Shown piece by piece: positions 1 to 64,000 of a DNA stretch of 64,000 nucleotides. Numbering within the stretch: the stretch's first letter is position 1; every line of letters begins with the position of its first letter. The DNA lies in contig CAZHPN010000005.1 in the NCBI GenBank assembly GCA_964534375.1, positions 2,676 through 66,675 of the forward strand. The letters are read 5' to 3'. Origin of the DNA: an uncultured bacterium (GTDB taxonomy: Bacteria; Lernaellota; Lernaellaia; Lernaellales; Lernaellaceae). The translations under genes were made by a program, and so were the position numbers. The notes beneath the pieces were generated by a model that worked only from the letters and a program-made list of their open reading frames with translations, made no database searches and was not told the DNA's origin.

Positions 1-1
1 G

Positions 2-1246
2 TGCGCCGTTTTCGCCGTCGTCTGTTGCCTCGCGGCCTGCACGCCGTATCACTTCACGTCGGCGACGGCCGTGCCGATCACGGGGGACGCCGTGCCCGAG
101 CTGAGCAGCCTGGATCACACGATGCAGAGCCTGATGTTGTCGTATGACATTCCCGGGGCGTCGCTCGCTGTTTCGTACAAAGGCCGGCTCGTGTACGCGC
201 GGGGCTTCGGCTACGCCGACCAGAGCACGTCGTCGTTCGTCCAACCGACCAGCACGTTCCGCCTCGCCAGCGTCACGAAAGTGATCACCGGCATGGCCGT
301 TTCCAAGCTCATCGAGGACGGCCAACTCAGCCTTGACGATGTCGTGTTCGGCCCCGACGGCATTCTGAACGACGAGATCTATCAGAATATCCAGGACCCG
401 CGCGTGCTCGACATCCAATTGTGGCATCTGCTGTCGCACACGTCCGGGTTCCCGGGCGAAGGGGCCGGCGATCCGCAATACGACTACGTAACCATCGCCG
501 ACGCCATGGGCGCGACGCCGCCCGCGAGCAACGCGACGATTCTGCAATACGTGCTTTCGCACATGCCGCTCGTGTTCGCGCCGGGCGCGCAATATCTCTA
601 TTCGAACGTGGGCTACAACGCGCTGGGCCGGATCATCGAGAAGACGACCGGCCAGACGTACGAAAATTACGTCCGTTCGCTGCTGGCGCAGATCGGCGTC
701 ACGGATATGTTCATCGCCGGCAGCCTCGAAAACGAACGCCGCGACGGCGAGGTGATTTATTACGATATGCCGTATTGCGTCGGCGACATGTACGACGGCT
801 CGGGGCGGCAGGTTCCCTGTTCGTACGGCACGATCTATTTTCCGACGATCGACTCGCACGGCGGCTGGATCGCCTCGCCGATCGACCTGTTGAAGTTCAC
901 CGCCGCCATCGACGGCTTCGGGAATCGCCCGAGCCTGCTGACGGCCGACACCATCGACGCGATGAAAGAAATTCCGGCCGGCATCACGGGCGCCCACGCC
1001 TACAACGGCTGGGGCATCGACGCGCACGACAATTGGTCGCACGCCGGCGCGCTGACGACGGGCACGGCCTCGCTCGTGTACCGAGGCTCGGATCAAATCG
1101 AATGGGCGATCGTCTTCGACCGGCTGCCGATGCGGCTCAATGGCGGCATGCAGGCGATCACGGCTTTCTTCAACACCATCACGGGCATCACGACGATCCT
1201 GGAGTCGACGGCGGCCTGGCCGGCGACGGATTTGTTCAATCAGTAG
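2..1246 (+). CDS. Serine hydrolase / beta-lactamase-family lipoprotein (5' end outside window)
   Basis: Frame 2 is open from window start. N-term ...VVCCLAAC is a lipobox signal. S-V-T-K (SxxK) active-site motif; length and composition typical of PF00144 class-C-like beta-lactamase/PBP family. Confidence 0.75.
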   Translation, partial: CAVFAVVCCLAACTPYHFTSATAVPITGDAVPELSSLDHTMQSLMLSYDIPGASLAVSYKGRLVYARGFGYADQSTSSFVQPTSTFRLASVTKVITGMAVSKLIEDGQLSLDDVVFGPDGILNDEIYQNIQDPRVLDIQLWHLLSHTSGFPGEGAGDPQYDYVTIADAMGATPPASNATILQYVLSHMPLVFAPGAQYLYSNVGYNALGRIIEKTTGQTYENYVRSLLAQIGVTDMFIAGSLENERRDGEVIYYDMPYCVGDMYDGSGRQVPCSYGTIYFPTIDSHGGWIASPIDLLKFTAAIDGFGNRPSLLTADTIDAMKEIPAGITGAHAYNGWGIDAHDNWSHAGALTTGTASLVYRGSDQIEWAIVFDRLPMRLNGGMQAITAFFNTITGITTILESTAAWPATDLFNQ

Positions 1247-1595
1247 GCTGCATCGATAAATTCGGCATCGCGAAGAATCGCGCGCCGGCACAACGCCCGC
1301 GAAGCGTCACGTTGAAGCTGTGAGAGCGCCCTTCCGGGCGCGATCCGAGAAAACGCGCCGCGAACGGCGCGCTTACATTGTCTCGATTCCCGCCGCCGCC
1401 CTCGCGGGGGGCAGGCTCTCCGCGGGAATGACGAATCGAGGGGCGAAGCCGCATGATCGCGGGGCACGCCGTCGTTCGTGAAACACCGAGAAAATCGGCA
1501 GTCTCCGAAGGTCGTTCTGGTTCCAGCAGGATGGCCAACCATGTTTATATTTCACACACATCAGACGGCTGGCGACAGAAACGGAGGCGACGCAA

Positions 1596-2549
1596 ATGAA
1601 AGCGGCCATTGCAGTCGAAGCGGGCAAGCCGCCGGTCTATGGAGATTTCAAAGAGCCTGTTCCCGGCGACGGCGAGGTACGCGTCAACGTCACGACGGCC
1701 GCGCTCAGCCCGCTGGTGAAAAGCCGGGCCGCCGGAACGCACTACAGTTCCGCGGCGGAATTGCCGCTCGTGGCCGGGGTCGACGGCGTAGGCCGCCTCG
1801 ATGACGGCCGCCGCGTGTATTTCTTCCTGCCGGCGCCGCCGTTCGGCAGCATGGCGGAACGGACCGTGGTGAGATCCGGGCAATGTGTGGCGTTGCCGGA
1901 TGGTTTGGACGACGTAACGGCCGCCGCGATCGCCAATCCGGGCATGTCGTCGTGGGCCGCCTTGAAGGAACGCGCGAAGCTCGCCGCGGGTGAGACGGTG
2001 CTGGTGAACGGCGCCACGGGCGCGGCCGGCCGCCTGGCGGTGCAGATCGCGAAACACCTCGGCGCCGGGAAGGTCATTGCGACGGGCCGGAACGTCGAGG
2101 TCCTGAAATCGCTCGCGGGCCTCGGCGCCGATGTCACAATTCCGCTGGTTGAAGACGGCGACTCGCTGGAAGAGGCTTTTCGGGCGCAGTTTGCGGTCGG
2201 GATCGATATTGTCGTCGATTACCTCTGGGGCCCGAGCGCCGAACGGCTGCTGATCGCGGGCGCCAAAGCCGGCAAGGACGCGCCGATCCGCTTCGTCCAA
2301 GTCGGCTCCGTCAGTGCGCCGGTCATCACGCTGCCGAGCGCGGCGCTGCGCGCCTCCGGCATTCAACTGATGGGCAGCGGCATCGGCGGCGTCCCGACGA
2401 ATCGCCTGGTGAAATCGATCGACGATTTGCTGCAAGCGACCGCGACGGGCCGGTTCACGATCGCCGCCAAAGCCGTCCCGCTCTCCGCAGTCGAAGAGAA
2501 CTGGTCAACGGCCGAAAACATGCCGCGCATCGTGTTCACGGTGGCCTGA
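1596..2549 (+). CDS. Zn-dependent alcohol dehydrogenase / NADPH:quinone oxidoreductase family (MDR)
   Basis: 317 aa. GxGxxG-like NAD(P) motif VNGATGAAGRLAVQIA; MDR-family architecture. RBS GGAGG upstream. Confidence 0.7.
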   Translation: MKAAIAVEAGKPPVYGDFKEPVPGDGEVRVNVTTAALSPLVKSRAAGTHYSSAAELPLVAGVDGVGRLDDGRRVYFFLPAPPFGSMAERTVVRSGQCVALPDGLDDVTAAAIANPGMSSWAALKERAKLAAGETVLVNGATGAAGRLAVQIAKHLGAGKVIATGRNVEVLKSLAGLGADVTIPLVEDGDSLEEAFRAQFAVGIDIVVDYLWGPSAERLLIAGAKAGKDAPIRFVQVGSVSAPVITLPSAALRASGIQLMGSGIGGVPTNRLVKSIDDLLQATATGRFTIAAKAVPLSAVEENWSTAENMPRIVFTVA

Positions 2550-2607
2550 CGACGGCGCCGCTCTGCCGCATAGGTTTCAGATGCTGCGACGATCGCCGCG
2601 CTACGGG

Positions 2608-4119
2608 TTATTTTTTCGGCGCGTCGTCGTCCGGGTGGTAGTGCTCGGCGCGGAATTTCTTGGCCATCGCCTGCGAGCCGCCGTAATCCGCGCCGACGGC
2701 GAGGGCCTTGTCGTATTCGGCCACCGCCAGATCGGGCTTGTGCAAGGCGTCGTAACACATGCCCGTGAAGATATGCGCCCAAGTGTCGGTCGTCGGCTTA
2801 AGGCTGCCGCCCTTGCCAGCGATCGAGCGCTGCATCATCGGAATCGCGTCTTGATAACGCTTGAGGCCGAAATACGCCTGGCCGAGCAGGAACAACTTCT
2901 GGCTGTCGTCCGGCGTCTTTTGCACTGCATTTTCGAGCCCGCGCATGGCTTTGTCCAGCATGCCGATTTCGAGGTATGAGGCGGCCAAATGCTCTTCCGC
3001 CAGTTCCGACGCTGTCGCCAGGTCGGCCCTTTTTTCGCCGAACACGAAAAAACCCGCGTCCACCGTCTTGGCCGCAAACCCGGTCAACTTGATGCCGAAC
3101 GGCCAGGCGTTCGAACCGCCGGGCTGCATGAAATTGAACGTCTGGGACACGCCCGTCTTTTTCGAAACGATCGCAATGTTCTCGCCGGCGAAAACCTCAA
3201 GCCGATTGGGATAAAGATTGCCGTAAAGGAACGCCCAATCGGAACCGGCGAAGCCGCGCGAAACCATGAAGTTTTTGACCTGCTCGGGGCTCTCCTGGCC
3301 CTTCGAGCCGTTCTTGACGAGTTGCGCGACGGAGGTGTCGACGGGGACCCACCCGTACGGCGGCAGAAAAATCTCCGCCCACATGTGACCGCCGCCCTGA
3401 AACCAGTTGGCGGCTACGCCGCGCGCCGGCACGCCGAGCGAGCGCATCATCGCGATGTAGATATGACTGAACTCGCCGCAATCGCCGCGCAGCCGCGGGA
3501 AACATTTGACGACGCCGCGCGATAGGACGTCCGGGTAATCGTAGGTGAGGTTCTCGACGACCCAATCGAAAACGAGCCGCCCCTGCCGATACGGGTTGGT
3601 TTCCGCGCCGACGATTTCCCGCGCTTTTTTCGCGATCTCGGGCGTGATTTCGACCCACGGCTCCGAGACGGTGAAGCGCCGGGCCTCGGGCGAATCGGCC
3701 GCCGCCCGCTGCACTTTCTGCGGATCGATGTGAAACACGACCGGCGTGTTTTCCACCGTGAAGTCGTAGTGAAAAACGAGCGACGCGCCGGGCAGCGGAT
3801 TGTTGACGACCCACAGGACGACGCGATTGCCCGCCACGGGGTCTTCGATGATGTCCGCCGGCGGCGGCACGATCTCGCCGATGCTGACGTGCTGGCCCGG
3901 CCGTTCCAGCGGCAACGCCGCCCACAGCGTCACGCTCGCCGGCTGGCCGGGCTGCGTGGCGATATTGTCGACAACATACCAATACCGGCCCTCGTGGCGG
4001 CTGCCCGCGGCGGCGCCGGCCGTCTCCGGATCGGACGCCGCGGACGCCGCGCCAGCGACCATCGCCAAGACCGCCGTCGCCCACAGCGCCGCGCGCACGA
4101 AATACGTGGTTCTGCTCAT
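2608..4119 (-). CDS. Secreted transglutaminase-like cysteine protease domain protein with C-terminal TPR repeats
   Basis: 503 aa. N-terminal signal peptide; transglutaminase core Cys region RLRGDCGEFSHIYIAMMRSLGVPAR; C-terminal TPR-like repeats (AYFGLKRYQDAI..). Confidence 0.7.
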   Translation of the reverse strand: MSRTTYFVRAALWATAVLAMVAGAASAASDPETAGAAAGSRHEGRYWYVVDNIATQPGQPASVTLWAALPLERPGQHVSIGEIVPPPADIIEDPVAGNRVVLWVVNNPLPGASLVFHYDFTVENTPVVFHIDPQKVQRAAADSPEARRFTVSEPWVEITPEIAKKAREIVGAETNPYRQGRLVFDWVVENLTYDYPDVLSRGVVKCFPRLRGDCGEFSHIYIAMMRSLGVPARGVAANWFQGGGHMWAEIFLPPYGWVPVDTSVAQLVKNGSKGQESPEQVKNFMVSRGFAGSDWAFLYGNLYPNRLEVFAGENIAIVSKKTGVSQTFNFMQPGGSNAWPFGIKLTGFAAKTVDAGFFVFGEKRADLATASELAEEHLAASYLEIGMLDKAMRGLENAVQKTPDDSQKLFLLGQAYFGLKRYQDAIPMMQRSIAGKGGSLKPTTDTWAHIFTGMCYDALHKPDLAVAEYDKALAVGADYGGSQAMAKKFRAEHYHPDDDAPKK

Positions 4120-4256
4120 GATTGGCCTCCGTTAAATATTGCGACGATGACGTTCTTACGTGAAGGCCGCCAAGATTTCAACGGCTGACATATCTCGCCG
4201 TCGCAGTGGGCCCCGCGATAAAAGGATGAAATTCCGGCCGGACAGCCAGCGACTCG

Positions 4257-5108
4257 TCAGCCGGCGGCATTCATCTCGCGGCGGACATATTCCGCGAAGG
4301 TGGTCGGCGGGCGGCCGAGCAACCAGGTCAACACATTGGCATTTCCGAAGATCCCATGGCGGCCATAATATTCGAACAGCCGCCGCATGCCGTCTTTTTG
4401 GTGATCGCCCGACGCCGCGATCGCGCCGAACGACAAGAAGTTCTCGAGCGGCAACCGTCGCGCCTCGACGGGGCGGCCCGACTCGCGGCTGATGACGGCC
4501 GCCAACTCGACGCCGGACAAATGATCGTTCCCGCACAGTTCGTACGTGGCGCCGAAGTGCCCGTCTTCCGTCAGCGCCTTGACCGCGACCTCGGCCGCGT
4601 CGGCGAGATCGACGTGGGACAGCCGGCGGTCGAGATCGATCATCTGCCACAGCACGCCGCTCTGAACGACGTCGCGAACGCGAATGTTCTGCATGTAGTG
4701 CATCGGCTGCAGCACCGTGTAATTCAAACCGGACTCGAGGAGATGTTCTTCGACGGGTAGTTTCGCCCGGTGATTGACCAGCGCGCCGAGCTGCGGGTGG
4801 ATGACGGAAAAGTACACGAAGCGTTCGACCTGCGCCGCGACCGCGGCGTCAATGACCGCCTTCCCCATTTCGGTCTCGTGCGGGTGGAACGGCGGGCCGA
4901 CGTGCACGACGGCGCGCACCCCGGCCATCGCTTTCGCGAGCCCCGGCGCGTCGAGCAGGTCGCCGGCCATGACTTCCTCCGCGCCCAGGCTCTTCAAATC
5001 CGCGGCGTCCTGCGTATGAACGAAGGCCCGCACTTGTTCGCCGACGGCCGCGAGCTGCGGGATGACGTGCCGGCCGGTCTTGCCGTTCGCAGCCGTGATC
5101 AGAATCAT
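4257..5108 (-). CDS. NmrA-like NAD(P)-binding (atypical SDR) protein
   Basis: 283 aa. N-terminal MILITAANGKTGRHV Rossmann motif (GxxGxxG variant), NmrA-like length. Confidence 0.7.
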   Translation of the reverse strand: MILITAANGKTGRHVIPQLAAVGEQVRAFVHTQDAADLKSLGAEEVMAGDLLDAPGLAKAMAGVRAVVHVGPPFHPHETEMGKAVIDAAVAAQVERFVYFSVIHPQLGALVNHRAKLPVEEHLLESGLNYTVLQPMHYMQNIRVRDVVQSGVLWQMIDLDRRLSHVDLADAAEVAVKALTEDGHFGATYELCGNDHLSGVELAAVISRESGRPVEARRLPLENFLSFGAIAASGDHQKDGMRRLFEYYGRHGIFGNANVLTWLLGRPPTTFAEYVRREMNAAG

Positions 5109-5385
5109 CAGATCTCCCTCCGCTGTTTTGTTTTCGGCAAGTTAGTCACTTTCAGCGCCGATGGAAAGACTTCGCGCGTGGAAACGCCGCGCCGTCGCGG
5201 GCGAAAACGCGTCCGAAAGGCGCCCCGACATCGTCCAATCGAGGCCGAACTAGTGGAATCAGCAACGGTTTATTGCAAATAGTAATCGGTTGCATTTTTA
5301 TCTTGATTTTTGCTGCCGAGCTGTCGTACCATGCATTCGTCGCGCTTTTCATGTGAGGGTCTTCTGGAATAAGGAAGGCTTGGAC

Positions 5386-7101
5386 ATGAAACGAGCGCAC
5401 TGGTTACTGCCTCTCGGTGTCTTCCTCGTCATACTTGCGTTGAGCGGCGTCAGTCACGCCGGCGTCGCCAGCCTGCACAGCGGCTTCGCGACCTACCAAA
5501 GCAACGAGGGCTGCAGCGGCGACGACGACGACGACAATGACGACAACGACGACGACAACTCCGACGACGACGACAACGACGACAACGACAACGACGACAA
5601 CGACGATAACGACAACGACGACAACGACGATAACGACAACGACGACAACGACGACGACAATGACGCAGCGCCGAATTACTCGCCGAGCGTGAGATTCGGC
5701 GTCACCGACTTCGACTACTACTACGACCTCGGCGGCTACACGGGCGCGGTCTTCTACGCCGACCAACTCTGGGTCGCCAGTCACGTGCAACTTGGCATTA
5801 TCGGCACGTGCGACGACGGCACGCTGCAGACGTGGCAGCAAATCGCCAAGGACAACCCCGTGGGCACGTGGCTCAACTGGCGGCCGCCGCAGGTTTACTA
5901 CACCTACGAAGCCACCGGCACTTGCGCCGCGCCGACAATCGGCCCGCAGTACCCGGATTGGGCGACAGACACCGCGGACTTCAACGGCTTCCTCGCGGCC
6001 TATCCGGAATATGGCGACGGCGAGACCTGCTTCCTGCACGCGCAAAACGACGGCCAAATCCAGGCCACGTGGCAGCCGATGGGCAACTGCCCGATCGTCA
6101 TCCAGCAGCCGGGTTTGGACGGCAGCGCCAACGGCGTGATGAAGGCCGCGCGCATTCAAACCCTCATCTGGGACGGCTACTCGTGGCTGTTCGACATGAA
6201 TTCGGCCTGCGCGCAGCAGTACACCTCATGGCGGACGCTGCAAGATATTCAAACATTGGGCTTCAACGGCGAAGGCTTCGACAATCTCGGCAGCCCGCCC
6301 GAGGACGGCTACAGCATTCCGGTGCTCTTGGACCCGATCAACATCATGGAAATCCCGGCCGATGAACAAACCTCGCAAGCCGGGTTGGACACCTACTGGC
6401 AGAATGCGGTGCACTCGTTCCTGGTGGGCGTCCGCGCCAAAACGGTGGCCGTGGAACCGAACGCCCAGTTCGTCTTCAACGGCGCCAGCTACTGCAGTTG
6501 GAGCGGCTCGAACGCCCGCATCGCCGCCCTGGCGACCGAGGGCGTCGGGGTCTGGTGCGAAGAGGCGCTGACCTACCCGGTGTGGGGCCCGTTCGGCACC
6601 TCCGATCGGCAACAGACGATGATCACGCTCTCCCAGGCGCTGAACGCCGAAGGCAGCTATCTGGCGTTGGAAACGTTTTACAATTCGGGCAACACCAACC
6701 CCGATCCGCCGGAGACCCTGTTCTATCTGGCCGCGTATTACAACTTCAAGAACGGCACGGATGCGTTCATCGTGCGGCCGACCTGGTCCACCTACTCGCC
6801 GATGGAGGACTGCACGTGGTCCGACATCTTCTCGCGCGACATCGGTTCGCCGACCTGTGACTCGACGGCCGGCGCCAACGGCATCTTCACCCGCAGTTAT
6901 CAAAACTCGCAGGGCATGCAGACGTTTGTGCTGGTTCGCGCCGACGGCACGAACGCGACGGTGGACTACACGCTGACGAAAGATTACTGCAGCGTGAACT
7001 CGGACAATTCGCTGACGGCGATGCCGGCGGGGACGATCTCCGTTCCCAGCGGCCTGGGACTCATTCTGATCGTGAATGGCGCCGGCGGTGTGAGCTGCTG
7101 A
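5386..7101 (+). CDS. Secreted hypothetical protein with a 48-residue poly-Asp/Asn linker after the signal peptide
   Basis: ATG 5386 preceded by AAGGAAGG RBS; signal peptide MKRAHWLLPLGVFLVILALSGVSHA; residues ~46-93 are almost pure D/N (DDDDDNDDNDDDNSDDDDNDDNDN...). C-terminal ~470 aa Cys/Trp/Tyr-rich domain of unknown fold. Confidence 0.6.
   Translation: MKRAHWLLPLGVFLVILALSGVSHAGVASLHSGFATYQSNEGCSGDDDDDNDDNDDDNSDDDDNDDNDNDDNDDNDNDDNDDNDNDDNDDDNDAAPNYSPSVRFGVTDFDYYYDLGGYTGAVFYADQLWVASHVQLGIIGTCDDGTLQTWQQIAKDNPVGTWLNWRPPQVYYTYEATGTCAAPTIGPQYPDWATDTADFNGFLAAYPEYGDGETCFLHAQNDGQIQATWQPMGNCPIVIQQPGLDGSANGVMKAARIQTLIWDGYSWLFDMNSACAQQYTSWRTLQDIQTLGFNGEGFDNLGSPPEDGYSIPVLLDPINIMEIPADEQTSQAGLDTYWQNAVHSFLVGVRAKTVAVEPNAQFVFNGASYCSWSGSNARIAALATEGVGVWCEEALTYPVWGPFGTSDRQQTMITLSQALNAEGSYLALETFYNSGNTNPDPPETLFYLAAYYNFKNGTDAFIVRPTWSTYSPMEDCTWSDIFSRDIGSPTCDSTAGANGIFTRSYQNSQGMQTFVLVRADGTNATVDYTLTKDYCSVNSDNSLTAMPAGTISVPSGLGLILIVNGAGGVSC
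5521..5665 (+). repeat. GAC/AAC trinucleotide tandem repeat encoding poly-Asp/Asn
   Basis: ~48 consecutive GAC/GAT/AAC/AAT codons. Confidence 0.9.
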
Positions 7102-7110
7102 TGTTTTGAA

Positions 7111-7141
7111 CACGCGCCGCCGACGCCGTCGGCGGCGCGTG
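7111..7141 (+). terminator. GC-rich perfect hairpin downstream of the 5386..7101 gene (terminator-like, no U-tract)
   Basis: CACGCGCCGCCGACG-C-CGTCGGCGGCGCGTG, 15-nt arms that are perfect reverse complements, 10 nt after the TGA stop. Confidence 0.4.
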
Positions 7142-7359
7142 ACTTGGTCAAGTTGGCTGCGTGGTAGGGGCTCCGCTTCGGTCGATCGGCCGGAACGGGG
7201 CCCCGACGTTTATGGAAATAACGACGCGCGCCCAACTCACGGCGAGAGCGGCTCATCGGCTTGACGCCCTGGTCCCAACCAGCGTATATTTTCCCCGTCG
7301 ATCATGTTTCTTGAAAATGTCGACCGCCTCGGAGAGAGGCGCGACTGGACAAAACGGCA

Positions 7360-7857
7360 ATGAATTGGACCAGCGCAAACTGGCGACGACAAGCGGGCTT
7401 CACGGCGATCGAGGTCGCCGCATCGGTGTTGTTTATCTCGGTGCTGATTGCCGTGCTCGTGAATCGAATTCTCCCCCACGTCCAAAAGCAGATCGATATC
7501 TTGGCGGCGCTCGACCAGATCCGCCAATTGCAAAAACAAGCGATGCTTCATTATCTCGACAAGAATGCGGCGCCGGATGCCACAACCGTGAACGCCTTAT
7601 TCGGCGACGGCGACGAAGGCAAGTCCATCGCCGGTAAGTTCAGGATCTTCCGCGTTTTCAATGACCACTACCCCCCGCAGCAGGCAATCAACGGATACCG
7701 GCCGGAGAACTACATCATTTGCAGCACCTATCCACTCCCCGGCGCGGCATATGTTTATGCGTTGGACGATGTGCCGCCGCAGGTCGCGGCCGCCGGAACC
7801 GATCCCGTGGGCGAACGCCGGTGCGGCACGGACATCGGCCTCGCCGACGCCGAGTGA
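7360..7857 (+). CDS. Type IV pilin / pseudopilin-like protein (prepilin-type N-terminal cleavage-methylation domain)
   Basis: N-term MNWTSANWRRQAGFTAIEVAASVLFISVLIAVLV has the class-III signal G|FTxIE followed by a hydrophobic helix. Confidence 0.6.
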   Translation: MNWTSANWRRQAGFTAIEVAASVLFISVLIAVLVNRILPHVQKQIDILAALDQIRQLQKQAMLHYLDKNAAPDATTVNALFGDGDEGKSIAGKFRIFRVFNDHYPPQQAINGYRPENYIICSTYPLPGAAYVYALDDVPPQVAAAGTDPVGERRCGTDIGLADAE

Positions 7858-7887
7858 GACAAATTTCCGTCGCGGATTGCCGAGCAG

Positions 7888-8397
7888 ATGGCCTGGATTG
7901 AGACGCCTTGGGGGCGGATCGGCGCCCCGGACGATATTCCGCTGGAGTTCGCCTGCGAGCGTTGCGGAACCTGCTGCCGGGCGTTCTTCCTCAGCGTGAC
8001 CGACGAAACGCTTGCCGAGTGGCGCGACCGGCTCGACCGCGGCGACGCGGCCGGCCTGCCGCCGGATCTCGATGCCGTGCTGGAATTGTTCACCCCGCTG
8101 GCCGAGCCGCCGCCGACCCCCGAGGGCTCGTGGTACGCCTGCCGCGCGTTCGACCCGGACCGCAACCTGTGCCGCCTCGTGGCGGAAAATCCGGTCCGGC
8201 GGCCGCAGGCGTGCTTCGCGTTTCCGTATGTCTACGACTGGGCGTCGCTGCACGAGGTTCCGTATCCGAATTGCGGGATCGTGCGGCGCACGGTGCGGCA
8301 TCTGGGCGGCCGGCTCGGGGCGAATTTGGCGAGATCCGTTTTCAACACAAAGGGCACGGAGGAAGACACAGAGAGCACAGAGACTATTGACTATTGA
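7888..8397 (+). CDS. YkgJ/UPF0153-family putative Fe-S/zinc cluster protein
   Basis: CERCGTCCRAFF matches the CxxCxxCC motif of the YkgJ family; 169 aa. Confidence 0.55.
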   Translation: MAWIETPWGRIGAPDDIPLEFACERCGTCCRAFFLSVTDETLAEWRDRLDRGDAAGLPPDLDAVLELFTPLAEPPPTPEGSWYACRAFDPDRNLCRLVAENPVRRPQACFAFPYVYDWASLHEVPYPNCGIVRRTVRHLGGRLGANLARSVFNTKGTEEDTESTETIDY

Positions 8398-8472
8398 TGT
8401 GATATCTGGGGGTTGATTTTTTCAGAGCGAAGACGCCCCTCGACGCCGATCGGGGCAGGCCCCGACCGCCAA

Positions 8473-8504
8473 GCCCGAACCCCGAATCCCGAATCCCGAA
8501 CCCA
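8473..8504. repeat. Short tandem repeat (CCCGAAY heptamers)
   Basis: cccgaaccccgaatcccgaatcccgaaccc in an intergenic region; a related inverted copy lies inside the prophage at 39776..39842. Confidence 0.7.
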
Positions 8505-8570
8505 GTCCTCTACGATCTCTGTGCCTCTGTGGTGAAAAATTATTCTCCGCAGTATAGCTTTTGGCGGCGC

Positions 8571-8915
8571 CTAATTCAGCCGGCGGAAAAATCGCTCGAT
8601 CTGAAACTGCACCGCGCGGGCGCCCTCGGCGGTTGCCGCCATCTCCGCCGGGCGTTGGTTTTCAAGCGCCGGATTCGGCGTGTTCATCCAGGTGGCGGCG
8701 GACGCCGCGGAACCGCCGAAGACCGCGGCGAGCATCTCCAGGCTCTCCAGCGACAATCCGGGGAATTTGATTTTCAGATCCATCAGGGCGTCCTGTCGGA
8801 CGCGCCAACGCGAGTCGTCGTCGCGATAGCGCTCGCCCCGCCGGTCCAGGAACCGTTTGACTTCGAGAAAAAACTCCGCCCGCAGAATGGCGGCGACGGC
8901 CTGCATGCTGGTCAT
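8571..8915 (-). CDS. Hypothetical protein
   Basis: 114-aa ORF with normal composition. The overlapping + strand ORF is Arg-rich and looks like a high-GC artefact. Confidence 0.3.
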   Translation of the reverse strand: MTSMQAVAAILRAEFFLEVKRFLDRRGERYRDDDSRWRVRQDALMDLKIKFPGLSLESLEMLAAVFGGSAASAATWMNTPNPALENQRPAEMAATAEGARAVQFQIERFFRRLN

Positions 8916-8995
8916 GGATCCTCTCCCTCTCCTCGCTCGTTCTCAATGTAACCCCGAATCCAGGCCAATGCGGCGCGGCGAAGCCGCCGGGATCG

Positions 8996-10681
8996 TTGAA
9001 AAATCGCCGGGTTGATGATACTGCTTTGCTCCGGCGTCGCGGCGACGGGGTGGGAATCGGCCCGGCCGGGCCGCGCGCGCGAGAGGCTTCGAACGACGTG
9101 AAAGTACTGACGCGCTGGCTGTGGCGGCTGGCGCCGTATGCGATCGTGCTGCTGCTGGCGGCGATCGAGACGGCGGCGATCGTCTATTTTTGCGACGGGA
9201 AATTCTTTTACACGCTCGACGATCCGTACATTCATTTGGCGCTCAGCGACAACATTTTTCACGGCCACTACGGGCTGAACGCCGGCGAGTTCTCGTCGCC
9301 GTCGTCGTCGATCCTTTACCCGTTCCTGCTGGCGGCGACATCGCCGCTCTGGCTGCACGAGTACGCGCCGCTCGCCGTGAATTTGCTGGCGATGCTCGCG
9401 ACGCTGGCCATGACCCTGCAACTGCTCGCGCGCGCGGGCCTCGCGAGCCTCGACCGGCCGCTGCGGCGCGCGCTGCTCGCCGTGGGATTCATCGTCTACA
9501 CCAACACCTTCGGCATCGTTTTCACGGGCATGGAGCATTCGCTGCAATTCGCGCTGGCGATCGCCGGCGCGACCGGCTTGATCGTCTTCTTAGAGGAAGA
9601 CCGCCTGCCCTGGCGCTTGCCGATCGCGATCGTCGTCGGCCCGCTGGTGCGCTACGAGGCGCTGCCAATGTCGCTGGCCATGCTCGGCGTGCTGGCGACG
9701 CTGCGGCCGCGCACAGCCGTCGCGTTGCTGTTCGGCATGGCGTTGCCTCTGGCCGCCTTCAGCGCGGCGCTGCACTACCTGGGTCTGCCGCTCCTGCCCG
9801 GGTCGATCCTGGCCAAGGTCGATTTTGCGGGCATTTTGGCGAACCCGCGCGAACGGTGGGAAGTGGCGCTGCGCAAGGCGAAGTTCCTGGAAGGGTTGTT
9901 CGTCGTGCTGCTGGCCACGCAGTTGTTCAAGAGCCTGCGGACGATTCCGGTGAGGCTGATCCTGCTCGTTTGCCTGGCGATGGCGGCGGCGCACCTGCTG
10001 TTCGGTTCGTACGGCGGCCTCTTCCGCTACGAGGGCTACGTGCTCGTCACCTGGGCCGCGTTCGCCGTTTACTTCTATCGGCGCTTTCTGGCGGCGCTGC
10101 TCGACAACCGCCGCTTGGCGACCGCCGTGACGCTGGCGGCCGTCGCCGCGCTGCCGCTGGGCTGGTTCATCAACTTTCCGGCGATCGTCAACCCGCTGGC
10201 CGCGCGCAATATCTACGAGCAGCAATATCAGATGCACCGTTTCGCCGTCGATTTTCACCACGGGCCGCTCGCCGTCAACGACCTGGGCTGCGTCGCCTAT
10301 GACAATCCGTATTACGTGCTCGATTTGTTCGGTCTGGGCTCGGAGACCGCGCGCGTCGGCCGGCAATCGGGGGCGCCCGAGTGGATGCAGCGGCTGGCGG
10401 CCGAAAAGCACGTCACCGTCGCCGCGATCTACCCGAACTGGTTCGACAACAAGCTGCCGCCGATGTGGACGCCGCTGGCCCGGCTGAAGCTGAGCGGCAA
10501 AAAAATCAGCGCCGCGGGCGCCGCGGTGACGTTCTATGCGACCGACCCCGCCGCGAGCGGCGCCCTGTTGCAGGAATTGGCCGCGTTCGCCGCGACGCTG
10601 CCGGCCGGCGTGGCTCTCGAATTCCTCGGCCCGCCGGGCCCGCCCGCGCCCGCGGTTCCGAGCGGCGGCCTGGCCGTCTAA
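8996..10681 (+). CDS. Polytopic integral membrane protein (GT-C-like topology, DUF-type); start may be GTG 9098
   Basis: >=10 predicted TM helices, an acidic extracytoplasmic-loop motif FYTLDDPYIHLALSDNIFHGHYGLN, and a C-terminal soluble domain. The first 34 codons are Arg-rich. Confidence 0.55.
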   Translation: MKNRRVDDTALLRRRGDGVGIGPAGPRAREASNDVKVLTRWLWRLAPYAIVLLLAAIETAAIVYFCDGKFFYTLDDPYIHLALSDNIFHGHYGLNAGEFSSPSSSILYPFLLAATSPLWLHEYAPLAVNLLAMLATLAMTLQLLARAGLASLDRPLRRALLAVGFIVYTNTFGIVFTGMEHSLQFALAIAGATGLIVFLEEDRLPWRLPIAIVVGPLVRYEALPMSLAMLGVLATLRPRTAVALLFGMALPLAAFSAALHYLGLPLLPGSILAKVDFAGILANPRERWEVALRKAKFLEGLFVVLLATQLFKSLRTIPVRLILLVCLAMAAAHLLFGSYGGLFRYEGYVLVTWAAFAVYFYRRFLAALLDNRRLATAVTLAAVAALPLGWFINFPAIVNPLAARNIYEQQYQMHRFAVDFHHGPLAVNDLGCVAYDNPYYVLDLFGLGSETARVGRQSGAPEWMQRLAAEKHVTVAAIYPNWFDNKLPPMWTPLARLKLSGKKISAAGAAVTFYATDPAASGALLQELAAFAATLPAGVALEFLGPPGPPAPAVPSGGLAV

Positions 10682-10701
10682 CGGCCCGCGAGGAAGTTGC
10701 C

Positions 10702-12435
10702 GTGTTCGTCCGTCCGGATTTGGTCCTGCTGCACGCGCCGAGCGTTTACGACTTCCGGAAGTCGACGATTCTCTACGGGCCGATCTCCGATGTGATTCCC
10801 TCGATGCCCGTGTTCGAGATGTACCCGGTCGGCTTCACGACGATCGCCGAAGCCCTCTTGTCGCTCGGCTTCGAAACCCAGGTCGTCAACCTCGCCGTCA
10901 ACATGCTCGCCTCGCCCGACTACGACGCCGAGCGCGCGATCCGCCGGCTGCGGCCCCGGCTCGCCTTCGGCGTCGATTTGCACTGGCTGCCGCACGCGCA
11001 CGGGGCGGTCGAAGTCGCGCGGCTCGTCAAGAAACATCACCCGGGCGCGCCGGTGCTCGTCGGCGGCTGGGCGGCGACGTATTTTCACCGCGAACTGATC
11101 GGCTACGACTGCTTTGATTATGTGTTTCGCGGCGATTCGACCGAGATCCCGGTCGGCATGCTGATGCGCGCGCTCGCCGACGGCGACCTGTCGCCGGCGC
11201 GGCTCGCGGCGATTCCGAACCTGACCTGGAAAGACGGCGCGGGCGCGGCGCACGTCAACGACCTGACCCATACGCCGGCGACGCTCGAGCGCTGCGGCAA
11301 CAACTATCTCAACATGTTCCTGATGAGCGTCAAATTCGGCTCGATCGCCGCGCAGATTCCGTTTCACGATTGGTGGAGCTACCCGATCACGGCGGTGATG
11401 ACCTGCCGCGGCTGCACCCAGCATTGCGCGATCTGCGGCGGCGCCGGGCCGGCGGTGCGCGGCTACGCGGCGCGCGAGCGCACGGCGTTTCGGCCGGCCG
11501 AGTTGATCGTCCGCGACGTGGCGCGCGTGGCGCGGTACACCAGCGGCCCGATCTTCCTCATCGGCGACCTGAACCAGGCGGGCGAGGAATATGCGCGCGT
11601 CGTGCTCGACGGCCTGCGGCGGCATCGCGTGCGCAACAACCTGATTTTGGAGTTGTTCGACGGCGCGCCGCGCGAGTTTTTCCGGCGCGTGGCGGACGCG
11701 GCGCCGCATTTCAATTTCGAGATGAGCCCGGAGACGCACGACGAGGCGATCCGGCGGCGCGGCGGCAAACGTTACGGCAATCGCGAATTGCTCGACTCCG
11801 TCGCCGGCGCGCTGAACGCCGGCGCCGGCAAGTTCGACATCTATTTCATGATCGGCCTGACAGGCCAGTCGCCGGCGTCGGTGATGGACACGGTGGAATG
11901 GGCGGGCGAGCTGATGGCGCGCTTCGACGAGCGGCTGGCGATTTTCATCAGCCCGCTGGCGCCGTTTCTCGATCCGGGCTCGCTCGCTTATGAAAACCCC
12001 GACGCTTTCGGCTACAAAATTCTCTTCAAGGATTTCGCGTCCTACCGCACGGCGATCGCCGCGCCGACCTGGAAGCAGGCGCTGAACTACGAAACCGCTT
12101 GGATGACGCGCGACGAGCTGGTCGACGTCACCTACCGCGCCGCGCGACGGCTCAACCGCCTGAAATTCGAACGCGGCCGGCTTGATCGGGCGACCTGGCA
12201 ATATGTCGACGAACGCATCGGGCGGGCGGTGGACCTGATGGCGAAGTTCGACGAGCTCCTCGCGGCCGGCGACCCGGAATTGCTGGCCCGCGAACGCGCG
12301 CGCCTGAAAGACGAGGCCGACCGCGCCAGCGCCGACACGGCCAACGCGCCGCACGAAATCAAATGGCGCGTGCTCGGCCGCAATTTCCACTACGGCGCGA
12401 TTTTGCGCGACCTGCTGCTGGGGCCGAAAATATAG
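10702..12435 (+). CDS. B12-binding radical SAM domain protein (class B rSAM)
   Basis: GTG start 20 nt after the upstream stop with an RBS GAGGAAG. N-terminal cobalamin-binding Rossmann-like domain (VLLHAPSVYDF ... PVLVGGWAATYF ... GDSTE). C-x3-C-x2-C motif CTQHCAIC. The first ~107 codons of the track ORF are an Arg-rich artefact. Confidence 0.75.
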   Translation: MFVRPDLVLLHAPSVYDFRKSTILYGPISDVIPSMPVFEMYPVGFTTIAEALLSLGFETQVVNLAVNMLASPDYDAERAIRRLRPRLAFGVDLHWLPHAHGAVEVARLVKKHHPGAPVLVGGWAATYFHRELIGYDCFDYVFRGDSTEIPVGMLMRALADGDLSPARLAAIPNLTWKDGAGAAHVNDLTHTPATLERCGNNYLNMFLMSVKFGSIAAQIPFHDWWSYPITAVMTCRGCTQHCAICGGAGPAVRGYAARERTAFRPAELIVRDVARVARYTSGPIFLIGDLNQAGEEYARVVLDGLRRHRVRNNLILELFDGAPREFFRRVADAAPHFNFEMSPETHDEAIRRRGGKRYGNRELLDSVAGALNAGAGKFDIYFMIGLTGQSPASVMDTVEWAGELMARFDERLAIFISPLAPFLDPGSLAYENPDAFGYKILFKDFASYRTAIAAPTWKQALNYETAWMTRDELVDVTYRAARRLNRLKFERGRLDRATWQYVDERIGRAVDLMAKFDELLAAGDPELLARERARLKDEADRASADTANAPHEIKWRVLGRNFHYGAILRDLLLGPKI

Positions 12436-12517
12436 ACGTGGCCGACATAGAAGGCGCTTTTTTTTTGACAAATCATGGAAAAAACCGACTCCCGGTCGTA
12501 GATGCTCGGCCGTCGAA

Positions 12518-13060
12518 ATGGTCGGCATGAATAGCGTACAACCCCATGGAACCAAAAAGGAGGCCGGTCCGAGGAAGATTGCAACGTATCGGGGGATTGA
12601 TTTGCACGTGGCGTCCTCGTCGTTGTACGGCGTCGCCTCGTCGGGGGAAGTCGTGCTCAGCGCGAGCGCGCCGAACGCCTGGGAGGCGCTGGACGTGGCG
12701 CGGCAACGTTGCCCCGGTCGGATCGTGGCGGCGGTGGAGGCCGGGTGCAACTGGCCGTGGCTGGTCTGCGGCTTGCTCAAGCCGGACAACCGCAGGCCGC
12801 CGGTGCGCTCGCTGTTCGGCACGACCGGTCACGCGTGGCTGGCGCAGGTGGAGCTGCCGGCGCCGTTCCGGAGCACGTTGAACGGGCCGGCTGGCGGTCG
12901 AGGCCGAGGCGTCTCGGCAAATCGAGGGCTACGAGAAAGAGGCGAAGATGATGTTGGGACGCAACCTGGCCGCGGCGGTTCGGGCGATGACCGTCCGCGG
13001 GGAGGATTTTGTGGTGAATCGTTTCGTCCGGCGCGCCGCCGCAGCGGCGTGACCGCACCC
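12518..13060 (+). pseudogene. Degraded IS110-family (DEDD) transposase N-terminal fragment
   Basis: YRGIDLHVASSSLYGV ... GRIVAAVEAGCNW resembles the IS110 N-terminal domain (vGIDvsK ... vvlEATGgY). The reading frame then decays and a frameshifted continuation (LAVEAEASRQIEGYEKEAKMMLGRNLAAAVRAM) follows. No C-terminal Transposase_20 domain is present. Confidence 0.4.
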
Positions 13061-13125
13061 GGAGAACGACGCCCGTGGCGGAGCGCCTTTGATCCTTGAG
13101 CCGTCGCCCGGCGACGAGTTCCCTG

Positions 13126-13130
13126 ACAGA
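13126..13130. repeat. Left target-site duplication ACAGA of the Mu-like prophage
   Basis: Identical 5-mer directly outside both prophage termini (13126..13130 and 54797..54801). Confidence 0.7.
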
Positions 13131-13300
13131 TGTTAACGCGCACGGGATATGCAAAAAGCGGCACAACCCGCAACAACGCGGGATAGCCCGAAAAACAAAC
13201 GACTAATTGCAGCGACGGGAGCGCCGGGCGTTTCATGAGGTTTGCAAAAAACGCGGAGCAAACGGCCCGGGCGGAGCATGTGGTTTGAAAAAACGGCGGG
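13131..13300. repeat. Left end: terminal inverted repeat plus 4 subterminal direct repeats (putative transposase-binding sites)
   Basis: GGGATATGCAAAAAGCGG, GGGATAGCCCGAAAAACAAACG, GGTTTGCAAAAAACGCGG, GGTTTGAAAAAACGGCGG. Their reverse complements occur at the right end. Confidence 0.65.
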
Positions 13301-13531
13301 ACGCATGGCAGGCGCGCAAGCGAGCGCAGATAAAAGAAAAAGAGCGAGTGTTAGGATGCGGGCACCGGGAACGGTGGCCCAGGAAATCAACTCGGTTGGG
13401 CCAAAAGTCGGGCCACCGACTTAAGTAACCGATAAATAAAGCGAATGAGTAAAAACACGTTTTTTGCTCTGGCCCGAGTCAAAAAAATGGCGTTTTAGTT
13501 ATCCGAAAGCCCAGCGGGCGCAATGATCCGG

Positions 13532-13624
13532 TCACATGACGCGAAACAACCAGATCAAAACGATCACGGCCGCCACGATAACCACGACCGAGAAAACCGT
13601 AGGAACTGTCTTGTTGGGGTTCAT
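13532..13624 (-). CDS. 30-aa single-TM micropeptide (MNPNKTVPTVFSVVVIVAAVIVLIWLFRVM), start overlaps upstream stop (ATGA)
   Basis: Translationally coupled to 13621..14175; one hydrophobic helix. Too short for the supplied ORF track. Confidence 0.25.
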   Translation of the reverse strand: MNPNKTVPTVFSVVVIVAAVIVLIWLFRVM

Positions 13625-14175
13625 CGTCCGCCCTTTTCGCCGGTCGCCAGATAGAAGCGTTTTTCATCATGCGAGGGAAGAAGATAGATCGTGACGATCG
13701 CGCCGTCGGGAGAAAATCCGGCAAACTCAAAAAACCGGCGAAAATTTTTCCGCCAGATTTGCGCGCCGTTCTCGATCGCGACCAGCGAACAACTGGCCGG
13801 CCCCGAAACCTCTTCGGCGAGGATTATTCCGCTATTGGAAACGGCGCGTGCCCCGACCTTTTTCAGCGACGCGCGCCACAGAAGCTTCCTTGATCGCATT
13901 TCATAAAGCGCGACAGTTCCGCGGTTCCCCATGCTGCCGCCGATTATCCGAAGGACCGCGAATTGGCCGTTCGGCGATTTTGGAGCCCTTTCGATCGAGG
14001 CGGCTTCCAACATGAGCCCCAGTTCGAACGTGTCGTCTGCCTTCATGAAGTTTTCCTTCGTTCGTTTCTTCGAACGCGATTTTGCCGTCGTCGATCTCTG
14101 GCTGCCAAGCAACACAGCAATGAAACGCAGGATGGATTTCCAGCCACTGCGCTTCATTCCCTCCCCCACCACCAA
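13621..14175 (-). CDS. Hypothetical immunity-region protein, co-transcribed with the repressor
   Basis: 184-aa ORF overlapping the repressor 3' end by 22 nt (alternative internal starts possible). No recognisable domain. Confidence 0.4.
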   Translation of the reverse strand: MVVGEGMKRSGWKSILRFIAVLLGSQRSTTAKSRSKKRTKENFMKADDTFELGLMLEAASIERAPKSPNGQFAVLRIIGGSMGNRGTVALYEMRSRKLLWRASLKKVGARAVSNSGIILAEEVSGPASCSLVAIENGAQIWRKNFRRFFEFAGFSPDGAIVTIYLLPSHDEKRFYLATGEKGGR

Positions 14176-15143
14176 ACCACGCGGCCGATCAGCGCCGCAG
14201 CGATCTCGTCATCCTTGAAGGTTGCGATCTCGCCCGAACTCGCATTGTCGGGCCGCGCGATCCACACGTTTTTCGCGCGGACCAATCTTTTGATTCCCAC
14301 GCCGTCGTCATATCGGAAGGCGCAGATTTTGCCGACGAGCTGCTCGGGGTCGCGTTGGGCGAGGTCGATCGCGACGAGCCCGCCGTCCGGAATCGTGGGG
14401 AGCATGGATTCGCCGGCGACTCGAAGGCAAACGGTTTTTGTCGGATGAGGGCACCAGTCCGAATGCTTGATCGACGGGATAAAGTCCTCGATCTCATCTT
14501 CGACAATCGCCGCCGGCGGCCCGGCTGCCGCGGCTCCCGAGATTAGCGGCAAAAGATAGAAGACCGGGTTTTCGCGCGTCGAACGCCTGGTCAGTGGCGT
14601 CGTTATGAATGTGACGTTCGCCGTGATCGGAGCACCGCCGCGGGTCGGCACATCTTCGATGCCGTGAAGGAGCCAAAGCGGATCGACCATCAAAGCCTCA
14701 CCAAGTTTTGTAGCGACCGCAATCTTCGGAACGGCCCGTCCCTCTACAAAATCACGCATCGTTTTTTCGTCAATGCCGACCTGTTTGATGATCTCTGCGC
14801 CGGTTTTCGGCGATCGATAAAGCATCGCCTGCAAGCGTTCCGCGAATGTTTTTGCCTCCGCGGGCGTCGGCGGAATCGGCCCAGGTCCTTCCAGCGGAGC
14901 CATCAGTCCCTTGACCCGTTCGTCGAACATCGGCTCGACGCCAAAGTTCAAAAAAGCAGGGGTTACACCGTATTTTGTCGCCAAAGAAGTCAGAAACAGA
15001 CTGCTCACTCCCGATTTTCCAGCCAACACCATGCTGATGAATGACCGCGAAACTCCTAAAGAATCGGCAAATTTCTGTTGCGTCAGTCCAAGGCGGGTCA
15101 TGACCGCCCGAATTCGATCTGGAAATTCTTTGTTTTGGTGCAT
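14154..15143 (-). CDS. Phage repressor, HTH-XRE N-terminal domain plus LexA/CI-type S24 peptidase C-terminal domain
   Basis: N-term RIRAVMTRLGLTQQKFADSLGVSRSFISMVLAGK (HTH_XRE). C-term ...VCLRVAGESMLPTIPDGGLVAIDL...GIKRL is S24-like with Ser-Lys dyad context. It is transcribed leftward at the prophage left end, like Mu c. Confidence 0.8.
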   Translation of the reverse strand: MHQNKEFPDRIRAVMTRLGLTQQKFADSLGVSRSFISMVLAGKSGVSSLFLTSLATKYGVTPAFLNFGVEPMFDERVKGLMAPLEGPGPIPPTPAEAKTFAERLQAMLYRSPKTGAEIIKQVGIDEKTMRDFVEGRAVPKIAVATKLGEALMVDPLWLLHGIEDVPTRGGAPITANVTFITTPLTRRSTRENPVFYLLPLISGAAAAGPPAAIVEDEIEDFIPSIKHSDWCPHPTKTVCLRVAGESMLPTIPDGGLVAIDLAQRDPEQLVGKICAFRYDDGVGIKRLVRAKNVWIARPDNASSGEIATFKDDEIAAALIGRVVWWWGRE

Positions 15144-15150
15144 TTTTATG

Positions 15151-15183
15151 TTGACTTACATAAGTAGCTTACCGTAAGCTACT
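15151..15183. promoter_or_regulatory. Divergent promoter/operator: TTGACT -35-like box and a perfect 10-bp inverted repeat AGTAGCTTAC-c-GTAAGCTACT
   Basis: Lies 8-40 nt upstream of the repressor start codon, in the repressor/early-operon intergenic region. The palindrome spans 15163..15183. Confidence 0.45.
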
Positions 15184-15322
15184 GACTACCATAGAAAACG
15201 ACCACGAGGGCTGAGCGTGGGAGACCCCAAACAAACCAACACCGAAGCGCGGAAAACCTTTGTCCGCACGCGTCCGCTCAGCCTCGCAGAAAAAAAACTA
15301 GCAGAGAACAAGAGCCTGAGCA

Positions 15323-15760
15323 ATGTCTAAACGACCGGAAAATCCAGCCCAAACGAGCCTCGGCTTCGTGCCGCGGTTCGATCCGTTGGCGCTGAAAAAG
15401 GCGCTGCGGGCGGACATAAGCGCCTGCCCTCTGAGCCGCGACCAGATCGCCGAGCGCATGCGCAGCTACACCGGCTGCGTCACCCCGACGCGCGCCACGA
15501 TCGACGCCTGGACCGCCGATTCGAAACCAACCCATCTGCCGAGCGTCGATGACATCGAGGCGTTCATCTATGTCACGGGGCAGCACCGGACTGCGGCGGC
15601 GATCGTCGCGCCCGCGCGGCTCTCGATCATCGGCCCCGCCGACGCCGAGCTGCTGGCGATCGCCAAGCTGCAAGAGGCTCGCGCGGCGCTCGATCAGGAA
15701 CTCGAACAAAGAATGACCGCGCGCGCGCGCGTTACAGAGAGAACAGGGAGCGGCCGATGA
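15323..15760 (+). CDS. Early regulatory protein candidate (Ner/Cro position)
   Basis: First rightward gene between repressor and transposase; 145 aa. No strong motif recognised, so the call is positional. Confidence 0.35.
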   Translation: MSKRPENPAQTSLGFVPRFDPLALKKALRADISACPLSRDQIAERMRSYTGCVTPTRATIDAWTADSKPTHLPSVDDIEAFIYVTGQHRTAAAIVAPARLSIIGPADAELLAIAKLQEARAALDQELEQRMTARARVTERTGSGR

Positions 15761-16075
15761 ACCTGCGCGGCCTGCCACCCGTCCCGTCCCACCAAGATGC
15801 AACGCGTCCACTCAGCCAAGTTGACGTCCATCTTAGCGCGGGGCGGGTGGCAGACCGCACAGAGAGTGTCCCGCGGGCCGGGTCGCAACAACAACGACAA
15901 ACAAGGCGGTGTCCGACAACGATGCGCGTTGACGCTCCAGGGTGCAAAAAATACAGGGCCAATCCAGACCCGGCCCGCATTATCTACCGACGCCCCGCGC
16001 GATGCGAAGAATTGAATCTGAGCGTTTCTCCTTCGCTACGCATCGCGCGGATTTTTCCCTTCCTGGAGGCGGCCC

Positions 16076-18154
16076 ATGACTGAGCCGCGCGTCGATTTCA
16101 CCGAGCCCGCCGTGCCCTTTGCGCCTCCGCGTGCGACCCCGACCGATGATTTTCTTTCGGCCGCCGAAGTTGTTGAGGCTTCTAACTGGTCGGAAACGAC
16201 TGTTAAACGGTACTTTAGAAACCACGCCGACGCGGTCGTGCCGACCGGCATCGGCAAGAAGCAATTGATCGCCCTTTCGGCGCTGCCGCCCGACGTGCAG
16301 CGGCTGCACCTGGCGCGCACCGGCCGGCTCGACGAAATCAACAGCGCCGAGGCGCAACGCGCGGCCGACGATTCGGCCTGGGTCGCGGCCAACCCGGACA
16401 AAGCGCCCGAGGCCCTGCGCCGCAAGGAAATCGTGCGCGGCTGGATCGCCCGGCGCGATTCGCTCGACCGCGACCGCACCGGCGCGCGCGACAACTTCGC
16501 CGCCGGGCACGGCATCAGCGGCGCGACGCTGCACCGCTGGTCGGCCGCCTACGAGGCCAACCATCGCCTCGCCGACCTGGCCGAGAACTACGGCACGAAT
16601 AAGGGCACCACGCGCGTCGACGCCGAGCGGTGGGGCGAAATTCTCAGCCTCTATCTCGACCGCAAATGCCCCAACCGCACCGTGGCGCAGGTCTACGATT
16701 ATTACGCCATGCGCTGCCGCTCGCTCGGGCAATCGCCGGTGACTTACAGCACGATTTTGCGCCAGTTATCCACTCCGGAAATTGAGATTTTGAAGTACGC
16801 GGCGCGCAAGGGCATTCAGGCGGCGATGGACCGCTTCGGCCCGTTCATCACGCGCACCCGCGCCGAGGCCTGGGCGAATCTGGCCTGGGTCGGCGATCAC
16901 TACAACATCGATATCCGCTGCGTTTCGCCCGACGGCCGTTTCCTCGCGACGATGTGGCTGACCGGCTGGCAAGATTACAAATCCACGATGCTCGTCGGCC
17001 ACGAAAAATGCGAGAGCCCGAGCGGCCAGAGCATTCAAACGGCGCTGCTGCGCGGCATCGAAAAGCACGGCCTGCCGGATATCGCCAACACCGACAACGG
17101 CAAGGATTATCTCTCCGAGGCCGTCGCGCTGCTTGTCGAGCAAACGCTGCACATCAAGATCGTCCGCTCGAAGGTCAAAAACGCCAAGGCCAAGACGATC
17201 GAGCGCGCGTTCCGCAACTGGTCGGAGCGTTTCTGCCCGGCCATCGTCGGCTGCCGCGGCCGGAACAAAAACGAGCGGCCCGAGAAGCTCGCCGAACTCG
17301 AAAAACTCACGAAAGACCGCATTAAAGCGGGCCTTCCGGTGGGTCTCGATCACGGCACGCTGCCGACCTGGTCGGAGCTTTCCGGCTTCGTCGATCACTT
17401 CGTTCATTGGTTCAACACGCGCACGGGCAGCGACGCCGAAGACCTCAACGGCGTGAGCCCGGCCGAGGTTTGGAAGACCGGCGACAACACCATCCGCACG
17501 GTCGATCGCGAAGCCCTCTGGATGCTCTGGCTCACCGTCGAATCGGTCACCGTGCGCAACTGCCAGGTGACCTTGTTCAAAGACTGCATTTTCCGCGACG
17601 CGGTCGCCCTGATGCCCTGGCACGGCCGCCCCGTCCAGGTCCGTTACAACCCGGATTATCTCGACAAGGTTTTCGTTTGCGACCCGGCGACGACGAAGTT
17701 GATCTGCGTCGCCCCTCGCGTGGCGAAAGTGCCCGGCTACGTGCCGGCGATGAGCAAGGCCGCCAACGAGGCGCTGGCTCACGAGAAAAAAGCCTTCAAA
17801 CAGGCCGTGGGCATGGAGCAACTGCACGCGGCCCGCATCCGCAATCTGACCTTCGCGCAATCGGCCGGCATTCCGGAGCGCGCCGATCTGCCGCCGGAGC
17901 CGACGATCGCCGACCACGCCGGCGGCTCCGTCTCGCAAATTCTGCCGATTTCGACGGCCGCGCGCGATGCGAAAACGGCGGAAAAAAGACTCGAAGAAAA
18001 GGCCGCTGAAACGGCCTTTAGAGACGCTTCAATCGACGATTATTACCGAGCCCCGGCCGCGGCGCCGCCCAAATCCGCCGCGATCGACGCCGACGAATTC
18101 TACCGCCCGCTGAAAACCACGAAAACCAAGGAGGTTGACCATGACCGAGACTAA
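16076..18154 (+). CDS. Mu-A-like DDE transposase
   Basis: 692 aa. RNase-H-like core with DDE residues in WVGDHYNIDI, IANTDNGKDY and AKTIERAF contexts; N-terminal HTH; RBS GGAGG. Confidence 0.85.
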   Translation: MTEPRVDFTEPAVPFAPPRATPTDDFLSAAEVVEASNWSETTVKRYFRNHADAVVPTGIGKKQLIALSALPPDVQRLHLARTGRLDEINSAEAQRAADDSAWVAANPDKAPEALRRKEIVRGWIARRDSLDRDRTGARDNFAAGHGISGATLHRWSAAYEANHRLADLAENYGTNKGTTRVDAERWGEILSLYLDRKCPNRTVAQVYDYYAMRCRSLGQSPVTYSTILRQLSTPEIEILKYAARKGIQAAMDRFGPFITRTRAEAWANLAWVGDHYNIDIRCVSPDGRFLATMWLTGWQDYKSTMLVGHEKCESPSGQSIQTALLRGIEKHGLPDIANTDNGKDYLSEAVALLVEQTLHIKIVRSKVKNAKAKTIERAFRNWSERFCPAIVGCRGRNKNERPEKLAELEKLTKDRIKAGLPVGLDHGTLPTWSELSGFVDHFVHWFNTRTGSDAEDLNGVSPAEVWKTGDNTIRTVDREALWMLWLTVESVTVRNCQVTLFKDCIFRDAVALMPWHGRPVQVRYNPDYLDKVFVCDPATTKLICVAPRVAKVPGYVPAMSKAANEALAHEKKAFKQAVGMEQLHAARIRNLTFAQSAGIPERADLPPEPTIADHAGGSVSQILPISTAARDAKTAEKRLEEKAAETAFRDASIDDYYRAPAAAPPKSAAIDADEFYRPLKTTKTKEVDHDRD

Positions 18155-19145
18155 TGCGGCCACGCCGTTGCGCCGCACGCGGACCTATACGGCCGCCGAA
18201 CTGGAAACGATCCGCGCCGTGCGCGAACGCGCCGCGGTCTGGATCAGAGCCGAGGCGGGGCGCTCGATGCGCTCGATCGCGGCCGGGACCAATTACAGCT
18301 ATCCGAGCATCTCGCTTTTTCTCGCGGAAAATTACGACGGCAACAATGTGGCCGTCGCGCAATCGATCGCCGCGTTTCTCGATCGCGAGGAAAACGTCAT
18401 CGAGGTCAAAATCGAGTTGGAGCCGGTCGAGTTTCCCTCATGGAAGACCGTCATCAAGGCCCTCGATATTGCGAAACGCGAGCGCAGCCTCGCCGACATT
18501 TACGGCGACCCGGGCGTCGGCAAGACGTTTCCCGTGGAATTCTTCGCGGGCGAGGACCCCGAATTCAACGTTTTGCTCCGCACGACGGCCGGCATGCACA
18601 GCCTGCAAGCGTTTCTCGCCATCCTCAACGCGCGGCTGGCCAAGACCCAAACCATCGTCTACAGCCGTCTGGAGAAAATGGCGGATGAAGTGATTAATTC
18701 GCTGATCCGCAAGCCGCGGTTCATCATCGTCAACGAGGGGCAGCGCCTCAGCTTCGACGTGTTCGATTTCGCCTGCGACGTGCAGGAAGCCGCCGGTTGC
18801 GGCATCGCTTTCGTCGGCCATCCGATCATGCACGACAAGATCGTCGCGGCCGAACGGCACGATTCGCAGACCTACGATCGCGTGGATCGGCGCATCTCGC
18901 ACACCGAAGTCAAACGCGGCAAAATCGAGCCCGACCTGATGGGCGAACTCGTCCGGCAAATCCTGCCGGAGATCACCGACGACGCGCTTTCGTTCCTCTG
19001 TGATGAAATTCTTTTTCCGCAAATCGGCCACGTCGTTGCGACTTGCCAACGCGCCAAGACGCTGGCCGCGTTGAGCAAAAAAGGCCGGAAACAAGATCGG
19101 GCGCTGATCGTCTCTGCCGCCGCCGACCGGAAGGGAGGCGCGTGA
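18135..19145 (+). CDS. MuB-like AAA+ ATPase (transposition target-DNA activator)
   Basis: Walker A GDPGVGKT; Walker B-like FIIVNEGQ. Overlaps the transposase stop, which is the typical A-B arrangement. Confidence 0.8.
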   Translation: MTMTETNAATPLRRTRTYTAAELETIRAVRERAAVWIRAEAGRSMRSIAAGTNYSYPSISLFLAENYDGNNVAVAQSIAAFLDREENVIEVKIELEPVEFPSWKTVIKALDIAKRERSLADIYGDPGVGKTFPVEFFAGEDPEFNVLLRTTAGMHSLQAFLAILNARLAKTQTIVYSRLEKMADEVINSLIRKPRFIIVNEGQRLSFDVFDFACDVQEAAGCGIAFVGHPIMHDKIVAAERHDSQTYDRVDRRISHTEVKRGKIEPDLMGELVRQILPEITDDALSFLCDEILFPQIGHVVATCQRAKTLAALSKKGRKQDRALIVSAAADRKGGA

Positions 19146-19402
19146 TGGCCCCTGAGCGCGCCGAATTCCGGCGGTTTTTGTGGCGAAACGGCGGCGTTTT
19201 CTGCACCTATTATCGCCCCGGGCGAGAGCAGAAAACGGGAATCGAGCCGACGACGGCCCCCCGCAAGCCCAGCGTTTTGCTTGCCATTCTCGGCGCGCTG
19301 ATCGCCTGCGGCGCCCTCGGCACGATGCAGAGCGGTTATTCCTATGGCGGCCTTTTCGTGTTCGTCATCGGCGCGTTTCTCGTATGGAGGAACCGGCCAT
19401 GA
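19145..19402 (+). CDS. Small membrane protein
   Basis: 85 aa from the internal ATG overlapping the MuB stop; one or two TM helices (VLLAILGALIACGALG...LFVFVIGAFLVW). Confidence 0.35.
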   Translation: MAPERAEFRRFLWRNGGVFCTYYRPGREQKTGIEPTTAPRKPSVLLAILGALIACGALGTMQSGYSYGGLFVFVIGAFLVWRNRP

Positions 19403-20088
19403 CCAGTGAACAGCGAACAGCGAACAGTGGTCAGTTCCCGGATATCGACGCCGTGCTCGCTCGCGCCGACGCGCTCGAACGCGCCAGCGCCGATCTGCTC
19501 GCGAAGGCCCAGGAAACCGCGCGGAAACTCGACGCGGCGAACAATCGCCAAAGCGCGGCAGCCAGCATCCAATGTCCGAAATGCGGCGAGACGATCAAGC
19601 CGGTTTTTTATATCGGCGGGACCGCGACGCGCGAAAACCCCACCGTTATTGATCTTTCGCCGACCGCAACCTTCGGATGCGACGCCTACCAGGTCTGGGA
19701 AGAATGGAAATTCACGGTCGTCACGGCGCCGAAAATCGAGGGGTTGGAAATTCCGAAGGCCTGCCCGTCGTGCAAAAAGCCGATCGATTCAATCGGCATC
19801 GGCTTTTCGGTGCCCGACGACGACGGCCTCGGGCCGACCATGATGTGCCCCGAGTGCAACGACGAAATTTGTTATGCCGTCGGCTGGACCATTTTTCATG
19901 CCGGCTCGTACACGATGCACTCGCCGCGCCGCTGCAAATCCTGCGGCTGCACCGATGACAACGCCTGCGTCGATGCCGACGGCGAGGCCTGCGCCTGGTG
20001 CGAAGACGAGCCCGACCTTTGCACCGCCTGCATGAGCAAACAAAACCAGGCCGCCGAAGCCGCCGAGGAAGCCCATGAAACGCTGTAG
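19399..20088 (+). CDS. Multi-zinc-ribbon protein
   Basis: 229 aa with at least 4 CxxC pairs (CPKCGE, CPSCKK, CPECND, CKSCGC ... CAWCEDEPDLCTAC). The coding sequence starts inside a heptamer repeat. Confidence 0.5.
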   Translation: MTSEQRTANSGQFPDIDAVLARADALERASADLLAKAQETARKLDAANNRQSAAASIQCPKCGETIKPVFYIGGTATRENPTVIDLSPTATFGCDAYQVWEEWKFTVVTAPKIEGLEIPKACPSCKKPIDSIGIGFSVPDDDGLGPTMMCPECNDEICYAVGWTIFHAGSYTMHSPRRCKSCGCTDDNACVDADGEACAWCEDEPDLCTACMSKQNQAAEAAEEAHETL

Positions 20089-20260
20089 ACGCCTGCTGGC
20101 GATTATCCTGATCGCCTTCGCGCTGGCCGCCGGCTTCGTGGCTGCACTGATCTATTTGCTCGGCGAAATTATCACCATTCCGGCGCTGATCGGCGGAATC
20201 ATCGGCGTCGGAATTTTCGCGGCCGGCTGCGCCGGCGCGCGCAAACTTTGGAGGAACTGA
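20075..20260 (+). CDS. Small two-TM membrane protein
   Basis: 61 aa, LLAIILIAFALAAGFVAALIYLL ... IGGIIGVGIFAAGCAG. Confidence 0.35.
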   Translation: MKRCRRLLAIILIAFALAAGFVAALIYLLGEIITIPALIGGIIGVGIFAAGCAGARKLWRN

Positions 20261-20793
20261 TGGAAGCTCAGGAAATCGGCCTGCCGGCCGACGTGAAAAA
20301 ATGGACCAATGACGATCTCAACGAGGCGCTGCGCCGCATTTGCGAACGCCAACTCGCGCTGCGCCAGGCGGAAATCGCCTACGACGTGGCGCTGAAAAAG
20401 GCCAAGGAAAAGCTGGAGGCCTCGAAGAAAATCGAGAACGACGGAATCAAAGGCCTCAAGGCAAAAATCAAAAAAGCGTCCGAGCGGTTGCGCACCGCCT
20501 GGGAAAACAAATCGGTCAAGTTTTCCTGGGGCCGGGTCGGGTTCCGCGACACGCCGCGCCATTTGACGCTGATCGACGGCCGCAACGAAAACGACGCAAT
20601 CGTCATGCTCGAAGGTCTCGGCGTCGCCGGCGCGGTAAAGATCGAAAAACGCGTCGTCTTGGAAGTGCTCGAACGCCAAGCCGACAATGTCATCACCGCG
20701 GCCGGCTATCGCCGGGTCGATTCGACCGAGCGCTTCGAAATGAAAACGAAAATCGAAATCGAAGACGAAGAACCGAAGGTCAAGGAGGCGTAA
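20260..20793 (+). CDS. Mu Gam-like host-nuclease inhibitor (DNA-end binding) protein
   Basis: ATG 20260 with a GGAGG RBS (the track starts at TTG 20248). Coiled-coil N-term; the C-term segment FSWGRVGFRDTPRHLTLIDGRNENDAIVMLEGLGVAGAVKIEKRVVLEVL aligns with the Mu Gam C-terminal region as I recall it. Confidence 0.55.
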   Translation: MEAQEIGLPADVKKWTNDDLNEALRRICERQLALRQAEIAYDVALKKAKEKLEASKKIENDGIKGLKAKIKKASERLRTAWENKSVKFSWGRVGFRDTPRHLTLIDGRNENDAIVMLEGLGVAGAVKIEKRVVLEVLERQADNVITAAGYRRVDSTERFEMKTKIEIEDEEPKVKEA

Positions 20794-20795
20794 CG

Positions 20796-21278
20796 ATGGA
20801 AAAGAATCTGGCGCAAAGCCCGTGCCTGATTTGCGGCGCGCCCAAGCCGCCGGGCGACGTTGTCGTCGAAGCTCGCGGCTGGACGAGCGGCTATGGCATG
20901 ACGTCGGCCAGCCTTTGTTCGACGTGCTCGACGGCCGTTGCCGACCCCGCCAGACGACAGAATATTCTCGCGGACATCATTTGCCGCACGGACACGAACA
21001 TCACGCGTCTGGCCGGCGTGCTTTGCGAGGCCGGCATTAACGATTATCTCCGCTCGAAGGTTGACGGCGTGGCCGATGCCGCGCGTCGATTGGCCGGTCA
21101 GTTCGGCTCGAAGATCAGCCCCGATGAGGAAGACGAGGCCGAGGCCGAAGACCTGTCGGAGCCGCCCGCTGCCGCCCGCAAATGCCGGAGCTGCGGCGTT
21201 CATTTCGTCGAGGAACATTTGTGCCCGCGGTGCGTGCTGAACGCGCCGGCCGCGGCCGTGCCCGACGATCGCGATTGA
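20796..21278 (+). CDS. Zinc-ribbon protein
   Basis: 160 aa. CLICGAP...CSTCST and CRSCGVHFVEEHLCPRC motifs; GGAGG RBS. Confidence 0.4.
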   Translation: MEKNLAQSPCLICGAPKPPGDVVVEARGWTSGYGMTSASLCSTCSTAVADPARRQNILADIICRTDTNITRLAGVLCEAGINDYLRSKVDGVADAARRLAGQFGSKISPDEEDEAEAEDLSEPPAAARKCRSCGVHFVEEHLCPRCVLNAPAAAVPDDRD

Positions 21279-21280
21279 GG

Positions 21281-21637
21281 ATGACGACGATGATGATCTG
21301 CCAGTGCTGCCACGGCGAAAATCACACCGACGTTTTCACCTGCGCCGATTGCGGTCACCGGGTATGCTCGGGCTGCATCCGCGCCTGCGACGCGTGCGGA
21401 CGGTCGGCGTGCTCGGATTGCATCGTCGGCGGCGATCCGTCCCTCTGCCGAATTTGTCAAGACATTTGCGATGCATGTATGGAGCGCGCCGACTGCCCGG
21501 GCTGCCCCGAAACGCGCGCCGAAGTGCCGGCGAATTGCCCGTACAAATACGATCCGGAGGCCGCCGCGCCGGACCCCGACGATGAGGATGCGATCGATTG
21601 GTCCTATTTGTCGAAGGAAGGCCAGGAGTCTTTTTAA
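21281..21637 (+). CDS. Cys-rich multi-zinc-finger protein
   Basis: 118 aa with ~20 Cys in CxxC/CxxxC arrays (CQCCHGENHTDVFTCADCGHRVCSGCIRACDACGRSACSDC...). Confidence 0.4.
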   Translation: MTTMMICQCCHGENHTDVFTCADCGHRVCSGCIRACDACGRSACSDCIVGGDPSLCRICQDICDACMERADCPGCPETRAEVPANCPYKYDPEAAAPDPDDEDAIDWSYLSKEGQESF

Positions 21638-21873
21638 TGAGCACCACGCGCACCTGGTCGAAGGGCATCCGCGGCAGCACCGGGACGACGGTCGTTTGCG
21701 ACACGCCAGGCTGCCGAAAGTCCGTGTACGTGAAAAAGGGCGGCCGGATCGCGGCCGAGCGATACGCCATGTGTCGGAATTGGTCGATTCTGGTTGGCGA
21801 CAAACATCAACATTTTTGCCCGGGCTGCACAGCGCAGCGCGACGCGGAAATGGCGGGGGCGATTCCATTTTGA
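21637..21873 (+). CDS. Small zinc-binding protein
   Basis: 78 aa, CDTPGC ... CPGC; start overlaps the upstream stop (TAATG). Confidence 0.4.
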   Translation: MSTTRTWSKGIRGSTGTTVVCDTPGCRKSVYVKKGGRIAAERYAMCRNWSILVGDKHQHFCPGCTAQRDAEMAGAIPF

Positions 21874-21973
21874 ACGGAGTGGCGCAGACAGGAAGCGCGC
21901 GGCGAACCTGGGGCCGGGATGAAACCGACCCCAGACTTGGCCGAGGTCGCGGGTTCGAATCCCGCCTCCGTTC
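21873..21973 (+). tRNA. tRNA-like element, unusually long (101 nt), anticodon ambiguous
   Basis: Perfect 7-bp acceptor stem (AACGGAG / CTCCGTT). Canonical D-arm (U8 G9, GCGC stem, loop AGACAGGAA with G18 G19). Canonical T-arm GCGGGTTCGAATCCCGC. ~27 extra nt sit in the anticodon/variable region, including a 9-bp hairpin with loop GATGAAA. Confidence 0.5.
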
Positions 21974-22012
21974 CTCGTTATCCGATGGGCGCGTTTTAAC
22001 CAGGGGAGCGAT

Positions 22013-22459
22013 GTGACCAAGGTCGATGCGAGCCAACTGGCGCTCTTTGCCGCGCCGCAACTGCCGCCGGGCTTGTCTGCCGACGAGCGGCGCGTTGCGG
22101 AGGCGCTCCGGAAGCATTGCGGCAAAGCCCAGGCGGCGGCGCGATCGTCGCTGGCGCAATCGTTGAAACTCGACGATCGCGAACTGCGGCGCATCATCGC
22201 TTCCCTGGTTTCGACGCGCGGCCTGCCGATCGCGGCGCGCGCCTCGAGCAACGATTTCCCCGGCGGCGGCTACTACTGGATGACGCGTCCCGACGAAATC
22301 GCCCGCGAAAAAAGCAAACTGACCCACTACCTGACTTCGATCGTCGCGCGCCTGCGCGGCCTCGTGGGCGGCGCCGAAGCCGCGGCAATCCTTGGCCAGC
22401 TTTGCTTGACGTTCGGGCCGCACAAGGCCCCGCAGGGCGCGGAGGGCGCGAAATCGTGA
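22013..22459 (+). CDS. Hypothetical phage early protein
   Basis: 148-aa ORF, GTG start, normal composition. Confidence 0.4.
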   Translation: MTKVDASQLALFAAPQLPPGLSADERRVAEALRKHCGKAQAAARSSLAQSLKLDDRELRRIIASLVSTRGLPIAARASSNDFPGGGYYWMTRPDEIAREKSKLTHYLTSIVARLRGLVGGAEAAAILGQLCLTFGPHKAPQGAEGAKS

Positions 22460-22677
22460 AACTGCGCAAGTCCGACCTTTACAGTGGCTGGTGCCCGTTT
22501 TGCGGCGCCGGATTCTTCGGCCACGTCTCGAACAAAAAATACCGCCAACGCAAATGCGAGACCTGCGGATCGATGCTCTATCCGGCGGACAAACGCGCAA
22601 TGCATGGCACGGTTCCGCACGCGCTGACGGTCGAGATCAGGCCGCCGAAGGGCGAGATCAGGATGAAAACGAAATGA
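22456..22677 (+). CDS. Zinc-ribbon protein
   Basis: 73 aa from the GTG overlapping the upstream stop; CPFCGAG ... CETCGS. Confidence 0.35.
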   Translation: MKLRKSDLYSGWCPFCGAGFFGHVSNKKYRQRKCETCGSMLYPADKRAMHGTVPHALTVEIRPPKGEIRMKTK

Positions 22678-23378
22678 TCGACCGCGACGCGATCCTCGAA
22701 AAAATCCGCAAGCTGATCGCGTTGGCCGGCAACAATCCCGACCCGGCCGAGGCCGCGCTCGCGGCCGGCAACGCGCGATCGCTGATGCTCGAACATGACC
22801 TGGCCGAGGCCGACCTCGGGAAGATCGCCGGCGACGTGCGCAGCGAGTATGTGGGCGAGAAAAAAGAATGGCCGGTTTGGCAGTCGATGCTTTTTACGGC
22901 CGTTGGCGAACATCTGAATTGCCGCCCATTAGTCGAACGCGCCGGTTGGGCGGATCGGTTGATTCTGGTCGGCCGGTCGAGCGACATCCAGGTTGCTCAA
23001 TATCTTTTTACGTTTTTGCTGCGCCAGGTGGCCGGTCTCGGGAACAAATATAAACACCTGCACCCGCGCATGAAATGGGCCTCGATCCGGGAATATTACG
23101 TCGGCGTCGTGTCCGCGATCGCGGCGAAATTTGCTGACGAAAAGCGCGGCGACGAACGGCTGCATTCGGAGCCGGGAACGGCGCTCGTCTTGGCTAAAGA
23201 CGCGGCGATCGACGAATTTTTGAAGCGCGAAGGTTGGACGATCACGAGGCGCGGACAATACAAATCGTGCAGCCGCAACAAAATGGCGCTGCTTGAAGGC
23301 ATGCTCGCCGGCTCCCAGATCGACATCCGCGCCGGCGTCGCCGGCGACGGCCGCAACGCAGGGGTGCTCAATGGCTAA
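22674..23378 (+). CDS. Phage protein with DUF2786-like N-terminal domain
   Basis: 234 aa from internal ATG 22674 (the upstream track portion is Arg-rich). ILEKIRKLIALAGNNPDPAEAALAAGNARSLMLEHDL matches the DUF2786 signature. Confidence 0.5.
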   Translation: MIDRDAILEKIRKLIALAGNNPDPAEAALAAGNARSLMLEHDLAEADLGKIAGDVRSEYVGEKKEWPVWQSMLFTAVGEHLNCRPLVERAGWADRLILVGRSSDIQVAQYLFTFLLRQVAGLGNKYKHLHPRMKWASIREYYVGVVSAIAAKFADEKRGDERLHSEPGTALVLAKDAAIDEFLKREGWTITRRGQYKSCSRNKMALLEGMLAGSQIDIRAGVAGDGRNAGVLNG

Positions 23379-23697
23379 TCTCATCAGCCCGGAATTTTCA
23401 CCACGCGACGAGCGCAACAACGTCGCGCTCGAAGGCGAGGTCGCCGGCATGCAGCAGCGGGCCAACGGACGCGGCGTGCCGATCGCGCTGTTTACGCTTT
23501 ATCACAAACACACGGGCGCCGATCGCCGCGACGCGTTTTCCGTCGTCGCGACCGGGCCGGCCGCCGCCAACTGGATTCGGGTCAATTTGCGCGAGGGCGA
23601 CCGCGCGGTCGTGCGCGGCAAGCTCATTCACACGCAGCCGCAGATGGCCGCGGCCCGCGTCGAAATCGTCGCCGGGCAAATCGAGGTGATAGAGTGA
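23371..23697 (+). CDS. OB-fold single-stranded DNA-binding (SSB)-like protein
   Basis: 108 aa. NNVALEGEVAGMQQRANGRGVPIALFTLY ... WIRVNLREGDRAVVRGKL follows the SSB OB-fold pattern. Confidence 0.45.
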   Translation: MANLISPEFSPRDERNNVALEGEVAGMQQRANGRGVPIALFTLYHKHTGADRRDAFSVVATGPAAANWIRVNLREGDRAVVRGKLIHTQPQMAAARVEIVAGQIEVIE

Positions 23698-23945
23698 TAT
23701 CACAAACCGCCGCCGCCGATATCGGCCACATCGGCACGGAAAGCCTGAAAACAAAGGGTTTCAGCGCGCACGATGCCAACAATAATGGCCGGGTTATCAA
23801 TTGGGAGGGCCGTTGCCCATTTTGCGATAAAGCCGTTTCCGGCGTTCGGATCAACGGCCAGCCGGTCTTTAGAAACTGCCCCAAATGCGGCGCGCTGCTG
23901 CACCTGGTCACAGGCGTCGCGTATCACAAGGAGGACGAAGCATGA
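23694..23945 (+). CDS. Zinc-ribbon protein
   Basis: 83 aa, CPFCDK ... CPKCGA. Confidence 0.4.
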   Translation: MISQTAAADIGHIGTESLKTKGFSAHDANNNGRVINWEGRCPFCDKAVSGVRINGQPVFRNCPKCGALLHLVTGVAYHKEDEA

Positions 23946-24271
23946 CGGTGACGAATCTGAATAACGCGAACCCCGAACTCGATCTGGCGACCCTGATCCT
24001 CGAAAAGTGCAAACGCGGCGTGCACTGGAATCTGGCCGATTACGCCGAGCTGGTCCGCGACATCGGGCAGATGGCCGGGCAGGCGTCGGGCCTCGATCCG
24101 GATCCGATTTCGAAGGAAGGCCTGGCGATCGGCAGCGGCCTGATCGGCGCGGCGGCGGCGGCGATGGCCGCGCACGCCGGCGCGAAGGTCGCGCCGCGCG
24201 CGTTCGGCATTGCGATCGCGCCGAAACCGGCCGTGGCCGCGGCGCCCGCGGCGGCGCAACCGGCGAAGTAA
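23942..24271 (+). CDS. Hypothetical phage protein with Ala-rich C-terminus
   Basis: 109 aa from the internal ATG. Confidence 0.4.
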   Translation: MTVTNLNNANPELDLATLILEKCKRGVHWNLADYAELVRDIGQMAGQASGLDPDPISKEGLAIGSGLIGAAAAAMAAHAGAKVAPRAFGIAIAPKPAVAAAPAAAQPAK

Positions 24272-24334
24272 ACCTTTTCCCTCGGCCCCTTTCCCGCCGC
24301 CGGGAAGGGGGCTGGGGCGCGGAGCGAGAATCTG

Positions 24335-25084
24335 ATGCCGCAAGCGAAACGCCAACAAACGCTGGGGCTCGGCGATGAGACCTTCGGCAAATACAACCGC
24401 GCCCGGCGGCACTATGAATCGCTGCTCGTGAAGCACACCGGCGAGCCCGCGGCCGTCGTTAATGCATTCGTCAAAGCCGAGTTAATCGCCGTTCAAACGG
24501 GAAATAAAGACGGATCGTCGAAAGACCTGGACGACGAAGGCTGGCGGGCGGTGCTGAACGAAATGGACCGGCGCGTGGGCATGGCCGAGCGCGGCGAGCC
24601 CGGCGCGCTCAGCCCGATTGCGAATGGCGAATCGCGAATGGCGAATGTCGGCCGGCCGGAATCTGCGAAATCTGTGAAATCTGCGGATGGCTCGGGATCG
24701 TTCGACCCCGGCCGCAACCCCAGCGCCCTCGCGACGGCCGCGCAGCGCGGCGCCATTCAGAAGCTCGCGGCCCGCGTCGGCATGACCACCGAAGATTTGC
24801 AGACGATGTGCGAGAAGCGTTGGCGCTGGCGCATCGCCGGCCGGCGCTGGCAGGCCTCGAATCTGATCGAGGCGTTGAAGTCGATCGTGTATCAGGATCT
24901 GCAACTCGGCGAGCGCGTCGCGAAGCTCGACCGCGACGGCCTGTTCGGAGCCGATCGTGATTTGCTCGACGATTTTCTCGCGACCGCGAAACCGAACGCG
25001 CTGAAAATCGGCGCGATTCTCTGGGCGGCCGACCTATGCGACCGGTTCGAGATTCCGCTCGCCCCGCGCGAGGACGCGCAATGA
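24335..25084 (+). CDS. Hypothetical phage protein containing nucleotide tandem repeats
   Basis: 249 aa. Internal (GCGAATG/C)x4 and (AATCTGYGA)x3 repeats encode ...IANGESRMANVGRPESAKSVKSADGS... Confidence 0.45.
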   Translation: MPQAKRQQTLGLGDETFGKYNRARRHYESLLVKHTGEPAAVVNAFVKAELIAVQTGNKDGSSKDLDDEGWRAVLNEMDRRVGMAERGEPGALSPIANGESRMANVGRPESAKSVKSADGSGSFDPGRNPSALATAAQRGAIQKLAARVGMTTEDLQTMCEKRWRWRIAGRRWQASNLIEALKSIVYQDLQLGERVAKLDRDGLFGADRDLLDDFLATAKPNALKIGAILWAADLCDRFEIPLAPREDAQ

Positions 25085-25305
25085 CCCTCCGCGACGCCGA
25101 ATTGCTGCCGGCCGCCGAAATCGCGGCGCATTGCGGCGTCGAGGTTCCCACTGTGCATCGTTGGGTGCGCGAGAAGAAAGTCCGCCGCGCCGGCGGCCTC
25201 GGCAAGGCGATGATCTACCGCCAGAGCGTGCTCGATTTTCTCGGCTCGCCGAACCCAACGCGGCAGCACGTCCTCCGCAAAGCGAAAAAAAAGGCGCCGC
25301 CGTGA
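25081..25305 (+). CDS. Small HTH DNA-binding protein at the early/late junction (candidate late-operon activator)
   Basis: 74 aa; AEIAAHCGVEVPTVHRWVREKKV is HTH-like (AlpA/excisionase-type). Last gene before the AT-rich junction. Confidence 0.5.
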   Translation: MTLRDAELLPAAEIAAHCGVEVPTVHRWVREKKVRRAGGLGKAMIYRQSVLDFLGSPNPTRQHVLRKAKKKAPP

Positions 25306-25470
25306 AAAATTTTTTGATCTGATTCGCTGATATTGATGCTGATTTGATACCATTCGTGAACATCATGTAACGCGAGACGAATGTCAATTTACTTGCAATT
25401 AGCGGTTTGCCCGGCGCAAAATATCTCAACTCGTTAGTCGATCTCTTGAAGGTTTTCAGTTCAACCAGGT

Positions 25471-25496
25471 CCGGGCCGGCTGGGCGGCCGGCCCGG
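25471..25496 (+). promoter_or_regulatory. GC hairpin (10-bp stem CCGGGCCGGC / GCCGGCCCGG) immediately upstream of the first late gene
   Basis: Follows a ~130-nt AT-rich segment (25306..25440) that is unique in this GC-rich phage, and precedes the RBS GGAAACGGAGAG. Confidence 0.35.
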
Positions 25497-25518
25497 GCCG
25501 CAGGAAACGGAGAGCAAA

Positions 25519-25767
25519 ATGACGCAAAGCACCGCGAAGGAAGCCGAGGCGGGACAGGCCGTGGCGAAATTGCTGGCGGCCTCGACCCCGGAAAAGCCGG
25601 TCTGGAAATCGAAGAAATTCTACGGCTCCCTGCTGACCGGCCTCGGCCTGCTGTGTTCGCATCTGCCGTTCCCCTGGGCCGCGCCGGTCGGCCAGGCGCT
25701 CTCCGCCGCCGCGGGCTTGTTCACGATGGGCCAGGGCATGGCCGATTGGGGCAAGAACGCGCAATGA
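25519..25767 (+). CDS. Small membrane protein (holin-like candidate)
   Basis: 82 aa; hydrophobic segment YGSLLTGLGLLCSHLPFPWAAPVGQALSAAAGLF; first gene of the late region. Confidence 0.4.
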   Translation: MTQSTAKEAEAGQAVAKLLAASTPEKPVWKSKKFYGSLLTGLGLLCSHLPFPWAAPVGQALSAAAGLFTMGQGMADWGKNAQ

Positions 25768-26066
25768 CGCCGCGTCTCGCCGTTGCCCGTTTCGACCCGA
25801 AACGCCTGCCGTTCGCGCGCCCCGATCGCGTTGTCTTGGCGGTCGGCTTGGTGCTGATTGTCGTGCTGCTGATCGCGGCGCATTGCGTCGGCCGGCGGCC
25901 AGCGTTCGCGGCGGAACATGCAGGGGCGCCGCTTGCCGCGCCCGCGACCAACGAACCCGAAATGACCCCGATTCCCGAAGCCGACCTTTGGCCGAATACG
26001 TGGGTTCGCGCCGCCGCGCGTCTCGACGCCGAACGCGCCGCGCGCCGCGCGAGGCATCACCAATGA
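25764..26066 (+). CDS. Membrane-anchored protein (spanin-like candidate)
   Basis: 100 aa from the ATG overlapping the upstream stop; TM helix RVVLAVGLVLIVVLLIAAHCV. Confidence 0.35.
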   Translation: MTPRLAVARFDPKRLPFARPDRVVLAVGLVLIVVLLIAAHCVGRRPAFAAEHAGAPLAAPATNEPEMTPIPEADLWPNTWVRAAARLDAERAARRARHHQ

Positions 26067-26485
26067 TCCCGACGAGCGATGTCATCCGCGCTTGGGGAAA
26101 CCTCGGTCTGGCGAGCGCCTTGGCCCTCGCCGTGCTCGCGCTGGCCGGAGCGTTGATTTACGCGACGCTGAGCTTCGTCAAGCGTCAGGCAGCGGCACAG
26201 GCCGCACAAACGGCCATCCTGCGCGACTCGCAGAACGTCCAGGCCGATTTGTGGCGCAAGGCCATCGAGCAGTTCACCGCGGGCCAGAAGGCGATCGCCG
26301 ACGGCCTGACGACGCAGACGGCCGCGATCAGTCACCTGGCGCAGTCCGTCGGCGCCGATCAATTGAACGACATTCGCGCCGGCGCGGCGGCGATGGCGCA
26401 TGAAACGCAACGGCAGACCGAACGCCTCGCGGGCCTCGTCGATCGGCTCGCCGGCCGCGTGGAGGCCTTGGAGAAAAATGAATAA
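26063..26485 (+). CDS. Membrane-anchored coiled-coil protein (spanin-like candidate)
   Basis: 140 aa; N-terminal TM helix followed by a long helical domain. Confidence 0.4.
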   Translation: MIPTSDVIRAWGNLGLASALALAVLALAGALIYATLSFVKRQAAAQAAQTAILRDSQNVQADLWRKAIEQFTAGQKAIADGLTTQTAAISHLAQSVGADQLNDIRAGAAAMAHETQRQTERLAGLVDRLAGRVEALEKNE

Positions 26486-26984
26486 CGACGATCTCCGCGA
26501 CGTGATTTTGAAACTGATCGCCGACGCCTTCCCGCGCGAAGTGTGGCGCCGCGAGATCGATCGCGCGCTCGCCGGTCGCGCCGAAGATAAGGAAATCCTT
26601 GCGGGCTTGAATTATCTGCACGACGAAGGCGGCCCGGAGTTCGTGTCCTGGCGCAAGGCCGGCCACGAATGGGCCTATTCGCTCACGGCCGCCGGCTGCC
26701 GCGCGACGGTATGCTGCGATATGCAGACCGCGCTTGTCGCCGGCAACGTCATCGAGCTTCTCTTCGGCCAATATCCGCATCACGTTTCCGACAAACGCCT
26801 GACCGGCGCCCTGCTCGCGAAGCTCGGCATGAGCGGCTTCGATCGCGAGCGCCTGGCGAAGGCGCTGCGCTATTTGGAGATTTCGAAATTCGTGCTCGTG
26901 GAGGACGAAGGCGTCAAACTCGCGCCGCTCGGCGTTGACCTGGTCGATGGGGCCCTGACCGACGAAGGCGTCACATTGCTTTGA
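26478..26984 (+). CDS. Hypothetical late protein
   Basis: 168 aa from the internal ATG. Confidence 0.4.
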   Translation: MNNDDLRDVILKLIADAFPREVWRREIDRALAGRAEDKEILAGLNYLHDEGGPEFVSWRKAGHEWAYSLTAAGCRATVCCDMQTALVAGNVIELLFGQYPHHVSDKRLTGALLAKLGMSGFDRERLAKALRYLEISKFVLVEDEGVKLAPLGVDLVDGALTDEGVTLL

Positions 26985-27739
26985 AAAAAGACCGCCGCCA
27001 ACCCCCGACCGAACTGCGCGCGCTCGCGACCGTCTCGCGGCGGTCGATGCGCCGCGATTCGACGATCGCACAATTTCCCGCGGAAATTTACGCCGAGTTT
27101 TATCGGCGGTTCACCGAGGGCGAGGGATATCGGGAAATCTGCGTGGCGGTCAATCTCATTGTCGATGCCTACAACGGCGTCGATCCGCGGCCGGCGAAGC
27201 TCGTGCCGCACCTGACGGAATCGGCGATCAGCCGTTGGTGGAAAAACAAGGAAGGCCCGGCCGCGGCCGAGGCCGCCAAACGCACGGCGGAAATCAAACG
27301 GCTGCGCGACCAGATCGCGACCGCCAAGGACGGCGGCGACCCCTACGACCTCATCATGAATTGGGCGCAGATGACCATGCTCAAAAAGGGGCAGGGTCTG
27401 GAACGCGTCGAAACCGAAGATCTCGGCTGGCTGCTCGCCGAACTGAAAAAGCAGGAAATCAAGCGCGACGAAATGGACATCAAACGCCAGCGCCTCGAAC
27501 TCGACACGCAGCGCCTCAAGCAAACAATCGCGCAATATCAGCAAAAACTCGCCGCCGACAACAATCTCGAACTGCCGCCGGCGTCCAAGGTTTTCGATTT
27601 CGTCGCCGGCAAGATTCTCGGCATTTTGGGCACGTGGGAAGAAGTGCAGCCGCTGCTCGACAAGCACGGCCGCGGCATCGCGAAACGGCTGGCGACGGAA
27701 GCCGAGCGCTTCGATTACGGCGAGGCGCTCAATGCTTAA
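26981..27739 (+). CDS. DUF3486-like protein (Mu gp27 position, terminase small subunit candidate)
   Basis: 252 aa, TTG start, with a charged coiled-coil C-terminus; immediately upstream of the terminase large subunit. Confidence 0.5.
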   Translation: MKKDRRQPPTELRALATVSRRSMRRDSTIAQFPAEIYAEFYRRFTEGEGYREICVAVNLIVDAYNGVDPRPAKLVPHLTESAISRWWKNKEGPAAAEAAKRTAEIKRLRDQIATAKDGGDPYDLIMNWAQMTMLKKGQGLERVETEDLGWLLAELKKQEIKRDEMDIKRQRLELDTQRLKQTIAQYQQKLAADNNLELPPASKVFDFVAGKILGILGTWEEVQPLLDKHGRGIAKRLATEAERFDYGEALNA

Positions 27740-29354
27740 GCGCCAATTGCCGAAACAGGCCCGCATCAACGCCGCGATCTCGATGTTCCTGGCGCTGCTC
27801 GATTTCGCCGACCAAAAACAAGACCGCGTGCCGGGCATCGGCAAGATGCTCGAAACCTACGACACGGCGCACGCGATCGCGGATTGGGGCCGCAAGTATT
27901 GTCCGCATTTGCTGCGCAGCCAAAAGACCGGCAAAGAGACGCCATTCGCCACGATTCATTTCGTGCTTTTCGCCGCGCTGCTTTATGCGCAGCGCGTCCT
28001 CGTCGTGCTGCCCCGCGGCTTTGGCAAATCGATTATCTGCACCGTGATTTATCCGCTTTATTGCATCTGCCGGAAGAAAAAACGTTACATCATGATCGGC
28101 TCGTATGTCGCGGCGAACGCGCAAAAAATGGTCTACACGTTGCGCGCCGAACTGGAACACAACCCGCAGATCAAGCGCGATTATGGCAATCTGAAAACCG
28201 AATCCGACCGTTGGACGGACGAATATTTTATTACCACCGACGATGTTGTCGTCGAGGCGATCTATTACGGAAAAGGCGACGTGCGCGGCTCGCGTTATAT
28301 CAACGTGCGGCCCGAGCTTGTCGTTTTGGACGATCTGCAAACCAAAGAGCAGGCCAAAAATCCGGAGCGCTGCCGCGACCTCGTGGCGTGGATTTATGAC
28401 GAAATCGCCAAGCTCTATATCGACGTGCAAATCATCGTCGTCGGCACGATCGTCGAAGACGGCGATGCGATCTGCCAACTGATCGAAGACGCCGAGTTGC
28501 TCCACGATGTGGACGGCATCATGGCCGGCCTGCATTCGTCCGAGCCGATCGCTGCGCGGCGCTTCCGCCTGGTCATGTGCGAGGCCTCGGACGCCGAGGT
28601 TTCCTATTCGGCGTGGCCGGCAATGTTCCCCGTCGAAACGCTCGCGGCGATGCGGGCCGAAAACGAAGCGAGTTACGATCAGGAAATGCGGCATCTGCCG
28701 CGGTCGCGCCTGACGCGGGATTTCCACACTTTCCATTATTACGACCGCCGCGAACTCGACGGCCTGCCGCTGCAAATTTTCACCGGCTTCGACCTCATCC
28801 CGGGCATCACCAATCTGCGCGAGCGGCGCGGCAAAGACACCGACTATTACGCCCGCTGCGCCTTGGCCCGCACGGCGTTGCGGCCCCGCGACCTCTATGT
28901 TTACAGCCTCTATCGCCTGCGCGAGGCGACGAAGGCGCAGATGGTCGCCGACGCGCTCGATAACTATAAAGAGCTTCGGGCGATCGATCCGACGGTGCGG
29001 ATTCGCGGCGAGGCGAACACCTTTCAGGTTTGGTTCCTCGACGAACTGGCGGCAGCCGCGGCCGACGAGGGATTGTATCCGCCGATCGACGCAATCAATT
29101 CCAAAGGCGACAAGATCGACCGCATCACGTCGATGGACACGGCCGTCAATACCGGCCGCATGAAGTTCCTGCGCGGCGACCCGATGCAGGAAATCCTCAT
29201 CGCCGAGCTTCGCCATATCCGCAACGCCCGCGTGCATGACGATTGCGCCGACGCCTTGCAGGAAGCCTACGACCAGGCGCTCGCGAATCGCGCCGCGCCC
29301 GGCAGCGCCGAGGCCGCCGTCAACAAACGCCCGCGAAAAGCGATGGGGTTTTAA
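27732..29354 (+). CDS. Terminase large subunit (Mu gp28-like)
   Basis: Walker A VVLPRGFGKS and Walker B LVVLDD; 540 aa. Confidence 0.8.
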   Translation: MLKRQLPKQARINAAISMFLALLDFADQKQDRVPGIGKMLETYDTAHAIADWGRKYCPHLLRSQKTGKETPFATIHFVLFAALLYAQRVLVVLPRGFGKSIICTVIYPLYCICRKKKRYIMIGSYVAANAQKMVYTLRAELEHNPQIKRDYGNLKTESDRWTDEYFITTDDVVVEAIYYGKGDVRGSRYINVRPELVVLDDLQTKEQAKNPERCRDLVAWIYDEIAKLYIDVQIIVVGTIVEDGDAICQLIEDAELLHDVDGIMAGLHSSEPIAARRFRLVMCEASDAEVSYSAWPAMFPVETLAAMRAENEASYDQEMRHLPRSRLTRDFHTFHYYDRRELDGLPLQIFTGFDLIPGITNLRERRGKDTDYYARCALARTALRPRDLYVYSLYRLREATKAQMVADALDNYKELRAIDPTVRIRGEANTFQVWFLDELAAAAADEGLYPPIDAINSKGDKIDRITSMDTAVNTGRMKFLRGDPMQEILIAELRHIRNARVHDDCADALQEAYDQALANRAAPGSAEAAVNKRPRKAMGF

Positions 29355-31856
29355 GTGTCGCAGCTCGTCGACCAGTTCGGGCAGCCGATCAAACCGGCGC
29401 AACTGACCGCGCCGATGCGGCCGGACCAGACGCTGACGACGCAGCGCCGTTTGTGGCGGCAGGCGACGATCGAGCCGACGGAAGTTTTCAACGCGGTCAT
29501 GCGCGCGGAAATCGGCGAGACCGTTTATCTGCAAGACCTGTTGTTCCGCATTTCCTTCGATTCGCGCGTTACCTCCGACAGCGAAAAACGGGTCGGCAAG
29601 CTCGAGCTGGTCGATTTCGGCGTGAGCCCGTTCGAGACGCCGGCGGACCCGGCGAACGATCGCGAGCAGATGATCGCGGATTTCTGCGCCGAGGCGATCG
29701 ATCGCATTCCGAATTTCGGCGGCGCCCGGGCGCACCTGGGCGGCGGGCGGCTCTATGGCTGGCGCGTTTGCGAAATGCGGTGGGACCATCGCACGAGCAA
29801 GGGCACGAAATGGCTGCTGCCCGTCGAGCTGCGCGAACGCCGCACGCGCGATTTCCGGCCGAACCCTGCCGATCATTCGCAGTTCCAACGCTGGGTCGGC
29901 CTCGGCTCGCAGATCGTCGAAAATCAAAAGCCGTTGAACCCGCAGACGTTCGGTTGGGCGCCGCTCGAACCGGCGCGGTATCTGGTCAACTGGTTCACCA
30001 ACGATGGGTCGGCCATGCTCGCCGGCCTTTATATCAAGCTGGTTTTCCCGGTGCTCGCGATCAATTGGACGCTGACGCAGTGGGGCGAACTGCTCGAATT
30101 GTTCGGCAAGGGCTCGGCCGATGTCACCTATGACGCGGTGAAAGGCGGCGAGCAAAACACGGCCAATGCCATCGCCGAAGGCAGCGGCACGCCGCTTTGG
30201 ACCGCGATGAATTCGGCATATTCGATCAAGCGCGAAATCATGACCGGCCGCGCGACCCACGCCGACTTTCACGACCGTGCGAAAAAAGCCGTCAGCGAAG
30301 TGCTGCTCGGCTCGCAACTGACGACGGACCAGGGCACGGTCGGCAGCCAGGCGCTCGGCAACGTGCATGCGCAGGAACTCGACGATCTGCGGGCGCGCGA
30401 CGCCAAGCACCTGGCCGAATGCTGCCTGACCGAGCAACTCGTCAAGGCGATCGTCATTATCAATTTCGGGCCGCAAGAGCGGTATCCCTATGCCTGGCTG
30501 AATTATAAAAAACCGGCCGACCTCAAGCTCGAAATGGCGACCGATACCGGTCTGCATCAGATTGGCGTGCCCCTGTCGAAATCCGACACGTACCAGCGCT
30601 ACAACCGGCAGCCGCCGAGCGGGCCGGACGACACGCTGGCGCCGGGCAATAATACCAATGCGGCTGCGGCTGCGGCTGCGGAAAACAATGGGGGCGCGGG
30701 CGGACAGACCTTTGTCGCCCGACCCGCGCCCCGCCGATTCTCCGCCGGCAACGACGGCGGCGGCGACGGCGACACGGCGGCGCCCGACGAAATTCTCGCC
30801 CTCGATGCGCGCCTGCAATCCGAGGCAATCGCGGCGATCGAGGACGCGCCGTCGCTGACCGCGGCCGAAGCGGCGCTACGCGACCTGATGGCGGCCGTCG
30901 AAATCTCTCACACCGGCCGCGTCGCCTACGAGCTTTACCGCGTGCAGGCGCTGGCGCATTTGGCCGGCATTTGGTCGGACATGCGCGACCACGGCGAGAC
31001 GCCGGCGAGGCCGCGCAGCGCGCTATGGCTGCCCCACCGCGCGCGCCTGGCGCGTCTCTGCAAGCTCGGCGATCTGCGGGCTGACGGCCTCGCCTCCGTA
31101 AGCGGACGCGCGTTTGCAACCGTCATCGACGAATGGGCCGACGTGCCGATGCAAGAGGCAATCGATTACTTCGAGCGCAAGGGCATCGTGTCGGCCGACG
31201 AATGGGCCGCGCTCGATGATGCCTACAAACATCGGGGCTTTTTTGCCGCGAAAATCGGTACGGGCGAAGAATTAAAGACCGCTTATGACGCCATTAACAA
31301 CGCTTTAAAAACCGGGGCGGCGCGCGATAGCGTCGTGCGCGATCTGCGCGCGAAACTCGCCAATCCGCCCTCAACATCCTATTTGCGATTTTTGTTCGAT
31401 GAAAACGTCGGCACGGCGCAGGCGTTCGGCCGCTATGCCCGGCAGGAAAAAACCAAGGCCGACCGTCCCTACGGCCGTTACGTGACGATGGGCGACGGCC
31501 GCGTGCGCGCGCGGCACGCCGCGGCGCATGGCGTCGTCAAGCATTTGGATCATCCCTGGTGGCAGCGCAACACGCCAAAAAACGGCTACCGCTGCCGCTG
31601 CGAGAGGAACACCTACACGGCCGCCGATCTGGCCGCGCATGGTTGGTCCGAAACGCCGGGCACGCCGCCGGACGTTTGCGATCCGGGCTTCATGCACACG
31701 ATGAGCGCGGCGGCCGGCGCCGACGAACGCTTGAACGCGCTGGTCGCGCAGTCGCACGAAGACGGCCTGCTCAGCGGTTATGACGTTCCCGCGATTATCA
31801 CATTCGGTTCGGACAAAGGCCGGCCGATCATCGTCGGACAAAGGAAGGCGCAATGA
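29355..31856 (+). CDS. Portal protein (DUF935-like) fused to a Mu-F-like head-morphogenesis domain
   Basis: 833 aa. The C-terminal RVRARHAAAHGVVKHLDHPWWQRNTPKNGYRCRCER matches the Phage_Mu_F signature (RvR..H..dG ... GCRCr). The N-terminal ~520 aa is of portal size and position. Confidence 0.75.
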   Translation: MSQLVDQFGQPIKPAQLTAPMRPDQTLTTQRRLWRQATIEPTEVFNAVMRAEIGETVYLQDLLFRISFDSRVTSDSEKRVGKLELVDFGVSPFETPADPANDREQMIADFCAEAIDRIPNFGGARAHLGGGRLYGWRVCEMRWDHRTSKGTKWLLPVELRERRTRDFRPNPADHSQFQRWVGLGSQIVENQKPLNPQTFGWAPLEPARYLVNWFTNDGSAMLAGLYIKLVFPVLAINWTLTQWGELLELFGKGSADVTYDAVKGGEQNTANAIAEGSGTPLWTAMNSAYSIKREIMTGRATHADFHDRAKKAVSEVLLGSQLTTDQGTVGSQALGNVHAQELDDLRARDAKHLAECCLTEQLVKAIVIINFGPQERYPYAWLNYKKPADLKLEMATDTGLHQIGVPLSKSDTYQRYNRQPPSGPDDTLAPGNNTNAAAAAAAENNGGAGGQTFVARPAPRRFSAGNDGGGDGDTAAPDEILALDARLQSEAIAAIEDAPSLTAAEAALRDLMAAVEISHTGRVAYELYRVQALAHLAGIWSDMRDHGETPARPRSALWLPHRARLARLCKLGDLRADGLASVSGRAFATVIDEWADVPMQEAIDYFERKGIVSADEWAALDDAYKHRGFFAAKIGTGEELKTAYDAINNALKTGAARDSVVRDLRAKLANPPSTSYLRFLFDENVGTAQAFGRYARQEKTKADRPYGRYVTMGDGRVRARHAAAHGVVKHLDHPWWQRNTPKNGYRCRCERNTYTAADLAAHGWSETPGTPPDVCDPGFMHTMSAAAGADERLNALVAQSHEDGLLSGYDVPAIITFGSDKGRPIIVGQRKAQ

Positions 31857-33028
31857 GCAAGCGGTATTTCGTCGATTGCCAAAATGAAAAAGGCGAACGC
31901 CGCCGGTTCTTTTATTTCGGCCAGCCGCTGGCCGAATCCAACTCGGCGCCCAACGAAATGCCGGTTATCGCCGAGGGTCAATATTACGATTATTGGGACG
32001 AATCGGTTCCCACGATCGTCATCGATCAGCAATGGTTCGATGCGGTGCTCGAATGCCATGCCTACGACGCCGAGCACGGCGTCTTCGTGGCGATCGATAA
32101 GAATCATCAGCTTGCTTATGGCGACCGCGACGCCGAGGCGCTCGGTTTCGCCACGCTCGAACTGCGCGGCCAGGCCCCGGAGCGCGTGCTCTGGGTCGTG
32201 ATGAAGAAATGGACGGACGACGGCGCGGCGACGGCGGCTCGCGGCGGCCTTCCCTACACCTCGGCCGCGCCGATGGATACGCCGCATCCGGCGCTCGGCG
32301 TCCAACCGTGGATGCCCACCGTCGCCATCTGCGGCAGCCCCTACATGCGTAACGTCGGCCCCTACGTCGCGATGACCGCGGGCGGAAAGGGCCGCAAACG
32401 ACAGGAGGACGAGATGAAGAGATTGTTTGCGGTCCTCAAGCTGGGCGACAACGCCACCGAGGACCAGGTGCTCGAACGGATCGCGCCGCTCAACGTGCGC
32501 GCGCAAGCGTTCACGGCGATGGCGACCGGCGCGGGCCTGACGGAAGCGGCGACGGGCGAACAAGTCGTCGCGGCGATCGCCGCCGGCGCGGTGCGGCCGT
32601 TCGCGCTCGCCGTGGACCTCGCGGCCGACGCCAAGGCCGACGAAGTGCTCGCGAAGGTCAAGGCGTTCGGGCTCGCGGCGAAGGCGGCCGGCGAGCAGGC
32701 GACGAACGTCGCCAATCTCCAGGTGCGGCTCGACGAGCAAGACGCGAAGGCGCTGAAAAAGTCGGCCGAGCAGTATCTCGCCGGCGAGCCGCTCAAGGCG
32801 TTTTGCCTCGACGTGGACAAAGACCTCGCGGGCGCGAAGAAAACGTTCGCCATGCTGTCGAATATTCTGCCGAAGCTGCCGCTCGGCGCGGCGGCCGACG
32901 GCGGCTCCGCTCCCGCCGGGGCGCAAACGTTCACGGCCGACGAAATCGCGCTGTGCATGCAAATTCACGGCTTCACGGCGGCGAAGGCTCAGGAATTCCT
33001 CAGCAAACACGCCCCGAAAACGGCGTAG
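31853..33028 (+). CDS. Head maturation protease / scaffold (Mu gpI-Z-like)
   Basis: Called on position after portal/F. The C-terminal half is an Ala/Lys/Glu-rich coiled coil typical of scaffolding domains. Confidence 0.5.
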   Translation: MSKRYFVDCQNEKGERRRFFYFGQPLAESNSAPNEMPVIAEGQYYDYWDESVPTIVIDQQWFDAVLECHAYDAEHGVFVAIDKNHQLAYGDRDAEALGFATLELRGQAPERVLWVVMKKWTDDGAATAARGGLPYTSAAPMDTPHPALGVQPWMPTVAICGSPYMRNVGPYVAMTAGGKGRKRQEDEMKRLFAVLKLGDNATEDQVLERIAPLNVRAQAFTAMATGAGLTEAATGEQVVAAIAAGAVRPFALAVDLAADAKADEVLAKVKAFGLAAKAAGEQATNVANLQVRLDEQDAKALKKSAEQYLAGEPLKAFCLDVDKDLAGAKKTFAMLSNILPKLPLGAAADGGSAPAGAQTFTADEIALCMQIHGFTAAKAQEFLSKHAPKTA

Positions 33029-33043
33029 GAAGGACGGCGCAAC

Positions 33044-33877
33044 ATGCAGATCCAAAACATCGGCCGCCCGGCCAAGCTGTACGACGTGCAATACATCAGC
33101 GGCATTCCCGTGGCCGCCGGCGAGCACATCTTCGAGAACTCGGGCGTCGATATCCGCGGCGGCTATGCCTATGCCGCGACGGGCAATCCGACCGGGCTGC
33201 AATGGTCCGGCCTCGTCGCCGACGCCGAGGTCGATAACACGGGCGGCGCGAACGGCGCGGCGACCATCACCCTGAAGGCGTTCGGCATTTTCCTGTGGAC
33301 GAACTCGACGGCCAATCCGCTGGTCGCGGCCAACCTCGGCCAGAAGGTGCGGTTCGAAGACAACGACACGATGACGCTGGCCGGCAACGGCGGCGTCGCC
33401 GGCATTTTCGTCGGCTTCGGCGGCCCCGCCAACACCCTGGTATGGGTCAAGATGACGAGCGAACCGATCATCGCCCGCGGCCAGATCGCGGCCGACGTTT
33501 TCGGCGCGGGCCTGGCGCTCGATGCCAACGCGCGCATCACCACGTCGGCGTTGGCCACGCCGGCGACGCGCTTCGCCGATCCGCAAACGGTCGGCGCCGG
33601 CGCGATCGCGCTCGCGGCCGGCTGCGATTTCTTCCCGTTGCAAGCCGCCGCGCCGGCGAATCTCGCCGACGCGAATGTCCCGGCCGTCGTGCCCGGCCGC
33701 GAGATCACGCTGTTCGGCACGGACAATGTCAACACCATCACCATTCCCGCCACGCTCGCCGCGGTGAAGCTCGCCGGCGGCGCGTCGGCCACGCTCGGCG
33801 AGGGCTCGAATCTGACGCTGGTCGGCATCAATGCCGGCGGCTCGACCTGGTGGCAGGAGAAAGGCCGCGCGCTCTAG
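33044..33877 (+). CDS. Gly/Ala/Thr-rich beta-type structural protein (decoration or accessory head protein candidate)
   Basis: 277 aa, lies between the protease/scaffold and major head genes. Confidence 0.4.
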   Translation: MQIQNIGRPAKLYDVQYISGIPVAAGEHIFENSGVDIRGGYAYAATGNPTGLQWSGLVADAEVDNTGGANGAATITLKAFGIFLWTNSTANPLVAANLGQKVRFEDNDTMTLAGNGGVAGIFVGFGGPANTLVWVKMTSEPIIARGQIAADVFGAGLALDANARITTSALATPATRFADPQTVGAGAIALAAGCDFFPLQAAAPANLADANVPAVVPGREITLFGTDNVNTITIPATLAAVKLAGGASATLGEGSNLTLVGINAGGSTWWQEKGRAL

Positions 33878-33895
33878 CGCGGAAAGGAGACGCTC

Positions 33896-34360
33896 ATGAA
33901 AAACCTAACCTTGATTCTTTCGGTTTTCGCGCTGCTCGTCGCCGGGGCGATCGCGGCTCTCGATTGGCCATCGCCGGCGAACGCCGTGCAGACCGCCCCG
34001 CAGATCGACCATAGCGTCAACTTGCAGGTCGGCGGCAGCGTGCGGCTCGATTACGCGACCGCCTCGACGCCGCCGCTGATCGACGCGGGCAACCAACTGG
34101 TCTCCGGCGGCTTCTACGTTCGTTCGGCCAGCACGGCGACCTGCGCGAGCGTGTGTTCGCCCGGAATTTGCGCGTTCGGCCAGGTCACTTCGACGACTCT
34201 CCTGGCCGCCTGTTCGGCAAGCATCAGCGGTTCGTGCGTCTGCCTGACGACAACCGGCGACGACGACAACGACGATAACGACGACAACGACAATGACGAC
34301 AACGATAACGACGATAACGATAACGACGACAACAACGACAACGACGGTTCGCCCGCGTAA
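33896..34360 (+). CDS. Secreted Cys-rich small protein with C-terminal poly-Asp/Asn tail (moron inside the head module)
   Basis: Sec signal peptide MKNLTLILSVFALLVAGAIAALDWPSPANA; 9 Cys; C-terminal DDDNDDNDDNDNDDNDNDDNDNDDNNDND. Confidence 0.5.
   Translation: MKNLTLILSVFALLVAGAIAALDWPSPANAVQTAPQIDHSVNLQVGGSVRLDYATASTPPLIDAGNQLVSGGFYVRSASTATCASVCSPGICAFGQVTSTTLLAACSASISGSCVCLTTTGDDDNDDNDDNDNDDNDNDDNDNDDNNDNDGSPA
34259..34345 (+). repeat. GAC/AAC trinucleotide tandem repeat (poly-Asp/Asn)
   Basis: ~29 consecutive GAC/GAT/AAC/AAT codons. Confidence 0.9.
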
Positions 34361-34380
34361 GCGGAGAAAGGATTCGGACC

Positions 34381-35391
34381 ATGCCCAGCATTGTCAATTT
34401 TAACAAGCTCCTCGCCGCGCGAACGAACCTGATGGCGATCTTCAATCAGACGCCGCCGGTTCCGCGCCCGGAGGACACTCCCGAGCGGGAGTTCGTCGAC
34501 TGGTTCGGCACGCCGATCCTGCTGGTGGACGGCGCGTTCCTCGGCCTCGATCGCGCGCCGAAGGAATTCACCGAGCAGGGCCGCCAGTACGCCCAAATGA
34601 TCTTCGATCAATGGGTCATGTACTACAAAAAGTGGACCCAGAGCGTGAAGCTCGACGAAGACAGCGTGAAGCTGCTCAATGCGAAAATGGCGACGTGGAT
34701 GCGCACGGTGCAAAGCTGGCTGCCGGCCTACGCCCAGGCGCAATCGAATGCGGCGGGCCTCATGATCGCGAACGGCGAAAGCACGCCTTGCTATGACGGC
34801 CAGAACCTCTACGACACGGACCACCCGGGCTATTACCAGGGCGCGCCGACCCAGAGCAATCTGCTGCGCTGGAAGTTCTCCAAGGACGCGTTCTGGGACG
34901 CCATCCGCGTCTTCGAGGGCCTGATGGACCCGTTCTCGCCGGGCCTCTACATGAACCGCGTTTGCACGCACGTGCTCTACGCGAAGGACATCGAGGAGCA
35001 GGTCCTGACGGCGTTGCTCGCCGGCTACATCAGCGCGACGGAAAACGTCGCGCTGCGTTCGAAAAACATCAAGCCGGTCAAATGGCGGCAAATGCCGCCC
35101 GGGCAATTCGTGCTCGTCGATCGCCGCGCGGGCGCCGATGCGCCGTGCACCGGCGTGTACGATTCGGAAATCGGCGCGGGCCTGACGGCCGGCCTCGAAG
35201 GCACGACGGACATGGCCGCGGCCGAGGCGTTGAGGGCCGGGCGGCTCGAATGGCAGGAATCGGTGGACGAAGATTACTGGTTCGAACACCGCGCGATCAA
35301 GATCGGCACGTTCGGCGCGTATCAGATTCACGCCGGGCAGTGGACCACGTCGCTCAAATGCACCGGCGAAACCGCCTTCCCCGGATCGTGA
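34381..35391 (+). CDS. Major head subunit (Mu gpT-like)
   Basis: 336 aa, in the position after protease/scaffold and before the head-tail genes; size and composition consistent with the Mu_T family. Confidence 0.55.
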   Translation: MPSIVNFNKLLAARTNLMAIFNQTPPVPRPEDTPEREFVDWFGTPILLVDGAFLGLDRAPKEFTEQGRQYAQMIFDQWVMYYKKWTQSVKLDEDSVKLLNAKMATWMRTVQSWLPAYAQAQSNAAGLMIANGESTPCYDGQNLYDTDHPGYYQGAPTQSNLLRWKFSKDAFWDAIRVFEGLMDPFSPGLYMNRVCTHVLYAKDIEEQVLTALLAGYISATENVALRSKNIKPVKWRQMPPGQFVLVDRRAGADAPCTGVYDSEIGAGLTAGLEGTTDMAAAEALRAGRLEWQESVDEDYWFEHRAIKIGTFGAYQIHAGQWTTSLKCTGETAFPGS

Positions 35392-35401
35392 GGAGAAAAT
35401 C

Positions 35402-35596
35402 ATGGCGAAAAACAACGTTGCCGAGACCGGCCCGGATCAGGTCTTCGTGATTCACCTGAAACGCGAACGCGCCTATTGGCGCGGCGGCCACAAATGGACG
35501 ACGGAAGCGCAGACCGTGAACGGCAAAGACTTCACGGCGGAGCAATGGGGACAAATCGCGAAAGACCCGTTGCTCGTCATCGTCGAGAAAAAGTAA
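35402..35596 (+). CDS. Small head-associated protein
   Basis: 64-aa ORF directly after the major head gene. Confidence 0.35.
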   Translation: MAKNNVAETGPDQVFVIHLKRERAYWRGGHKWTTEAQTVNGKDFTAEQWGQIAKDPLLVIVEKK

Positions 35597-35645
35597 CAAC
35601 GGAGGGCCGGGCGGCCCTGCGAAGGGTCGCCCGGCCGGAGACGCA

Positions 35646-36098
35646 ATGGGCAATTATTGGGATACTCCGGAAGACATTTTGACCGTGATGACCCTCGCTC
35701 AGGTTGTCGAACTGAGCGCGGATCAGCCCGATCAAGACGGCGTTTATCGGCCCGATTGGAGCATCGTCGAAACCTTCCTGCGCGATGCGCAGGACAACAT
35801 CAACAATAAGCTGCGGCGGCGCGTGAACCTGCCGCTCGATGTTGTTCCAAATAGCGTGCGGCTCGACGTGAAGCGGCTTGCGAAGATCGGCCTGTTTCGC
35901 CGACGTGAAAAAGCAAACGACGATATGGGCAAAGAAGAAAAACGAATTCTGGACAAATATCAGGCGATCGCCGACGGCGACGACGAATTGGTCGGTGTGA
36001 CCGACCAGGGAAAAACGGCGTCCGGCATTTCCGGCGCGCAGGCCGCGGGCAACGCGCCGCAAACGATGTTCGGCAAGAAAAAGCCCTGGGGGTTTTAG
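35646..36098 (+). CDS. DUF1320-like head-tail connector protein (Mu gp36-like)
   Basis: 150 aa; LSADQPDQDGVYRPDWSIVETFLRDAQDNINNKLRRRVNLPL fits the DUF1320 pattern. Confidence 0.5.
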   Translation: MGNYWDTPEDILTVMTLAQVVELSADQPDQDGVYRPDWSIVETFLRDAQDNINNKLRRRVNLPLDVVPNSVRLDVKRLAKIGLFRRREKANDDMGKEEKRILDKYQAIADGDDELVGVTDQGKTASGISGAQAAGNAPQTMFGKKKPWGF

Positions 36099-36667
36099 TG
36101 TCTGACGCCTTCGAATTCATTGACGACAACATCCGCGCGCAAATCCGCGCGCGGATCGAATCGTTGAAAAGCCCCGAGCGGCTGTGGAACGCGGTCGGTG
36201 AACGCCTGGCGTCATCGATCGACGAGAACTTCGAGGTCGGCGGCCGGCCGAATCGCTGGGCCGCGGTGAAGCTCGAAACGCGCCTGATGGCCGCGGGCCT
36301 GCGCAGCAAGGCGCAATTGTTCGGCAAGCGCGGCGGCGTTCGCGCGAGCGATCTGAAAAAGGTTGCGCTGAAAAAAATTCTAGTGATGAGCGGCCGGCTC
36401 CGGCGGTCGATATCCTATTTCTTCCAAGGCCTATTGTTCATGATCGGCTCCAATCTGGTCTATGCCCGCATTCACCAACTCGGCGGCATGACCGGGTCGC
36501 GATATCACCCGTTCTATATGAAGCCGCGGCCGTACCTCGTCATTCAGGAGGAAGACAAAAAGGGCATTACCCAGATCGACGTTCCGCGCTGGCTCGAAAT
36601 ATCCGTGGCGATCGTATTGATCCTGTTGATCCTGTCGAAAAATGCCGTTATTCCGGAGGTCGCGTGA
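36098..36667 (+). CDS. Virion morphogenesis protein (Mu gpG-like)
   Basis: 189 aa; the N-terminal region RLWNAVGERLASSIDENFEVGGRPNRWAAVK resembles the gpG family. Confidence 0.5.
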   Translation: MSDAFEFIDDNIRAQIRARIESLKSPERLWNAVGERLASSIDENFEVGGRPNRWAAVKLETRLMAAGLRSKAQLFGKRGGVRASDLKKVALKKILVMSGRLRRSISYFFQGLLFMIGSNLVYARIHQLGGMTGSRYHPFYMKPRPYLVIQEEDKKGITQIDVPRWLEISVAIVLILLILSKNAVIPEVA

Positions 36668-37227
36668 CGACGTACGCCGCCCTCGCGAAACAATTCATCG
36701 TGCGCCTGGCGTCGCTGAAAGGCGGCCCGCTGCCGCTGCGCGCCGTCGGCTATTACATGGGCGACCTGGACTCGCTCGTCGACGATCTCGAAGCGGGCGA
36801 CGTGCCCGTGCCGCCCTGCGCCTTCGTGAAATTCGACCGCGAGGATATGCACGAGGAAGGCGCACTGACCGAGGACCGCTCGGGCCTGCATTGGGCGGTC
36901 ATCGTCATCGCCGAAAATCTGCGGTCGAGTTACGACGCGGCCGTCGCCGCGCCCGACGCGGCGCTCGCGATTTTGTTCGCCGTGCGCCGCGCCGTCGTCA
37001 ATTTTATCCCCGCCGGCTGCGACACGCCCGTGCGCTGGGGCGGCGCGCAAAGCCTGTGGGAATCAAAAAAAAGAAATTGCTGCGTTTACCTCGGGCGGTT
37101 CTTCCACGAGGCGCAGATCTGCGATGAGCCGACGTTCGCGCCGCCGATTACGTCCGTGCAATCCACGGCCGCGGTTGACGGGCGCCGCTTCTTTCAACGC
37201 ACCGACAAAATGCCGGAGGGAAAATGA
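36664..37227 (+). CDS. Mu gp37-like tail-completion family protein (DUF1834-like)
   Basis: Positional call (between G-like and DUF2635); 187 aa. Confidence 0.4.
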   Translation: MTTYAALAKQFIVRLASLKGGPLPLRAVGYYMGDLDSLVDDLEAGDVPVPPCAFVKFDREDMHEEGALTEDRSGLHWAVIVIAENLRSSYDAAVAAPDAALAILFAVRRAVVNFIPAGCDTPVRWGGAQSLWESKKRNCCVYLGRFFHEAQICDEPTFAPPITSVQSTAAVDGRRFFQRTDKMPEGK

Positions 37228-37409
37228 CAGGAAAACTTTTCGTGCCGAAAACGGGCGTCGTGATTCCGCGCCACGGCGCCGCGCGTGGGGACGTGCCGGC
37301 CGCCGGCGAGCGCCTCACGGCGGAGAACGCCAACTATTACCGGCGCTGCGTCGCGCGCGGCGAGGGAACGATCGTCGATGCGCCGGCGGCGAAAGGGGGT
37401 CAATCATGA
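37224..37409 (+). CDS. DUF2635-like small protein (Mu gp38-like)
   Basis: 61 aa; VPKTGVVIPRHGAARGDVPAAGERLTAENANYYRRCVARGEGTIVD matches the DUF2635 pattern. Confidence 0.45.
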   Translation: MTGKLFVPKTGVVIPRHGAARGDVPAAGERLTAENANYYRRCVARGEGTIVDAPAAKGGQS

Positions 37410-39319
37410 TGTGGCACTGGCTTGGCCTGCTGGCCTTCTGGACCTTTGCCTGCTGGGGCCTGCGGATCGTGTTTCAGAACCTCGACCCGAGCGATCATTC
37501 GCCCGGCCTTTATATGGAAACTGTGTTCACGCCGGGCCAATCCGTCGGCGCGCAGCCGTATATGCTGCTCTTGATCGGCCAAAAGCTCGGCGCGGGCTCC
37601 GCCGGCGCCGGCCAGGTCTATACGCCGATGCGCGAGAACGACGTGATTTCGCTCTTCGGCGCGGGCTCGATTTGCTGGCGGATGTGGAAAGAAGCGCGGC
37701 GCATCTGGCAGGGCCTGCCGATCGGCGTCTTGCCGATGGCCGACCCGACGGTCGGGGCCGCCGCGGGAAACATCATTTTTTCCGGCCCGGCGACGCACGC
37801 CGGGAACGCCGTGGTCACGATCGGCAATGTCACGGTCACGTTCGCCCATGCGGCGGATGCGACCGCGGCGGACGTCGCGGCCGGCGTCGCGGCGCTGCTC
37901 ACGTCGGGCGTGCAGCCGGGTTTGCAGGCCACGGTGGCCGTTGACGCCGACAACACGGCGAAACTCAACGTGACGCAAATTCCGGGCCGCGGCAATATCG
38001 TCCAACTGGCCGCGGCCTTCTCCGGCGGCAGCACGGGCGTAACCGCCGCAGTCACCCAAACGACCGGCGGCGGCTTCGCGCGCGGCGGCATTTTGTTCGC
38101 CGGCGCGGCGACGGGCAACGGCAGCGTCACAATTGATATCGGCGACAACGTCGAGGTCGTCGCGACGTACCAAACCGGCGACACGGCGGCCGATCTTTGC
38201 GCCGCGGTCGCCGCGTTGCTGACGGCCGCCGCGCAGCCCGGCCTGCAGGCCGAGGTCGCGCAGGACCTGGCGACGCCGGCGCAGTTGGATGTTTATCACA
38301 AGCACATCGGCGTGCTCGGCAACGAATTGCAATTGCGCGCGACGTTCGGCGAAAACGCCGGCCTGTCGGCGACGGTTGCGCAGCCGGCCGGCGGCCTCGG
38401 TACGCTCGATCTGACGACGGTCGAATCGGTGGTCGGCGACGCCGGTTACAACTATCTCGCCTGCGCGGTCAACGATGCGACGAACGGCGTGACGCTCGCC
38501 CGCTGGCTCGCCGACTTCTGGTCGGGCGCGGTCGGCAAACCGACCGTCGGCGGCCTTTGCTCGCTCGACACTTACGCCAATGTGCTGGCGCTGGCGAACG
38601 CGATCCAGGCGAAGCACCTGATGGTGATCGGCTCGCCGGGCAGCGTCTCGCCGAGCTACGCCCGCACGGCCGTCATTATGGCCGAACGCGCGCGGCGCGA
38701 TTGCAACGTCTCGCCGAACGACGCGCTGCAGAACTTCGTCACGGGCCTCACCGGCGCGTGGGACCAGACGCAGCAATTCTCGGTCAAGGCCGGCGAGTGG
38801 CGCGCCTGCTTCGATCGCGGCGTTTCGCCCTGCATCGTCAACGCCAGCGGCGACGACGTGCTCGGCTGCGATGTGTGGTCGGAATTCAAAGACCCGGAAA
38901 CCGGCCTGACCATCGGCCTGCAATTCTTCACGTTCAGCGGCGTGATGTCCTATCGCCTTTACCGCGTGCTCGCCCGCTGGGCGCGGTCGCGCGCCGGCGA
39001 CGCCAATTGGCCGATGCGCGTCGGCACGCAGCCCAAGACGGTCACGGTCACGTTGCCGGACAATTCGAAGGTCAATATTTTGCAATCGGACCAATCGCTC
39101 GCGCTCGCCTTGCAGGCCCGCGCCGAGGATTTGGACCTCGAACAAAACCATTATCTCAATTTCGTCAGTTCGCGCACGTTCGCGCAGAACTACCAGCATC
39201 AGGTGCTCGATTACGCCAAAGGCCAGGTCGCGGTCAGCGCGCAAGTCTGGCCGGCGCCGCCGATCGTCGGCATTTTCGGGCAGCAGGTCAGCAACGCCTC
39301 GCCGCCGGAGGACAATTAA
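37406..39319 (+). CDS. Tail sheath protein (Mu gpL-like) with two internal ~90-aa repeats
   Basis: Located after DUF2635 and before the tube gene; N-terminal PGLYMETVFTPGQSVGAQPYMLLLIGQ sheath-like motif. The true start may be 37406 or the internal Met ~37514. Confidence 0.65.
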   Translation: MMWHWLGLLAFWTFACWGLRIVFQNLDPSDHSPGLYMETVFTPGQSVGAQPYMLLLIGQKLGAGSAGAGQVYTPMRENDVISLFGAGSICWRMWKEARRIWQGLPIGVLPMADPTVGAAAGNIIFSGPATHAGNAVVTIGNVTVTFAHAADATAADVAAGVAALLTSGVQPGLQATVAVDADNTAKLNVTQIPGRGNIVQLAAAFSGGSTGVTAAVTQTTGGGFARGGILFAGAATGNGSVTIDIGDNVEVVATYQTGDTAADLCAAVAALLTAAAQPGLQAEVAQDLATPAQLDVYHKHIGVLGNELQLRATFGENAGLSATVAQPAGGLGTLDLTTVESVVGDAGYNYLACAVNDATNGVTLARWLADFWSGAVGKPTVGGLCSLDTYANVLALANAIQAKHLMVIGSPGSVSPSYARTAVIMAERARRDCNVSPNDALQNFVTGLTGAWDQTQQFSVKAGEWRACFDRGVSPCIVNASGDDVLGCDVWSEFKDPETGLTIGLQFFTFSGVMSYRLYRVLARWARSRAGDANWPMRVGTQPKTVTVTLPDNSKVNILQSDQSLALALQARAEDLDLEQNHYLNFVSSRTFAQNYQHQVLDYAKGQVAVSAQVWPAPPIVGIFGQQVSNASPPEDN

Positions 39320-39320
39320 C

Positions 39321-39767
39321 ATGACGACGCTCATTCTCGCGATTTTGTTCGGCCTGATGGCATACGCCGTCGGCATCACCGCGATCGAGGTGCCGCTCGC
39401 CGGCATCTACATCATGAAAATCGAAGGGTTCCCGGTGCTCGAACAGGTGAGCTTCAACATCGACGGCCACGACCAGGTGGTTGCCGAGGATCTGCTCATG
39501 GGCGTCGGGACATCGCTGACGTTCGGCGCGGGCTCGGGTTCGATCGAAACGAAAGAACCGCAAGCGCAATTGATCCCCTGGGAAAGCATGAACGGCCAAC
39601 CGCCGATGAACAACGTGGCGGCGTCCTTCGAGCCGATCGCCGGCATCGGCAGCTGCTTCGACTTGCAGAACTTCTACGTCATCAATTGTGCGACGTTCCG
39701 TCAGGACAAAAAGGCGGCGCTCAGTCGCCCCATCAAAATCGGCTGGGCCTCGCTCACGCCGCGGTAA
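39321..39767 (+). CDS. Tail tube protein (Mu gpM-like)
   Basis: 148 aa immediately after the sheath gene. Confidence 0.55.
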   Translation: MTTLILAILFGLMAYAVGITAIEVPLAGIYIMKIEGFPVLEQVSFNIDGHDQVVAEDLLMGVGTSLTFGAGSGSIETKEPQAQLIPWESMNGQPPMNNVAASFEPIAGIGSCFDLQNFYVINCATFRQDKKAALSRPIKIGWASLTPR

Positions 39768-39775
39768 CAACCAAC

Positions 39776-39842
39776 GGGATTCGGGGCTCGGGATTCGGCT
39801 GCGGCCTCCCGGACCCCGGACCCCGAAACCCGGAACCCGAGG
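39776..39842. repeat. Short tandem repeats (GGGATTC and CCCGRAM heptamers)
   Basis: gggattcggggctcgggattcgg ... ccggaccccggaccccgaaacccggaacccga; related to the host repeat at 8473..8504. Confidence 0.7.
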
Positions 39843-39850
39843 GGGAAATC

Positions 39851-40228
39851 ATGGCAACCATCAACGACGCGGACATCGTCCGCAAAATGCGCGAACTGAC
39901 CGAGCCGTTCACGCTCACCGGCGGCGTCCTGATCGCCGGCAACGTCTTTCGCACGGGCACGATGCGTATCCTCACCGGCCACATTCAGTCGGAAGTGACC
40001 GCCCAAAATCCCAAAAACGCCGACGAAGAAGCCGCGATGCTGATCGCCAAACGCATCACGCTCGACGGCCTCGATCCGAAAGCGCTCACGCACACCGCCA
40101 TTCTCGAGCTGCCGTCGTTCGATCGCGGCGAACTCGATATGGCCGCGGGGAGATTGTACGAAAAGTACAGCACCTTTCGTGACAAGCAACCTGCGACCGC
40201 GGCTGCAAACGGCGGGAAGACTGGCTAG
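39851..40228 (+). CDS. Tail assembly chaperone candidate (tape-measure chaperone position)
   Basis: 125 aa between tube and tape measure; a 120-nt gap before the TMP gene could accommodate a frameshifted extension. Confidence 0.45.
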   Translation: MATINDADIVRKMRELTEPFTLTGGVLIAGNVFRTGTMRILTGHIQSEVTAQNPKNADEEAAMLIAKRITLDGLDPKALTHTAILELPSFDRGELDMAAGRLYEKYSTFRDKQPATAAANGGKTG

Positions 40229-40348
40229 GCATTTCCGCATGTCGCTGGGCGAGGCGTTGTCCTTGCCCCGCGACATTGCGGTTTTGCTCTGGGATATCGC
40301 AAACGAAGAAGGCGAGGATCGGTGCCCGTTCATGGGCTGAGACGGTGA

Positions 40349-42535
40349 TTGACGATGGCGATGGATATCATGCGTGCGGCGCTAATGATCGACCTGGGCG
40401 GCAACGCCAGCGCCGGTCTTGCGCGCATGAACACCTACTTGGAGAAAACAGGCCTCATCACCGAAAAAAATCGTCCTGGCTGGCGCGGCATGACGTCGGA
40501 CATCAAGAATGCGACGGCCGCGTTGGGGGCATTTTATACCGCCGGGCGTATGATCGAGCGGATCGAGCCCGGCGCGGCCCGGCTGCAAACGTCGCTGCGA
40601 AATCTGAAAATCAATCTCTCGACCGAGCCGCTCGACGACCTAGACAAGACGATCAAAAAATACAGCCAGAACGCGTTCATGATCCAGGCAAAATTCGCCG
40701 TGGATATGACCGACGTGATGGAGGCGCAGAAGTATCTCAAGGGCCAACAGTGGGGCACGTCGGACATCCTCGGCGTGGGCGGCCACGCGGCGACCGCGTC
40801 GAAAATGGCGACGATCTTCAAGCGCGATTATGCCAATGCGGAAATGGCGGCCGTCGATGTTTCGCAGGCGATGCGCATGTTCGGGTTGACGGGCTCAAGT
40901 GCGCGCTTCGGCGACATTTTGACGCGCGCCTCGACGATGGGCGTGAACCCGGCCGACCTGATGCATCAAATGGAATACGTGGGGCCCTTGGCGAAGTCGG
41001 CGTTCGGCGCGCGCACGCAAGAGCAGCGCTGGAAGGCCCTGGAAGAGACCGTGTTCGGCATTTCGCTGGGCGTCTCCAGCGGCGCGAAGCCCGAGGCGAT
41101 CGGCCGTTACATGGGCGATTTCCTCGCGCGGATGGCCGGCGGCGCCGGCCGCGGGCATCACGGCACGGGCGGCCTGAATTTGTGGGAAACCACGGGCACG
41201 GGCAAGGACCGCACGAGGCACCTGAAGGATTGGATTCAGATCAGCGACGAGCTGAACAAAAAATTCGGCAACATGACCGACGCCCGCAAGCGCGAGGCGG
41301 AACTCGTAAAAATTTTCGGCGAGCAAGCCGCGCGCCTGGCCGTCGTTTTGATGGACCTCGGCGATCGCGCCAAGACGGCGCGCGAAAAATACCAAAAAGC
41401 GCCCGGCGCCGAAGAACGAATCGCCGGGCTCAAAGGGTCGTCCGAGTACGAGACCGCGATCGCCAAGAGCACGCTGAAAAGCATTTCCGACCTGGCCGGC
41501 CAGCGGCTGGCCGAACACAAGGGCCGGGCGTACGGCCTGCTCAATAGCGTGCTCGGCGTCGGCGGCGACGTGGCCGCCAACGAGAACGTGCAGGGCGGCC
41601 TCGCCTACGGCCTGGAAGGCGGCAAGTTTGTGGCGGGCGGCCTGGCGGCGTTCCTCGCAGCCCGCGGCCTCGTGCGCGGCGCAGGGGCATTAAAACAGGC
41701 CGGCGGCCTTTCCAAGATTCTCGGCCTCGGTTCGAGCGCCGTCACCGGCGACCTGGCCGGCACGGCGATGCAGCAAATCGACAAAAACCTGAGGAAGGTG
41801 TTCGTCGTCAATTGGCCGAACGGCGGCTGGGGCGGCGGCGCGATCGGCGGCGCGGGACTCGGGCGTTTGTCGGCAGCCGACGAGGCGATTCTATTCGGCA
41901 AAAAAGCCGAGGCGACCGCCGCCGGCGAGGCGGCCAAAGGGTTGACCACCTTCGGCGCCAACCTGACCAACACCAGCACGGCGCTCGGCGCGTTCGCGTC
42001 CGTCGCCGGCTCGGCCGGCCTGGTGCTGGCCGCGATCGCCGCAATCAAAGCCGGCGACGAGGCCAAGGCCGCTTATGACGATCTCGATTATCTCAACCGT
42101 CTGCCGCATCCGGGCGTCGGCGCGATCGCGAAGACCCGCGACGCCTCGATCGAGCGGGAAATCAAGAAACGCGGATTGAAGGGCAAGGCCGCGGAAAATT
42201 ACCGCCGCCAACGAATGGGCAAGCCGCTGCTCTCTGGCCCGAATGACCCGCTGGCGCACGGCTCGATCGCGCACAATATGTTTTTCCCGCCATCGGAAGA
42301 CTGGACCGATTTTACCGGCCAGAGCCACAGCGACACGGAATATATGTCGCTGCCCGCGGGCAAAAAACAGTATTCGCGCCCCGCCGGCCCTTACGATCAA
42401 GGGTCGGAAGAAGCGCCGATGCCCTGGGAAATTACCGTCAACGTGAAGGTGGACGACGACCGCACCAAGACGCAGGTCGATGGCGGCTCGCGCAAGCCGC
42501 GCAACGTCAAGCTTCGCACGCAGGGGGCCGAATAA
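40349..42535 (+). CDS. Tail tape measure protein
   Basis: 728 aa, Ala/Gly-rich helical protein with an internal hydrophobic Gly-rich segment; canonical position. Confidence 0.75.
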   Translation: MTMAMDIMRAALMIDLGGNASAGLARMNTYLEKTGLITEKNRPGWRGMTSDIKNATAALGAFYTAGRMIERIEPGAARLQTSLRNLKINLSTEPLDDLDKTIKKYSQNAFMIQAKFAVDMTDVMEAQKYLKGQQWGTSDILGVGGHAATASKMATIFKRDYANAEMAAVDVSQAMRMFGLTGSSARFGDILTRASTMGVNPADLMHQMEYVGPLAKSAFGARTQEQRWKALEETVFGISLGVSSGAKPEAIGRYMGDFLARMAGGAGRGHHGTGGLNLWETTGTGKDRTRHLKDWIQISDELNKKFGNMTDARKREAELVKIFGEQAARLAVVLMDLGDRAKTAREKYQKAPGAEERIAGLKGSSEYETAIAKSTLKSISDLAGQRLAEHKGRAYGLLNSVLGVGGDVAANENVQGGLAYGLEGGKFVAGGLAAFLAARGLVRGAGALKQAGGLSKILGLGSSAVTGDLAGTAMQQIDKNLRKVFVVNWPNGGWGGGAIGGAGLGRLSAADEAILFGKKAEATAAGEAAKGLTTFGANLTNTSTALGAFASVAGSAGLVLAAIAAIKAGDEAKAAYDDLDYLNRLPHPGVGAIAKTRDASIEREIKKRGLKGKAAENYRRQRMGKPLLSGPNDPLAHGSIAHNMFFPPSEDWTDFTGQSHSDTEYMSLPAGKKQYSRPAGPYDQGSEEAPMPWEITVNVKVDDDRTKTQVDGGSRKPRNVKLRTQGAE

Positions 42536-43806
42536 TGGCCGACCGCGACCCATTGCTCGTTCCCTGCACGTTAAACGGCATGCAACTGCCGCTTAAATCG
42601 TTCACGGATCACCACGCCCGCGCGCTGGCCGTGCACAGTTACAAAGACATTCCGGGCGGCGACGTGGACGACGCGGGCGCCGAGCCGCTCTGGGTGGATC
42701 TCGTTGTCGTGCTCGGCGGCATCGCGGCGCACCAAAACAAGCGCGCGCTCGGCGCGCTCATCGACAATACGCTGCCGCCGCTCGTGCTCACGCACCCGGT
42801 TTACGGGACGATGCCCGTGGCCGTGAAGACCGGCGATTCGGTTTGGACGGCCGGAACGCAGCGGCACGAATGGACGATCCACGTTGTCCGCGACACGCCG
42901 ACGCCAACCCTCGCGATGACGCCGCCGATCGCTTCGACGATCGTCAGCGCGCCGGCGATCGCCGCGGTGAACGCCGATTTCTCGCAACTCGCGGCCCTCC
43001 TCATGTGGCTGCTGGCGTTCGTCAACGCGCTGCGATCGCTGATATTGGGTTGGATCAATTTTCTCGGCCAATTGGGTTACGCCGCGCAATATCTCGAAGA
43101 CGTGGGCGCGTCGCAAATCGGCGAGTTCGGCTCGCTCGTGGCCGATGCAATGGCCGCGGATATGAGCGCCATGAAAAGCCTTTGCAATTACCCCGAAGAC
43201 CTCGCCGCGGCCTGCCAGCAGCAATGGAAGAATCTTTCGCTGGCCTACGCGAACGAATGGGGTTTTCCGGTGCAGACGTTGCGCGATTACGAATCGGGCG
43301 CGCGGGTCTACGATTCCTCGCCCTTCGCCAACGGCCGGCCGGCCGACGTGGAAAGCGCCGACGTGCAAACGCACGCGTTTCTGACCCTGATGGCCGGCGC
43401 GCGCGTCGGCTTCACGGCGGCGATGATCGAGACGGCCAGCGGCATGCTTTGCGACGCCGACCAGGCCGGCACGCTGACGGCCGCGCAGGCGACGATGACG
43501 GTCAACGCCTGCTACGGCGAGATTCAGAAGAGCCACCGCCTGGCGCGCACGATTCTGCCCGGCGGCCAGGCCGCGCAGGCGTGCCTGGATATGGCCGCGG
43601 GTTTGCGGCAACTGATGAACGGCCTGCGCATCCGCAGCGCTTATCGGCAAACCGTCGTGCTGAAAACCGCGCCGTTGTTTCTCATTCTTGCCGAGCACCG
43701 CATCGACCAGGGGCGGTTGGAAGAGATTCAACGCGCGAACGATCTGCCCGACACGCTTCGCGTGCCGGTCGGCGCGAAAATTTGGATTCCGGCGGAGGCG
43801 GCGTGA
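42535..43806 (+). CDS. DNA circulation protein (Mu gpN-like) with C-terminal LysM-like domain
   Basis: N-terminal ARALAVHSYKDIPGGDVDDAGAEPLWVDLVVVL matches the DNA_circ_N pattern (RLAVHEYP.RD...); C-terminal ...ILAEHRIDQGRLEEIQRANDLPDTLRVPVGAKIWIP is LysM-like. Confidence 0.6.
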   Translation: MADRDPLLVPCTLNGMQLPLKSFTDHHARALAVHSYKDIPGGDVDDAGAEPLWVDLVVVLGGIAAHQNKRALGALIDNTLPPLVLTHPVYGTMPVAVKTGDSVWTAGTQRHEWTIHVVRDTPTPTLAMTPPIASTIVSAPAIAAVNADFSQLAALLMWLLAFVNALRSLILGWINFLGQLGYAAQYLEDVGASQIGEFGSLVADAMAADMSAMKSLCNYPEDLAAACQQQWKNLSLAYANEWGFPVQTLRDYESGARVYDSSPFANGRPADVESADVQTHAFLTLMAGARVGFTAAMIETASGMLCDADQAGTLTAAQATMTVNACYGEIQKSHRLARTILPGGQAAQACLDMAAGLRQLMNGLRIRSAYRQTVVLKTAPLFLILAEHRIDQGRLEEIQRANDLPDTLRVPVGAKIWIPAEAA

Positions 43807-43865
43807 ACAGTGGTCAGTGGCCAGTGGTCAGTGGTCAGCATCCGGACTCCGCAGCGTCTCTGCGG
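43807..43865 (+). repeat. (CAGTGGT)x4.5 tandem heptamer repeat followed by a hairpin CCGCAG-CGTCT-CTGCGG
   Basis: Intergenic between the DNA-circulation and gpP-like genes; a related GAACAGY heptamer repeat is at 19407..19435. Confidence 0.7.
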
Positions 43866-43887
43866 CGCCTCCGTGTGAGCCTTTTAA

Positions 43888-44976
43888 ATGATCTTTAAGC
43901 ACACCGTCATCGTGTCGTTCGACACATTGCCCGTCGTACAGTGGGACGCGTTGGACGTGGATTTGACGTTCGACAAACTCTGCGGCTTTCACCTGCGCCT
44001 GCATCCGCGAACGATCGCCGAGGAATTGGCGCTCCGGGCCGCCTGGCGCGTCGTCGTGACGTTGAACGGCAAGCCGGTGCTGCGCGGGGTCGTCGATCAT
44101 CCGCATCTGGATGAAAAACGCGACCCCGACGAATATTCCATCGATGGGCGCGAGAGCGTTGCGGTCGCGGCCGATTGCGACATCATCAACGTTGCCGATT
44201 TGACCTCGTTGACGATGGGCGCGGCGATGCCGACGGTGCTCGGGCCGTTCAAGATCGGCTTCGTGCCCGGCCCGCGCGCCGCGGCCAAGGAAATTCTCGA
44301 ACCGCTGCTCGGCAAGCGGCCGTATCACGCCATTCAACATTTGGCCGACGAAGCCGGGCTGGCGACCTGGACCGATCCGGTCGCCGGCGTCATTTTCTGC
44401 GACGAATACGCCGCGTTGCTGGCCCAGGCGCGCAAGCTGCCGCCGATCCAGATTTTCCGCATTCCGGGCAATCCCGCGAACAACGTCGAACGGTTCACCT
44501 ATGACGATGAAAAGTGCCTCAAGATGAATACCTGCTCGATTATCGCGGACATGCAAATCCAGGCCACGATCGACAACGTCGCCGCCGCGCCGGCGGTTCC
44601 CGCGTTCGCCCAGGGCCTGCCGCTGCCGGCGCTCGCGCGAAAACCGGACGATCCGGAGCTCGCGGAATATCGGCCGCTGTTGATCCACGGCCGCGGCGCG
44701 AAATATAGCGACTTCGCCCAGCGGCCGATGGCGGAATTGAAAAAACGCCTGGCGCAAGCCACGCGGCTCGGCTACGAGCTCGCCGGTTGGTGCGACAAAA
44801 AAGGCGTCCCGTATTCGGATATCCGCATGGCCCAGGTTGCCGACGCCAGGCGCGAGATTTACGGCGAATTCTTTGTGGCGGCGGCGCGGCTCACGGCGAA
44901 GCGATCGAAGGACGACCCGAACGGCGGCTTCAATACACTTCTCAGTTTGATCGATCCAGGATGTTTGGCGGCATGA
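43888..44976 (+). CDS. Baseplate/tail protein (Mu gpP-like, P2 gpD-like family)
   Basis: 362 aa; positional and size-based call. Confidence 0.5.
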   Translation: MIFKHTVIVSFDTLPVVQWDALDVDLTFDKLCGFHLRLHPRTIAEELALRAAWRVVVTLNGKPVLRGVVDHPHLDEKRDPDEYSIDGRESVAVAADCDIINVADLTSLTMGAAMPTVLGPFKIGFVPGPRAAAKEILEPLLGKRPYHAIQHLADEAGLATWTDPVAGVIFCDEYAALLAQARKLPPIQIFRIPGNPANNVERFTYDDEKCLKMNTCSIIADMQIQATIDNVAAAPAVPAFAQGLPLPALARKPDDPELAEYRPLLIHGRGAKYSDFAQRPMAELKKRLAQATRLGYELAGWCDKKGVPYSDIRMAQVADARREIYGEFFVAAARLTAKRSKDDPNGGFNTLLSLIDPGCLAA

Positions 44977-45455
44977 CAATCGAACGCGATCGCGAAGAAC
45001 TCGCCGAATTGGGCCGCGCGACGGTCGCGGCCATGCTGCCGTCGCCGACCGGGCGCCTGGTGTTGCAACTGCTGCGCGGCGCGGCCGGGCCGCGGGCGAA
45101 CGTCGAACTGTGGGGCAACGGCTGCACGGATTTTCTGCCGACGAATCCGGCCGGCCTCGAAGTGCTGCTCTCGCAGTTATCGAGCGGGGCGCCGGCGGCG
45201 ATCGCCGTCGCCTGCGATATCGCGATCAAGCTCGCCGGGGTCGTGCTGCCCGGCCAGGCGCGCCTGTTCAACCCGTCGGACGGCAACCAGGTGCTGCTCG
45301 ACGTGGGCGGCATTATTCGCCTGGGCGGCCCGCTGGCGACGCATCCGGTCGTCTGCTCCGGCGACGTTATTACCGGACTGACCGCCGGTCCCTATGCCGT
45401 AACCGGATCGATTGTCGGCACGCCGGCGAGCGGCACGCGAAAGGTGATGGCATGA
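44973..45455 (+). CDS. Baseplate spike protein candidate (Mu gp45 / gpV-like)
   Basis: 160 aa; C-terminal ATHPVVCSGDVITGLTAGPYAVTGSIVG is beta-helix-like. Confidence 0.45.
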   Translation: MTIERDREELAELGRATVAAMLPSPTGRLVLQLLRGAAGPRANVELWGNGCTDFLPTNPAGLEVLLSQLSSGAPAAIAVACDIAIKLAGVVLPGQARLFNPSDGNQVLLDVGGIIRLGGPLATHPVVCSGDVITGLTAGPYAVTGSIVGTPASGTRKVMA

Positions 45456-45712
45456 AAAAGCGAGAAGCAAGAAGCCGGAAGCCGGAAGCCGGACTGCGCG
45501 CCTGGTTGCGCGGGCAGGCGGAAACGCGTTGCTTTATGGCCGGCCTGCGCGCGGTCGCGAAAAATCCGCGACGGCCGAATTACCGCTGGGCCCAGTTGTG
45601 GAAACGCCTGGCGATCGCGCTCGGCGCGAAATTCGCTGGGAGCGCCGACGCCCTCGTCGGCGACAGAAACGCCGGCGGGGGCGCCGGCGCTCCCGGCAAG
45701 GGGCGCCCGTGA
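45452..45712 (+). CDS. Small basic hypothetical protein
   Basis: 86-aa ORF from an internal ATG; Arg/Lys-rich, which makes it uncertain in high-GC DNA. Confidence 0.25.
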   Translation: MKKREARSRKPEAGLRAWLRGQAETRCFMAGLRAVAKNPRRPNYRWAQLWKRLAIALGAKFAGSADALVGDRNAGGGAGAPGKGRP

Positions 45713-46086
45713 GCCCGTTTCTCTGCCAGCCTGGCGTGGGCCTCGTCCTCGGACCCACAGGAAGGCCCGTCGCCGATCCAAGCGCGGCCACGGCCGTCTA
45801 CGTGCGCCTGGCGGCCATTTTTGACGGTTGGTGGTGGGACGCGACGAAACCGGCGGCGACCGAGGCCGAAATCGTCCGCGAAGTCTCGCCGGGCAGCGCG
45901 CCGCGCGTGGAAGCGCGCGCGACGATTCTTTTGCAGGCGCTGATCACCCAGGGCCTCATCAAAGACGTGACGGCGACCGCGACGCCAAATTACGCGAAGG
46001 CCGGATACGACCTGGTGATCAACTACACCGACCTCGTTTCGAACACGCCGGCGACGCTCAATGTCTTCGCCGCGATCGGGGATTGA
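45709..46086 (+). CDS. Baseplate protein (Mu gp46 / gpW-like)
   Basis: 125 aa from the GTG overlapping the upstream stop; positional call. Confidence 0.4.
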   Translation: MSPFLCQPGVGLVLGPTGRPVADPSAATAVYVRLAAIFDGWWWDATKPAATEAEIVREVSPGSAPRVEARATILLQALITQGLIKDVTATATPNYAKAGYDLVINYTDLVSNTPATLNVFAAIGD

Positions 46087-47443
46087 CGTGGACCCGACGA
46101 TCAAAACATACGCGCAAACGCAGGCCGAGTACCAGAACACCTTTGTCGCCACGATCCCCGAGGGCGACGCGGCCGACCCGAACGGGTTTTTTCACGGCCT
46201 GACGCATGCGCTCGCGCAGATCGACACGGGCATCGATGGCCGAATTCAACGCGCGATGATGAACGGCTTCCGCGGGACGGCCGATCCGGACGCGATGGCG
46301 AAAATTGCCGGGCCGGAAATCGGGCCGCCGCTGCCGGCGACGACGGCTTCGATGAACGTGCTCTTGCAGGGGACGCTCGGGGAACCGTTCGACGCGGGTG
46401 TCGAACTGCTCGAACCGAATTCCGGCGTCACAGTCAAAACGACAAGCGGCGGCGCATTTGTGCAGATGCAGGTCACGCAGTTCGTCGGCCTGCTGCCGAT
46501 CATGATGACGCTCAATGCCTGCGTCGTCTCTGCCGTTTCGGAAACGCCGGGCGCGGTCGGCATGCTGAAAAACGGCACGGCGCTGCAGGTGACCAGCAAT
46601 ACGCCGAACGTGCTTTCGAACGCCTCGGTATACGGCGGCGATGCGACCGGCGGCACGGACCAGGAAGACCCCGAGGCGTATCGGCAGCGCGACCTTGATT
46701 GGGTGCAGCACAAGCCGGCCGGCGGCAGAGACGGGGACCTGGCGATGCTGGCGAAATCGCTGCCCGGCATCGTCAAGGCCGTTGACTTCCCGGAACTCGA
46801 CGGTCTCGGCACCCATGCGGTCGCCGTTTGCGGCGCGAACAACGAGCCAGTTTCGGCCGATCAGCTCGCGGCCGTGAGTGCGGCCATCAATGGCCGCGAT
46901 TTTCGGATTGTGGGGATCAAAAATTATTACGCCCTCAATGCGACGCCGCGGTCGGTCGATTTTGCGCTCGCGGTCGAAACCGTCTGGTCGAATATCGGCA
47001 GCCCGAAACTGGTCGTCGCGGGCAGCACCCAAACGGTCGTCAACGTTTCCGACGCATCCGGGATTCGCTCCGGCATGAATATCGTCATCGCCGGCGCCGG
47101 CGTCGGCGGCGTTCCTTTCTGTGCGACCGTGTTGTCGGTCACCGGCAACGCGATCGCGCTCACGAACGCCAGCGCCTGCCCGATCGTGCCGGCGGCCGGC
47201 GCTGTTGTGACCGGGGGCTGCGCGGCGTTCAATACGCTTTATCAGCGCATTTTGCAGATGTTTTACGCGCTCGATCCGGGCGATGCGCTCTCGCCGTCAA
47301 TGTCGGTCGATCAATTCACGTTGGCGCAAATCACCGACGTAACAATTCTCGCGCCGGTCGCCACGGTGCGGCCGGTTGTCAGCGCGGATGTCGTGGAAAT
47401 TTGCACCCCGGGCGCAATCCTCATTGTGCCGATGGAGTCTTAA
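46061..47443 (+). CDS. Baseplate J-like protein (Mu gp47-like)
   Basis: 460 aa; canonical position. An alternative GTG start at 46088 would avoid the 26-nt overlap with the upstream gene. Confidence 0.55.
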   Translation: MSSPRSGIDVDPTIKTYAQTQAEYQNTFVATIPEGDAADPNGFFHGLTHALAQIDTGIDGRIQRAMMNGFRGTADPDAMAKIAGPEIGPPLPATTASMNVLLQGTLGEPFDAGVELLEPNSGVTVKTTSGGAFVQMQVTQFVGLLPIMMTLNACVVSAVSETPGAVGMLKNGTALQVTSNTPNVLSNASVYGGDATGGTDQEDPEAYRQRDLDWVQHKPAGGRDGDLAMLAKSLPGIVKAVDFPELDGLGTHAVAVCGANNEPVSADQLAAVSAAINGRDFRIVGIKNYYALNATPRSVDFALAVETVWSNIGSPKLVVAGSTQTVVNVSDASGIRSGMNIVIAGAGVGGVPFCATVLSVTGNAIALTNASACPIVPAAGAVVTGGCAAFNTLYQRILQMFYALDPGDALSPSMSVDQFTLAQITDVTILAPVATVRPVVSADVVEICTPGAILIVPMES

Positions 47444-47444
47444 T

Positions 47445-48713
47445 ATGGCCCCCACTACCGACGATGTCGTTCTCGATTTTTACCCGGTTGCGGGAATTCC
47501 GCTCGGTCGCCAGACGACGCTGACGGGCCTGCTGACCGCGGCGCAACAGCTTTATGGCCGCGGCGTCCTGCGCCTGCAGGCTGTGACCTTCGACCCGTCC
47601 ACAATTGCGGTTCCTGCGCCGGACGCGCTCTATCTCATTCACCCAGCGGCCTCGCAAAATCCCGGACATCTGGCGGCATTCACCAGTGCGGATTCGCAAT
47701 GGCATATTTCGACGTATCCGATCGGCGACGCCATTGTCACTCTCGCCGGTGACGACGGCGTGCACGAGCCGGGAATGCGTTATGCGCTGCTCGATGGCTT
47801 GTTCTGGCCGCTCGACCCGGGGATTCCCCGTCACGTCGTGGACATCGGCGCCATCCATCCGCCGGCCAGTCCAATTGTCGGCGGCCTTTATATCCTCGGT
47901 GATTCTGCCGCGCGCACGGGCGCCTGGGGCGGCACAGGTTCGATCAATCGCGCGCTCTGGAACGGAACGTCCTGGGTTTTTTACGGGGGCGACCTTGGCG
48001 ACTTAAACGGCGGATGTCTGCTTCGCGTGGACGCCGCCGACAACCCAACCGTCGCCGCCCCCGGATTGTATTGGTGGCGCGGAGGCGCTTTCGTTCCGCG
48101 GTTGATCAAATCTGATGCGCTGCCCGGCGATATCGATCTGACGATTCATAACATGATCCCGGACGTTTCAGGCGTCACCGCGCCGGGTCTCTGGGTCGTC
48201 GGGCCGGATGATGGGATTCCGACGCTCTATTTGGCCGTTCCCGGCGGCAATCCGATTCGCCTCGGTCAATTGTGCGGAATTCAAATCGCCGACGTGGCCG
48301 GGCTCTCGGACGCGCTGGCGGCGGCCGGCGGCCCGCAGCGCACCTATGCCCGCAACGTCAATCTGGTGCAGGCAAATAGCTTCGTCGATTTCGATGCGAC
48401 GATTACCGTGCCGGACGGCAAAAAGTGCATCTTCACGAATCTATATAGCTGGGTGCAGAGCGGCGGCACGGTCCAGTTTCTCAACGGTGACGCGCTTTAT
48501 ATCGTCAGCGCAGGTTTGACCGTTCTCGCCGGCCACACGCAGCCGACGCAATTGCAGCATATCTGGCAGACCATCATCCGCGCGCTGACCAACGTGGACG
48601 GCCCGATCGAGAGCGGCGTGACGCCGCGCATCGAGATCGATGGGGCGGACAGCGGGGCGGACGCCGCGGGCCTCGCGACCTTCATGCTCGAATATATTTT
48701 TGTGGATGCGTAA
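47445..48713 (+). CDS. Tail protein (baseplate wedge / fibre-proximal)
   Basis: 422 aa; start overlaps the upstream stop. Confidence 0.45.
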   Translation: MAPTTDDVVLDFYPVAGIPLGRQTTLTGLLTAAQQLYGRGVLRLQAVTFDPSTIAVPAPDALYLIHPAASQNPGHLAAFTSADSQWHISTYPIGDAIVTLAGDDGVHEPGMRYALLDGLFWPLDPGIPRHVVDIGAIHPPASPIVGGLYILGDSAARTGAWGGTGSINRALWNGTSWVFYGGDLGDLNGGCLLRVDAADNPTVAAPGLYWWRGGAFVPRLIKSDALPGDIDLTIHNMIPDVSGVTAPGLWVVGPDDGIPTLYLAVPGGNPIRLGQLCGIQIADVAGLSDALAAAGGPQRTYARNVNLVQANSFVDFDATITVPDGKKCIFTNLYSWVQSGGTVQFLNGDALYIVSAGLTVLAGHTQPTQLQHIWQTIIRALTNVDGPIESGVTPRIEIDGADSGADAAGLATFMLEYIFVDA

Positions 48714-49604
48714 ATGTCCCAATTCGGCGCACTCGGCTTTCCGTTCGACACCATCGGCTTCGCGCCGCCGGCCCCCGCTGCGCCGATCGGCGCGACGATG
48801 ACGCCGGATGTGACGAGCCTCCATGCCGCCGAGATACTCACGCTCACCGCGACCGCCGGTGTCTTTCCGATGAACCCGACGGCGACGATCGACGGAGTGG
48901 CGGCCGTCAAAATTGTGCGCGTCGATGACACGACGCTGGCGGTGACCACGGCGCAATTCATGCGCACGAACGAACGCGCCGACGTGATGATTTATGACGC
49001 CGGCGCGCCGATCGCGCAGGCGTCGATCGCCGTCCGGGACGAATTTTTGAAAATTCTGCTGGCCGCGACCGAGCGCGCCTGGTCGCCCGAGCCATCGTCG
49101 GTCGGCTACCGCGTACTCGCGGCGATCGCCGCGGGCCGCGAGCGCCGCAATGAATTGAATCGACGCTGCCACGACCAGATTTGCCCGGAGTCGGCCGACG
49201 CGATCGAGGGGCTGCCGGACTTCGAGCGGGACCTGGCGCTCGCCGCGCGCGAGGACCTCTCGGCGGCGCAACGCCGCGCGCGGGTGCGCGCCAAGCTCAA
49301 CGAATCGCCATCGCTGGCCTGGGGCGCGGTGCTCGATGCACTCGCGCCGTTTCTCGTCGGCTGCGCCGGCGCGGATTTGCCCGTCATTCACGAGCTCGAA
49401 AATTATGACGTTTATGGCGATTTGATCTGGTTTTTCTGGGTCGAAATCACCGATGCAATTATCAATGGCCCTGCGTGGGATTGGTCCTCGGCCGAGCAGG
49501 CGATTCGCGACGTGAAGCCCGGCTTCGCCGGTTTTTGCCTCGGCCGCCGCGGCTTTTTCGCCGGCATCAGCGGCGCCGGCCGCGACGCGGTCGCATACGT
49601 GTAA
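48714..49604 (+). CDS. Tail protein with DUF2313/YmfQ-like C-terminal region
   Basis: LPDFERDLALAAREDLSAAQRRARVRAKL resembles the DUF2313 pattern. Confidence 0.4.
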   Translation: MSQFGALGFPFDTIGFAPPAPAAPIGATMTPDVTSLHAAEILTLTATAGVFPMNPTATIDGVAAVKIVRVDDTTLAVTTAQFMRTNERADVMIYDAGAPIAQASIAVRDEFLKILLAATERAWSPEPSSVGYRVLAAIAAGRERRNELNRRCHDQICPESADAIEGLPDFERDLALAAREDLSAAQRRARVRAKLNESPSLAWGAVLDALAPFLVGCAGADLPVIHELENYDVYGDLIWFFWVEITDAIINGPAWDWSSAEQAIRDVKPGFAGFCLGRRGFFAGISGAGRDAVAYV

Positions 49605-49615
49605 GAGAGGAATAA

Positions 49616-50809
49616 ATGCAAAACGGCAAGCAATTCGAAACCCCCGACGGCGGCCCGATTTTTCCGTCCTATTTCAACTCGCTTTTTCGTCTATTCAAAA
49701 ACGGACTCCGGCCGGGCCTCTTCTGCGATGCGGCCTCATTGCTCGGCGCGCTGACCGCGACCGCGGCCACGCGCCTGACAATGACGGCGCCGAACGCGGC
49801 CGACGGCGAGTTCATTTATTCGGCCGGGATGTTCCTGACTGACGTCAACCAGGCCTTCGTCGATTTCGGCGTCGGCGACGCCGCCGGTCCCTATACCCTC
49901 TATATCGACGCCTCCGAAAACACGGCCGCGCCGTTTCCGCGCTTCGAAATCTTCCTGCGCAAGTTCCAGATCGGCGGGGGGGACGGCTCGGCGGCCAACA
50001 ATTGCCTCGCGATCGGCGTGGCGAATTGGGACGGAACGACGGCGACTATCGATCCGGTTCTCACCGCCGCGCTCCGCAAGGCCGCGCTCGGAATTCTCGA
50101 TCTGACGCGCCTTTATGCCAATCCGCAGGCCCTGCGCGATCTCGACAAAATGACCTGGGGCGACGGCGTCCGGCTCGGCGGCGAGCCCGCCGAAGACCCG
50201 ACGGCGAGTGTGAATCCCGAAGGCGTCAATGTGTTCCTCGGGCGCCTTTGCTCGCTCTTTTTCGGGCCGTCCGGCAACATCAAAATGGGGGCCGGCGGCC
50301 AGATTATCCTCAGCGACGGCAACGGCGGTTCGGTCCAAGTGGGTGATGCGCTGCTGCGCATCATCGCCGGCGCGTTGGCGCTCGACGGCTCCCCGCTGCA
50401 ACTCGACCAGACCTCGCCGATCGTCTTCGGAGCCTCCGACGCTCCGCAGCACCAAGGCGACAAGAATGTGCTGACCGTCGAGCACATCGCCAAGGTCGAT
50501 GCATATGCCCCATACGCCGCTTGGGGCGCGCCCGGCGGCGTGGCCGATATTAGCGGGATCGGAGTGGACTCGATCTTCAATTCGGCCGAAGGCGTTTATG
50601 TGGTCAATTTTCTGCATGCCTTTGCCGTTCCGCAAACCTATCGTTTGCACGTAGATTCCGATTATTGGGTGGCGCCGTGGTACTTCGTCGCCAGTCCGAA
50701 AGCCGCGGGCTCGGTGACTTTGGCGTTCTATTTTTGGGATAATACGACCAATGCTTACGTGCTGCGGAATACCTCGTTTTCAATTTACGCCAGCGGGGTG
50801 CTGGCCTAA
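49616..50809 (+). CDS. Putative tail fibre protein
   Basis: 397-aa Gly/Ala-rich protein; last structural gene. Confidence 0.45.
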   Translation: MQNGKQFETPDGGPIFPSYFNSLFRLFKNGLRPGLFCDAASLLGALTATAATRLTMTAPNAADGEFIYSAGMFLTDVNQAFVDFGVGDAAGPYTLYIDASENTAAPFPRFEIFLRKFQIGGGDGSAANNCLAIGVANWDGTTATIDPVLTAALRKAALGILDLTRLYANPQALRDLDKMTWGDGVRLGGEPAEDPTASVNPEGVNVFLGRLCSLFFGPSGNIKMGAGGQIILSDGNGGSVQVGDALLRIIAGALALDGSPLQLDQTSPIVFGASDAPQHQGDKNVLTVEHIAKVDAYAPYAAWGAPGGVADISGIGVDSIFNSAEGVYVVNFLHAFAVPQTYRLHVDSDYWVAPWYFVASPKAAGSVTLAFYFWDNTTNAYVLRNTSFSIYASGVLA

Positions 50810-50844
50810 TGCGATCCGAGAGGACCCTCGGCTCGAATGATCGG

Positions 50845-51333
50845 CTAGCCCGGAGTGCAGTCCGACGGCGGCCCGGCAATGCCTTCTTGCACCAACGCGA
50901 CAAAACAATTGCTCATAATCTGGCAACTGGAACCGGCGTAATAAATGCACTGTCCGAGCTGCTGCGTCACGCCATACGGAACTTGGTTGTTTTCGCAAGC
51001 CGAAACGAACTGGGCCTCGGTGCAGCCGACGATCCCGAGGCCGCATTTCGTGCAGAAAGCGTCGTAGAGGGATTGGCAGGTCGGTCCGCTGTCGTCGTCA
51101 TCGTCGTCGTTGTCGTCATTGTCATCATCATCGTCGTCGTCATCGGCCGCATCGTTATCGTCGTCGGCCGCATCGTCGTCGATCGTAGCGTCATCATCGG
51201 CGGTCGGCGAGCCGTCGTCGTCGGCGGCGACGTAAATGTTATTCGTGGTCTTGGCGCCGGGAGCGCACGTCGCCAGGAGCAAGAGGCAGCCGGCCAGGAG
51301 CAAGGACGCGATCGCGACAGTCAGGGCCTTCAT
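50845..51333 (-). CDS. Prophage-encoded secreted Cys-rich lipoprotein with poly-Asp linker (moron)
   Basis: Lipobox LLAGC, then a D-rich stretch ADDDGSPTADDDATIDDDAADDDNDAADDDDDDDDNDDNDDDDDD, then a C-terminal domain with 12 Cys. Convergent with the fibre gene. Confidence 0.5.
   Translation of the reverse strand: MKALTVAIASLLLAGCLLLLATCAPGAKTTNNIYVAADDDGSPTADDDATIDDDAADDDNDAADDDDDDDDNDDNDDDDDDSGPTCQSLYDAFCTKCGLGIVGCTEAQFVSACENNQVPYGVTQQLGQCIYYAGSSCQIMSNCFVALVQEGIAGPPSDCTPG
51091..51225 (-). repeat. GAC-rich trinucleotide repeat tract (poly-Asp)
   Basis: gtcgtcgtcatcgtcgtc... on the + strand. Confidence 0.85.
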
Positions 51334-51449
51334 CTCAATCTCCCATTTTCAAACGTGATGAGCGGATTCTCCCGCCGCAGGCAGAAGAATGTCAAGGGCG
51401 GTATTCACGGGCGTTCGCGCGAATTCGTGATTTTAAAAAGGAGTCCTAA

Positions 51450-51917
51450 ATGAGCGACCTCGGCCGAAAACTTCTCAATACCGCCAAATCCTACCTGGGC
51501 GTGCGCCGCGAACCGGGCACGTGCCCGCCCGCGATCGCCGAATTTCTCGCGGCCGTTGGCATGCCGCCGAACGAAACGCTGGCCTGGTGCAAAGCGTTTT
51601 TCACTTTCGTTTGCCAGCAGTGCGGCGTGGCCATCGACACGCACCCGAACGCCCGCGCGCTGCTCTCCGACCCGGACTGGCAACGCGTCGAGCCAGCCGA
51701 CGTGCAGGCCGGCGACGCGGCCGTTTTCTGGCGCGGCGACCCGAAGGGCTGGGAAGGCCACATTGCATTTGTCGCCGAGCCGCCTGGGAGCGCTGGCGTT
51801 CCCGCCGGCTTTTTGCGCGTCCTCGGCGGCAACCAGGCGTCATCCGTGTGCTATGAGAATTTCCCGGTCAACCGCGTGCTGGCCTATCTGCGGCCGAAGG
51901 AGCAAGCCGATGCCTAA
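51450..51917 (+). CDS. CHAP/NlpC-P60-like cysteine peptidase (TIGR02594-like; endolysin or PG hydrolase candidate)
   Basis: Catalytic Cys context LAWCKAFFTFVC and His context WEGHIAFV; 155 aa. Confidence 0.6.
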   Translation: MSDLGRKLLNTAKSYLGVRREPGTCPPAIAEFLAAVGMPPNETLAWCKAFFTFVCQQCGVAIDTHPNARALLSDPDWQRVEPADVQAGDAAVFWRGDPKGWEGHIAFVAEPPGSAGVPAGFLRVLGGNQASSVCYENFPVNRVLAYLRPKEQADA

Positions 51918-52179
51918 ACAACGCGAGTGCCATTGCCCCTGCTGCGGCTCCGCGGCCGTCCCAACCTATGCGGCCGGCCCGGCTGAGGGTTCGGTCCTTT
52001 GGGTTGAAGTTACAAGGTGCACCGATTGCGGCTTTGCCGTTCATTATCCGAAAAACGCCGCGACCTACGAGGCCGGCCTCTCGCGCACGTATTTCGCGAT
52101 GATCCGCGAGCTGCTCGAACTCTACGACAAGGCGCCCCCGGCGTGCGATCGCAACGTGCTGCCCGGACGGCAGGCGTGA
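51910..52179 (+). CDS. Zinc-ribbon protein
   Basis: 89 aa, CHCPCCGS ... CTDCGF; start overlaps the CHAP stop by 8 nt. Confidence 0.4.
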   Translation: MPKQRECHCPCCGSAAVPTYAAGPAEGSVLWVEVTRCTDCGFAVHYPKNAATYEAGLSRTYFAMIRELLELYDKAPPACDRNVLPGRQA

Positions 52180-52299
52180 ACGCTCTTTACGATCATCTTC
52201 ACGTCGAAGTGCACCCCGGAACGGGAGCGTAATATCACAACTTCCGCGCGCCAGTTTTCACCCAACGCCCCGACGCCGATCGAGCACGTCGCCGGCGTC

Positions 52300-53040
52300 A
52301 TGGTCAAACGCGATGATCTTTTCGAAGTCGCCGGCGTGTGCGGCGGTAAAGCACGGGCCTGTCTGGGTTTGGTGCGAAGAGCCCCAAAGCCGCGGCTCGG
52401 TCTCGTCACGGCCGGCGCGGCCGCATCGCCGCAGGTAAATATCGTGGCCCACATTGGCGCGGAATTGGGTCTGCCGGTGCGGGCGCACGTGCCGAAAACG
52501 AAGGTACTGTCGCCGGAAATTGCGGCGGCGAAGGCCCGCGGTGCGGAGATCATTCAGCACGCGCCTGGCTACAACACCGTGATCGTCGCGCGCTGCCGCG
52601 CCGACGCTCGCGCTCGGGGCTGGATCGAGATCCCATTCGGCATGGAGTGCCCCGAGGCCGTCATACAGACGTGGCAGCAGGCGGCGCTGCTGCCCTGGGG
52701 CCAATTCAAACGGATCGTCATGCCCTGCGGCTCGGGAATGAGCCTCGCCGGCGTCCTCTGGGCCCTGAAAGAATCGGGATGCAGAACGCCGGTGATTGCG
52801 GTGCGTGTCGGCGCGGACCCGAGCAAGCGGCTCGATGAGTACGCGCCGGATGAATGGCGGGCGATGGTTCAGATCGTCGATTCGGGAACGGGCTACAAAA
52901 TGGCCGCAGAAACGCAATGGAACGGAATCACCCTCGATCCGCACTATGAAGCAAAGGCGGCGAGGTTCGTGCAGCCGGACGATCTTTTTTGGATCGTCGG
53001 GCTGCGGCAGACGGTTAAGCGCTCTTTAACAACTGAATAA
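52300..53040 (+). CDS. Compact PLP-dependent fold-type-II enzyme, D-cysteine desulfhydrase / ACC deaminase-like
   Basis: VKRDDLFEVAGVCGGKARACLGLV...LGLVTAGAAASPQVNIVAHIGAELGL aligns with DcyD [22 protein letters not shown] ... [24 protein letters not shown], including the PLP lysine. 246 aa versus ~330 typical. The in-frame upstream peptide ...PTPIEHVAGV continues the homology but has no start codon. Confidence 0.6.
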   Translation: MVKRDDLFEVAGVCGGKARACLGLVRRAPKPRLGLVTAGAAASPQVNIVAHIGAELGLPVRAHVPKTKVLSPEIAAAKARGAEIIQHAPGYNTVIVARCRADARARGWIEIPFGMECPEAVIQTWQQAALLPWGQFKRIVMPCGSGMSLAGVLWALKESGCRTPVIAVRVGADPSKRLDEYAPDEWRAMVQIVDSGTGYKMAAETQWNGITLDPHYEAKAARFVQPDDLFWIVGLRQTVKRSLTTE

Positions 53041-53063
53041 TGACGGTTTTTTAGGTGTAAAAA

Positions 53064-53082
53064 CGCCCCGAAAAAAAGGGGC
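53064..53082. terminator. Hairpin CGCCCC-gaaaaaaa-GGGGC with flanking T/A runs (bidirectional terminator-like)
   Basis: 25 nt after the PLP-enzyme stop. Confidence 0.3.
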
Positions 53083-53196
53083 AGAGTTGGCATGTTAGCG
53101 CATGCCGAACCGACGACGCTTGCACGTCGCCCCGACGAAGCCGGCTGCCCCTAGCGAGAACACAGGCATTCTAGCCGGCGAAAAAGGGATGACAAG

Positions 53197-54099
53197 ATGC
53201 AGTCTTCATTGCGTGATTCGTTCATCGTGCCGCCGTTCAGCGTTCTGGATGCGCGGCAGGGTTATTGGCAGGAGCGGAAACGGCGCTGGCTCGAGCTGAT
53301 CGGCGAAATGCGGCCGACGTGCCCGCAGCCGCTGTTTCACGACGTTTCGATCGGCGGGAAAACCAAGAAGATCAAGGACGGCAAAAACCTCTCGATTTTC
53401 GACCCGGTTCTTGCCGAAGTGCTTTTGCATTGGTTCTGCCCCGTCGCCGGCGACGTGTTCGATCCGTTCGGCGGCGAGGCGGTCAAGGGCATCGTGGCGG
53501 CGACGTGCGGCCGGCAATATTTCGGCGTCGAAATTCGGCCGGCGCAGGTCTGGGAAAATCGGCGCATCGCCAAGCGTCTCGGCGCGACGCGTTGCACCTG
53601 GTTGATCGGAGACGCCGGCAAGCTCGCCGCGCTCGTGGCGGCGCAGCGGACCTTCGATTTTGTGTTTTCTTCACCGCCATATTGGAACCTCGAACGCTAC
53701 CGCGGGCCGCGCGGCGATCTCTCCGAGGCGCGCGATTACGGGTCATTCCTGGCCGCCTTTGAGCGCATCGTTTGCCTCTCGGCCGAGCGGCTGCGGCCCG
53801 GCCGGTTCATGGCGATCAAGGTCGGGAATTTCCGCGATCGCCGCGGGGCGCTGATCGATTTTGTGGGCGACACGGCGCGTTGCGGCGCGGCGGCCGGCCT
53901 GGCGTTCTACAACCAATACGTTCTCGCCGGCGTGAATGGCGCCGCGCCGCTGCGAGGACGCGGCATGATGCGCACGCGCAAATGCGCCCCGACCCATCAG
54001 GCGGTGCTGGTCTTTTTCAAGGGCAACCCGCGCGAGTTCGATCGGCGCGCGTTCCCGGAGATCAAGAGATACGATGATCCGCTTCCGGCTGCGGAATAA
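53197..54099 (+). CDS. DNA methyltransferase-like protein (motif I FDPFGGE, motif IV SSPPYW; N6-A / N4-C class)
   Basis: 300 aa. An AdoMet-binding FxGxG-type motif is followed ~85 aa later by an S-P-P-Y catalytic motif. Confidence 0.6.
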   Translation: MQSSLRDSFIVPPFSVLDARQGYWQERKRRWLELIGEMRPTCPQPLFHDVSIGGKTKKIKDGKNLSIFDPVLAEVLLHWFCPVAGDVFDPFGGEAVKGIVAATCGRQYFGVEIRPAQVWENRRIAKRLGATRCTWLIGDAGKLAALVAAQRTFDFVFSSPPYWNLERYRGPRGDLSEARDYGSFLAAFERIVCLSAERLRPGRFMAIKVGNFRDRRGALIDFVGDTARCGAAAGLAFYNQYVLAGVNGAAPLRGRGMMRTRKCAPTHQAVLVFFKGNPREFDRRAFPEIKRYDDPLPAAE

Positions 54100-54625
54100 G
54101 GCGCTGCGGGCGCGGGTCATCGCCGACCACCTGGCGAAACTCGGCCAGACGCGCTGCCTCGTATATTCGTGCGGCAATGCGGCGCGCGAATTGCGCCGCG
54201 TCGGCCTCGACGTTGTCGAGGTTGGCGCGGCCGGCGCCCTGATCGCCCAGCGGGAGCTTGATTGCGAGGAAATGCTCCTCACGCACCCCGGGCTTTTCAA
54301 CGCGACCAGCGGCCATTTGTCGCCGGCGTTGATGGCGCGCCTGGCGGACGTGTTCCGCCAGTGGCTGCCACCCAAAATTCTAGGTTCGAGCGAGCCGGTT
54401 TGGTGCCCTTGCGGCAGCGGCGAGACGCTGGTCGCCCTGGCGGCGAGCCTCGGTTTCCGCCGTCTGCGGGCGATCATTTCGGCCGATATTCCGGCCATCA
54501 ACTTCGGAATGACGCCGCTCGCCGGAGTCATCGCCGCGAACGTGCCGGTCTTCGACTGGCGCGATATTTCAGCGGACATCGATCGCCGGCGCGGCTGGCT
54601 GGTCGATACAGGATTCGCAGAGTGA
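54074..54625 (+). CDS. Hypothetical protein with PLP fold-type-II-like motifs
   Basis: LVYSCGNAARELRRVGLDVVEV (compare SsGNHg.A.aAa..G) and VWCPCGSGETLVALAASLGF (compare a glycine-rich loop); 183 aa; overlaps the MTase 3' end. Confidence 0.35.
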   Translation: MIRFRLRNKALRARVIADHLAKLGQTRCLVYSCGNAARELRRVGLDVVEVGAAGALIAQRELDCEEMLLTHPGLFNATSGHLSPALMARLADVFRQWLPPKILGSSEPVWCPCGSGETLVALAASLGFRRLRAIISADIPAINFGMTPLAGVIAANVPVFDWRDISADIDRRRGWLVDTGFAE

Positions 54626-54740
54626 AAAACGGTTGCTAAACGGCCATAAAACGCTGTTTAGAAAGCCGTGAAGAGTGAGTCAAAATTCTGACAGCGGCCG
54701 ATTCGTAGGAGAACCGGTCGCTATTTGTGCGCCTGGAGTG

Positions 54741-54796
54741 CGTTTTCTTTTTGCAAACCAAATGCACATTTTTTTCAAACCGCACGCGCGTCAACA
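54741..54796. repeat. Right end: terminal inverted repeat plus two subterminal repeats (putative transposase-binding sites)
   Basis: cgttttctttttgcaaacc and catttttttcaaaccgcacgcgcgtcaaca are reverse complements of the GGTTTGCAAAAA... sites at the left end. Confidence 0.65.
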
Positions 54797-54801
54797 ACAG
54801 A
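54797..54801. repeat. Right target-site duplication ACAGA
   Basis: Identical to 13126..13130. Confidence 0.7.
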
Positions 54802-54894
54802 GATCCGGGATCGGTCGCCGACTCGACTATTCGCGAGCAAGTGGTCCGGAGGGTAAGAATGTGTCCTTTTCTCGGGGCAGGGCGAAAATATGTC

Positions 54895-54980
54895 TTGACA
54901 ACCCGGGGGTCCTTTCCGACTAGGATGGACAGGATCGGCAACCGTCATCTCCTGTCAATCCGGCAAATCCTGTAAATCTT
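54895..54980. promoter_or_regulatory. Regulatory/repeat element: TTGACA box, then the 18-mer AGGATGGACAGGATCGGC, then AATCCTG-type direct repeats
   Basis: The 18-mer is 18/18 identical to the inverted copy at 60079..60096. Contains ...CCTGTCAATCCGGCAAATCCTGTAAATCTTGATAAG. Confidence 0.4.
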
Positions 54981-54999
54981 GATAAGAAATCGTACTTGT

Positions 55000-56454
55000 C
55001 TACGCCGGCGAATTGCTCTCTTGTTTCCGCCGCAGGAGCCGGGAGATGACCCGCCGCTCCTGATCGGTCAGGGCGCGGAAGAGGAACAACACGGCGAAAT
55101 AAACGACGCCGCCTGCCACGATCACGAGGGCGAGATTCATCGTGCGCATCGCCCAGGCGACGGCGGCCAGCGCCAGCGCCGCGGGGATCGCGCGCACGGG
55201 GAACATTTCGTGCGGCAGGCTGCCGTACTCGCGCAGGAACACACGCAGGAAATAGATCAGCAGGAACACTTCGGAGGCGATGGTCGCCGCCGCCGCGCCC
55301 CAATAGCTGTATTTCGGAATCAGCGCGAAATCCACGGCGAGGTTGACCAACATCGCGTAAACGTTGGCGCGCAGCACGTCGCTCAGGCGGTTGGCGGCCG
55401 TCAGCGCCCACCCGAAGGTCATCGTGCCGAACCAGAGCCAGAGGAAGCTGCCCAGCAAGGCCAGCACGCGCGCGCCGTGAGCGTACTTGGCGCCGTAGAC
55501 CAGCTCGACGAGGCGCGGACCGACGATCATGCTGCCGATCGACACCGGCAGGGCGATGATCCAGAAGATGCGCAACGACGAGCCGAGCAGCGAGTTCCAC
55601 TGCTCGTGCGACTCGGCGCGCGCCGCGGACAGCGCCGGGAAGAGCGCCCGGGTCGCCAGCACCGGCAGGGTCAGCAGCAACTCGAAGAACGAGTAACCGC
55701 TGCGATAGAGGCCGGCGCTGCGATCGTCGGTCAGGCGTTCGAGGATCACCATGTCCACGCGGAAGGCGACGATCCAGACGAAGCCGATCATCACGAACGG
55801 CACGGCGCGGCGGAGCATCGCCCAGCCGCCGGCGACCCCCGGCCAGAACGACACGCCCGGCAGCCGCGTGTGCGCGATCCAGGTGTTGAAGAACGCGGAA
55901 AACCACGCGGTGATCACCATCGCGGCCACCACGCCCATGACGCCCAGATGCAGCGCGGCGGCGATCGCGACGCCGACCAGCCAAGCGCCCGAGCGGATGA
56001 TCGTCACCCACGCGGACAGGTCCATGCGTTGGACGCCGTCGAACATCGCCTCGCCCGTGTGCGCGACGGCGTCGCCCCACACGAACAGCGCCGAGAGCAT
56101 CACCACTTGGCGCGTCGCGCCGCTGTACCCCATCGCCCGCGCGAAAACATACATCGCCAACGTCGCGAAAACGCCGAGGATCATGCGCATGCCGAGGGTG
56201 GTCTTAAACAGCCGGCCGCTCGCCTCCGGTTCCGCCCGCACCGCCGCCACCTCGCGCACGAGCAGCGGCGACATGCCAAAGCCGGCGAGCACCGAGAAGA
56301 TCGCCGCCAGGCTGTTCGCCAGCCCGTAGCGGCCGAAATCGTCGACCAACAAAGTACGTGCGATCAACGCTTGGATGAGAAAACCGACCAGCCGGCGGGA
56401 ACCTTCGGCGCCGAGCAGCCACATGCTGTTTTTCGCGACGCGCGCTCCGCTCAT
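55000..56454 (-). CDS. Polysaccharide biosynthesis protein / Wzx-like flippase (MOP superfamily)
   Basis: 484 aa with ~12-14 TM helices; N-terminal SMWLLGAEGSRRLVGFLIQALIARTLLVDDFGRYGLANSL matches the Polysacc_synt signature. Confidence 0.7.
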   Translation of the reverse strand: MSGARVAKNSMWLLGAEGSRRLVGFLIQALIARTLLVDDFGRYGLANSLAAIFSVLAGFGMSPLLVREVAAVRAEPEASGRLFKTTLGMRMILGVFATLAMYVFARAMGYSGATRQVVMLSALFVWGDAVAHTGEAMFDGVQRMDLSAWVTIIRSGAWLVGVAIAAALHLGVMGVVAAMVITAWFSAFFNTWIAHTRLPGVSFWPGVAGGWAMLRRAVPFVMIGFVWIVAFRVDMVILERLTDDRSAGLYRSGYSFFELLLTLPVLATRALFPALSAARAESHEQWNSLLGSSLRIFWIIALPVSIGSMIVGPRLVELVYGAKYAHGARVLALLGSFLWLWFGTMTFGWALTAANRLSDVLRANVYAMLVNLAVDFALIPKYSYWGAAAATIASEVFLLIYFLRVFLREYGSLPHEMFPVRAIPAALALAAVAWAMRTMNLALVIVAGGVVYFAVLFLFRALTDQERRVISRLLRRKQESNSPA

Positions 56455-56625
56455 GCGTTCCTCACGTAAGGTTCCCTTATCGTAACCATGACCCTCGCCG
56501 GCTTCACGAAGTTAATGCCGGGCGCCCGCGCCTCGCCAAACGTCGTCCGCCGGATCGATCAACGTGGCGCTAGTCTGGCAAATGCGGCGGTTCCTGGCAA
56601 GACGACGCCGCGGCGTTCGGGGCGT

Positions 56626-57570
56626 TCAATCGAGCGAAGCAGCGCCGGGAACGGGCGCCGCGGCGGGAAGCTTCAATTTCATGCCGATCCCGGCGAGGAT
56701 GGCCGGAAGCAGGACCGGGAGCAGCTCGGTGTAAATCCGTAGTTCGAAAATCTTGGCGAATTGGATTTCGGTGACGATGAAAAAACCGAGCGTCGACGCC
56801 AGGAGGATCTGCAACTCCCGGCCGATCCGCCCGAAGCCGACGATGGCGATCACCCACATGCCGCCGAAGGCCATCGACGCCTTGAACAGTTGCGACGGCT
56901 GCAGATTGAACGACAACATGTCGTAGCCGTTGCCGTGCAAATGGAAATAATGCTTCAAGGCGATGCGGCTCGCGACCCAGAACGCCGCCGACAGCGCGAC
57001 GACCGCTTCGCCGCGCCATCTTTTTGCCGATGACCACCAGAGGATGGCGGCCCCGGGCAAAATGATCGCGCACGTCTCGCGATTCAACGTCGCCAGGGCG
57101 AACACGAAAACGAACGCGACGTAGGATCTTTTCAGGACGCAGACGCACAGGGCGATCATGAACAGCGTTCCGGCCGCGTCGCTCATTTGCAGAATCGTGT
57201 GCCACTTGATCACGAGCGCCGCGAACAGCACGCCGAAACACGCCGCCGTTTCGTCAAAGAGCAACGACAGGTGCCGGAAGAGAAACCACAGCGTAAAAAA
57301 CATGCACAGGCCGACGTACACCCGCGCCGCATGCTCGATCCCGCCCGCGTTGTCGCCGATGTAATGCGACTGCATCAACCCGAGGATCGCCAGCGGCGAC
57401 AGCATCCGGATTTGGTAGGGCATGATCGATGCGCCCTCGAGGCACTCGTTCAGGCGGTACGGCGGGTGCAGCGCCGTGCCGAAGGCGATGTCGAAGGCCG
57501 CCAACAGACAGCACGCGACGACAAAGACCAGGAACAGCAAACGCGCTGTCTTTTGGCTATTCATCGTCAA
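56626..57570 (-). CDS. Integral membrane protein of unknown function
   Basis: 314 aa, ~8-9 TM helices; 8 nt downstream of the GH92 gene, so in the same operon. Confidence 0.55.
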   Translation of the reverse strand: MTMNSQKTARLLFLVFVVACCLLAAFDIAFGTALHPPYRLNECLEGASIMPYQIRMLSPLAILGLMQSHYIGDNAGGIEHAARVYVGLCMFFTLWFLFRHLSLLFDETAACFGVLFAALVIKWHTILQMSDAAGTLFMIALCVCVLKRSYVAFVFVFALATLNRETCAIILPGAAILWWSSAKRWRGEAVVALSAAFWVASRIALKHYFHLHGNGYDMLSFNLQPSQLFKASMAFGGMWVIAIVGFGRIGRELQILLASTLGFFIVTEIQFAKIFELRIYTELLPVLLPAILAGIGMKLKLPAAAPVPGAASLD

Positions 57571-57578
57571 CCCCTAAA

Positions 57579-59909
57579 CTAGCGCTGCTGCGGCATCGGC
57601 CCCATGACGAACTCCAGCGTCCCGCCGTTGGCGATTTGGTCATGCGTGAAGAACGGCGTCGTCAGCGCTTGGCCGTTGAGCGTCGCCGACTGCACGTAGA
57701 CGTTGTACGGCCCGTTGTTGACGACGGTGATCTTCAGGTCGCCGTTCGGCAGGTGCATGACCGCGCCGTCGAAGACCGGGCTGCCGAGCACGTACTGCAC
57801 CGAGCCGGCCCGCGGGAAAAAGCCCAGCGCCGAGAAGATGTAAAAGGCGGACATCGTGCCGGCGTCGTCGTTGCCCGGCAGGCCGCCGGGAAAATCGCGA
57901 TACTTGTGGAACATCGCCCAGCGGATCCACTTCTGCGTCAGGTCGGGACGGCCGGCCGCGGCGAAGATATAGGGATGGAACAGGCTCGGCTCGTTGCCCA
58001 GCCACAGGTACGCGCCCGGCGCCCAATCGAATTCCGCATACGCCACGTTCATCTCGAACGCGTAGTTCAGTTTGTCGGTCAGCGCCGTGGGCGAGCCGAA
58101 CAGTTGCGCCAGGCCCGCGACGTCATGCGGCGCAAAGAAAGTGTAATGCCAGGCGTCGCCCTCGGTGTAATACTCGTCGAACGGAAAGGCCGGGTAAAAC
58201 GGCGAGACCCACGAACCGTCGGAGAGGCGCGGCCGCAGGAAGCCGGTCGTCGCATCCCAGTAGTTGCGGTAGTTATGGCTGCGGGCGAGGAACATCGCCG
58301 CGTCGTCCGGCTTGTTCATCGCCGCCGCCCACGCCGAGAGCGCCGAGTCGTCGTAAGAGTATTCCGTCGTGTAGCTCAGGCCCTTTTGCTCGACGTCGGC
58401 CGGAATGTAGCCGAGCGTCAGGTACGATTCGAGTCCGTCGCGGCCGTCGTTGGGCGCCGGTCCCGTCGCGTGGGCGTAGCAGCCTTCGTAGGCTTTGTCG
58501 TAATCGAAATCGCGAATGCCCTTCAGATAGGCGTCGGCCAGCACGATGTCCGCGCTCGTGCCGTCCATGCAATCGGTGTAGGCGATGGCCGCCGGCCATT
58601 TGGGCATCGAGCCGCCCTGCTCGTACATCAGCGTCAGCGACTGCATGAAATCCGCGGTGCGCACGGGGTCGAGCAGGGTCAGCAGCGGATGGAACGTGCG
58701 GAAGGTGTCCCACAGCGACATATCGGTGTAGTACTGGCGCCCGGCGGAATCGTGGGTCTTTTCGTCGAACCCGAGGTACTGGTTGTTGGTCTCCGTCCAA
58801 TCGTGCGGCATGAGGCCGGCGTGGTAGAGCGCCGTATAGAAAACGCGGCGATCCGACAGCGAGCCGCCGCTCACGTCGATCTTGCCGAGGTATTGCCGCC
58901 AGGCGTTGCGCGTGGCGTTCATCATGCCCTCGAAATCCCAACTCGGCGCCTGCGCGGCCAGGTTTGCCTGCGCCTGCGCGACGCTTTGAAAGCTGATGCC
59001 GACCCGGATCAGCAACGGCTGGCCGCCGGCCGCGAAGCCGAGATAGGCGCCGACGTTCGCACCCTGCGCCGTCGCGCTGTTGTCGGTCGGCTGGCCGTTG
59101 GTCCACGTGCCGTAGGCCGTGAACGGCTGCGAGAATTGCATGGCGTAATAGACGTTCGTGCCGCCCGGATGCGCGCCGGTCAATTCGCCGGAAAAATTGC
59201 TCATGCCGGAGACCGTCTGGCTCGCCGCGTCGATGGCAACCGTGGCGTTGCTAACCCAATTGGGCTGGATCGAATACGACGGGTCCACCACGACGTACGG
59301 TTCGCCGCCGCCCTGCCACCTGTAGCGGTGCATCGCCGCCCAGTAGGTCGCGGTCAGTTCGGCGAAGACCTGCGGCTCGTCGAGCAGCACGCTGTAATAG
59401 CCCGCCTTCGCCGTTTCGTTGGCGTGGGAGAACGTGCTGCGGAAGGTCGGCTCGCCGATCGGCGCGGCCGGCTTCGCGTTCATCGGCATGACCAGGATGT
59501 TGCCGTAATCGGAGCACCCGGTGCCCTGCATGTGGGTGTGCGTAAAGCCGCGGATTTGGGGGTCCGCATAGTAGTACCCAGCGCAATGCATCATGTCGAG
59601 CGCGAGGCCGTCGAGCGTCGTATCCGGGCTGAGGCCGACCATACCGAACGGCGCGCTCGGCCCCGGATAGCACGAGGCGGCGCCGAGGCCGAAACTGCCC
59701 GTGCCGATCAGCGGATCGACGTAGTCGACGATGTCGACGGGCGACGAATCGTCGTCGGCCGGCGAGGCATCGTCATCGACCGGCGAAGCATCGTCGTCGT
59801 CGTTCGCGGGCGTGACGTCGTCATCGTCGCCGCCCTTGCCGCAGGCCGTGAACAAGAAGGCAAAAACCGCCAGGGAAATCATCAAGAGCCAAAAGACACG
59901 TTGCCGCAT
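57579..59909 (-). CDS. Glycoside hydrolase family 92 (alpha-mannosidase) lipoprotein with N-terminal poly-Asp linker
   Basis: Lipobox LFTAC; D-rich linker GKGGDDDDVTPANDDDDASPVDDDASPADDDSSPVD; the GH92 N-terminal signature DYVDPLIGT; 776 aa. Confidence 0.75.
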   Translation of the reverse strand: MRQRVFWLLMISLAVFAFLFTACGKGGDDDDVTPANDDDDASPVDDDASPADDDSSPVDIVDYVDPLIGTGSFGLGAASCYPGPSAPFGMVGLSPDTTLDGLALDMMHCAGYYYADPQIRGFTHTHMQGTGCSDYGNILVMPMNAKPAAPIGEPTFRSTFSHANETAKAGYYSVLLDEPQVFAELTATYWAAMHRYRWQGGGEPYVVVDPSYSIQPNWVSNATVAIDAASQTVSGMSNFSGELTGAHPGGTNVYYAMQFSQPFTAYGTWTNGQPTDNSATAQGANVGAYLGFAAGGQPLLIRVGISFQSVAQAQANLAAQAPSWDFEGMMNATRNAWRQYLGKIDVSGGSLSDRRVFYTALYHAGLMPHDWTETNNQYLGFDEKTHDSAGRQYYTDMSLWDTFRTFHPLLTLLDPVRTADFMQSLTLMYEQGGSMPKWPAAIAYTDCMDGTSADIVLADAYLKGIRDFDYDKAYEGCYAHATGPAPNDGRDGLESYLTLGYIPADVEQKGLSYTTEYSYDDSALSAWAAAMNKPDDAAMFLARSHNYRNYWDATTGFLRPRLSDGSWVSPFYPAFPFDEYYTEGDAWHYTFFAPHDVAGLAQLFGSPTALTDKLNYAFEMNVAYAEFDWAPGAYLWLGNEPSLFHPYIFAAAGRPDLTQKWIRWAMFHKYRDFPGGLPGNDDAGTMSAFYIFSALGFFPRAGSVQYVLGSPVFDGAVMHLPNGDLKITVVNNGPYNVYVQSATLNGQALTTPFFTHDQIANGGTLEFVMGPMPQQR
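59746..59835 (-). repeat. GAC-rich repeat tract (poly-Asp linker of GH92)
   Basis: gtcgtcggcc ... atcgtcgtcgtcgtt on the + strand. Confidence 0.8.
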
Positions 59910-60018
59910 GGTTGGACCTCGCCGAGGTGAACAGGCCAGCGAATTCTAACTGGTTTGCGCGGCAGCGGAAAGGCGACCGCGAGGCGCCGAAATCTCCGAC
60001 TACGTAATTCTGGTTTTT

Positions 60019-60119
60019 TTGACAGGATGGACAGGTTTTGCCGACGCGGTGCGGCGGAATACGGTGAAGATCGTTCCGGCCGATCCTGTCCATCCTCGAA
60101 ATCCTGCGAATCCTGTCAA
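60019..60119. repeat. Palindromic ~100-bp element: TTGACAGGATGGACAGG ... CCTGTCCATCC ... TCCTGTCAA
   Basis: 11-bp perfect inverted arms (GGATGGACAGG / CCTGTCCATCC), with TTGACA / TGTCAA at both outer ends facing inward. Sits in the divergent intergenic region between the GH92 and PI-PLC-like genes, and shares an 18-mer with 54922..54939. Confidence 0.6.
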
Positions 60120-60211
60120 GACGATGGCACAAAGTTTCACTCTACGAAGGAGACAAGTCTCGCAATGACCACCGGCCAGCCGTGCACCAAGCTCTTGATT
60201 AGCGTAACGTT

Positions 60212-62299
60212 ATGATTGAGTATATTTCTTGTAAAGAAAGGGGATCCGGAGTGCCAGCTTCGCTTCGCATCGTCACGTTCGCGGCGGCTGTTTTCCTTGC
60301 CGTCGGCGCGCTTTGGTTCGTCGCCTGCACCCCGCGCGATCAAGCGACTGGCGACCATCATGGCCCGGCGGGCGCGCCGCCTGCGACGGGCGTCGGACCC
60401 TCGGGCGTCACCCCGGCCGCCACGGCGGCGGGCATTTTCGCCTATTCCCCCTCGAACGCTTATGTCACGCGGTCCATCGACTCGCAGATGGGCGCGGTGC
60501 TCGCGCACGATCAAGCCAGCGCCGATTGGCACTGGGCGACGCTCGCGCGGTTCGACGTCGGCGCTCACCAATACGTGATGAGCCACGGCCGCCAGACCGC
60601 AACCGGACTTGCCGCCGACTGGTCGATTCGCGAACTGTTCCCATCGGGCGACCTGGGGAACCAAACCGACGCCGGATCGTGGCCCGATTATTACGCGACC
60701 TTGATCGGCTGCCAGTCCGGCGGCAATGCGTTTGTCATCGGCCAGCGCGACAGCGACAATTCCTGGTTCGTGCGGCAGGTCAACGCCGGCGGCGTCATGG
60801 GCGAAACCACCAACGCCGGCGCGTGGAGCCATTATTACGGCGTGGCGGTTCCGCTGGCCGGCGCGAACCAGACCTATGTCTACTTCCAATCGGCCGCGCC
60901 GGAGACGAGCGGCGGCAACCCCGGGTATCCGTGGTTTATCGCCGAATTGACCGCCGACGGCCGGCTCAACCAAACGAGTTCGGGCTATTGGGACAATTAC
61001 TATCCCGTGACGACGGCCTTCGCGGTGGGCGATCAATGGTATCTTTTTGCCCATCGGCCGCCGGCGGCCGGCGCGGCCGGCGCCTGGTTCATCCGGCGGC
61101 TCGCGGCCGGCGGGCAAATGGGCCCGCTGTCCGACAGCGGCGCCTGGGCCGATTACTTTGCGACGATCGCGTCGTTCCCGGCCGCGGACGGCAAGACGTA
61201 TCTCTTCGGGCAGAACACCAACGGGCAATGGCTTATTGCGCCGATCCTGCCGGGCGGGACGCTGGGCGCGGCGACCGACAGCGGTGCGGCGGCCGACGCG
61301 TGCAGCTTCGTTTTCCCGTTCGCGTTCGACACGCTTTATCTGCATCGCGACGACTGGATGGCGGCGCAAGCGGCGACGATCGGCCCGCGGAAGCTGACGG
61401 ACATCACCATTCCGGGCTCCCACGACGCCGGCGTGAACGCCGTGGATTACAGTCTTGGGAACTGCAACCGCCTCGCCTCCTCGTGCAACACCACGGCGCA
61501 AGATACAGACATCAAAGGCCAGCTCGCCCTGGGGTCGCGATATTTCGACGTGCGGCCGGCCATCCTCGACGTGGACGATTGGAGCAGTTGGCAGACCGGA
61601 CATTATGATACATCGCTGCTGATGGGCTGCCGGGGCGAGAAGATAAGCGACATCTTCAGCGACGTGAACGCGTTCTTCGCCGATCCGGCCCATGCGAAGG
61701 AGTTGGCGATTCTCGATATTTCGCATTGCTTCAACGTGACCGCCGACGCCGGTTGCGGCGATGCCGAATACGGCGTGCTGACGGCGAATATCGAAAGCGG
61801 CGTGGACCATTTGGTCAAATGCGCCGACGATTGCGATTTGCTCGACATGACGCTCGATCAGGTTCTCGCCCTGGGGAACGTCATCGTCCGCGTCGAGGGC
61901 GTGCCCAGCGACAAGCCGCACGGCATCTTTTCTTCGAGCGGCGCCGATTTTCCGATTTACAACAATTATTCGGACACGGATAATTTACCGGATATGATCG
62001 CCGGCCAATATTCGGAACTCGAGACGCTCGCCAACCATCGGAACCAGCTCTTCCTGCTCTCGTGGACGCTGACGCAGAGCACGGCCGATGCGATCGAGTG
62101 CATGTTCACCCACAGCTCGATCCTCAGCATGGCCGTCACCGCGCGCCCGCCGCTCTTCGGCGACCTCGAGCAATGGGTCGCGGCCGGGTCGATCACCCCG
62201 ACCCTCTATCCGAACATCATCTATCTCGACGCCTTCGATGGGCTCGGCACGCGAACGGCCATCTATTTGAATCAAAGCGTCGGGCACGCCGGGAAATAA
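60212..62299 (+). CDS. PI-PLC X-domain (phosphatidylinositol-specific phospholipase C-like) lipoprotein with N-terminal ~45-aa tandem repeats
   Basis: ITIPGSHDAGVN and QDTDIKGQLALGSRYFDVR match the bacterial PI-PLC motifs (IPGTHDT ... QDMSIKQQLEAGIRYIDIR). Four N-terminal repeats of the type DAGSWPDYYATL / NAGAWSHYYGVA / SSGYWDNYYPVT / DSGAWADYFATI. Lipobox FVAC; alternative GTG start at 60251. Confidence 0.7.
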   Translation: MIEYISCKERGSGVPASLRIVTFAAAVFLAVGALWFVACTPRDQATGDHHGPAGAPPATGVGPSGVTPAATAAGIFAYSPSNAYVTRSIDSQMGAVLAHDQASADWHWATLARFDVGAHQYVMSHGRQTATGLAADWSIRELFPSGDLGNQTDAGSWPDYYATLIGCQSGGNAFVIGQRDSDNSWFVRQVNAGGVMGETTNAGAWSHYYGVAVPLAGANQTYVYFQSAAPETSGGNPGYPWFIAELTADGRLNQTSSGYWDNYYPVTTAFAVGDQWYLFAHRPPAAGAAGAWFIRRLAAGGQMGPLSDSGAWADYFATIASFPAADGKTYLFGQNTNGQWLIAPILPGGTLGAATDSGAAADACSFVFPFAFDTLYLHRDDWMAAQAATIGPRKLTDITIPGSHDAGVNAVDYSLGNCNRLASSCNTTAQDTDIKGQLALGSRYFDVRPAILDVDDWSSWQTGHYDTSLLMGCRGEKISDIFSDVNAFFADPAHAKELAILDISHCFNVTADAGCGDAEYGVLTANIESGVDHLVKCADDCDLLDMTLDQVLALGNVIVRVEGVPSDKPHGIFSSSGADFPIYNNYSDTDNLPDMIAGQYSELETLANHRNQLFLLSWTLTQSTADAIECMFTHSSILSMAVTARPPLFGDLEQWVAAGSITPTLYPNIIYLDAFDGLGTRTAIYLNQSVGHAGK

Positions 62300-62381
62300 G
62301 GCGGACGCGCGATTGCCGCACGTTTGGCGGCCCGCAGGCAATGTCTTCGCCGCTTCTGTCGCGGACAAACGGAGGCGAATC

Positions 62382-63455
62382 GTGAGTCGTCCCTCTTGCG
62401 CACGGGCCGCGTCGGCCGGCGCGGGCTTTGCGATGATGCTGGCGCTCTTCGGCTGCTCGTTGGTGAATTCGCTGGCGCTGGAGGGCATCCGCCAAGAGGC
62501 GGGCGACGTTGACGGCTCGGCGGCCAAGGCGGACGCACTTTCGCAAACCTGCGACGAAAACGATTTCCCCGCCTGCGTCGATCTTGCCTTCATGTACGAA
62601 AATGGCGAGGGGGTCGCGAAGAGCCCGGCTATTGCCGCGTCGTTGTTCAACATCGCCTGCATCGGCGGCTACGCATTAGGCTGCTTCGAACTCGGCTTGG
62701 CGTATGACGAAGGCGTGGGCGTTTCGCGGGACGCCGCCCTCGCGGTGAAGCTGTACAAAATGGCCTGCGACGGCGGCATCGCCGACGGATGTTACAACCT
62801 TGCCAGCAATTTCGATCACGGCCGCGGCGTACCGAAGGATCCGACCACGGCCGTCGAGTGCTACGCCAAGGCCTGCGACGGCGGCGTCGCTCAAGGCTGC
62901 TTCAACCTCGGCGTCGCTCGCTATCACGGCGATGGCGTCCGGAAAGATCTTGTCGGGGCCGCGGCGGCCTTGGCCAAGGCCTGCGACGGCGGCTACGCCC
63001 GCGGCTGCTACGACCTCGGCCTCTGTTTCGATCGCGGCCACGGCGTGCCCAAAGACGCCGCCACGGCCGCCGAGTGTTATGCCAAAGCCTGCGGCGGCGG
63101 GGAGGCGGACGGGTGCGTCAAAATGGCCTCTTTTTTGGTCGACCACGCGATTACGAAAGACGGGCTCGATCCGAAACAGTCGCTGGCCTTGGCGCGTGAA
63201 TCGTGCGCGGCGGCCAACAAGCTCCAACCCGGCGCCGGCGCCTACAACCTGGCGCGCGTCGCCGCGCTCGAAGGCCAGGAAGGCGAGTGCCGGAAATGGT
63301 TGGAAGACTCGCAGAAGCACGGACGCCTGCCGTCGGCTGACGATATCGCCACGGACGCCTGTTTCGTTGCCGTGCGCGACACCGCCTGGTTCAAGGCGTT
63401 CCTGAAGAAGGCGAAGGCGGCCGAGCGCGACGCCGCGCTTCCCGCGAAACCATAA
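62382..63455 (+). CDS. Sel1-like repeat (SLR) lipoprotein
   Basis: GTG start with a GGAGG RBS 6 nt upstream (the track starts at 62313); lipobox LFGCS; ~8 repeats of the ...GC(Y/F)xLGxxYxxGxGVxKDxxxAxxxYxKACDGG type. Confidence 0.7.
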   Translation: MSRPSCARAASAGAGFAMMLALFGCSLVNSLALEGIRQEAGDVDGSAAKADALSQTCDENDFPACVDLAFMYENGEGVAKSPAIAASLFNIACIGGYALGCFELGLAYDEGVGVSRDAALAVKLYKMACDGGIADGCYNLASNFDHGRGVPKDPTTAVECYAKACDGGVAQGCFNLGVARYHGDGVRKDLVGAAAALAKACDGGYARGCYDLGLCFDRGHGVPKDAATAAECYAKACGGGEADGCVKMASFLVDHAITKDGLDPKQSLALARESCAAANKLQPGAGAYNLARVAALEGQEGECRKWLEDSQKHGRLPSADDIATDACFVAVRDTAWFKAFLKKAKAAERDAALPAKP

Positions 63456-63478
63456 TTCGAAAAACGCGGGCGCCGCGG

Positions 63479-64000
63479 CTATCGCACGCACCGCGCCTCG
63501 TAGACGACGTTTTGGTGGCTGTAGAAGACGACGCCATAGTCGAAACCGACGCTCCATGCCAGGTCGTCGAGATCCGCGACCGCCGAGGATGACCAATACC
63601 AGCCGATTCTGCCCGAAAGCTCGGGCGGCCAATACGCGCCGCCGGGCCCGGGGCCGCCATTGTTCGCGCACGCGCGACACGGGTCGTCGTTCCAGCAACT
63701 CTGTTTCCGGCACGAGTCCGTCACGCCGCAGGAACCGCCCTTCTGCGCCGGCGGGCAGCCGCGGGCCAGGCTGCGCAGTTCGGAAATCGTCGGCAATCTC
63801 CAGTCTTTGTGGCCGCCCAAAGACAGGCTCTTGCAGTGCGCCTTCGCCGCCGACCACGTCATTGCTCCGCCTGAGGGAACCACCTGCCACGTCAAGCCCG
63901 ATTGTGAATCCATCCAGATGCCGCCGGATGCGCGCGACGCCGTCTTTGGCGTTTGGTTTTCGCCGCCGTAGCAAAGCGCCAGGCCGACGCCAACGCATGT
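63479..64000 (-). CDS. DUF1566 (Lcl C-terminal domain) protein, 5' end beyond window
   Basis: GLTWQVVPSGGAMTWSAAKAHCKSLSLGGHKDWRLPTISELRSL is the DUF1566 signature. The ORF stays open to the window edge (...LALCYGGENQTPKT..., a possible lipobox). Confidence 0.65.
   Translation of the reverse strand, partial: TCVGVGLALCYGGENQTPKTASRASGGIWMDSQSGLTWQVVPSGGAMTWSAAKAHCKSLSLGGHKDWRLPTISELRSLARGCPPAQKGGSCGVTDSCRKQSCWNDDPCRACANNGGPGPGGAYWPPELSGRIGWYWSSSAVADLDDLAWSVGFDYGVVFYSHQNVVYEARCVR

Follow-up and report, generated by a model that had tools for sequence, protein, structure and literature searches.

Exported proteins of this locus, encoded partly by a bacterium and partly by its prophage, carry long runs of aspartate and asparagine, which raises the question of what these runs are and why host and phage genes should share them. 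Within the window (the whole 64,000-nucleotide stretch of DNA analyzed here), the first-pass annotation had listed four such open reading frames, and all four are present with the coordinates and strands it gave, with coding-like GC3 values of 0.76-0.88. Our reading, to which we assign a probability of about 0.72, is that the tracts are intrinsically disordered polyanionic linkers, habitual in extracytoplasmic proteins of the sampled bacterial group. As such they would be a curiosity, a particular composition of the well-known disordered linkers of lipoproteins and of interdomain regions, and not a new mechanism.

Nearly pure D/N tracts had been described in all four proteins; the description is accurate for two of them. 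Protein 1 (5386..7101, + strand) is a 571-aa exported protein in which a Sec-type N-terminal signal peptide, lacking a lipobox, is followed by the D/N tract and then by a conserved domain of ~475 aa. The tract (5521..5664, +) comprises 48 codons (33 D, 14 N, 1 S) and contains a 24-nt unit in ~3 perfect copies, with a perfect run of 71 nt; residues 18-186 of the protein have pLDDT <50 in an AF2 model. Protein 2 (33896..34360, +) is a 154-aa ORFan in the head-gene operon of a Mu-like prophage, with a Sec-type signal peptide, a Cys-rich middle, and a D/N tail of 29 codons without any other residue (34259..34345, +; 18 D, 11 N). Its tract is C-terminal, as had been claimed, with only the four residues GSPA before the stop codon.

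The other two proteins depart from this description. Protein 3 (50845..51333, -) is a 162-aa prophage-encoded lipoprotein (lipobox LLAGC or LATC) whose 44-residue D-rich linker (51091..51222, -; residues 38-81) has A, T, G, S, P and I mixed in, so that its pure D/N core is 18 residues only. The fourth protein, a 776-aa GH92 family glycoside hydrolase lipoprotein (57579..59909, -; lipobox FTAC, Cys23), has at residues 28-57 the segment DDDDVTPANDDDDASPVDDDASPADDDSSP (59739..59828, -), which holds 14 D and 1 N in ~30 residues, three DDD(D)-x-S/T-P repeats and a 21-nt repeat unit. This is a different linker flavor and not a near-pure D/N tract. A six-frame scan of the window found D/N-rich windows in just three places, 5503-5682 (+), 34244-34357 (+) and 51076-51198 (-), and an 18-codon (RAY)n pattern had 30 matches in the window versus 0 in 100 shuffles. 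Only two of the four proteins, protein 3 and the GH92 lipoprotein, have a lipobox, and that three tracts directly follow a signal peptide or lipobox is true only loosely: ~20 residues lie between the likely SPase I site and the tract start in protein 1, and Cys23 is 15 residues from the first DDD in protein 3 and 5 in the GH92 lipoprotein.

Proteins 2 and 3 do lie, as reported, within the Mu-like prophage (13239..54781, +, approximate ends), which encodes MuA, a MuB-like AAA protein, a portal-MuF fusion, protease I, gpT and baseplate genes, and has inverted 12-mers GGTTTG(C/A)AAAAA near both ends. In protein 3, the lipobox and linker are followed by a 6-Cys four-helix domain (50848..51090, -; C-x3-Y-x6-C-x15-21-C-x15-C-x7-9-C-x5-C) that AF2 models confidently (pLDDT 80-87), while the linker is modeled as coil (pLDDT 40-57). 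A PDB fold search with the domain gave no match; the domain is shared with other proteins of this kind of bacterium (P0009, P0022, P0028, P0029 and P0031). A predicted sigma-70-like promoter (51366..51395, -; TTGACA-18-GAGAAT, 10/12 matches) lies 5' of the gene, on the strand that does not carry the phage late genes. By these sequence features, protein 3 is a moron with its own predicted promoter, and its 6-Cys domain is that of a lipoprotein family of this bacterial group. A captured lipoprotein gene accounts for this one of the two phage genes and makes a separate convergent convention needless. The tail of protein 2 is not explained in the same manner, since this protein is an ORFan without known relatives; a general reason for phage-borne linkers would be that phage proteins pass through the host export machinery.

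Other proteins with such segments came from sibling metagenomes and from two MAGs, one of Candidatus Lernaella stagnicola and one named 'Myxococcales bacterium GX444'. The sampled group is high-GC and related to or resembling Candidatus Lernaellota, with some members 'Myxococcales' by NCBI label; the placement of the window is indirect, by way of the names attached to homologues of 47% identity and to tract-only hits. Unrelated lipoproteins of this group share one architecture, a lipobox, a D/N or DDDxSP segment and a passenger domain, which bears out the earlier view that the recurrence is no coincidence and looks group-specific. The passengers comprise GH5, GH92, GH67-like, arylsulfotransferase, FGE-sulfatase-like and 6-Cys domains, repeat-rich 'VWG..DVFAVG' proteins and further domains, and in five cases (L104, L114, L204, P0022 and P0030) the DDDxSP motif is joined to a D/N tract. 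Across 27 such lipoproteins the linker has a median length of 51 aa, with a range of 0-90 and 18 as the shortest length above zero, and consists of 50% D, 14% N, 13% S+T, 0.3% E and 1% K+R. It is carried by ~11 of the 18 heuristically predicted lipoproteins of the sampled loci, a small set partly seeded by tract-containing genes. The segments are not tied specifically to N-terminal export or anchoring, as they are also found between domains (L163, L167, P0022, P0031), at the C-terminus (L103, L157, L166, L201) and on two non-lipoproteins of the window. Beyond the group, the exact 10-residue pattern DDNDDNDNDD occurs in only 46 scattered stretches of mixed context in 596 Gb of species-representative genomes, and none of 44 viral stretches, mostly from AT-rich giant-virus MAGs, is a credible lipoprotein linker. 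The Asp/Asn-rich composition of a disordered linker thus appears, from these searches, to be repeatedly found only in this bacterial group.

Orthologues of protein 1 (P0002-P0005, 45-56% identity, a lipobox in four of them) show where such segments change. In the alignment, the only hypervariable part runs from the signal peptide to the conserved 'SPSxxFGV' start, and this segment holds DDD alone in P0002 and P0003 versus ~50 D/N in protein 1.

The tracts could instead be modules for low-affinity, high-capacity binding of Ca2+, Mg2+ or other metals, which might retain proteins by linking them to mineral and organic surfaces, to extracellular polymers or to the anionic polymers of the envelope, or might buffer ions; we hold this possible, if on balance improbable. 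Classical Ca2+ loops use D, N, S and T as their monodentate ligands, and the poly-Asp calsequestrin tail and shell-matrix proteins such as Aspein and Asprich bind Ca2+. Like these, the present tracts are long near-pure Asp runs broken by small polar residues; those proteins, however, are eukaryotic and have demonstrated Ca2+ or mineral roles, whereas binding by the present tracts is putative. Such a function would suit the Asp specificity, Glu being almost totally excluded despite its mutational access, and C-terminal tails as in protein 2 fit sticky ends better than spacers. A survey of low-complexity regions in prokaryotes refers to acidic charge clusters that coordinate Ca, Mg and Zn (PMC6821194). 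The tracts, however, are without regular DxDxDG or GGxGxD register, and family searches of the window proteins gave no match to a recognised Ca2+-binding family. Metal binding is in any case compatible with a linker and not exclusive of it, and divalent-cation binding would likely be a side property. We consider it unlikely that the acidic segment after the lipidated Cys is a sorting code, a signal similar to the lipoprotein export signal (LES) of Bacteroidota that would direct mostly polysaccharide-degrading enzymes, and the phage lipoprotein likewise, to the surface or to vesicles. The case for it is that in 8 or 9 of the 27 lipoproteins a D run begins at +1 to +5 of the Cys (C-DDDDD, C-G-DDDDD, C-G-N-G-DDDDD; some C-(G/S)-DDDD), resembling the B. 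fragilis LES consensus SDDDD (PMC5080379), and that many carriers in both systems are glycan-degrading enzymes. The passengers here include GH92, GH5, GH67-like, arylsulfotransferase and FGE-sulfatase-like domains; among the lipoproteins of the sampled loci that lack D segments are a lipocalin and a Sel1-repeat protein. Yet the LES comprises ~4-5 residues held strictly at about +2 to +6 (PMC5080379), whereas here the first DDD is mostly 9-17 residues from the Cys; a few residues suffice for a signal, not 50-90. Tracts also lie within proteins, at C-termini and on the non-lipoproteins 1 and 2, and the organisms are not Bacteroidota.

Still less probable is a contingency locus, in which the repeats would generate rapid length variants of surface proteins against phage or predators. 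Vlp and Vsp of Mycoplasma are size-variable surface lipoproteins of this kind, and the resemblance lies in lipoproteins with in-frame tandem repeats of changing copy number; theirs have longer peptide units and vary at high frequency within clones, whereas here variation is seen only between diverged orthologues. The tandem units measure 9-24 nt, and perfect repeats extend without interruption over 71 nt in the window and 107 nt in contig L194. This contig and L145 break inside tracts, and the 24-nt unit of protein 1 is present in ~3 copies in the window versus at least 4.5 in an orthologue 88% identical. This last difference upholds the suggestion that the repeats change in length between orthologues, but no such change was found among the available copies, which are clonal: protein 3 is identical across six assemblies (three JGI metagenomes and three ENA assemblies), and the copy of protein 1 in a second assembly is identical as well. 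Moreover, every unit is a multiple of three, so on/off switching would not result, and most tracts are degenerate, with 67-88% matches. The remaining reading, in which the tracts would be misassembled or not truly part of a coding sequence, is effectively refuted. Low-complexity repeats do misassemble easily, and the two related contigs end inside tracts. The same sequence nevertheless recurs in independent assemblies and samples, and the tracts are in frame, with a signal peptide on one side and a conserved domain on the other that both align with orthologues, in ORFs of high GC3. The longest perfect repeat of 71 nt is also shorter than 141, taken as the assembly k-mer from the ENA contig names (k141_...).

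The preferred reading, that of disordered polyanionic linkers, has counterparts in several known systems. Secreted glycoside hydrolases carry low-complexity Pro/Thr-rich 'PT' interdomain linkers, which are likewise flexible, biased in composition and repeat-derived, differ in length from one orthologue to another, and connect catalytic with accessory domains. The S/T-P of the DDDxSP units recalls PT boxes, although the linkers here are acidic Asp/Asn instead of Pro/Thr and gave no sign of glycosylation. Disordered N-terminal linkers are an established lipoprotein feature (El Rayes et al., bioRxiv 10.1101/2021.01.05.425367), and as in those tethers an unstructured segment lies between lipidated Cys and folded domain, with length and disorder mattering over sequence. 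Unlike them, the present linkers are 50% Asp and 14% Asn with almost no Glu, often 50-90 residues long, repeat-generated, and also interdomain or C-terminal, in organisms unrelated to E. coli. Myxobacteria and haloarchaea likewise show an excess of acidic low-complexity regions that is specific to the clade (PMC6821194). In myxobacterial low-complexity regions Asp is the second most frequent residue after Gly, and Asn is generally under-represented in prokaryotic ones (PMC6821194), whereas here Asn is the second residue, Gly and Glu are minor, and there is an association with lipoboxes that the survey does not describe. In acidic tracts of Myxococcota-labelled MAGs (L053, L080), and likewise in the high-GC contig L199, the D/N pattern adjoins G/D-, K-rich or D/A/G-rich stretches.

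Two linker flavors, (D/N)n and DDD-x-S/T-P repeats, often concatenated, separate a folded passenger from the lipidated Cys or signal peptide at its membrane-proximal end, and also lie between domains or form a C-terminal tail. Judging from the AF2 models they are probably disordered in vivo, and a spacer role is proposed: a charged, extended tether would keep enzymes and binding domains off the membrane, 50-90 residues spanning very roughly 15-30 nm if fully extended. On this reading, origin and length change proceed by in-frame gain or loss of multi-codon GAC/AAC units of 9, 15, 21 or 24 nt. Selection would act on composition and not on sequence, with Asp in large excess over Asn, Ser/Thr next, and Glu, Lys and Arg nearly absent. 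In the tracts of protein 3 and the GH92 lipoprotein the GAT share of Asp codons is at the genome value of ~33% and Glu is nonetheless absent, which argues for selection on Asp itself. Against a pure charged spacer stands the strict avoidance of Glu, which such a model does not require and which hints at a more specific role, such as metal binding, a weak tendency to form helices at acid pH, or a recognition code.

A six-frame scan of the window for segments in which at least 10 of 15 residues are Asp or Asn uncovered exactly three D/N-rich places, at 5503-5682 (+), 34244-34357 (+) and 51076-51198 (-), and an (RAY)n pattern of 18 codons matched 30 times in the window against none in 100 shuffles. 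The first-pass annotation had described four nearly pure D/N tracts. Its four ORFs are all present on the strands assigned to them, with high third-position GC like real genes (window GC 63.5%), and its substance is right; its detail is loose, as the description fits only two of the four. In protein 1 (5386-7101, +) the tract spans 48 codons (5521-5664) and consists of 33 D, 14 N and 1 S, and protein 2 (33896-34360, +) does carry its tract at the C-terminus, where 29 pure D/N codons (34259-34345) leave only GSPA before the stop. A D-rich region of 44 residues in protein 3 (50845-51333, -) is pure D/N only in a core of 18 residues. The GH92 protein (57579-59909, -) has no D/N tract; its segment, DDDDVTPANDDDDASPVDDDASPADDDSSP, is made of three DDDxSP-type repeats with a 21-nt unit, and its catalytic domains are present (Pfam Glyco_hydro_92N, E 1.8e-66, and Glyco_hydro_92, E 1.7e-162; TIGR01180, 578 bits). 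A poly-Val/Ile ORF on the reverse strand (5404-6159) was rejected as coding, being the mirror of the D/N tract. The longest perfect repeat in the tracts is 71 nt. Assembly artefact is ruled out, as a second assembly has the same protein 1, and all six assemblies with protein 3 (three JGI metagenomes, three from ENA) agree in its sequence. The window itself is carried by a 143-kb JGI contig, Ga0455670_0000859.

Lipoproteins were recognized, by regular expression and hydropathy only, from a positive n-region, a hydrophobic h-region and a lipobox [LVI][ASTVI][GAS]C in roughly the first 35 residues. Among the four window proteins only protein 3 (LLAGC at Cys16 or LATC at Cys23) and the GH92 protein (FTAC, Cys23) are lipoproteins by this definition. 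By the same calls proteins 1 and 2 lack a lipobox, the first Cys of protein 1 being residue 43, far from the h-region, and the signal peptide of protein 2 ending at ANA|VQ; both signal peptides are of the Sec type. The placement of tracts directly after the signal peptide or lipobox was also loosely put, since the protein 1 tract starts about 20 residues beyond the likely cleavage site and the first DDD of protein 3 lies at +15 from the Cys. Compared with its orthologues P0002-P0005, protein 1 (window 5386-5520) is without the lipobox Cys that they have and contains about 20 additional residues (VSHAGVASLHSGFATYQSNEG) ahead of the tract. It appears to be a former lipoprotein, now a soluble or differently anchored exported protein.

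Relatives of these proteins place the segments in a single class of probably disordered linkers, that is, segments with no stable secondary structure, a composition that is kept while sequence is poorly conserved, and variable length among orthologues; alignment, AF2 models and composition statistics all agree with this description. In the alignment of protein 1 with its four orthologues (45-56% identical), which is conserved from 'SPSxxFGV' onward, the only hypervariable part is the stretch between the signal peptide and this motif, ranging from a bare DDD (P0002, P0003) to approximately 40-50 D/N-rich residues (P0004, P0005 and the window protein). Six unrelated proteins matched protein 1 by the tract alone, and all six combine a lipobox and a long D/N tract with a different passenger, including an FGE-sulfatase domain, a GH5 cellulase of Candidatus Lernaella stagnicola, a GH67-like domain and 'VWG..DVFAVG'-type repeat proteins, one of them from 'Myxococcales bacterium GX444'. 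Two arylsulfotransferase lipoproteins neighboring the Lernaella GH5 gene begin C-GDDDDDN... and C-DDDGDD.... The taxonomic placement of the window follows the labels of homologues and tract-bearing proteins, which read Ca. Lernaella stagnicola or Myxococcales. When metagenome contigs were scanned for DDNDDNDNDD, at least 120 stretches matched, and those with at least 50% GC were examined. Within this subset, most matches at about 60% GC or more show the D-rich segments in three arrangements: between a lipobox and a domain (as D/N, with or without DDDxSP repeats), between domains, or ahead of short C-terminal ends. Metagenome Ga0181520, whose identifier neighbors those of two metagenomes containing the phage of the window, supplied 14 of 120 among the matches listed. 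Because the D/N and DDDxSP flavors are concatenated in many proteins (e.g. the scanned stretches L104, L114 and L204 and the homologues P0022 and P0030), the GH92 segment counts as one of these linkers. In 27 such lipoproteins the linker has a median length of 51 residues (range 0-90, shortest non-zero 18) and is 50% D, 14% N, 13% S+T, 7% A, 6% G, 4% P, 1% K+R and 0.3% E. With a simple lipobox heuristic, a D-rich linker was found in 11 of 18 candidate lipoproteins of the sampled loci, a small sample partly seeded by tract-containing genes. AF2 models the protein 3 linker as coil (pLDDT 40-57) and the protein 1 linker at pLDDT below 50, although the protein 1 model as a whole, built from 5 sequences, reached only pLDDT 47 and was too poor for a fold search.

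Based on the position of the segments, their unrelated passengers, their use between domains, their hypervariable length with constrained composition, and their modeled disorder, we read them as a disordered polyanionic tether or linker, with a probability of roughly 0.7. Low-complexity linkers have an established role in secreted glycoside hydrolases, and a tether agrees with these as well as with the disordered N-terminal linkers of lipoproteins. The role of the latter is likewise established (bioRxiv 10.1101/2021.01.05.425367). As an element the linker described here is of a familiar kind; its composition is what is new, not its mechanism.

A Mu-like transposable prophage should encode a transposase of the MuA type, an ATPase resembling MuB and the Mu head proteins (portal, F protein, protease I and gpT), and should have repeats at its ends that bind the transposase. 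Pfam matches, PHROG matches and inverted 12-mers together identify such a prophage at about 13.2-54.8 kb, confirming that the genes of proteins 2 and 3 lie within it. The Pfam matches are Mu-transpos_C, rve (E 3.6e-4, below its cutoff), AAA_22 (MuB-like), Portal_Mu, Phage_Mu_F, Mu-like_Pro and Mu-like_gpT, and PHROG adds head and baseplate genes. The 12-mer GGTTTG(C/A)AAAAA has two copies near each end, at 13239-13293 and 54748-54781, in inverted orientation; these are plausible candidate MuA-binding sites that would bracket an element of about 41.5 kb, and contigs of other samples end at approximately 54.5 kb. Neither the phage major head protein nor protein 3 has relatives in IMG/VR. At 29355-31856 the Portal_Mu and Mu F-like head morphogenesis proteins appear fused in one 833-aa ORF, and in the right arm (52300-54099) there are an N6_N4 DNA methylase-like gene and a PALP (threonine dehydratase-like) gene that looks truncated. 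Two overlapping ORFs at 39321-40228, upstream of the likely tape-measure gene, occupy the usual position of the tail-chaperone frameshift gene; the second contains a 7-nt repeat, CCCGGAA (4.6 copies, 39808-39839), and similar 7-nt repeats occur at 8474, 19404, 24620, 43808 and 45471.

Proteins 1-3 belong to no Pfam, PHROG or NCBIfam family, with only low-complexity noise returned. Protein 2, Cys-rich and exported with its tail at the C-terminus, is encoded in the head operon, where its gene is flanked by those for a PHROG 1731 structural protein and for gpT, and had no homologue in the 5.8 billion proteins searched. Protein 3 is encoded on the opposite strand, with a gene of the tail-fibre region on one side and a lysozyme-like gene on the other, behind its own predicted promoter (TTGACA-18-GAGAAT) and a ribosome-binding site (GGGAGA), an arrangement that, as predicted from sequence, is the classic moron layout. 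Its C-terminal 80 residues follow a six-cysteine pattern, C-x3-Y-x6-C-x15-21-C-x15-C-x7-9-C-x5-C, that is shared with small lipoproteins (P0028, P0029), a tandem-domain lipoprotein (P0022) and large multidomain lipoproteins (P0031, P0009). A D-rich linker precedes this 6-Cys domain in each of the six members examined, five of which have a classical lipobox and one, P0009, a non-canonical one (LPAC). The domain (window 50848-51090, -) is modeled by AF2 as four helices over some 65-70 aa at pLDDT 80-87 and had no match in Pfam, NCBIfam or PDB. Given the promoter, the opposite orientation and the occurrence of the 6-Cys family in such lipoproteins, protein 3 is best read as a moron that would have been captured, linker included, from the gene pool of such bacteria. 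An o-spanin role was rejected in view of the strand opposite to the lysozyme-like gene, the separate promoter and the host-type homologues; envelope modification or superinfection exclusion would be guesses. The recurrence of the tract in host and phage genes, initially taken as a lineage convention, is accounted for directly by capture in the case of protein 3, while for protein 2 only the general point applies that a phage protein must use the export machinery of its host. An independent phage linker convention is not needed, and what stands of the earlier proposal is routine use of the linker that seems specific to the group.

The sequence DDNDDNDNDD is found in two genes of the window alone and in only 46 stretches in 596 Gb of species-representative genomes. 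Those 46 are scattered over many phyla and differ in position, some in C-terminal tails, some mid-protein and a few after a lipobox; sporadic D/N tracts thus occur outside this group as well. Viral contigs yielded 44 stretches, mostly from AT-rich giant-virus MAGs, with no credible lipoprotein linker among them. That such tracts might be widespread among phyla and lack a fixed position is true of a sporadic background but not of the recurrent linker architecture, and the routine use of D/N tracts as a linker of exported proteins seems, within the present sampling, particular to this group. In prokaryotic low-complexity regions Asn is strongly under-represented and Asp averages 6%, and myxobacteria, the most enriched in such regions among the bacteria surveyed, have Gly- and Asp-rich ones (PMC6821194). 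In the paper that describes Lernaellota, these bacteria are depicted as having an outer membrane and many glycoside hydrolases with signal peptides; the linkers are not mentioned, and no description of Asp/Asn lipoprotein linkers was found in the open-access literature searched. Four GTDB stretches labeled Muribaculaceae (L062, L081, L087, L090) encode related proteins with D/N tails of 50-72 residues and a shared, repeated 'Y-E-V/I-E-F...D...TG' module, an unrelated AT-rich case of C-terminal tails; their GC of 23-26% looks odd for that label.

The tracts bear marks of repeat-driven length change and of constraint on composition. TRF units include 9, 15, 21 and 24 nt (67-88% matches), and all units over the tracts (3, 6, 9, 15, 21 and 24 nt) are multiples of three lying inside ORFs. 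In a phase-variation locus slippage turns expression on or off, the unit not being a multiple of three or sitting in a promoter; slippage here alters length, not expression. Protein 1 has about three perfect copies of a 24-nt (8-codon) unit and its 88% identical orthologue L194, from Ga0181520, has at least 4.5, which is direct evidence of an in-frame change in copy number. The L194 contig starts within this repeat, a warning that repeat tracts break assemblies. Length change of the anticipated kind is seen between diverged orthologues. The copies of proteins 1 and 3 that could be compared (two to six assemblies) show no length polymorphism, but they are clonal overall at 99.98-100% identity; the phage gene copies, from three JGI metagenomes and three ENA assemblies, are for that reason uninformative on slippage rate. 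In the tracts of protein 3 and GH92, GAT makes up as large a part of the Asp codons as in the genome (approximately 33%), which argues that these tracts are not young. Glu is essentially absent though one third-position transversion away from Asp, and Ala, also reached by transversion, stands at 7%; from this we infer selection for Asp itself and not for negative charge in general.

Beyond tethering, the segments may sort proteins to the surface, bind divalent cations or vary in size within populations, and these roles are not mutually exclusive. In Bacteroidota, the lipoprotein export signals (LES) of surface-exposed proteins consist of K-(D/E)2, or a polar and at least two acidic residues, at about +2 to +6 past the lipidated Cys and are position-dependent; D runs may act similarly, as they occupy +1 to +5 in eight or nine of the 27 lipoproteins, resembling the SDDDD of B. 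fragilis (PMC5080379). The GH92 protein starts C-G-K-G-G-D-D-D-D, with K at +2 (+3 if Cys is +1) and acidic residues from +5. Most of the lipoproteins, however, lack an early D run, the remainder having DDD at +7 to +17, and tracts are also present where the lipid anchor is absent. Divalent-cation binding may be favored by the Asp-only chemistry, but no known Ca-binding family matches: EF-hand, RTX, TSP3 and Excalibur had no Pfam or NCBIfam match in proteins 1-3 beyond sub-threshold low-complexity NCBIfam hits, and a Ca2+-repeat family would show a profile match or a regular DxDxDG or GGxGxD register, neither of which was found. Size variation at the population level may occur, yet it is observed between diverged orthologues only.

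A bolder proposal, which we consider unlikely, is that the Asp-specific, Glu-excluding polyanion behind the lipobox does more than space domains and serves as a dedicated envelope-addressing code of Lernaellota-type bacteria, acting through divalent-cation bridges and co-opted by phages. Lipoproteins would be sent to the cell surface or held in the envelope or extracellular matrix, and phages would use the code to lodge two of their own products in the envelope of the host, protein 3 as a lipoprotein expressed in lysogeny and protein 2 as a secreted late protein. Apart from this proposal, O-glycosylation at the S/T-P positions of the DDDxSP units is a possibility, suggested by these positions and by a weak PMT_2-like membrane protein adjoining GH92. 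This multi-pass protein (protein mannosyltransferase-like, below the curated cutoff) lies directly downstream of GH92 at 56626-57570 (-), and a Polysacc_synt flippase is encoded further on at 55000-56454 (-).

If the linker reading is right, a poorly known candidate phylum or its relatives would have a recognizable 'linker dialect' for exported proteins. In MAGs of this group D/N linkers would then mark out proteins as extracytoplasmic and show where their domains are bounded, explain contig breaks and spurious low-complexity homology matches, and perhaps help phage-host linking, as one phage gene has the linker style and domain family of such contigs. The near-absolute preference for Asp over Glu reveals no new mechanism on its own and poses a testable puzzle about polyanionic tethers: low-pH disorder, metal binding or recognition. 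Elsewhere in the window, a 108-nt tandem repeat of 3.1 copies (62762-63100) corresponds to the Sel1 repeats of a lipoprotein (62313-63455) without a D-rich linker. Four Ga0181520 stretches (L103, L157, L166, L201) encode repeated Cys-rich 'C-P-N-G-C-C'-type modules followed by long D/N and DDDxSP segments; their abrupt ends, ...GGCGC or ...GGCGR immediately ahead of the stop codon, may be a candidate C-terminal motif.

Follow-up and report, generated by a model that had tools for sequence, protein, structure and literature searches.

A divergent, probably transposition-inserted Mu-like prophage with an unusual right-end cassette in an uncultured Lernaellaceae bacterium

Does the DNA enclosed by two ACAGA pentamers in this 64,000-nucleotide stretch (the window) constitute a complete transposable phage, and where exactly does that phage begin and end? 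We put the probability at about 0.88 that positions 13131-54796 are a structurally complete Mu-like myovirus prophage, inserted in an intergenic spacer by DDE transposition. The reading of the first-pass annotation, a Mu-like transposable prophage, is supported by the ends, the duplication, the gene order and the DDE triad. Judged from its sequence, the element is Mu-like by architecture and mechanism, without close kinship to Mu. It is an ordinary kind of element but a very divergent member, and none of its proteins is more than ~28% identical in amino-acid sequence to those of any sequenced phage. Coordinates are those of the window, and features lie on the forward strand unless stated otherwise.

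Transposable prophages are recognized by TG-CA ends, a scar of 5 or 6 bp and the pairing of a transposase with an activator (PMC8705779). Both junctions were read directly. On the left, the host sequence ...ccctg is followed by ACAGA (13126-13130) and then by TGTTAACGCGCACGGG, with the element starting at 13131; on the right, CCGCACGCGCGTCAACA runs up to 54796 and is followed by an identical ACAGA (54797-54801) and then gatccgg. The element proper, 5'-TG...CA-3', is 41,666 bp long, as the first-pass annotation had stated, and the interval 13126-54801 takes in both ACAGA copies. The left terminal inverted repeat, the predicted cleavage end (TGTTAACGCGCA, 13131-13142), matches the reverse complement (TGTTGACGCGCG) of the right one (54785-54796, reverse strand); read further inward, the right end in reverse complement gives TGTTGACGCGCGTGCGG, in agreement with the earlier quotation. 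The two tips agree at about 10-11 of the 12 terminal bases, at 20 of 27 without gaps and at 21 of 30, and 20/27 was reached by 7 of 200,000 random 27-mer pairs drawn from the window. Whether the repeats would hold up in a proper aligner had been raised before: MAFFT aligned the 12-nt tips and set the right-end site pair described below against the left-end pair L2/L3 across a ~99-nt gap, so the terminal repeats do align. The left copy of ACAGA is preceded by g and followed by the phage's T; the right copy is preceded by an a that belongs to the phage and followed by the host's g. As the flanking bases differ on both sides, a 6-bp duplication is excluded and the repeat is exactly 5 bp.

Inside the tips, the 12-mer GGTTTG[C/A]AAAAA (GGTTTGMAAAAA) is present in four copies in the window, where 0.03 would be expected, and none of 100 shuffles reached that count. 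All four copies (13239+, 13282+, 54748- and 54770-) point inward and lie at most 165 bp from the tips. This end-specific repeat, unused in the first-pass annotation, is extra support for the ends. We take the copies as candidate transposase-binding sites, named L2 (GGTTTGCAAAAA, 13239-13250) and L3 (GGTTTGAAAAAA, 13282-13293) on the left and, from the 12-mer search and MAFFT, R2 (54748-54759) and R1 (54770-54781) on the reverse strand, the last two forming a contiguous pair (54748-54781). Direct reading and ungapped comparison add a degenerate candidate, L1 (GGATATGCAAAAA, 13145-13157), in the same register as R1, with TG[C/A]AAAAA spanning bases 20-27 when counted from each tip. The layout is thus asymmetric, spaced on the left and contiguous on the right. 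In two uncultured relatives, L014 (ERZ27254118) and L015 (SRR32473236), an A-rich site is conserved ~130-155 bp in from the left terminus, and L3 aligns in MAFFT with their similarly placed ...ATAGGATG[T/A]AAAAA.

The gene content begins with a leftward repressor of 329 aa (14154-15143, reverse strand) that combines an N-terminal HTH (Pfam HTH_31, HTH_3) with a C-terminal S24 autopeptidase of the LexA/CI type (Peptidase_S24, 1.6e-14). Downstream of it, gene calling gave two small leftward ORFs of 63 and 178 aa (13479-14157, reverse strand), neither of which reached threshold for any Pfam, PHROG or PADLOC family. The rightward early genes open with a 145-aa regulator in the Ner/CII position (15323-15760; phrog_2345 transcriptional regulator, 4e-18; phrog_101 CII-like, 6e-6), followed by the 692-aa transposase A (16076-18154; Pfam Mu-transpos_C, 2.3e-8, above cut-off). 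Its catalytic triad, D274/D340/E376, is invariant across 19 homologues. Searched as a single sequence, the transposase scored below threshold for Pfam rve, gave no match to the Mu core model and matched CAST TnsB better than MuA in the PDB. The family profile, in turn, matched the MuA transpososome (4FCY, 7e-58) and CAST V-K TnsB (6e-58), and also MuA domain I-gamma (2EZH, 3.5e-12). The adjacent 334-aa MuB-like AAA+ ATPase, the putative target-capture protein and activator (18141-19145; Pfam AAA_22; phrog_296 "DNA transposition protein", 9e-24), and a Gam-like DNA-end-protection protein (20260-20793; Phage_Mu_Gam, 3.5e-12) complete the module.

In the late region, three small ORFs (25519-26485), two of which have an N-terminal transmembrane helix, are, judged by where they lie and how hydrophobic they are, a candidate holin/spanin cassette and matched no Pfam or PHROG family. 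The head genes include the 540-aa large terminase (27732-29354; phrog_38, 1.7e-53), to which RcapMu and RcWaterboi are the nearest phages at 26% identity, and a portal (Mu gpH) fused to a Mu F head-morphogenesis domain in one 833-aa ORF (29355-31856; Portal_Mu, 5.8e-44, residues 61-417; Phage_Mu_F, 1.8e-16, residues 645-750); this gene has 833 aa in independent assemblies too. They continue with a Mu gpI-like protease/scaffold (31853-33028; Mu-like_Pro, 8.8e-7), a gpT-like major head subunit (34381-35391; Mu-like_gpT, 4.2e-7) and head-tail joining genes (35646-37227) for a Mu Gp36-like protein (PF07030), the virion morphogenesis protein Phage_tail_S (PF05069, 4.7e-14) and a tail terminator (PF23840, 1.5e-6). 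The tail genes encode a contractile sheath of 637 aa (phrog_165, 5.7e-46) with a 148-aa tube assigned by position (37406-39767), a tape measure protein (40355-42535; phrog_1533, 1.6e-5, with size and position), a Mu gpN-like DNA circularisation protein (42535-43806; DNA_circ_N, 4.8e-5, above cut-off) and a baseplate/fibre module (43888-50809) with a hub (phrog_177), Baseplate_J (46061-47443, 8.5e-19), a Gp48-like protein (48714-49604; Phage_Mu_Gp48, sub-threshold) and two candidate fibre proteins. Beyond these lie a moron on the reverse strand (50845-51333), a predicted lipoprotein by its signal peptide and LLAGC with a long poly-Asp tract and no family match in Pfam, PHROG or PADLOC, and a 155-aa candidate peptidoglycan hydrolase resembling CHAP or tail lysozyme (51450-51917; phrog_1259, 1.6e-12; Pfam CHAP sub-threshold). 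By Pfam and PHROG, the order follows that of Mu from repressor through baseplate. The earlier claim of complete Mu-like content therefore stands for the Mu-like genes and their order, but less so for the small terminase, holin, endolysin and Mor/C-type late activators, assigned by position or weak matches.

The flanking genes, for a B12-radical SAM enzyme and a Wzx flippase, are ordinary host genes, convergent and separated by the intergenic spacer that holds the insertion, and no ORF is disrupted in the reconstructed empty site. Searches of metagenomes and genomes for an empty-site allele or a second insertion site returned the occupied site or non-syntenic relatives, and the duplication is consequently inferred from one occupied site.

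Could the ACAGA match be a coincidence, with the true ends lying elsewhere, for instance a few bases in or out? Given independently fixed ends, a 5-bp flank match has p = 0.0014, and some such match was present in 884 of the 642,906 pairs formed by all left boundaries at 12436-14154 and all right boundaries at 54626-54999; nor is there an empty site to confirm the boundary. Yet a single pair, 13131/54796, joined identical 5-bp flanks with at least 10/12 terminal identity, where ~0.1 would be expected by chance even without the TG/CA requirement, and that pair also has TG...CA ends. Flank matches of 4, 6, 7, 8 or 9 bp with TG/CA ends and comparable terminal identity were absent from the same scan, the first binding-site core lies at the same distance from both tips, and the L015 contig starts exactly at the homologous TGTTA. 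Misplaced ends are thus very improbable. Even less credible is a B3/Tn552-type transposable phage with a 6-bp duplication, despite the preference of the single transposase sequence for TnsB over MuA and an overall architecture common to B3-type phages (PMC8705779): the flanking 6-mers are unequal (GACAGA versus ACAGAG, while AACAGA is partly phage sequence), which makes the duplication exactly 5 bp, and the family profile gives equally strong matches to MuA and TnsB.

A "grounded" prophage, with the ends described but fixed in its lineage and no longer transposing or forming particles, is possible, at well under even odds. It would fit the recovery of the prophage, 100% identical and identically placed, from at least five assemblies of different samples (JGI 3300041809 and 3300014161; ENA ERZ27250145 and ERZ27249851; SRR6946416). 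Alternative junctions were not found among these assemblies and none of the contigs of this phage breaks at its termini, so there is no sign of ongoing transposition; the insecure identification of endolysin and holin points the same way. However, one clonal host population explains the identity across samples equally well, the ~55 ORFs are all tightly packed and uninterrupted, and no damage is seen in either end, in any of the five candidate binding sites or in the DDE triad. The GC content (0.631, against 0.641 in both flanks) and GC3 near the host's argue for adaptation to the host rather than decay. "Intact", as the first-pass annotation had it, accordingly holds for reading frames and ends, but excision, transposition and an empty site were not observed, and present activity is inference.

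For the Mu-like prophage, the life cycle can be sketched by analogy with Mu. The transposase would bind the repeated sites of the GGTTTG[C/A]AAAAA type, namely L1 close to the left tip, L2/L3 at ~110-150 bp from that tip and the contiguous R1/R2 at the other end; it would then pair the ends and nick after the terminal CA. The 3' ends would be joined with a 5-bp stagger to target DNA presented by the MuB-like ATPase, and repair of the stagger would yield the two ACAGA copies. Lysogeny would be kept by the HTH-S24 repressor, whose type suggests SOS-inducible derepression, unlike Mu's own mechanism. Induction would be followed by replication through repeated transposition and by headful packaging into particles with a Mu-type head and a contractile tail.

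The element shares with Escherichia phage Mu (Muvirus) the TG...CA ends, the 5-bp duplication, the asymmetric arrangement of (here candidate) sites, left L1-spacer-L2/L3 and right contiguous, the leftward repressor and, after it, the rightward early operon that includes A, B and Gam, the head genes of Mu type (portal, F, I and T), Gp36, the contractile tail, gpN and the gp47/gp48-type baseplate. It differs in that nucleotide similarity is undetectable and protein identity no higher than 20-28%, its repressor joins an HTH to an S24 autopeptidase in place of Mu Rep, and one ORF encodes both portal and F; neither an invertible G segment nor Gin was found in the element. Mu is 36.7 kb long, shorter than the 41.7 kb found here. 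This length is also slightly above the usual 36-39 kb of the transposable-phage group (PMC8705779) and was counted against the Mu-type reading. The best tblastn phage matches of the transposase, large terminase and portal-F protein all fell among known transposable phages, namely Bacillus BalMu-1, Fusobacterium phiRTG5, Rhodobacter RcapMu and RcWaterboi, Pseudomonas D3112/MP22-like phages and Faecalibacterium Mushu, which share the overall module order but reach only 22-28% identity over 57-86% of each protein. D3112-like phages have portal and F as two genes, and they and RcapMu are siphoviruses, whereas this element encodes a sheath. L014 and L015, compared over their left parts and so excluding right ends and duplications, have transposases 50% and 46% identical and share the gene order repressor-regulator-A-B-Gam; L014 adjoins sulfatase genes and hence occupies a different insertion site. 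TnsB of Tn7-like and CAST V-K elements and Tn552-type transposases likewise have a DDE/RNase-H core with a Mu-transpos_C-type barrel and act alongside an AAA+ ATPase that selects the target (TnsC or MuB), and Tn7 makes a 5-bp duplication. Unlike in Tn7-like and CAST elements, the transposase here lies within a full tailed-phage genome, and TnsA, TnsD, TniQ and CRISPR components are absent.

The phage, which extends to 54796, includes the PLP/methyltransferase block (52300-54625), as first proposed. A probable DNA-modification function comes last at the right end, where Mu has com/mom, but Mom and Com are absent and three other genes take their place. They encode a small fold-type-II PLP enzyme of 246 aa resembling ACC deaminase and D-Cys desulfhydrase (52300-53040; PALP, 4.9e-12; phrog_3650, 7.8e-28), a 300-aa N6A/N4C-type DNA methyltransferase-like protein (53197-54099; phrog_12517, 8e-79; phrog_498, 2e-53; PADLOC MTase_II) whose translation has motif I DPFGGE and motif IV SPPY, and a 183-aa protein (54074-54625) whose gene overlaps the methyltransferase gene by 26 nt. 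The 183-aa protein had no match in Pfam, PHROG or PADLOC and a poor AF2 model (pLDDT 54), its motifs suggest that it is possibly a minimal PLP-fold protein, and its sole homologue, in a Ca. Alcyoniella australis MAG, adjoins a methyltransferase of 53% identity. Elsewhere, PLP domains of this kind mostly occur inserted inside ParB-DNA-methyltransferase proteins, a widespread architecture of which we found no description. The PLP/methyltransferase cargo is the most interesting part of the element, an unusual DNA-modification cassette whose three genes most likely modify DNA to escape restriction.

Direct reading of both junctions placed the Mu-like prophage at 13131–54796. On the left, host sequence ending in ...ccctg is followed by ACAGA (13126–13130) and then, from 13131, by TGTTAACGCGCACGGG; on the right, ...CCGCACGCGCGTCAACA runs up to 54796 and is followed by ACAGA (54797–54801) and gatccgg. 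The termini read 5'-TG...CA-3' and lie in short terminal inverted repeats (TGTTAACGCGC.../...GCGCGTCAACA). The first-pass annotation had described identical ACAGA pentamers outside inverted termini beginning with TG, a 5-bp target-site duplication and an element of 41,666 bp, and our reading agrees on every count, its span including both pentamers; the reverse complement of the right end, TGTTGACGCGCGTGCGG, is also as quoted there. As the match does not continue beyond the pentamer in either direction, the duplication is exactly 5 bp. A B3-type 6-bp scar is excluded, as the 6-mers flanking the prophage differ.

The two tips agree in 11 of their first 12 bases, and ungapped comparison gives 20/27 and 21/30 identities; just 7 of 200,000 random 27-mer pairs from the window reached 20/27. 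To place these figures among all possible boundaries, we enumerated the 642,906 pairs formed by left boundaries at 12436–14154 (last host gene to first phage gene) and right boundaries at 54626–54999 (last phage gene to next host gene). Identical 5-bp flanks occurred in 884 of the pairs and terminal identity of at least 10/12 in 74, and a single pair, 13131/54796, combined the two, with approximately 0.1 expected even without requiring TG/CA. For independently fixed ends, the probability of a 5-bp flank match is 0.0014. The empty site reconstructed by joining the flanks with one ACAGA would read ...GAGTTCCCTG-ACAGA-GATCCGGGATC....

Both ends contain repeated candidate transposase-binding sites, recognized by their sequence: four exact copies of one motif and a degenerate fifth. 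The 64-kb window contains four exact copies of the motif GGTTTGMAAAAA (GGTTTG[C/A]AAAAA), where 0.03 would be expected; none of 100 shuffles reached four copies. The copies are at 13239 and 13282 on the forward strand (sites L2 and L3) and at 54748 and 54770 on the reverse strand (R2 and R1), all facing inward and at most 165 bp from the tips. The degenerate copy, L1 (GGATATGCAAAAA, 13145–13157), stands at the same offset from the left tip as R1 from the right, the core TG[C/A]AAAAA occupying bases 20–27 from both tips. The annotation had named a failure of the terminal repeats to align in a proper aligner as grounds for rejection; in a MAFFT alignment the 12-nt tips aligned, after which a gap of approximately 99 nt opened and R1 and R2 were aligned to L2 and L3. 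The left end thus has the order tip, L1, spacer, L2, L3 and the right end tip, R1, R2. Such an asymmetric layout, spaced on the left and contiguous on the right, is familiar from Mu, whose end sites have the same arrangement.

Gene calls were based on independent assemblies of the same locus and a GC3 filter. The prophage genes are tightly packed and almost all point rightward, and the order of the modules is that of Mu. Family searches identified a divergently transcribed repressor with HTH and Peptidase_S24 domains (14154–15143, reverse strand) and then, all on the forward strand, a regulator in the CII/Ner position (15323–15760), a transposase with a Mu-transpos_C domain (16076–18154), a MuB-like AAA+ "DNA transposition protein" (18141–19145) and Gam (20260–20793), the DDE transposase and its adjacent ATPase activator lying near the left end, downstream of the repressor. 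Family matches on the same strand continue with the terminase large subunit (27732–29354), Portal_Mu and Phage_Mu_F in one ORF of 833 aa (29355–31856), the Mu I protease (31853–33028), the gpT major head protein (34381–35391), Gp36, Phage_tail_S and the tail terminator (35646–37227), the sheath (37406–39319), the tape measure (40355–42535), DNA_circ_N, the Mu gpN family (42535–43806), and the baseplate hub, Baseplate_J and a Gp48-like protein (43888–49604). A PHROG match marks a peptidoglycan hydrolase candidate (51450–51917, forward strand). Candidate holin/spanin genes (25519–26485, forward strand), the small terminase and the tail tube were placed by position and hydrophobicity alone. The claim that the Mu-like gene content is complete holds in a softened form: a full tailed-phage morphogenesis set is present in Mu order, the small terminase and lysis genes being assigned by position only.

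Some of these genes depart from the Mu pattern. The gpH portal and the F head-morphogenesis domain are fused (29355–31856), with the same length of 833 aa in independent assemblies, whereas D3112/MP22-like phages encode them in two neighbouring genes. The repressor (14154–15143, reverse strand) combines HTH with an S24 autopeptidase of LexA/CI type and differs from Mu's own. The product of a moron on the opposite strand (50845–51333) is a predicted lipoprotein containing a long poly-Asp tract, and a head-region protein (33896–34360, forward strand) has an Asp/Asn-rich C terminus; because of these two, long "inverted repeats" appear at 34255–34354 and 51079–51178, which we rejected as low-complexity runs of Asp/Asn codons rather than structural elements.

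The transposase on its own passes the Mu-transpos_C model only (34.3 bits against a cut-off of 21.7) and matches neither PF02914 (DDE_2) nor PF09039 of the Mu-specific Pfam models, which describe the MuA core and the N-terminal DNA-binding domain (HTH_Tnp_Mu); its distant homologues match both. In a single-sequence phmmer search, its best PDB match was TnsB of a type V-K CAST (8.5e-8), and MuA was not recovered. D274, D340 and E376 do not vary when the protein is aligned with 18 homologues, and the profile of this alignment matched the MuA transpososome chain 4FCY at 7e-58, in a single stretch spanning almost the entire chain, as well as CAST TnsB at 6e-58 and the MuA end-binding domain I-gamma (2EZH) at 3.5e-12. 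MuA is thus recovered by the family profile only, with a score equal to that of TnsB. The MuA/TnsB superfamily is recognized by an RNase-H-fold DDE core with a Mu-transpos_C beta-barrel after it; from the Mu-transpos_C domain, the TnsB match, the invariant triad and the profile matches, the protein is classified as a divergent member of that superfamily. Identities above 30% were found for only two of 5.8 billion proteins, P0002 (50%) and P0003 (46%), both from contigs of uncultured relatives.

By analogy with the Mu paradigm (PMC8705779), the transposase would bind L1–L3 and R1–R2, synapse the ends and nick 3' of the terminal CA. The B ATPase would capture the target DNA, to which the ends would be transferred with a 5-bp stagger, and gap repair would produce the ACAGA duplication. 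The late genes would build a Mu-type head and contractile tail, and the gpN-like protein would protect and circularize the incoming DNA. The S24 repressor suggests RecA-stimulated self-cleavage and, with it, SOS induction, from which the control of lysogeny in Mu differs.

The loci of P0002 and P0003 are laid out like our prophage, with repressor, regulator, A, B and Gam. The P0003 contig (L015, SRR32473236) reads TGTTACCGGTCAAAAAGCG... from base 1 onward, with the phage tip TGTTACCGG... at 1–30. As this contig breaks exactly at the homologous TGTTA tip, it gives independent support to the left-end assignment for the clade. A break at the tip is the outcome expected from many different flanks in a sample; unlike L015, none of the window's own phage contigs breaks there. 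The P0002 prophage (L014, ERZ27254118) adjoins sulfatase genes and so has a different genomic context, with an ambiguous exact tip. Both contigs carry an A-rich site, ...ATAGGATG[T/A]AAAAA, at approximately 130–155 bp, matching the position of L3.

Searched by megablast, 50,697 phage records contained no match to the complete element. The best protein matches all come from transposable phages (BalMu-1, phiRTG5, Mushu, RcapMu, RcWaterboi and D3112/MP22-like phages) at 22–28% identity, and with amino acid identities of at most 28% and no nucleotide match, no genus-level relative was found in Muvirus, Casadabanvirus or other genera. Features by which transposable phages are recognized include TG...CA termini and a repeat of 5 bp (Mu type) or 6 bp (B3 type), and their genomes are usually approximately 36–39 kb long (PMC8705779). 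The length of 41,666 bp is approximately 7% above this range, length being a typical rather than a strictly defining feature. We conclude that the prophage belongs to a known kind, the transposable phages, as a new and very divergent member. Searches found no tRNA gene, Rfam family, or tyrosine or serine integrase, and a model with a tRNA-targeting integrase was dropped since neither a tRNA gene nor an Rfam family is present to support it.

The host gene flanking the prophage on the left codes for a B12-binding radical SAM enzyme and stops at 12435; the one on the right is that of a Wzx-type flippase (55000–56454, reverse strand), and farther out lie more host genes, GH92 and Sel1 among them. 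When the flanks are joined through a single ACAGA, the convergent genes are separated by an intergenic spacer of approximately 229 bp. We rejected the possibility that the insertion split a host gene: no credible ORF crosses the reconstructed junction, those that span it being low in GC3 and translating into Arg-rich nonsense. A 143-kb metagenome contig from JGI (3300041809 Ga0455670_0000859) matches the window apart from an 18-bp indel and a few SNPs, with no difference between assemblies in the prophage itself. The indel is an insertion in the window relative to the JGI and ENA contigs and falls in the host flank (12752–12773), inside a small ORF (12518–13099). The host is probably related to the candidate phylum Lernaellota, but this affiliation is tentative: Wzx is closest to the MAG "Deltaproteobacteria bacterium fen_1099" (49%) and GH92 to "Myxococcales" MAGs (59%), with Ca. 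Alcyoniella and Ca. Lernaella at 44–46%, and the 183-aa protein encoded at the right end has its one homologue in Ca. Alcyoniella australis of the phylum Ca. Lernaellota.

The first-pass annotation had called the prophage intact. Both ends and the gene set bear this out as a statement on structure, and it is limited to that since neither an empty nor a second site was found. A metagenome scan for the left flank, 0–20 nt and the right flank returned 0 matches. The relatives of Wzx in GTDB are just 49% identical and not comparable; those in metagenomes (80% identical) are nonsyntenic, wzx being directly followed by another membrane-protein gene, and the contig of a GH92 relative (84% identity) is likewise nonsyntenic. 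When the flanking Wzx and radical-SAM proteins were looked up by exact sequence, only the occupied site or contigs stopping short came back, and the small flanking ORF had no record. The transposase, right-end protein and protease, looked up in the same way, led to the same site each time, and at least five assemblies from different samples have the identical prophage with the identical junction. Both terminal 31–33-mers are absent from IMG/VR, which also holds no close relative of the transposase. A prophage that looks intact and is nevertheless grounded is thus a live alternative to a mobile one.

The PLP/methyltransferase block (52300–54625) lies inside the phage, as had been proposed, 171 bp from the right tip. 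Its 246-aa protein (52300–53040) is a PLP enzyme of fold type II and small size (Pfam PALP) with an ACC-deaminase-like GGKAR lysine motif. The 300-aa protein (53197–54099) has motif I DPFGGE and motif IV SPPY and strongly matches the phage methyltransferase families phrog_12517 (8e-79) and phrog_498. The right-end genes match PALP, N6_N4_Mtase or nothing, and a search for a Mom homologue among them found none; the likeness to mom/com of Mu is one of position and function only. In gp70 of Pseudanabaena phage Pam4 (L023 1985–4474), both proteins are part of one polypeptide of 829 aa, in the order ParB-N, motif-I methyltransferase block, PLP domain (36% identity, 2e-34) and motif-IV block, and Erythrobacter phages R6L (gp1) and ZS04 show the same three-piece pattern. 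In Pam4 gp70 and R6L gp1 the PLP domain is thus inserted in the methyltransferase, whereas in our prophage the two are separate adjacent genes.

A full HMMER scan of 1.84 billion representatives gave the PLP family a size of 336 clusters (50% identity, E ≤ 1e-30). Most of the best matches are proteins of 700–1,000 aa with the PLP domain at approximately 330–600 (P0179–P0328). Among nine long matches tested, eight have N6_N4_Mtase beside the PLP domain, in seven of them directly N-terminal, and three also have ParB_N. Most members of this widespread family carry the PLP domain between motifs I and IV of a ParB–N6/N4 DNA methyltransferase. We found no description of a PLP–methyltransferase fusion in the searchable literature, which is not proof of its being undescribed. 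In P0184 (1049 aa), a close relative of the PLP domain (60% identity) has a family-A DNA polymerase as its fusion partner in place of a methyltransferase, a further link of this domain to DNA metabolism.

The third gene of the block encodes 183 aa (54074–54625) and overlaps the methyltransferase gene by 26 nt. The two-gene cassette recurs with the same 26-nt overlap in Ca. Alcyoniella australis GCA_030765605.1 (L025 6048–7372; 53% and 60% amino acid identity), in a different prophage of this Lernaellota MAG with dissimilar tail genes. This is the sole homologue of the 183-aa protein, 5.8 billion proteins containing no other. Its motifs NKAxRA, CGNAA and CGSGET recall PLP-fold signatures; the predicted structure was poor (pLDDT 54), and its Foldseek matches (TM approximately 0.36) were disregarded. 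That the last three genes form a new kind of DNA base-modification module in Mu's mom position is possible, if rather unlikely. By combining SAM and PLP chemistry, such an enzyme could add to DNA, or remodel there, a group derived from an amino acid, which, if true, would mean hypermodification rather than plain methylation.

The prophage is an element of textbook type and its value is mainly practical: it offers a transposable phage, apparently complete and defined to the base, whose uncultured host is probably a relative of Lernaellota, and to our knowledge, phages of such uncultured lineages are not well described. The divergent transposase and its defined ends could seed a mini-Mu-style tool or widen transpososome comparisons, and the LexA/CI-type repressor and the fused portal–F protein add structural variations on Mu. 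The cargo is potentially more important than the prophage itself. In it, a PLP enzyme and a methyltransferase are paired where anti-restriction functions classically lie, and with the PLP domain usually embedded in phage ParB-methyltransferases, it would be a candidate for new DNA-modification chemistry, if confirmed and not already described.

Follow-up and report, generated by a model that had tools for sequence, protein, structure and literature searches.

A DNA methyltransferase gene and two fold-type-II PLP-like genes at the right terminus of a Mu-like prophage form a probable DNA-modification module

Within a 64-kb stretch of DNA from an uncultured bacterium (hereafter the window), three neighbouring genes encode a DNA methyltransferase (MT300), a compact fold-type-II PLP enzyme (PLP246) and a minimal PLP-like protein (X183), and on balance we consider it probable that they constitute one phage DNA-modification module at a Mu-like right end, where Mu carries mom. 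That the genes are functionally coupled is likely, while for a non-methyl hypermodification as the product of the module we see somewhat less than an even chance. Across hundreds of phages, PLP proteins are found almost always beside this methylase family or built into it, which suggests a module that uses two cofactors. The folds, conserved cofactor motifs, fusion or insertion, strict adjacency and co-divergence described below are shown by the analysis.

Table 1. Features of the prophage and of its right-end genes, with positions counted from the first letter of the window
Feature	Position	Strand	Basis
Mu-like transposable prophage, 41,666 bp	13131..54796	.	TG...CA ends and 5-bp ACAGA target duplication; module at right end
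HTH+S24 repressor	14154-15143	minus	
Mu transposase	16076-18154		Mu-transpos_C E 2.3e-8 and rve
MuB-like AAA protein	18135-19145		AAA_22 match
155-aa CHAP/NlpC-P60-like (TIGR02594-like) putative peptidoglycan hydrolase	51450..51917	+	profile matches
89-aa zinc-ribbon protein	51910..52179	+	two CxxC pairs (CPCC...CTDC); zf-ChsH2 E 2.7e-3
PLP246, 246 aa, stand-alone compact fold-type-II PLP enzyme (DcyD/ACC-deaminase-like fold)	52300..53040	+	PALP, AF2/Foldseek
MT300, SPPY-subtype N6/N4 amino-methyltransferase	53197..54099	+	Pfam, PHROG, motifs I/IV
X183, minimal fold-type-II PLP-like protein	54074..54625	+	AF2/Foldseek; downstream partner of SPPY-type methyltransferases
Prophage right end (attR)	54626..54796	.	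two inverted copies of putative transposase-binding motif

The initial annotation had placed these genes in the right arm of a Mu-like prophage, and this was confirmed by the transposase, MuB-like AAA and HTH-S24 repressor genes, by the prophage ends and by the ACAGA duplication. The left terminus reads TGTTAACGCGC... and the right terminus ...GCGCGTCAACA, with an inverted match at 21 of the 30 terminal bases. The two copies of the ACAGA duplication lie at 13126-13130 and 54797-54801, the second directly following the right terminal ...TCAACA, which ends at 54796. Only four copies of the motif GGTTTG[AC]AAAA were found in the window, two near each prophage end and in inverted orientation; those at the right end, GGTTTGAAAAA at 54781 and GGTTTGCAAAA at 54759, both lie on the minus strand. 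The element thus combines the hallmarks of a Mu-like transposable phage, namely a DDE Mu transposase, a MuB-like ATPase, TG...CA ends, a 5-bp duplication and terminal repeats. All five open reading frames annotated between 51450 and 54625 are present, each on the plus strand.

MT300 scored 29.6 bits against Pfam N6_N4_Mtase (PF01555), above the gathering score of 26.7, and its relatives phiCTP1 gp51 and Pam4 gp70 pass the same threshold. It also matched phrog_12517 (E 8.3e-79) and phrog_498 (E 2.2e-53), and is 54% identical to the methyltransferase of its closest relative phage, L008, and 40% identical to phiCTP1 gp51. Motif I (FDPFGGE) lies around residue 88 and motif IV (SSPPYW) around residue 158, and the protein is a circular permutation of the arrangement in the beta-class methylase TTHA0409 (2zie), its two halves aligning there as two permuted matching stretches; the methyltransferase fold and both motifs read from the sequence at the outset were therefore correct. 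An SPPY motif IV is typical of enzymes acting on an exocyclic amino group. MT300 is a member of the phage ParB-methyltransferase family that has no ParB domain. According to passages in PMC6536676 and PMC4738411, ParB-fused N6/N4 DNA methyltransferases of phage 'ParB-Tls' loci were predicted by Iyer et al. 2013, and their activity is stated to be unconfirmed (PMC6536676); those passages make no mention of PLP-fold partners or insertions, and we found no paper describing an association between PLP proteins and ParB-methyltransferases. MT300 resembles the ParB-Tls enzymes (PHROG 498, 12517) in its phrog_498 match (E 2e-53), in a PPFSVLD..W..RK linker and in motifs I and IV, but differs from them in lacking the ParB domain and in being located at a Mu-type prophage end and not beside a terminase, whereas its relatives usually carry the module immediately before the large terminase, within the 'ParB-Tls' DNA-modification locus (PMC6536676, PMC4738411).

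PLP246 reached 46.2 bits against Pfam PALP (PF00291; gathering score 35) and matched phrog_3650 (E 7.8e-28). Its K17, within KRDDL..GGKAR, aligns with Lys51 of D-cysteine desulfhydrase (DcyD), the PLP lysine, and in its family G15, G16, R19 and G144 are invariant while K17, S145 and G146 are conserved at 90% or more. The AF2 model (pLDDT 96.8) gave its best Foldseek matches to DcyD and ACC deaminase (E 6e-13, TM ~0.79). Gathering score, Schiff-base lysine, glycine-rich phosphate loop (G144-S145-G146) and fold together identify PLP246 as a fold-type-II PLP enzyme. The proposal that it is DcyD/ACC-deaminase-like stood as regards PALP, K17 and fold, but not at the family level, since TIGR01275 (ACC deaminase / D-cysteine desulfhydrase) gave 21.5 bits against a cut-off of 289.4; the relationship is one of fold only. 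Its KRDD..GG(N)K motif aligns with that of the desulfhydrases and deaminases of known structure (4d8t, 7ysl, 1tzk, 1f2d), as does its glycine phosphate loop, but PLP246 is shorter (246 aa against ~330-340), it is embedded in or adjoins DNA methylases, and its S-N-H loop is replaced by S-P-Q, which puts a proline where DcyD has the asparagine that binds O3'. PLP246 belongs to a family that is usually inserted inside ParB-methyltransferases: it shares 63% identity with the domain inserted in the L097 fusion, and this homology extends in frame upstream to ~52240. Since a conserved N-terminal strand thus precedes the only canonical start codon, the PLP246 gene may be truncated.

The third protein, X183, was not assigned to a family in Pfam and PHROG searches; PALP appeared only at E 0.042, its 13.6 bits falling short of the gathering score of 35. 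Neither did its family profile match PDB sequences, nor did profile-profile comparison (hhalign) relate it significantly to the PLP246 family (probability 3%). The AF2 model (pLDDT 88.6), when searched against the PDB with Foldseek, retrieved fold-type-II PLP enzymes at all inspected top ranks with probabilities near 1.0 (TrpB, serine dehydratase, CysK, threonine synthase, ACC deaminase and DcyD; E 5e-4 to 3e-3, TM 0.5-0.6). The early guess of a fold-type-II PLP fold for this 183-aa protein is thus borne out by the predicted structure, and X183 is PALP-like by fold alone, its sequence profile falling outside the family. Profile searches of all three proteins, as the initial annotation had proposed, accordingly returned PALP for PLP246 and N6_N4_Mtase for MT300 and left X183 below the PALP threshold. 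The X183 family comprises 919 proteins, none with a Pfam domain, in 239 clusters at 50% identity. Among 120 diverse sequences K9, R12, G34, T78, G80 and G114-T118 are invariant and N35 is conserved at 90% or more; in the model K9, S-x-G-N and G-S-G-E-T each fall at a strand-to-helix junction, the same kind of junction at which PLP246 places its lysine, S43-P44-Q45 and G-S-G. The X183 of this prophage deviates at several family positions conserved at 90% or more (W61, D76, K123, Y135, N150).

That these genes belong together is favoured by comparative genomics. As initially noted, the second PLP-like reading frame overlaps the 3' end of the methyltransferase gene, by 26 nt, and L008 keeps the pair including an identical 26-nt overlap. 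Among 80 IMG/VR loci of the X183 family, 74 have a methyltransferase gene immediately upstream on the same strand, four have one within 1 kb and two are at a contig edge. Counted by viral lineage, the methyltransferase is directly upstream in 20 of 23 and within 1 kb in two, the last being at a contig edge (22/22 informative lineages). X183 also lies directly downstream of the methyltransferase in 10/10 bacterial genomes from four phyla, the pairing recurs in phiCTP1 (gp51-gp52), L093 and L095, and the gene junctions nearly always overlap. Divergence of the two proteins is tightly correlated (Mantel r 0.95, p 0.001, 65 unique pairs, mean divergence ~45%). The pairing is also specific to a methyltransferase subtype: X183-paired enzymes carry SPPY (conserved in 77/80) and DPF(G/A)GE, while PLP-fused, PLP-adjacent and partner-less enzymes carry CPPY and DPFAGGS. 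In sets selected by methyltransferase alone, X183 was downstream of 9/11 SPPY-type genes.

The PLP246 family is tied to the methyltransferases in a different manner. A PLP246-type domain is inserted in the ParB-methyltransferase reading frame in 56/80 IMG/VR loci, or 30/46 lineages at 70% identity, at a constant profile position between the half with motifs I-II and the half with motifs III-IV; inspection by eye confirmed this for L097 (769 aa) and Pseudanabaena phage Pam4 gp70 (829 aa). The insertion point is the helix-to-strand loop before motif III, which in the canonical class I fold would face away from the SAM pocket; substrate channelling is therefore not obvious. The DNA context also fits a role in DNA modification, since PLP246 relatives that lack a methyltransferase come after an SNF2 helicase. 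Among the phages and loci examined, no other combines PLP246 and X183.

The initial annotation had weighed a linked module against unrelated morons with a plain orphan methylase. If they were unrelated, the PLP genes would serve host or phage amino-acid or SAM metabolism, and their place beside the methylase would reflect only the tendency of accessory genes to accumulate at phage ends and in ParB-Tls loci. Some observations on PLP246 fit such a reading: 8/46 lineages contain relatives without a methyltransferase, PLP246 and MT300 are 156 nt apart with a hairpin in the gap, and L008 lacks PLP246, which is therefore dispensable for that lineage. We nevertheless regard it as highly improbable, since insertion in 30/46 lineages, adjacency in 22/22 and 10/10, subtype-specific pairing and co-divergence at r 0.95 argue against chance co-location; for X183, methyltransferase adjacency and co-divergence largely refute it. 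Whether the PLP genes are dispensable and unlinked in related phages, the outcome that would have spoken for this reading, can be answered with a partial yes for PLP246, given L008, and with no for X183. Linkage is hence favoured by X183 adjacency and PLP246 insertion, and does not extend to the other two genes of the block. For the first of these, support for the predicted CHAP peptidase was weak: Pfam CHAP (PF05257) gave E 1.4e-3 and 19.6 bits where the gathering score is 26, TIGR02594 gave E 3.7e-11 (43 bits, below its cut-off) and phrog_1259 (tail lysozyme) gave E 1.6e-12. The second showed the anticipated zinc ribbon in its two CxxC pairs and zf-ChsH2 match, and gene calling also recovered it in four metagenome copies. 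Relatives of either protein were absent from 82 methyltransferase loci, and both genes are neighbours with no detected link to the module.

If the three genes do act together, MT300 would be the DNA-binding, SAM-binding catalytic subunit, with N4 of cytosine as its most likely target and N6 of adenine as a possible one. X183 would be a miniaturised PLP-binding subunit working with the SPPY methyltransferase subtype, the two genes apparently being translationally coupled and co-evolving, and PLP246 would be a second, larger PLP enzyme that in sister phages is a domain inserted in the methyltransferase polypeptide. In this scheme the formation of a physical complex, the binding of PLP, the target on the DNA and the reaction itself are our inference. 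The PLP components may act on the alpha-amino-acid end of SAM, SAH or a SAM-derived base adduct, in which case the module would either add something beyond a methyl group or methylate more efficiently. More tentatively, and as a doubtful rather than a probable proposal, the methyltransferase-fold subunit and its PLP partner could form a SAM- and PLP-dependent enzyme that puts an amino-acid-derived group onto the exocyclic amine of cytosine or adenine, or matures one there, candidates being an aminocarboxypropyl or aminopropyl group from the methionine moiety of SAM. The most likely target of the module is the DNA of the phage itself, whose modification would allow escape from host restriction.

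It is also conceivable, if rather unlikely, that MT300 is a plain orphan methylase making m4C or m6A, with X183 and the inserted PALP domains in structural, target-recognition or regulatory roles and PLP246 as a leftover. CPPY-type enzymes share the same methyltransferase motifs whether PLP-fused or partner-less, and 48/56 of those with room downstream, or about three quarters in another set, have no PLP partner, so that a PLP domain is not needed for their basic activity. X183 is much reduced (~165 aa against at least 300), PALP being undetectable in it by sequence profiles, and the PALP insertion of the fusions sits in a variable methyltransferase loop. However, the residues invariant across the 120 X183 sequences are those expected for PLP binding (N-terminal Lys, S-x-G-N, G-S-G-x-T phosphate loop), and the PLP246 family keeps its Schiff-base lysine in at least 90% of members together with the glycine loop; such conservation of PLP-binding residues is not expected of a purely structural domain.

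A role in donor supply, in which desulfhydrase- or dehydratase-like PLP proteins release sulfide or ammonia for base thiolation or amination while the methyltransferase methylates or accompanies, appears improbable to us. Structurally, PLP246 is matched best by D-cysteine desulfhydrases, and in the two X183 lineages with a non-adjacent methyltransferase, ~940 nt upstream (loci L186, L188, L196 and L197), the intervening gene encodes a PP-loop ATPase (MnmA/QueC/TilS/LarE-like N-terminal motif) with overlapping junctions. PP-loop enzymes adenylate carbonyls for S/N substitution and classically partner PLP sulfur donors. Yet neither the window nor most lineages contain the PP-loop gene, PLP246 scores far below the DcyD family cut-off, and donor supply leaves the PALP insertion into the methyltransferase itself unexplained.

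Comparison with known systems places the proposed SAM- and PLP-dependent module among other modification pathways. Mu com/mom, the last genes before the Mu right end, produce an N6-carbamoylmethyl-adenine modification. The module shares with com/mom its position as the last genes before the right end and the presumed purpose of anti-restriction modification of phage DNA, but the likeness is positional only: there is no sequence or fold relation, Pfam and PHROG searches of the proteins between 51450 and 54625 showing only CHAP, methyltransferase and PALP families and no Mom/Com homology, and the cofactor logic here would be SAM plus PLP. A chemical analogy for such cooperation is microcin C, where the methyltransferase-fold SAM enzyme of the MccD/MccE pair transfers an aminocarboxypropyl group and the PLP enzyme then processes the tethered amino acid; its substrate is a peptide-nucleotide and its PLP fold is different, and no homology is claimed. 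The thymidine hypermodification of phages M6, ViI and PaMx11 offers a precedent for PLP enzymes acting post-replicatively on phage DNA, in pathways whose starting point is 5-hmdU and which depend on a kinase and aGPT-Pplase enzymes (PMC8989533, PMC11472151). Unlike what is proposed for the present module, those PLP enzymes are not coupled to an amino-methyltransferase, and no kinase or aGPT-Pplase enzyme was seen in this prophage.

How a phage fares against restriction and other defences is decided by its DNA modifications, which have also yielded useful enzymes. Two PLP-fold families emerge here, both linked with the same phage methylase family through fusion, strict adjacency and co-divergence, and of these the X183 family is new to Pfam and PHROGs. 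Since the module predicts PLP as a second cofactor, the long-ignored 'ParB-methylases' become directly testable. Should the product prove to be a methyl group, X183 would represent a novel type of methyltransferase subunit. If it is something else, the module would represent nucleic-acid chemistry and an anti-restriction strategy that are both new, and, should the proposed SAM- and PLP-dependent chemistry hold true, an undescribed class of phage DNA hypermodification that is widespread in ParB-terminase loci and in this prophage fills the niche of Mu mom.

The initial annotation had placed PLP enzymes flanking an SPPY-type DNA methyltransferase (MTase) gene in the right arm of a Mu-like prophage, at the position that mom occupies in Mu, just before the right end. 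We found all five ORFs of this block at 51450-54625 on the plus strand, and the same block occurs unchanged in four metagenome assemblies. The surrounding element is a Mu-like transposable prophage with a minus-strand HTH-S24 repressor, a Mu transposase (Mu-transpos_C and rve), a MuB-like AAA protein and Mu-type tail and baseplate genes. Its ends were placed using inverted copies of GGTTTG[AC]AAAA, a motif present only four times in the 64 kb, twice near each end, and probably representing transposase-binding sites. The prophage extends from 13131 (TGTTAACGCGC...) to 54796 (...GCGCGTCAACA) and is bracketed by a direct 5-bp repeat, ACAGA, the target duplication (boundary segments 13126-13175 and 54752-54801). 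The right end at 54796 makes X183 the final gene of the prophage, and the terminal repeats, the duplication and the transposase and MuB-like genes together bear out the mom position. The host DNA beyond the right end carries a polysaccharide flippase gene.

Genes of the right-end accessory block (window positions)
Feature	Position	Strand	Remarks
CHAP-like protein, 155 aa	51450-51917	+	weak CHAP / TIGR02594 / tail-lysozyme similarity
Zinc ribbon, 89 aa	51910-52179	+	
PLP246 (PLP enzyme)	52300-53040	+	
MT300 (N6/N4 amino-methyltransferase)	53197-54099	+	
X183 (small PLP-fold-like partner)	54074-54625	+	26-nt overlap with MT300 stop

Two contigs from other metagenomes (L002 and L003; 16 kb and 38 kb) end at the same base, 54516, inside X183 and 280 bp before the prophage end. 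A right end at this position was ruled out by the terminal repeats and the ACAGA duplication, and the shared stop may come from strain variation or from a break in assembly. An antisense ORF (50845-51333, minus strand, 162 aa) sits between the tail fibre genes and the block; it encodes a lipoprotein-type signal (LLAGC) as well as an extended low-complexity region rich in Asp. In L008, the nearest relative phage, the matching position holds a 166-aa ORF on the minus strand. PADLOC returned only generic MTase matches, and a promoter and terminator scan was uninformative. The 156 nt separating PLP246 from MT300 contain a terminator-like GC hairpin with a T-run (53064-53083, minus strand), which was not above shuffled expectation.

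MT300 scored above the Pfam N6_N4_Mtase threshold and strongly matched PHROGs 12517 and 498. Its motif I (FDPFGGE) precedes its motif IV (SSPPYW), an order permuted with respect to that in TTHA0409, a beta-class enzyme of solved structure. The ParB domain present in most relatives is missing from MT300. The MTase family comprises two subtypes, each tracking its partner: enzymes with SPPY and DPF(G/A)GE, including MT300, pair with X183, while those with CPPY and DPFAGGS have an inserted fold-type-II PLP domain (Pfam PALP), an adjacent one or no partner. CPPY is motif IV in the large majority of the family's ParB-MTases (relatives in L010-L349), and only the X183-paired subtype has SPPY. A cysteine is rarely seen in the (D/N/S)PP(Y/F) motif.

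PLP246 exceeded the Pfam PALP threshold (46.2 bits). Its KRDDL...GGKAR segment aligned to IKRDD...GGNKLRK of D-cysteine desulfhydrase with K17 falling on the PLP lysine that the initial annotation had called conserved. G15, G16, R19 and G144 never vary among 120 relatives, and K17, S145 and G146 occur in at least 90%. The AF2 model (pLDDT 96.8) has D-cysteine desulfhydrase and ACC deaminase as structural matches (E 6e-13, TM 0.79); the proposed DcyD/ACC-deaminase-like character thus holds for the fold but not for family membership, where PLP246 reached 21.5 bits against an NCBI cut-off of 289. Homology to the PLP246 family extends in frame 20 codons upstream of the ATG (52240-52299; PTPIEHVAGVMVKRDDLF; consensus LTPVE..G..W.KRDDLF). 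This stretch contains no in-frame ATG, GTG or TTG, and the PLP246 ATG is the sole canonical start, suggesting either that a non-canonical start is used or that translation no longer covers the first strand. Since PLP246 also shares 63% identity with the domain inserted in a CPPY-type fusion, it may be a recently acquired copy, possibly trimmed at the N-terminus. No remnants of a split MTase were found flanking it.

Pfam, PHROG and other family searches gave no significant match for X183, which is not represented in PHROGs, and a single-sequence search returned two proteins only and none in IMG/VR. The family became visible only after we seeded a profile with ORFs downstream of MTase homologues. 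This profile retrieved 919 proteins of ~160-180 aa, none with a Pfam domain, forming 239 clusters at 50% identity in a library of 1.84 billion proteins. K9, R12, G34, T78, G80 and G114-S-G-E-T118 are invariant. The inspected top-ranked PDB matches of the AF2 model (pLDDT 88.6) are fold-type-II PLP enzymes (TrpB, serine dehydratase, CysK, threonine synthase, ACC deaminase and DcyD), and its Lys, S-x-G-N and G-S-G-x-T motifs lie at strand-to-helix junctions, as do the PLP-binding motifs in the PLP246 model. Fold matches and motif placement show that the initial structural guess for X183 was right. Comparing the X183 and PLP246 family profiles with each other gave no significant match, so we make no claim of homology between the two at sequence level.

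Starting from the MTase, we surveyed 208 IMG/VR relatives and examined 80 loci, about a quarter of which have a homologue of PLP246 (hhalign probability 98.5%) or of X183 directly downstream. The association is far stronger when starting from the PLP proteins. For X183 in IMG/VR, the MTase lies immediately upstream on the same strand at 74 of 80 loci (four more within 1 kb, two at contig edges). The pairing holds in all 22 informative lineages (dereplicated at 70% identity), in 10/10 genomes from Acidobacteriota, Alphaproteobacteria, Kiritimatiellae and Firmicutes, and in Clostridium phage phiCTP1 (gp51-gp52). The two genes nearly always overlap, and pairwise divergence of X183 follows that of the MTase core (r 0.95). 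The PLP246 family, in turn, is encoded inside the MTase ORF at 56 of 80 loci (30/46 lineages), in the order ParB domain, linker, motif I-II half, PALP domain, motif III-IV half, with the insertion at one constant profile position in all fusions. We verified this architecture in L097 and in Pseudanabaena phage Pam4 gp70; in some other lineages ParB, MTase and PALP are consecutive separate genes. Eight PLP246-family lineages, mostly jumbo phages, have no MTase nearby, and an SNF2 helicase lies directly upstream of the PLP246-family gene in five lineages. Such stand-alone genes sit behind the helicase near DNA polymerase genes in jumbo-phage loci including L098 (a 168-kb contig, no MTase near the gene) and L158 (MTase ~800 nt downstream). 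The suspected linkage of MTase and PLP genes is thus supported at family level, but PLP246 itself is missing from L008, which keeps the MTase-X183 pair (MTase 54% identical to MT300) and has an unrelated gene in its place. A metagenome scan yielded no closer MT300 relatives (best 45% identity).

At L186:1541-4332 (also L188, L196 and L197), the genes for the ParB-MTase and the X183-type protein are separated by one for a 323-aa PP-loop ATPase with an MnmA/QueC/TilS/LarE-like N-terminal motif, and every junction overlaps; these loci make up the two X183 lineages in which the MTase is not the immediate neighbour but lies ~940 nt upstream. In L095 (2883-5540) and L096, the ParB-MTase-X183 pair is directly preceded by a gene for a 282-aa radical SAM protein from the PA0069/Rv2578c (SplB-like) family, the set lying just before terminase and portal genes. 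These neighbours, found in a minority of lineages, hint at a wider chemistry; neither gene occurs in the window. Staphylococcus phage Alsa_1 (OR354820), a Twort-like phage, encodes a 242-aa PALP protein annotated as hypothetical (31849-32577). Because an annotated DNA methyltransferase lies ~1 kb upstream of this gene, the association may extend to cultured Herelleviridae.

No other locus among ~250 combines PLP246-type and X183-type genes. No MTase-PALP association and no PLP-fold partners or insertions were described in the full texts searched, a set that did not include Iyer et al. 2013, the key paper on ParB-Tls loci. ParB-Tls is a DNA-modification locus (PMC6536676, PMC4738411), and both the MTase family and its locus have been described as predictions, with activity stated to be unconfirmed (PMC6536676). 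In most phages the module precedes the large terminase, within the ParB-Tls locus, whereas here it occupies a Mu-type right end.

Based on the folds, cofactor motifs, fusions, adjacency and co-divergence, we argue for a joint action of MTase and PLP-fold partner on DNA. How they cooperate we infer from cofactor chemistry. PLP enzymes work on alpha-amino acids and, to our knowledge, the only such moieties intrinsic to a methyltransferase reaction are the methionine end of SAM/SAH or an aminocarboxypropyl group derived from SAM. We therefore favour a SAM-plus-PLP reaction in which an amino-acid-derived adduct would be made or matured; as a variant, SAM or SAH might be processed at the active site. 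Its chief competitor is ordinary m4C or m6A methylation in which the PLP-fold subunit would have no catalytic role; the many partner-less CPPY enzymes support this view, and the strict conservation of precisely the PLP-binding residues speaks against it. There is a substantial chance that the PLP-partnered MTase module carries out new chemistry.
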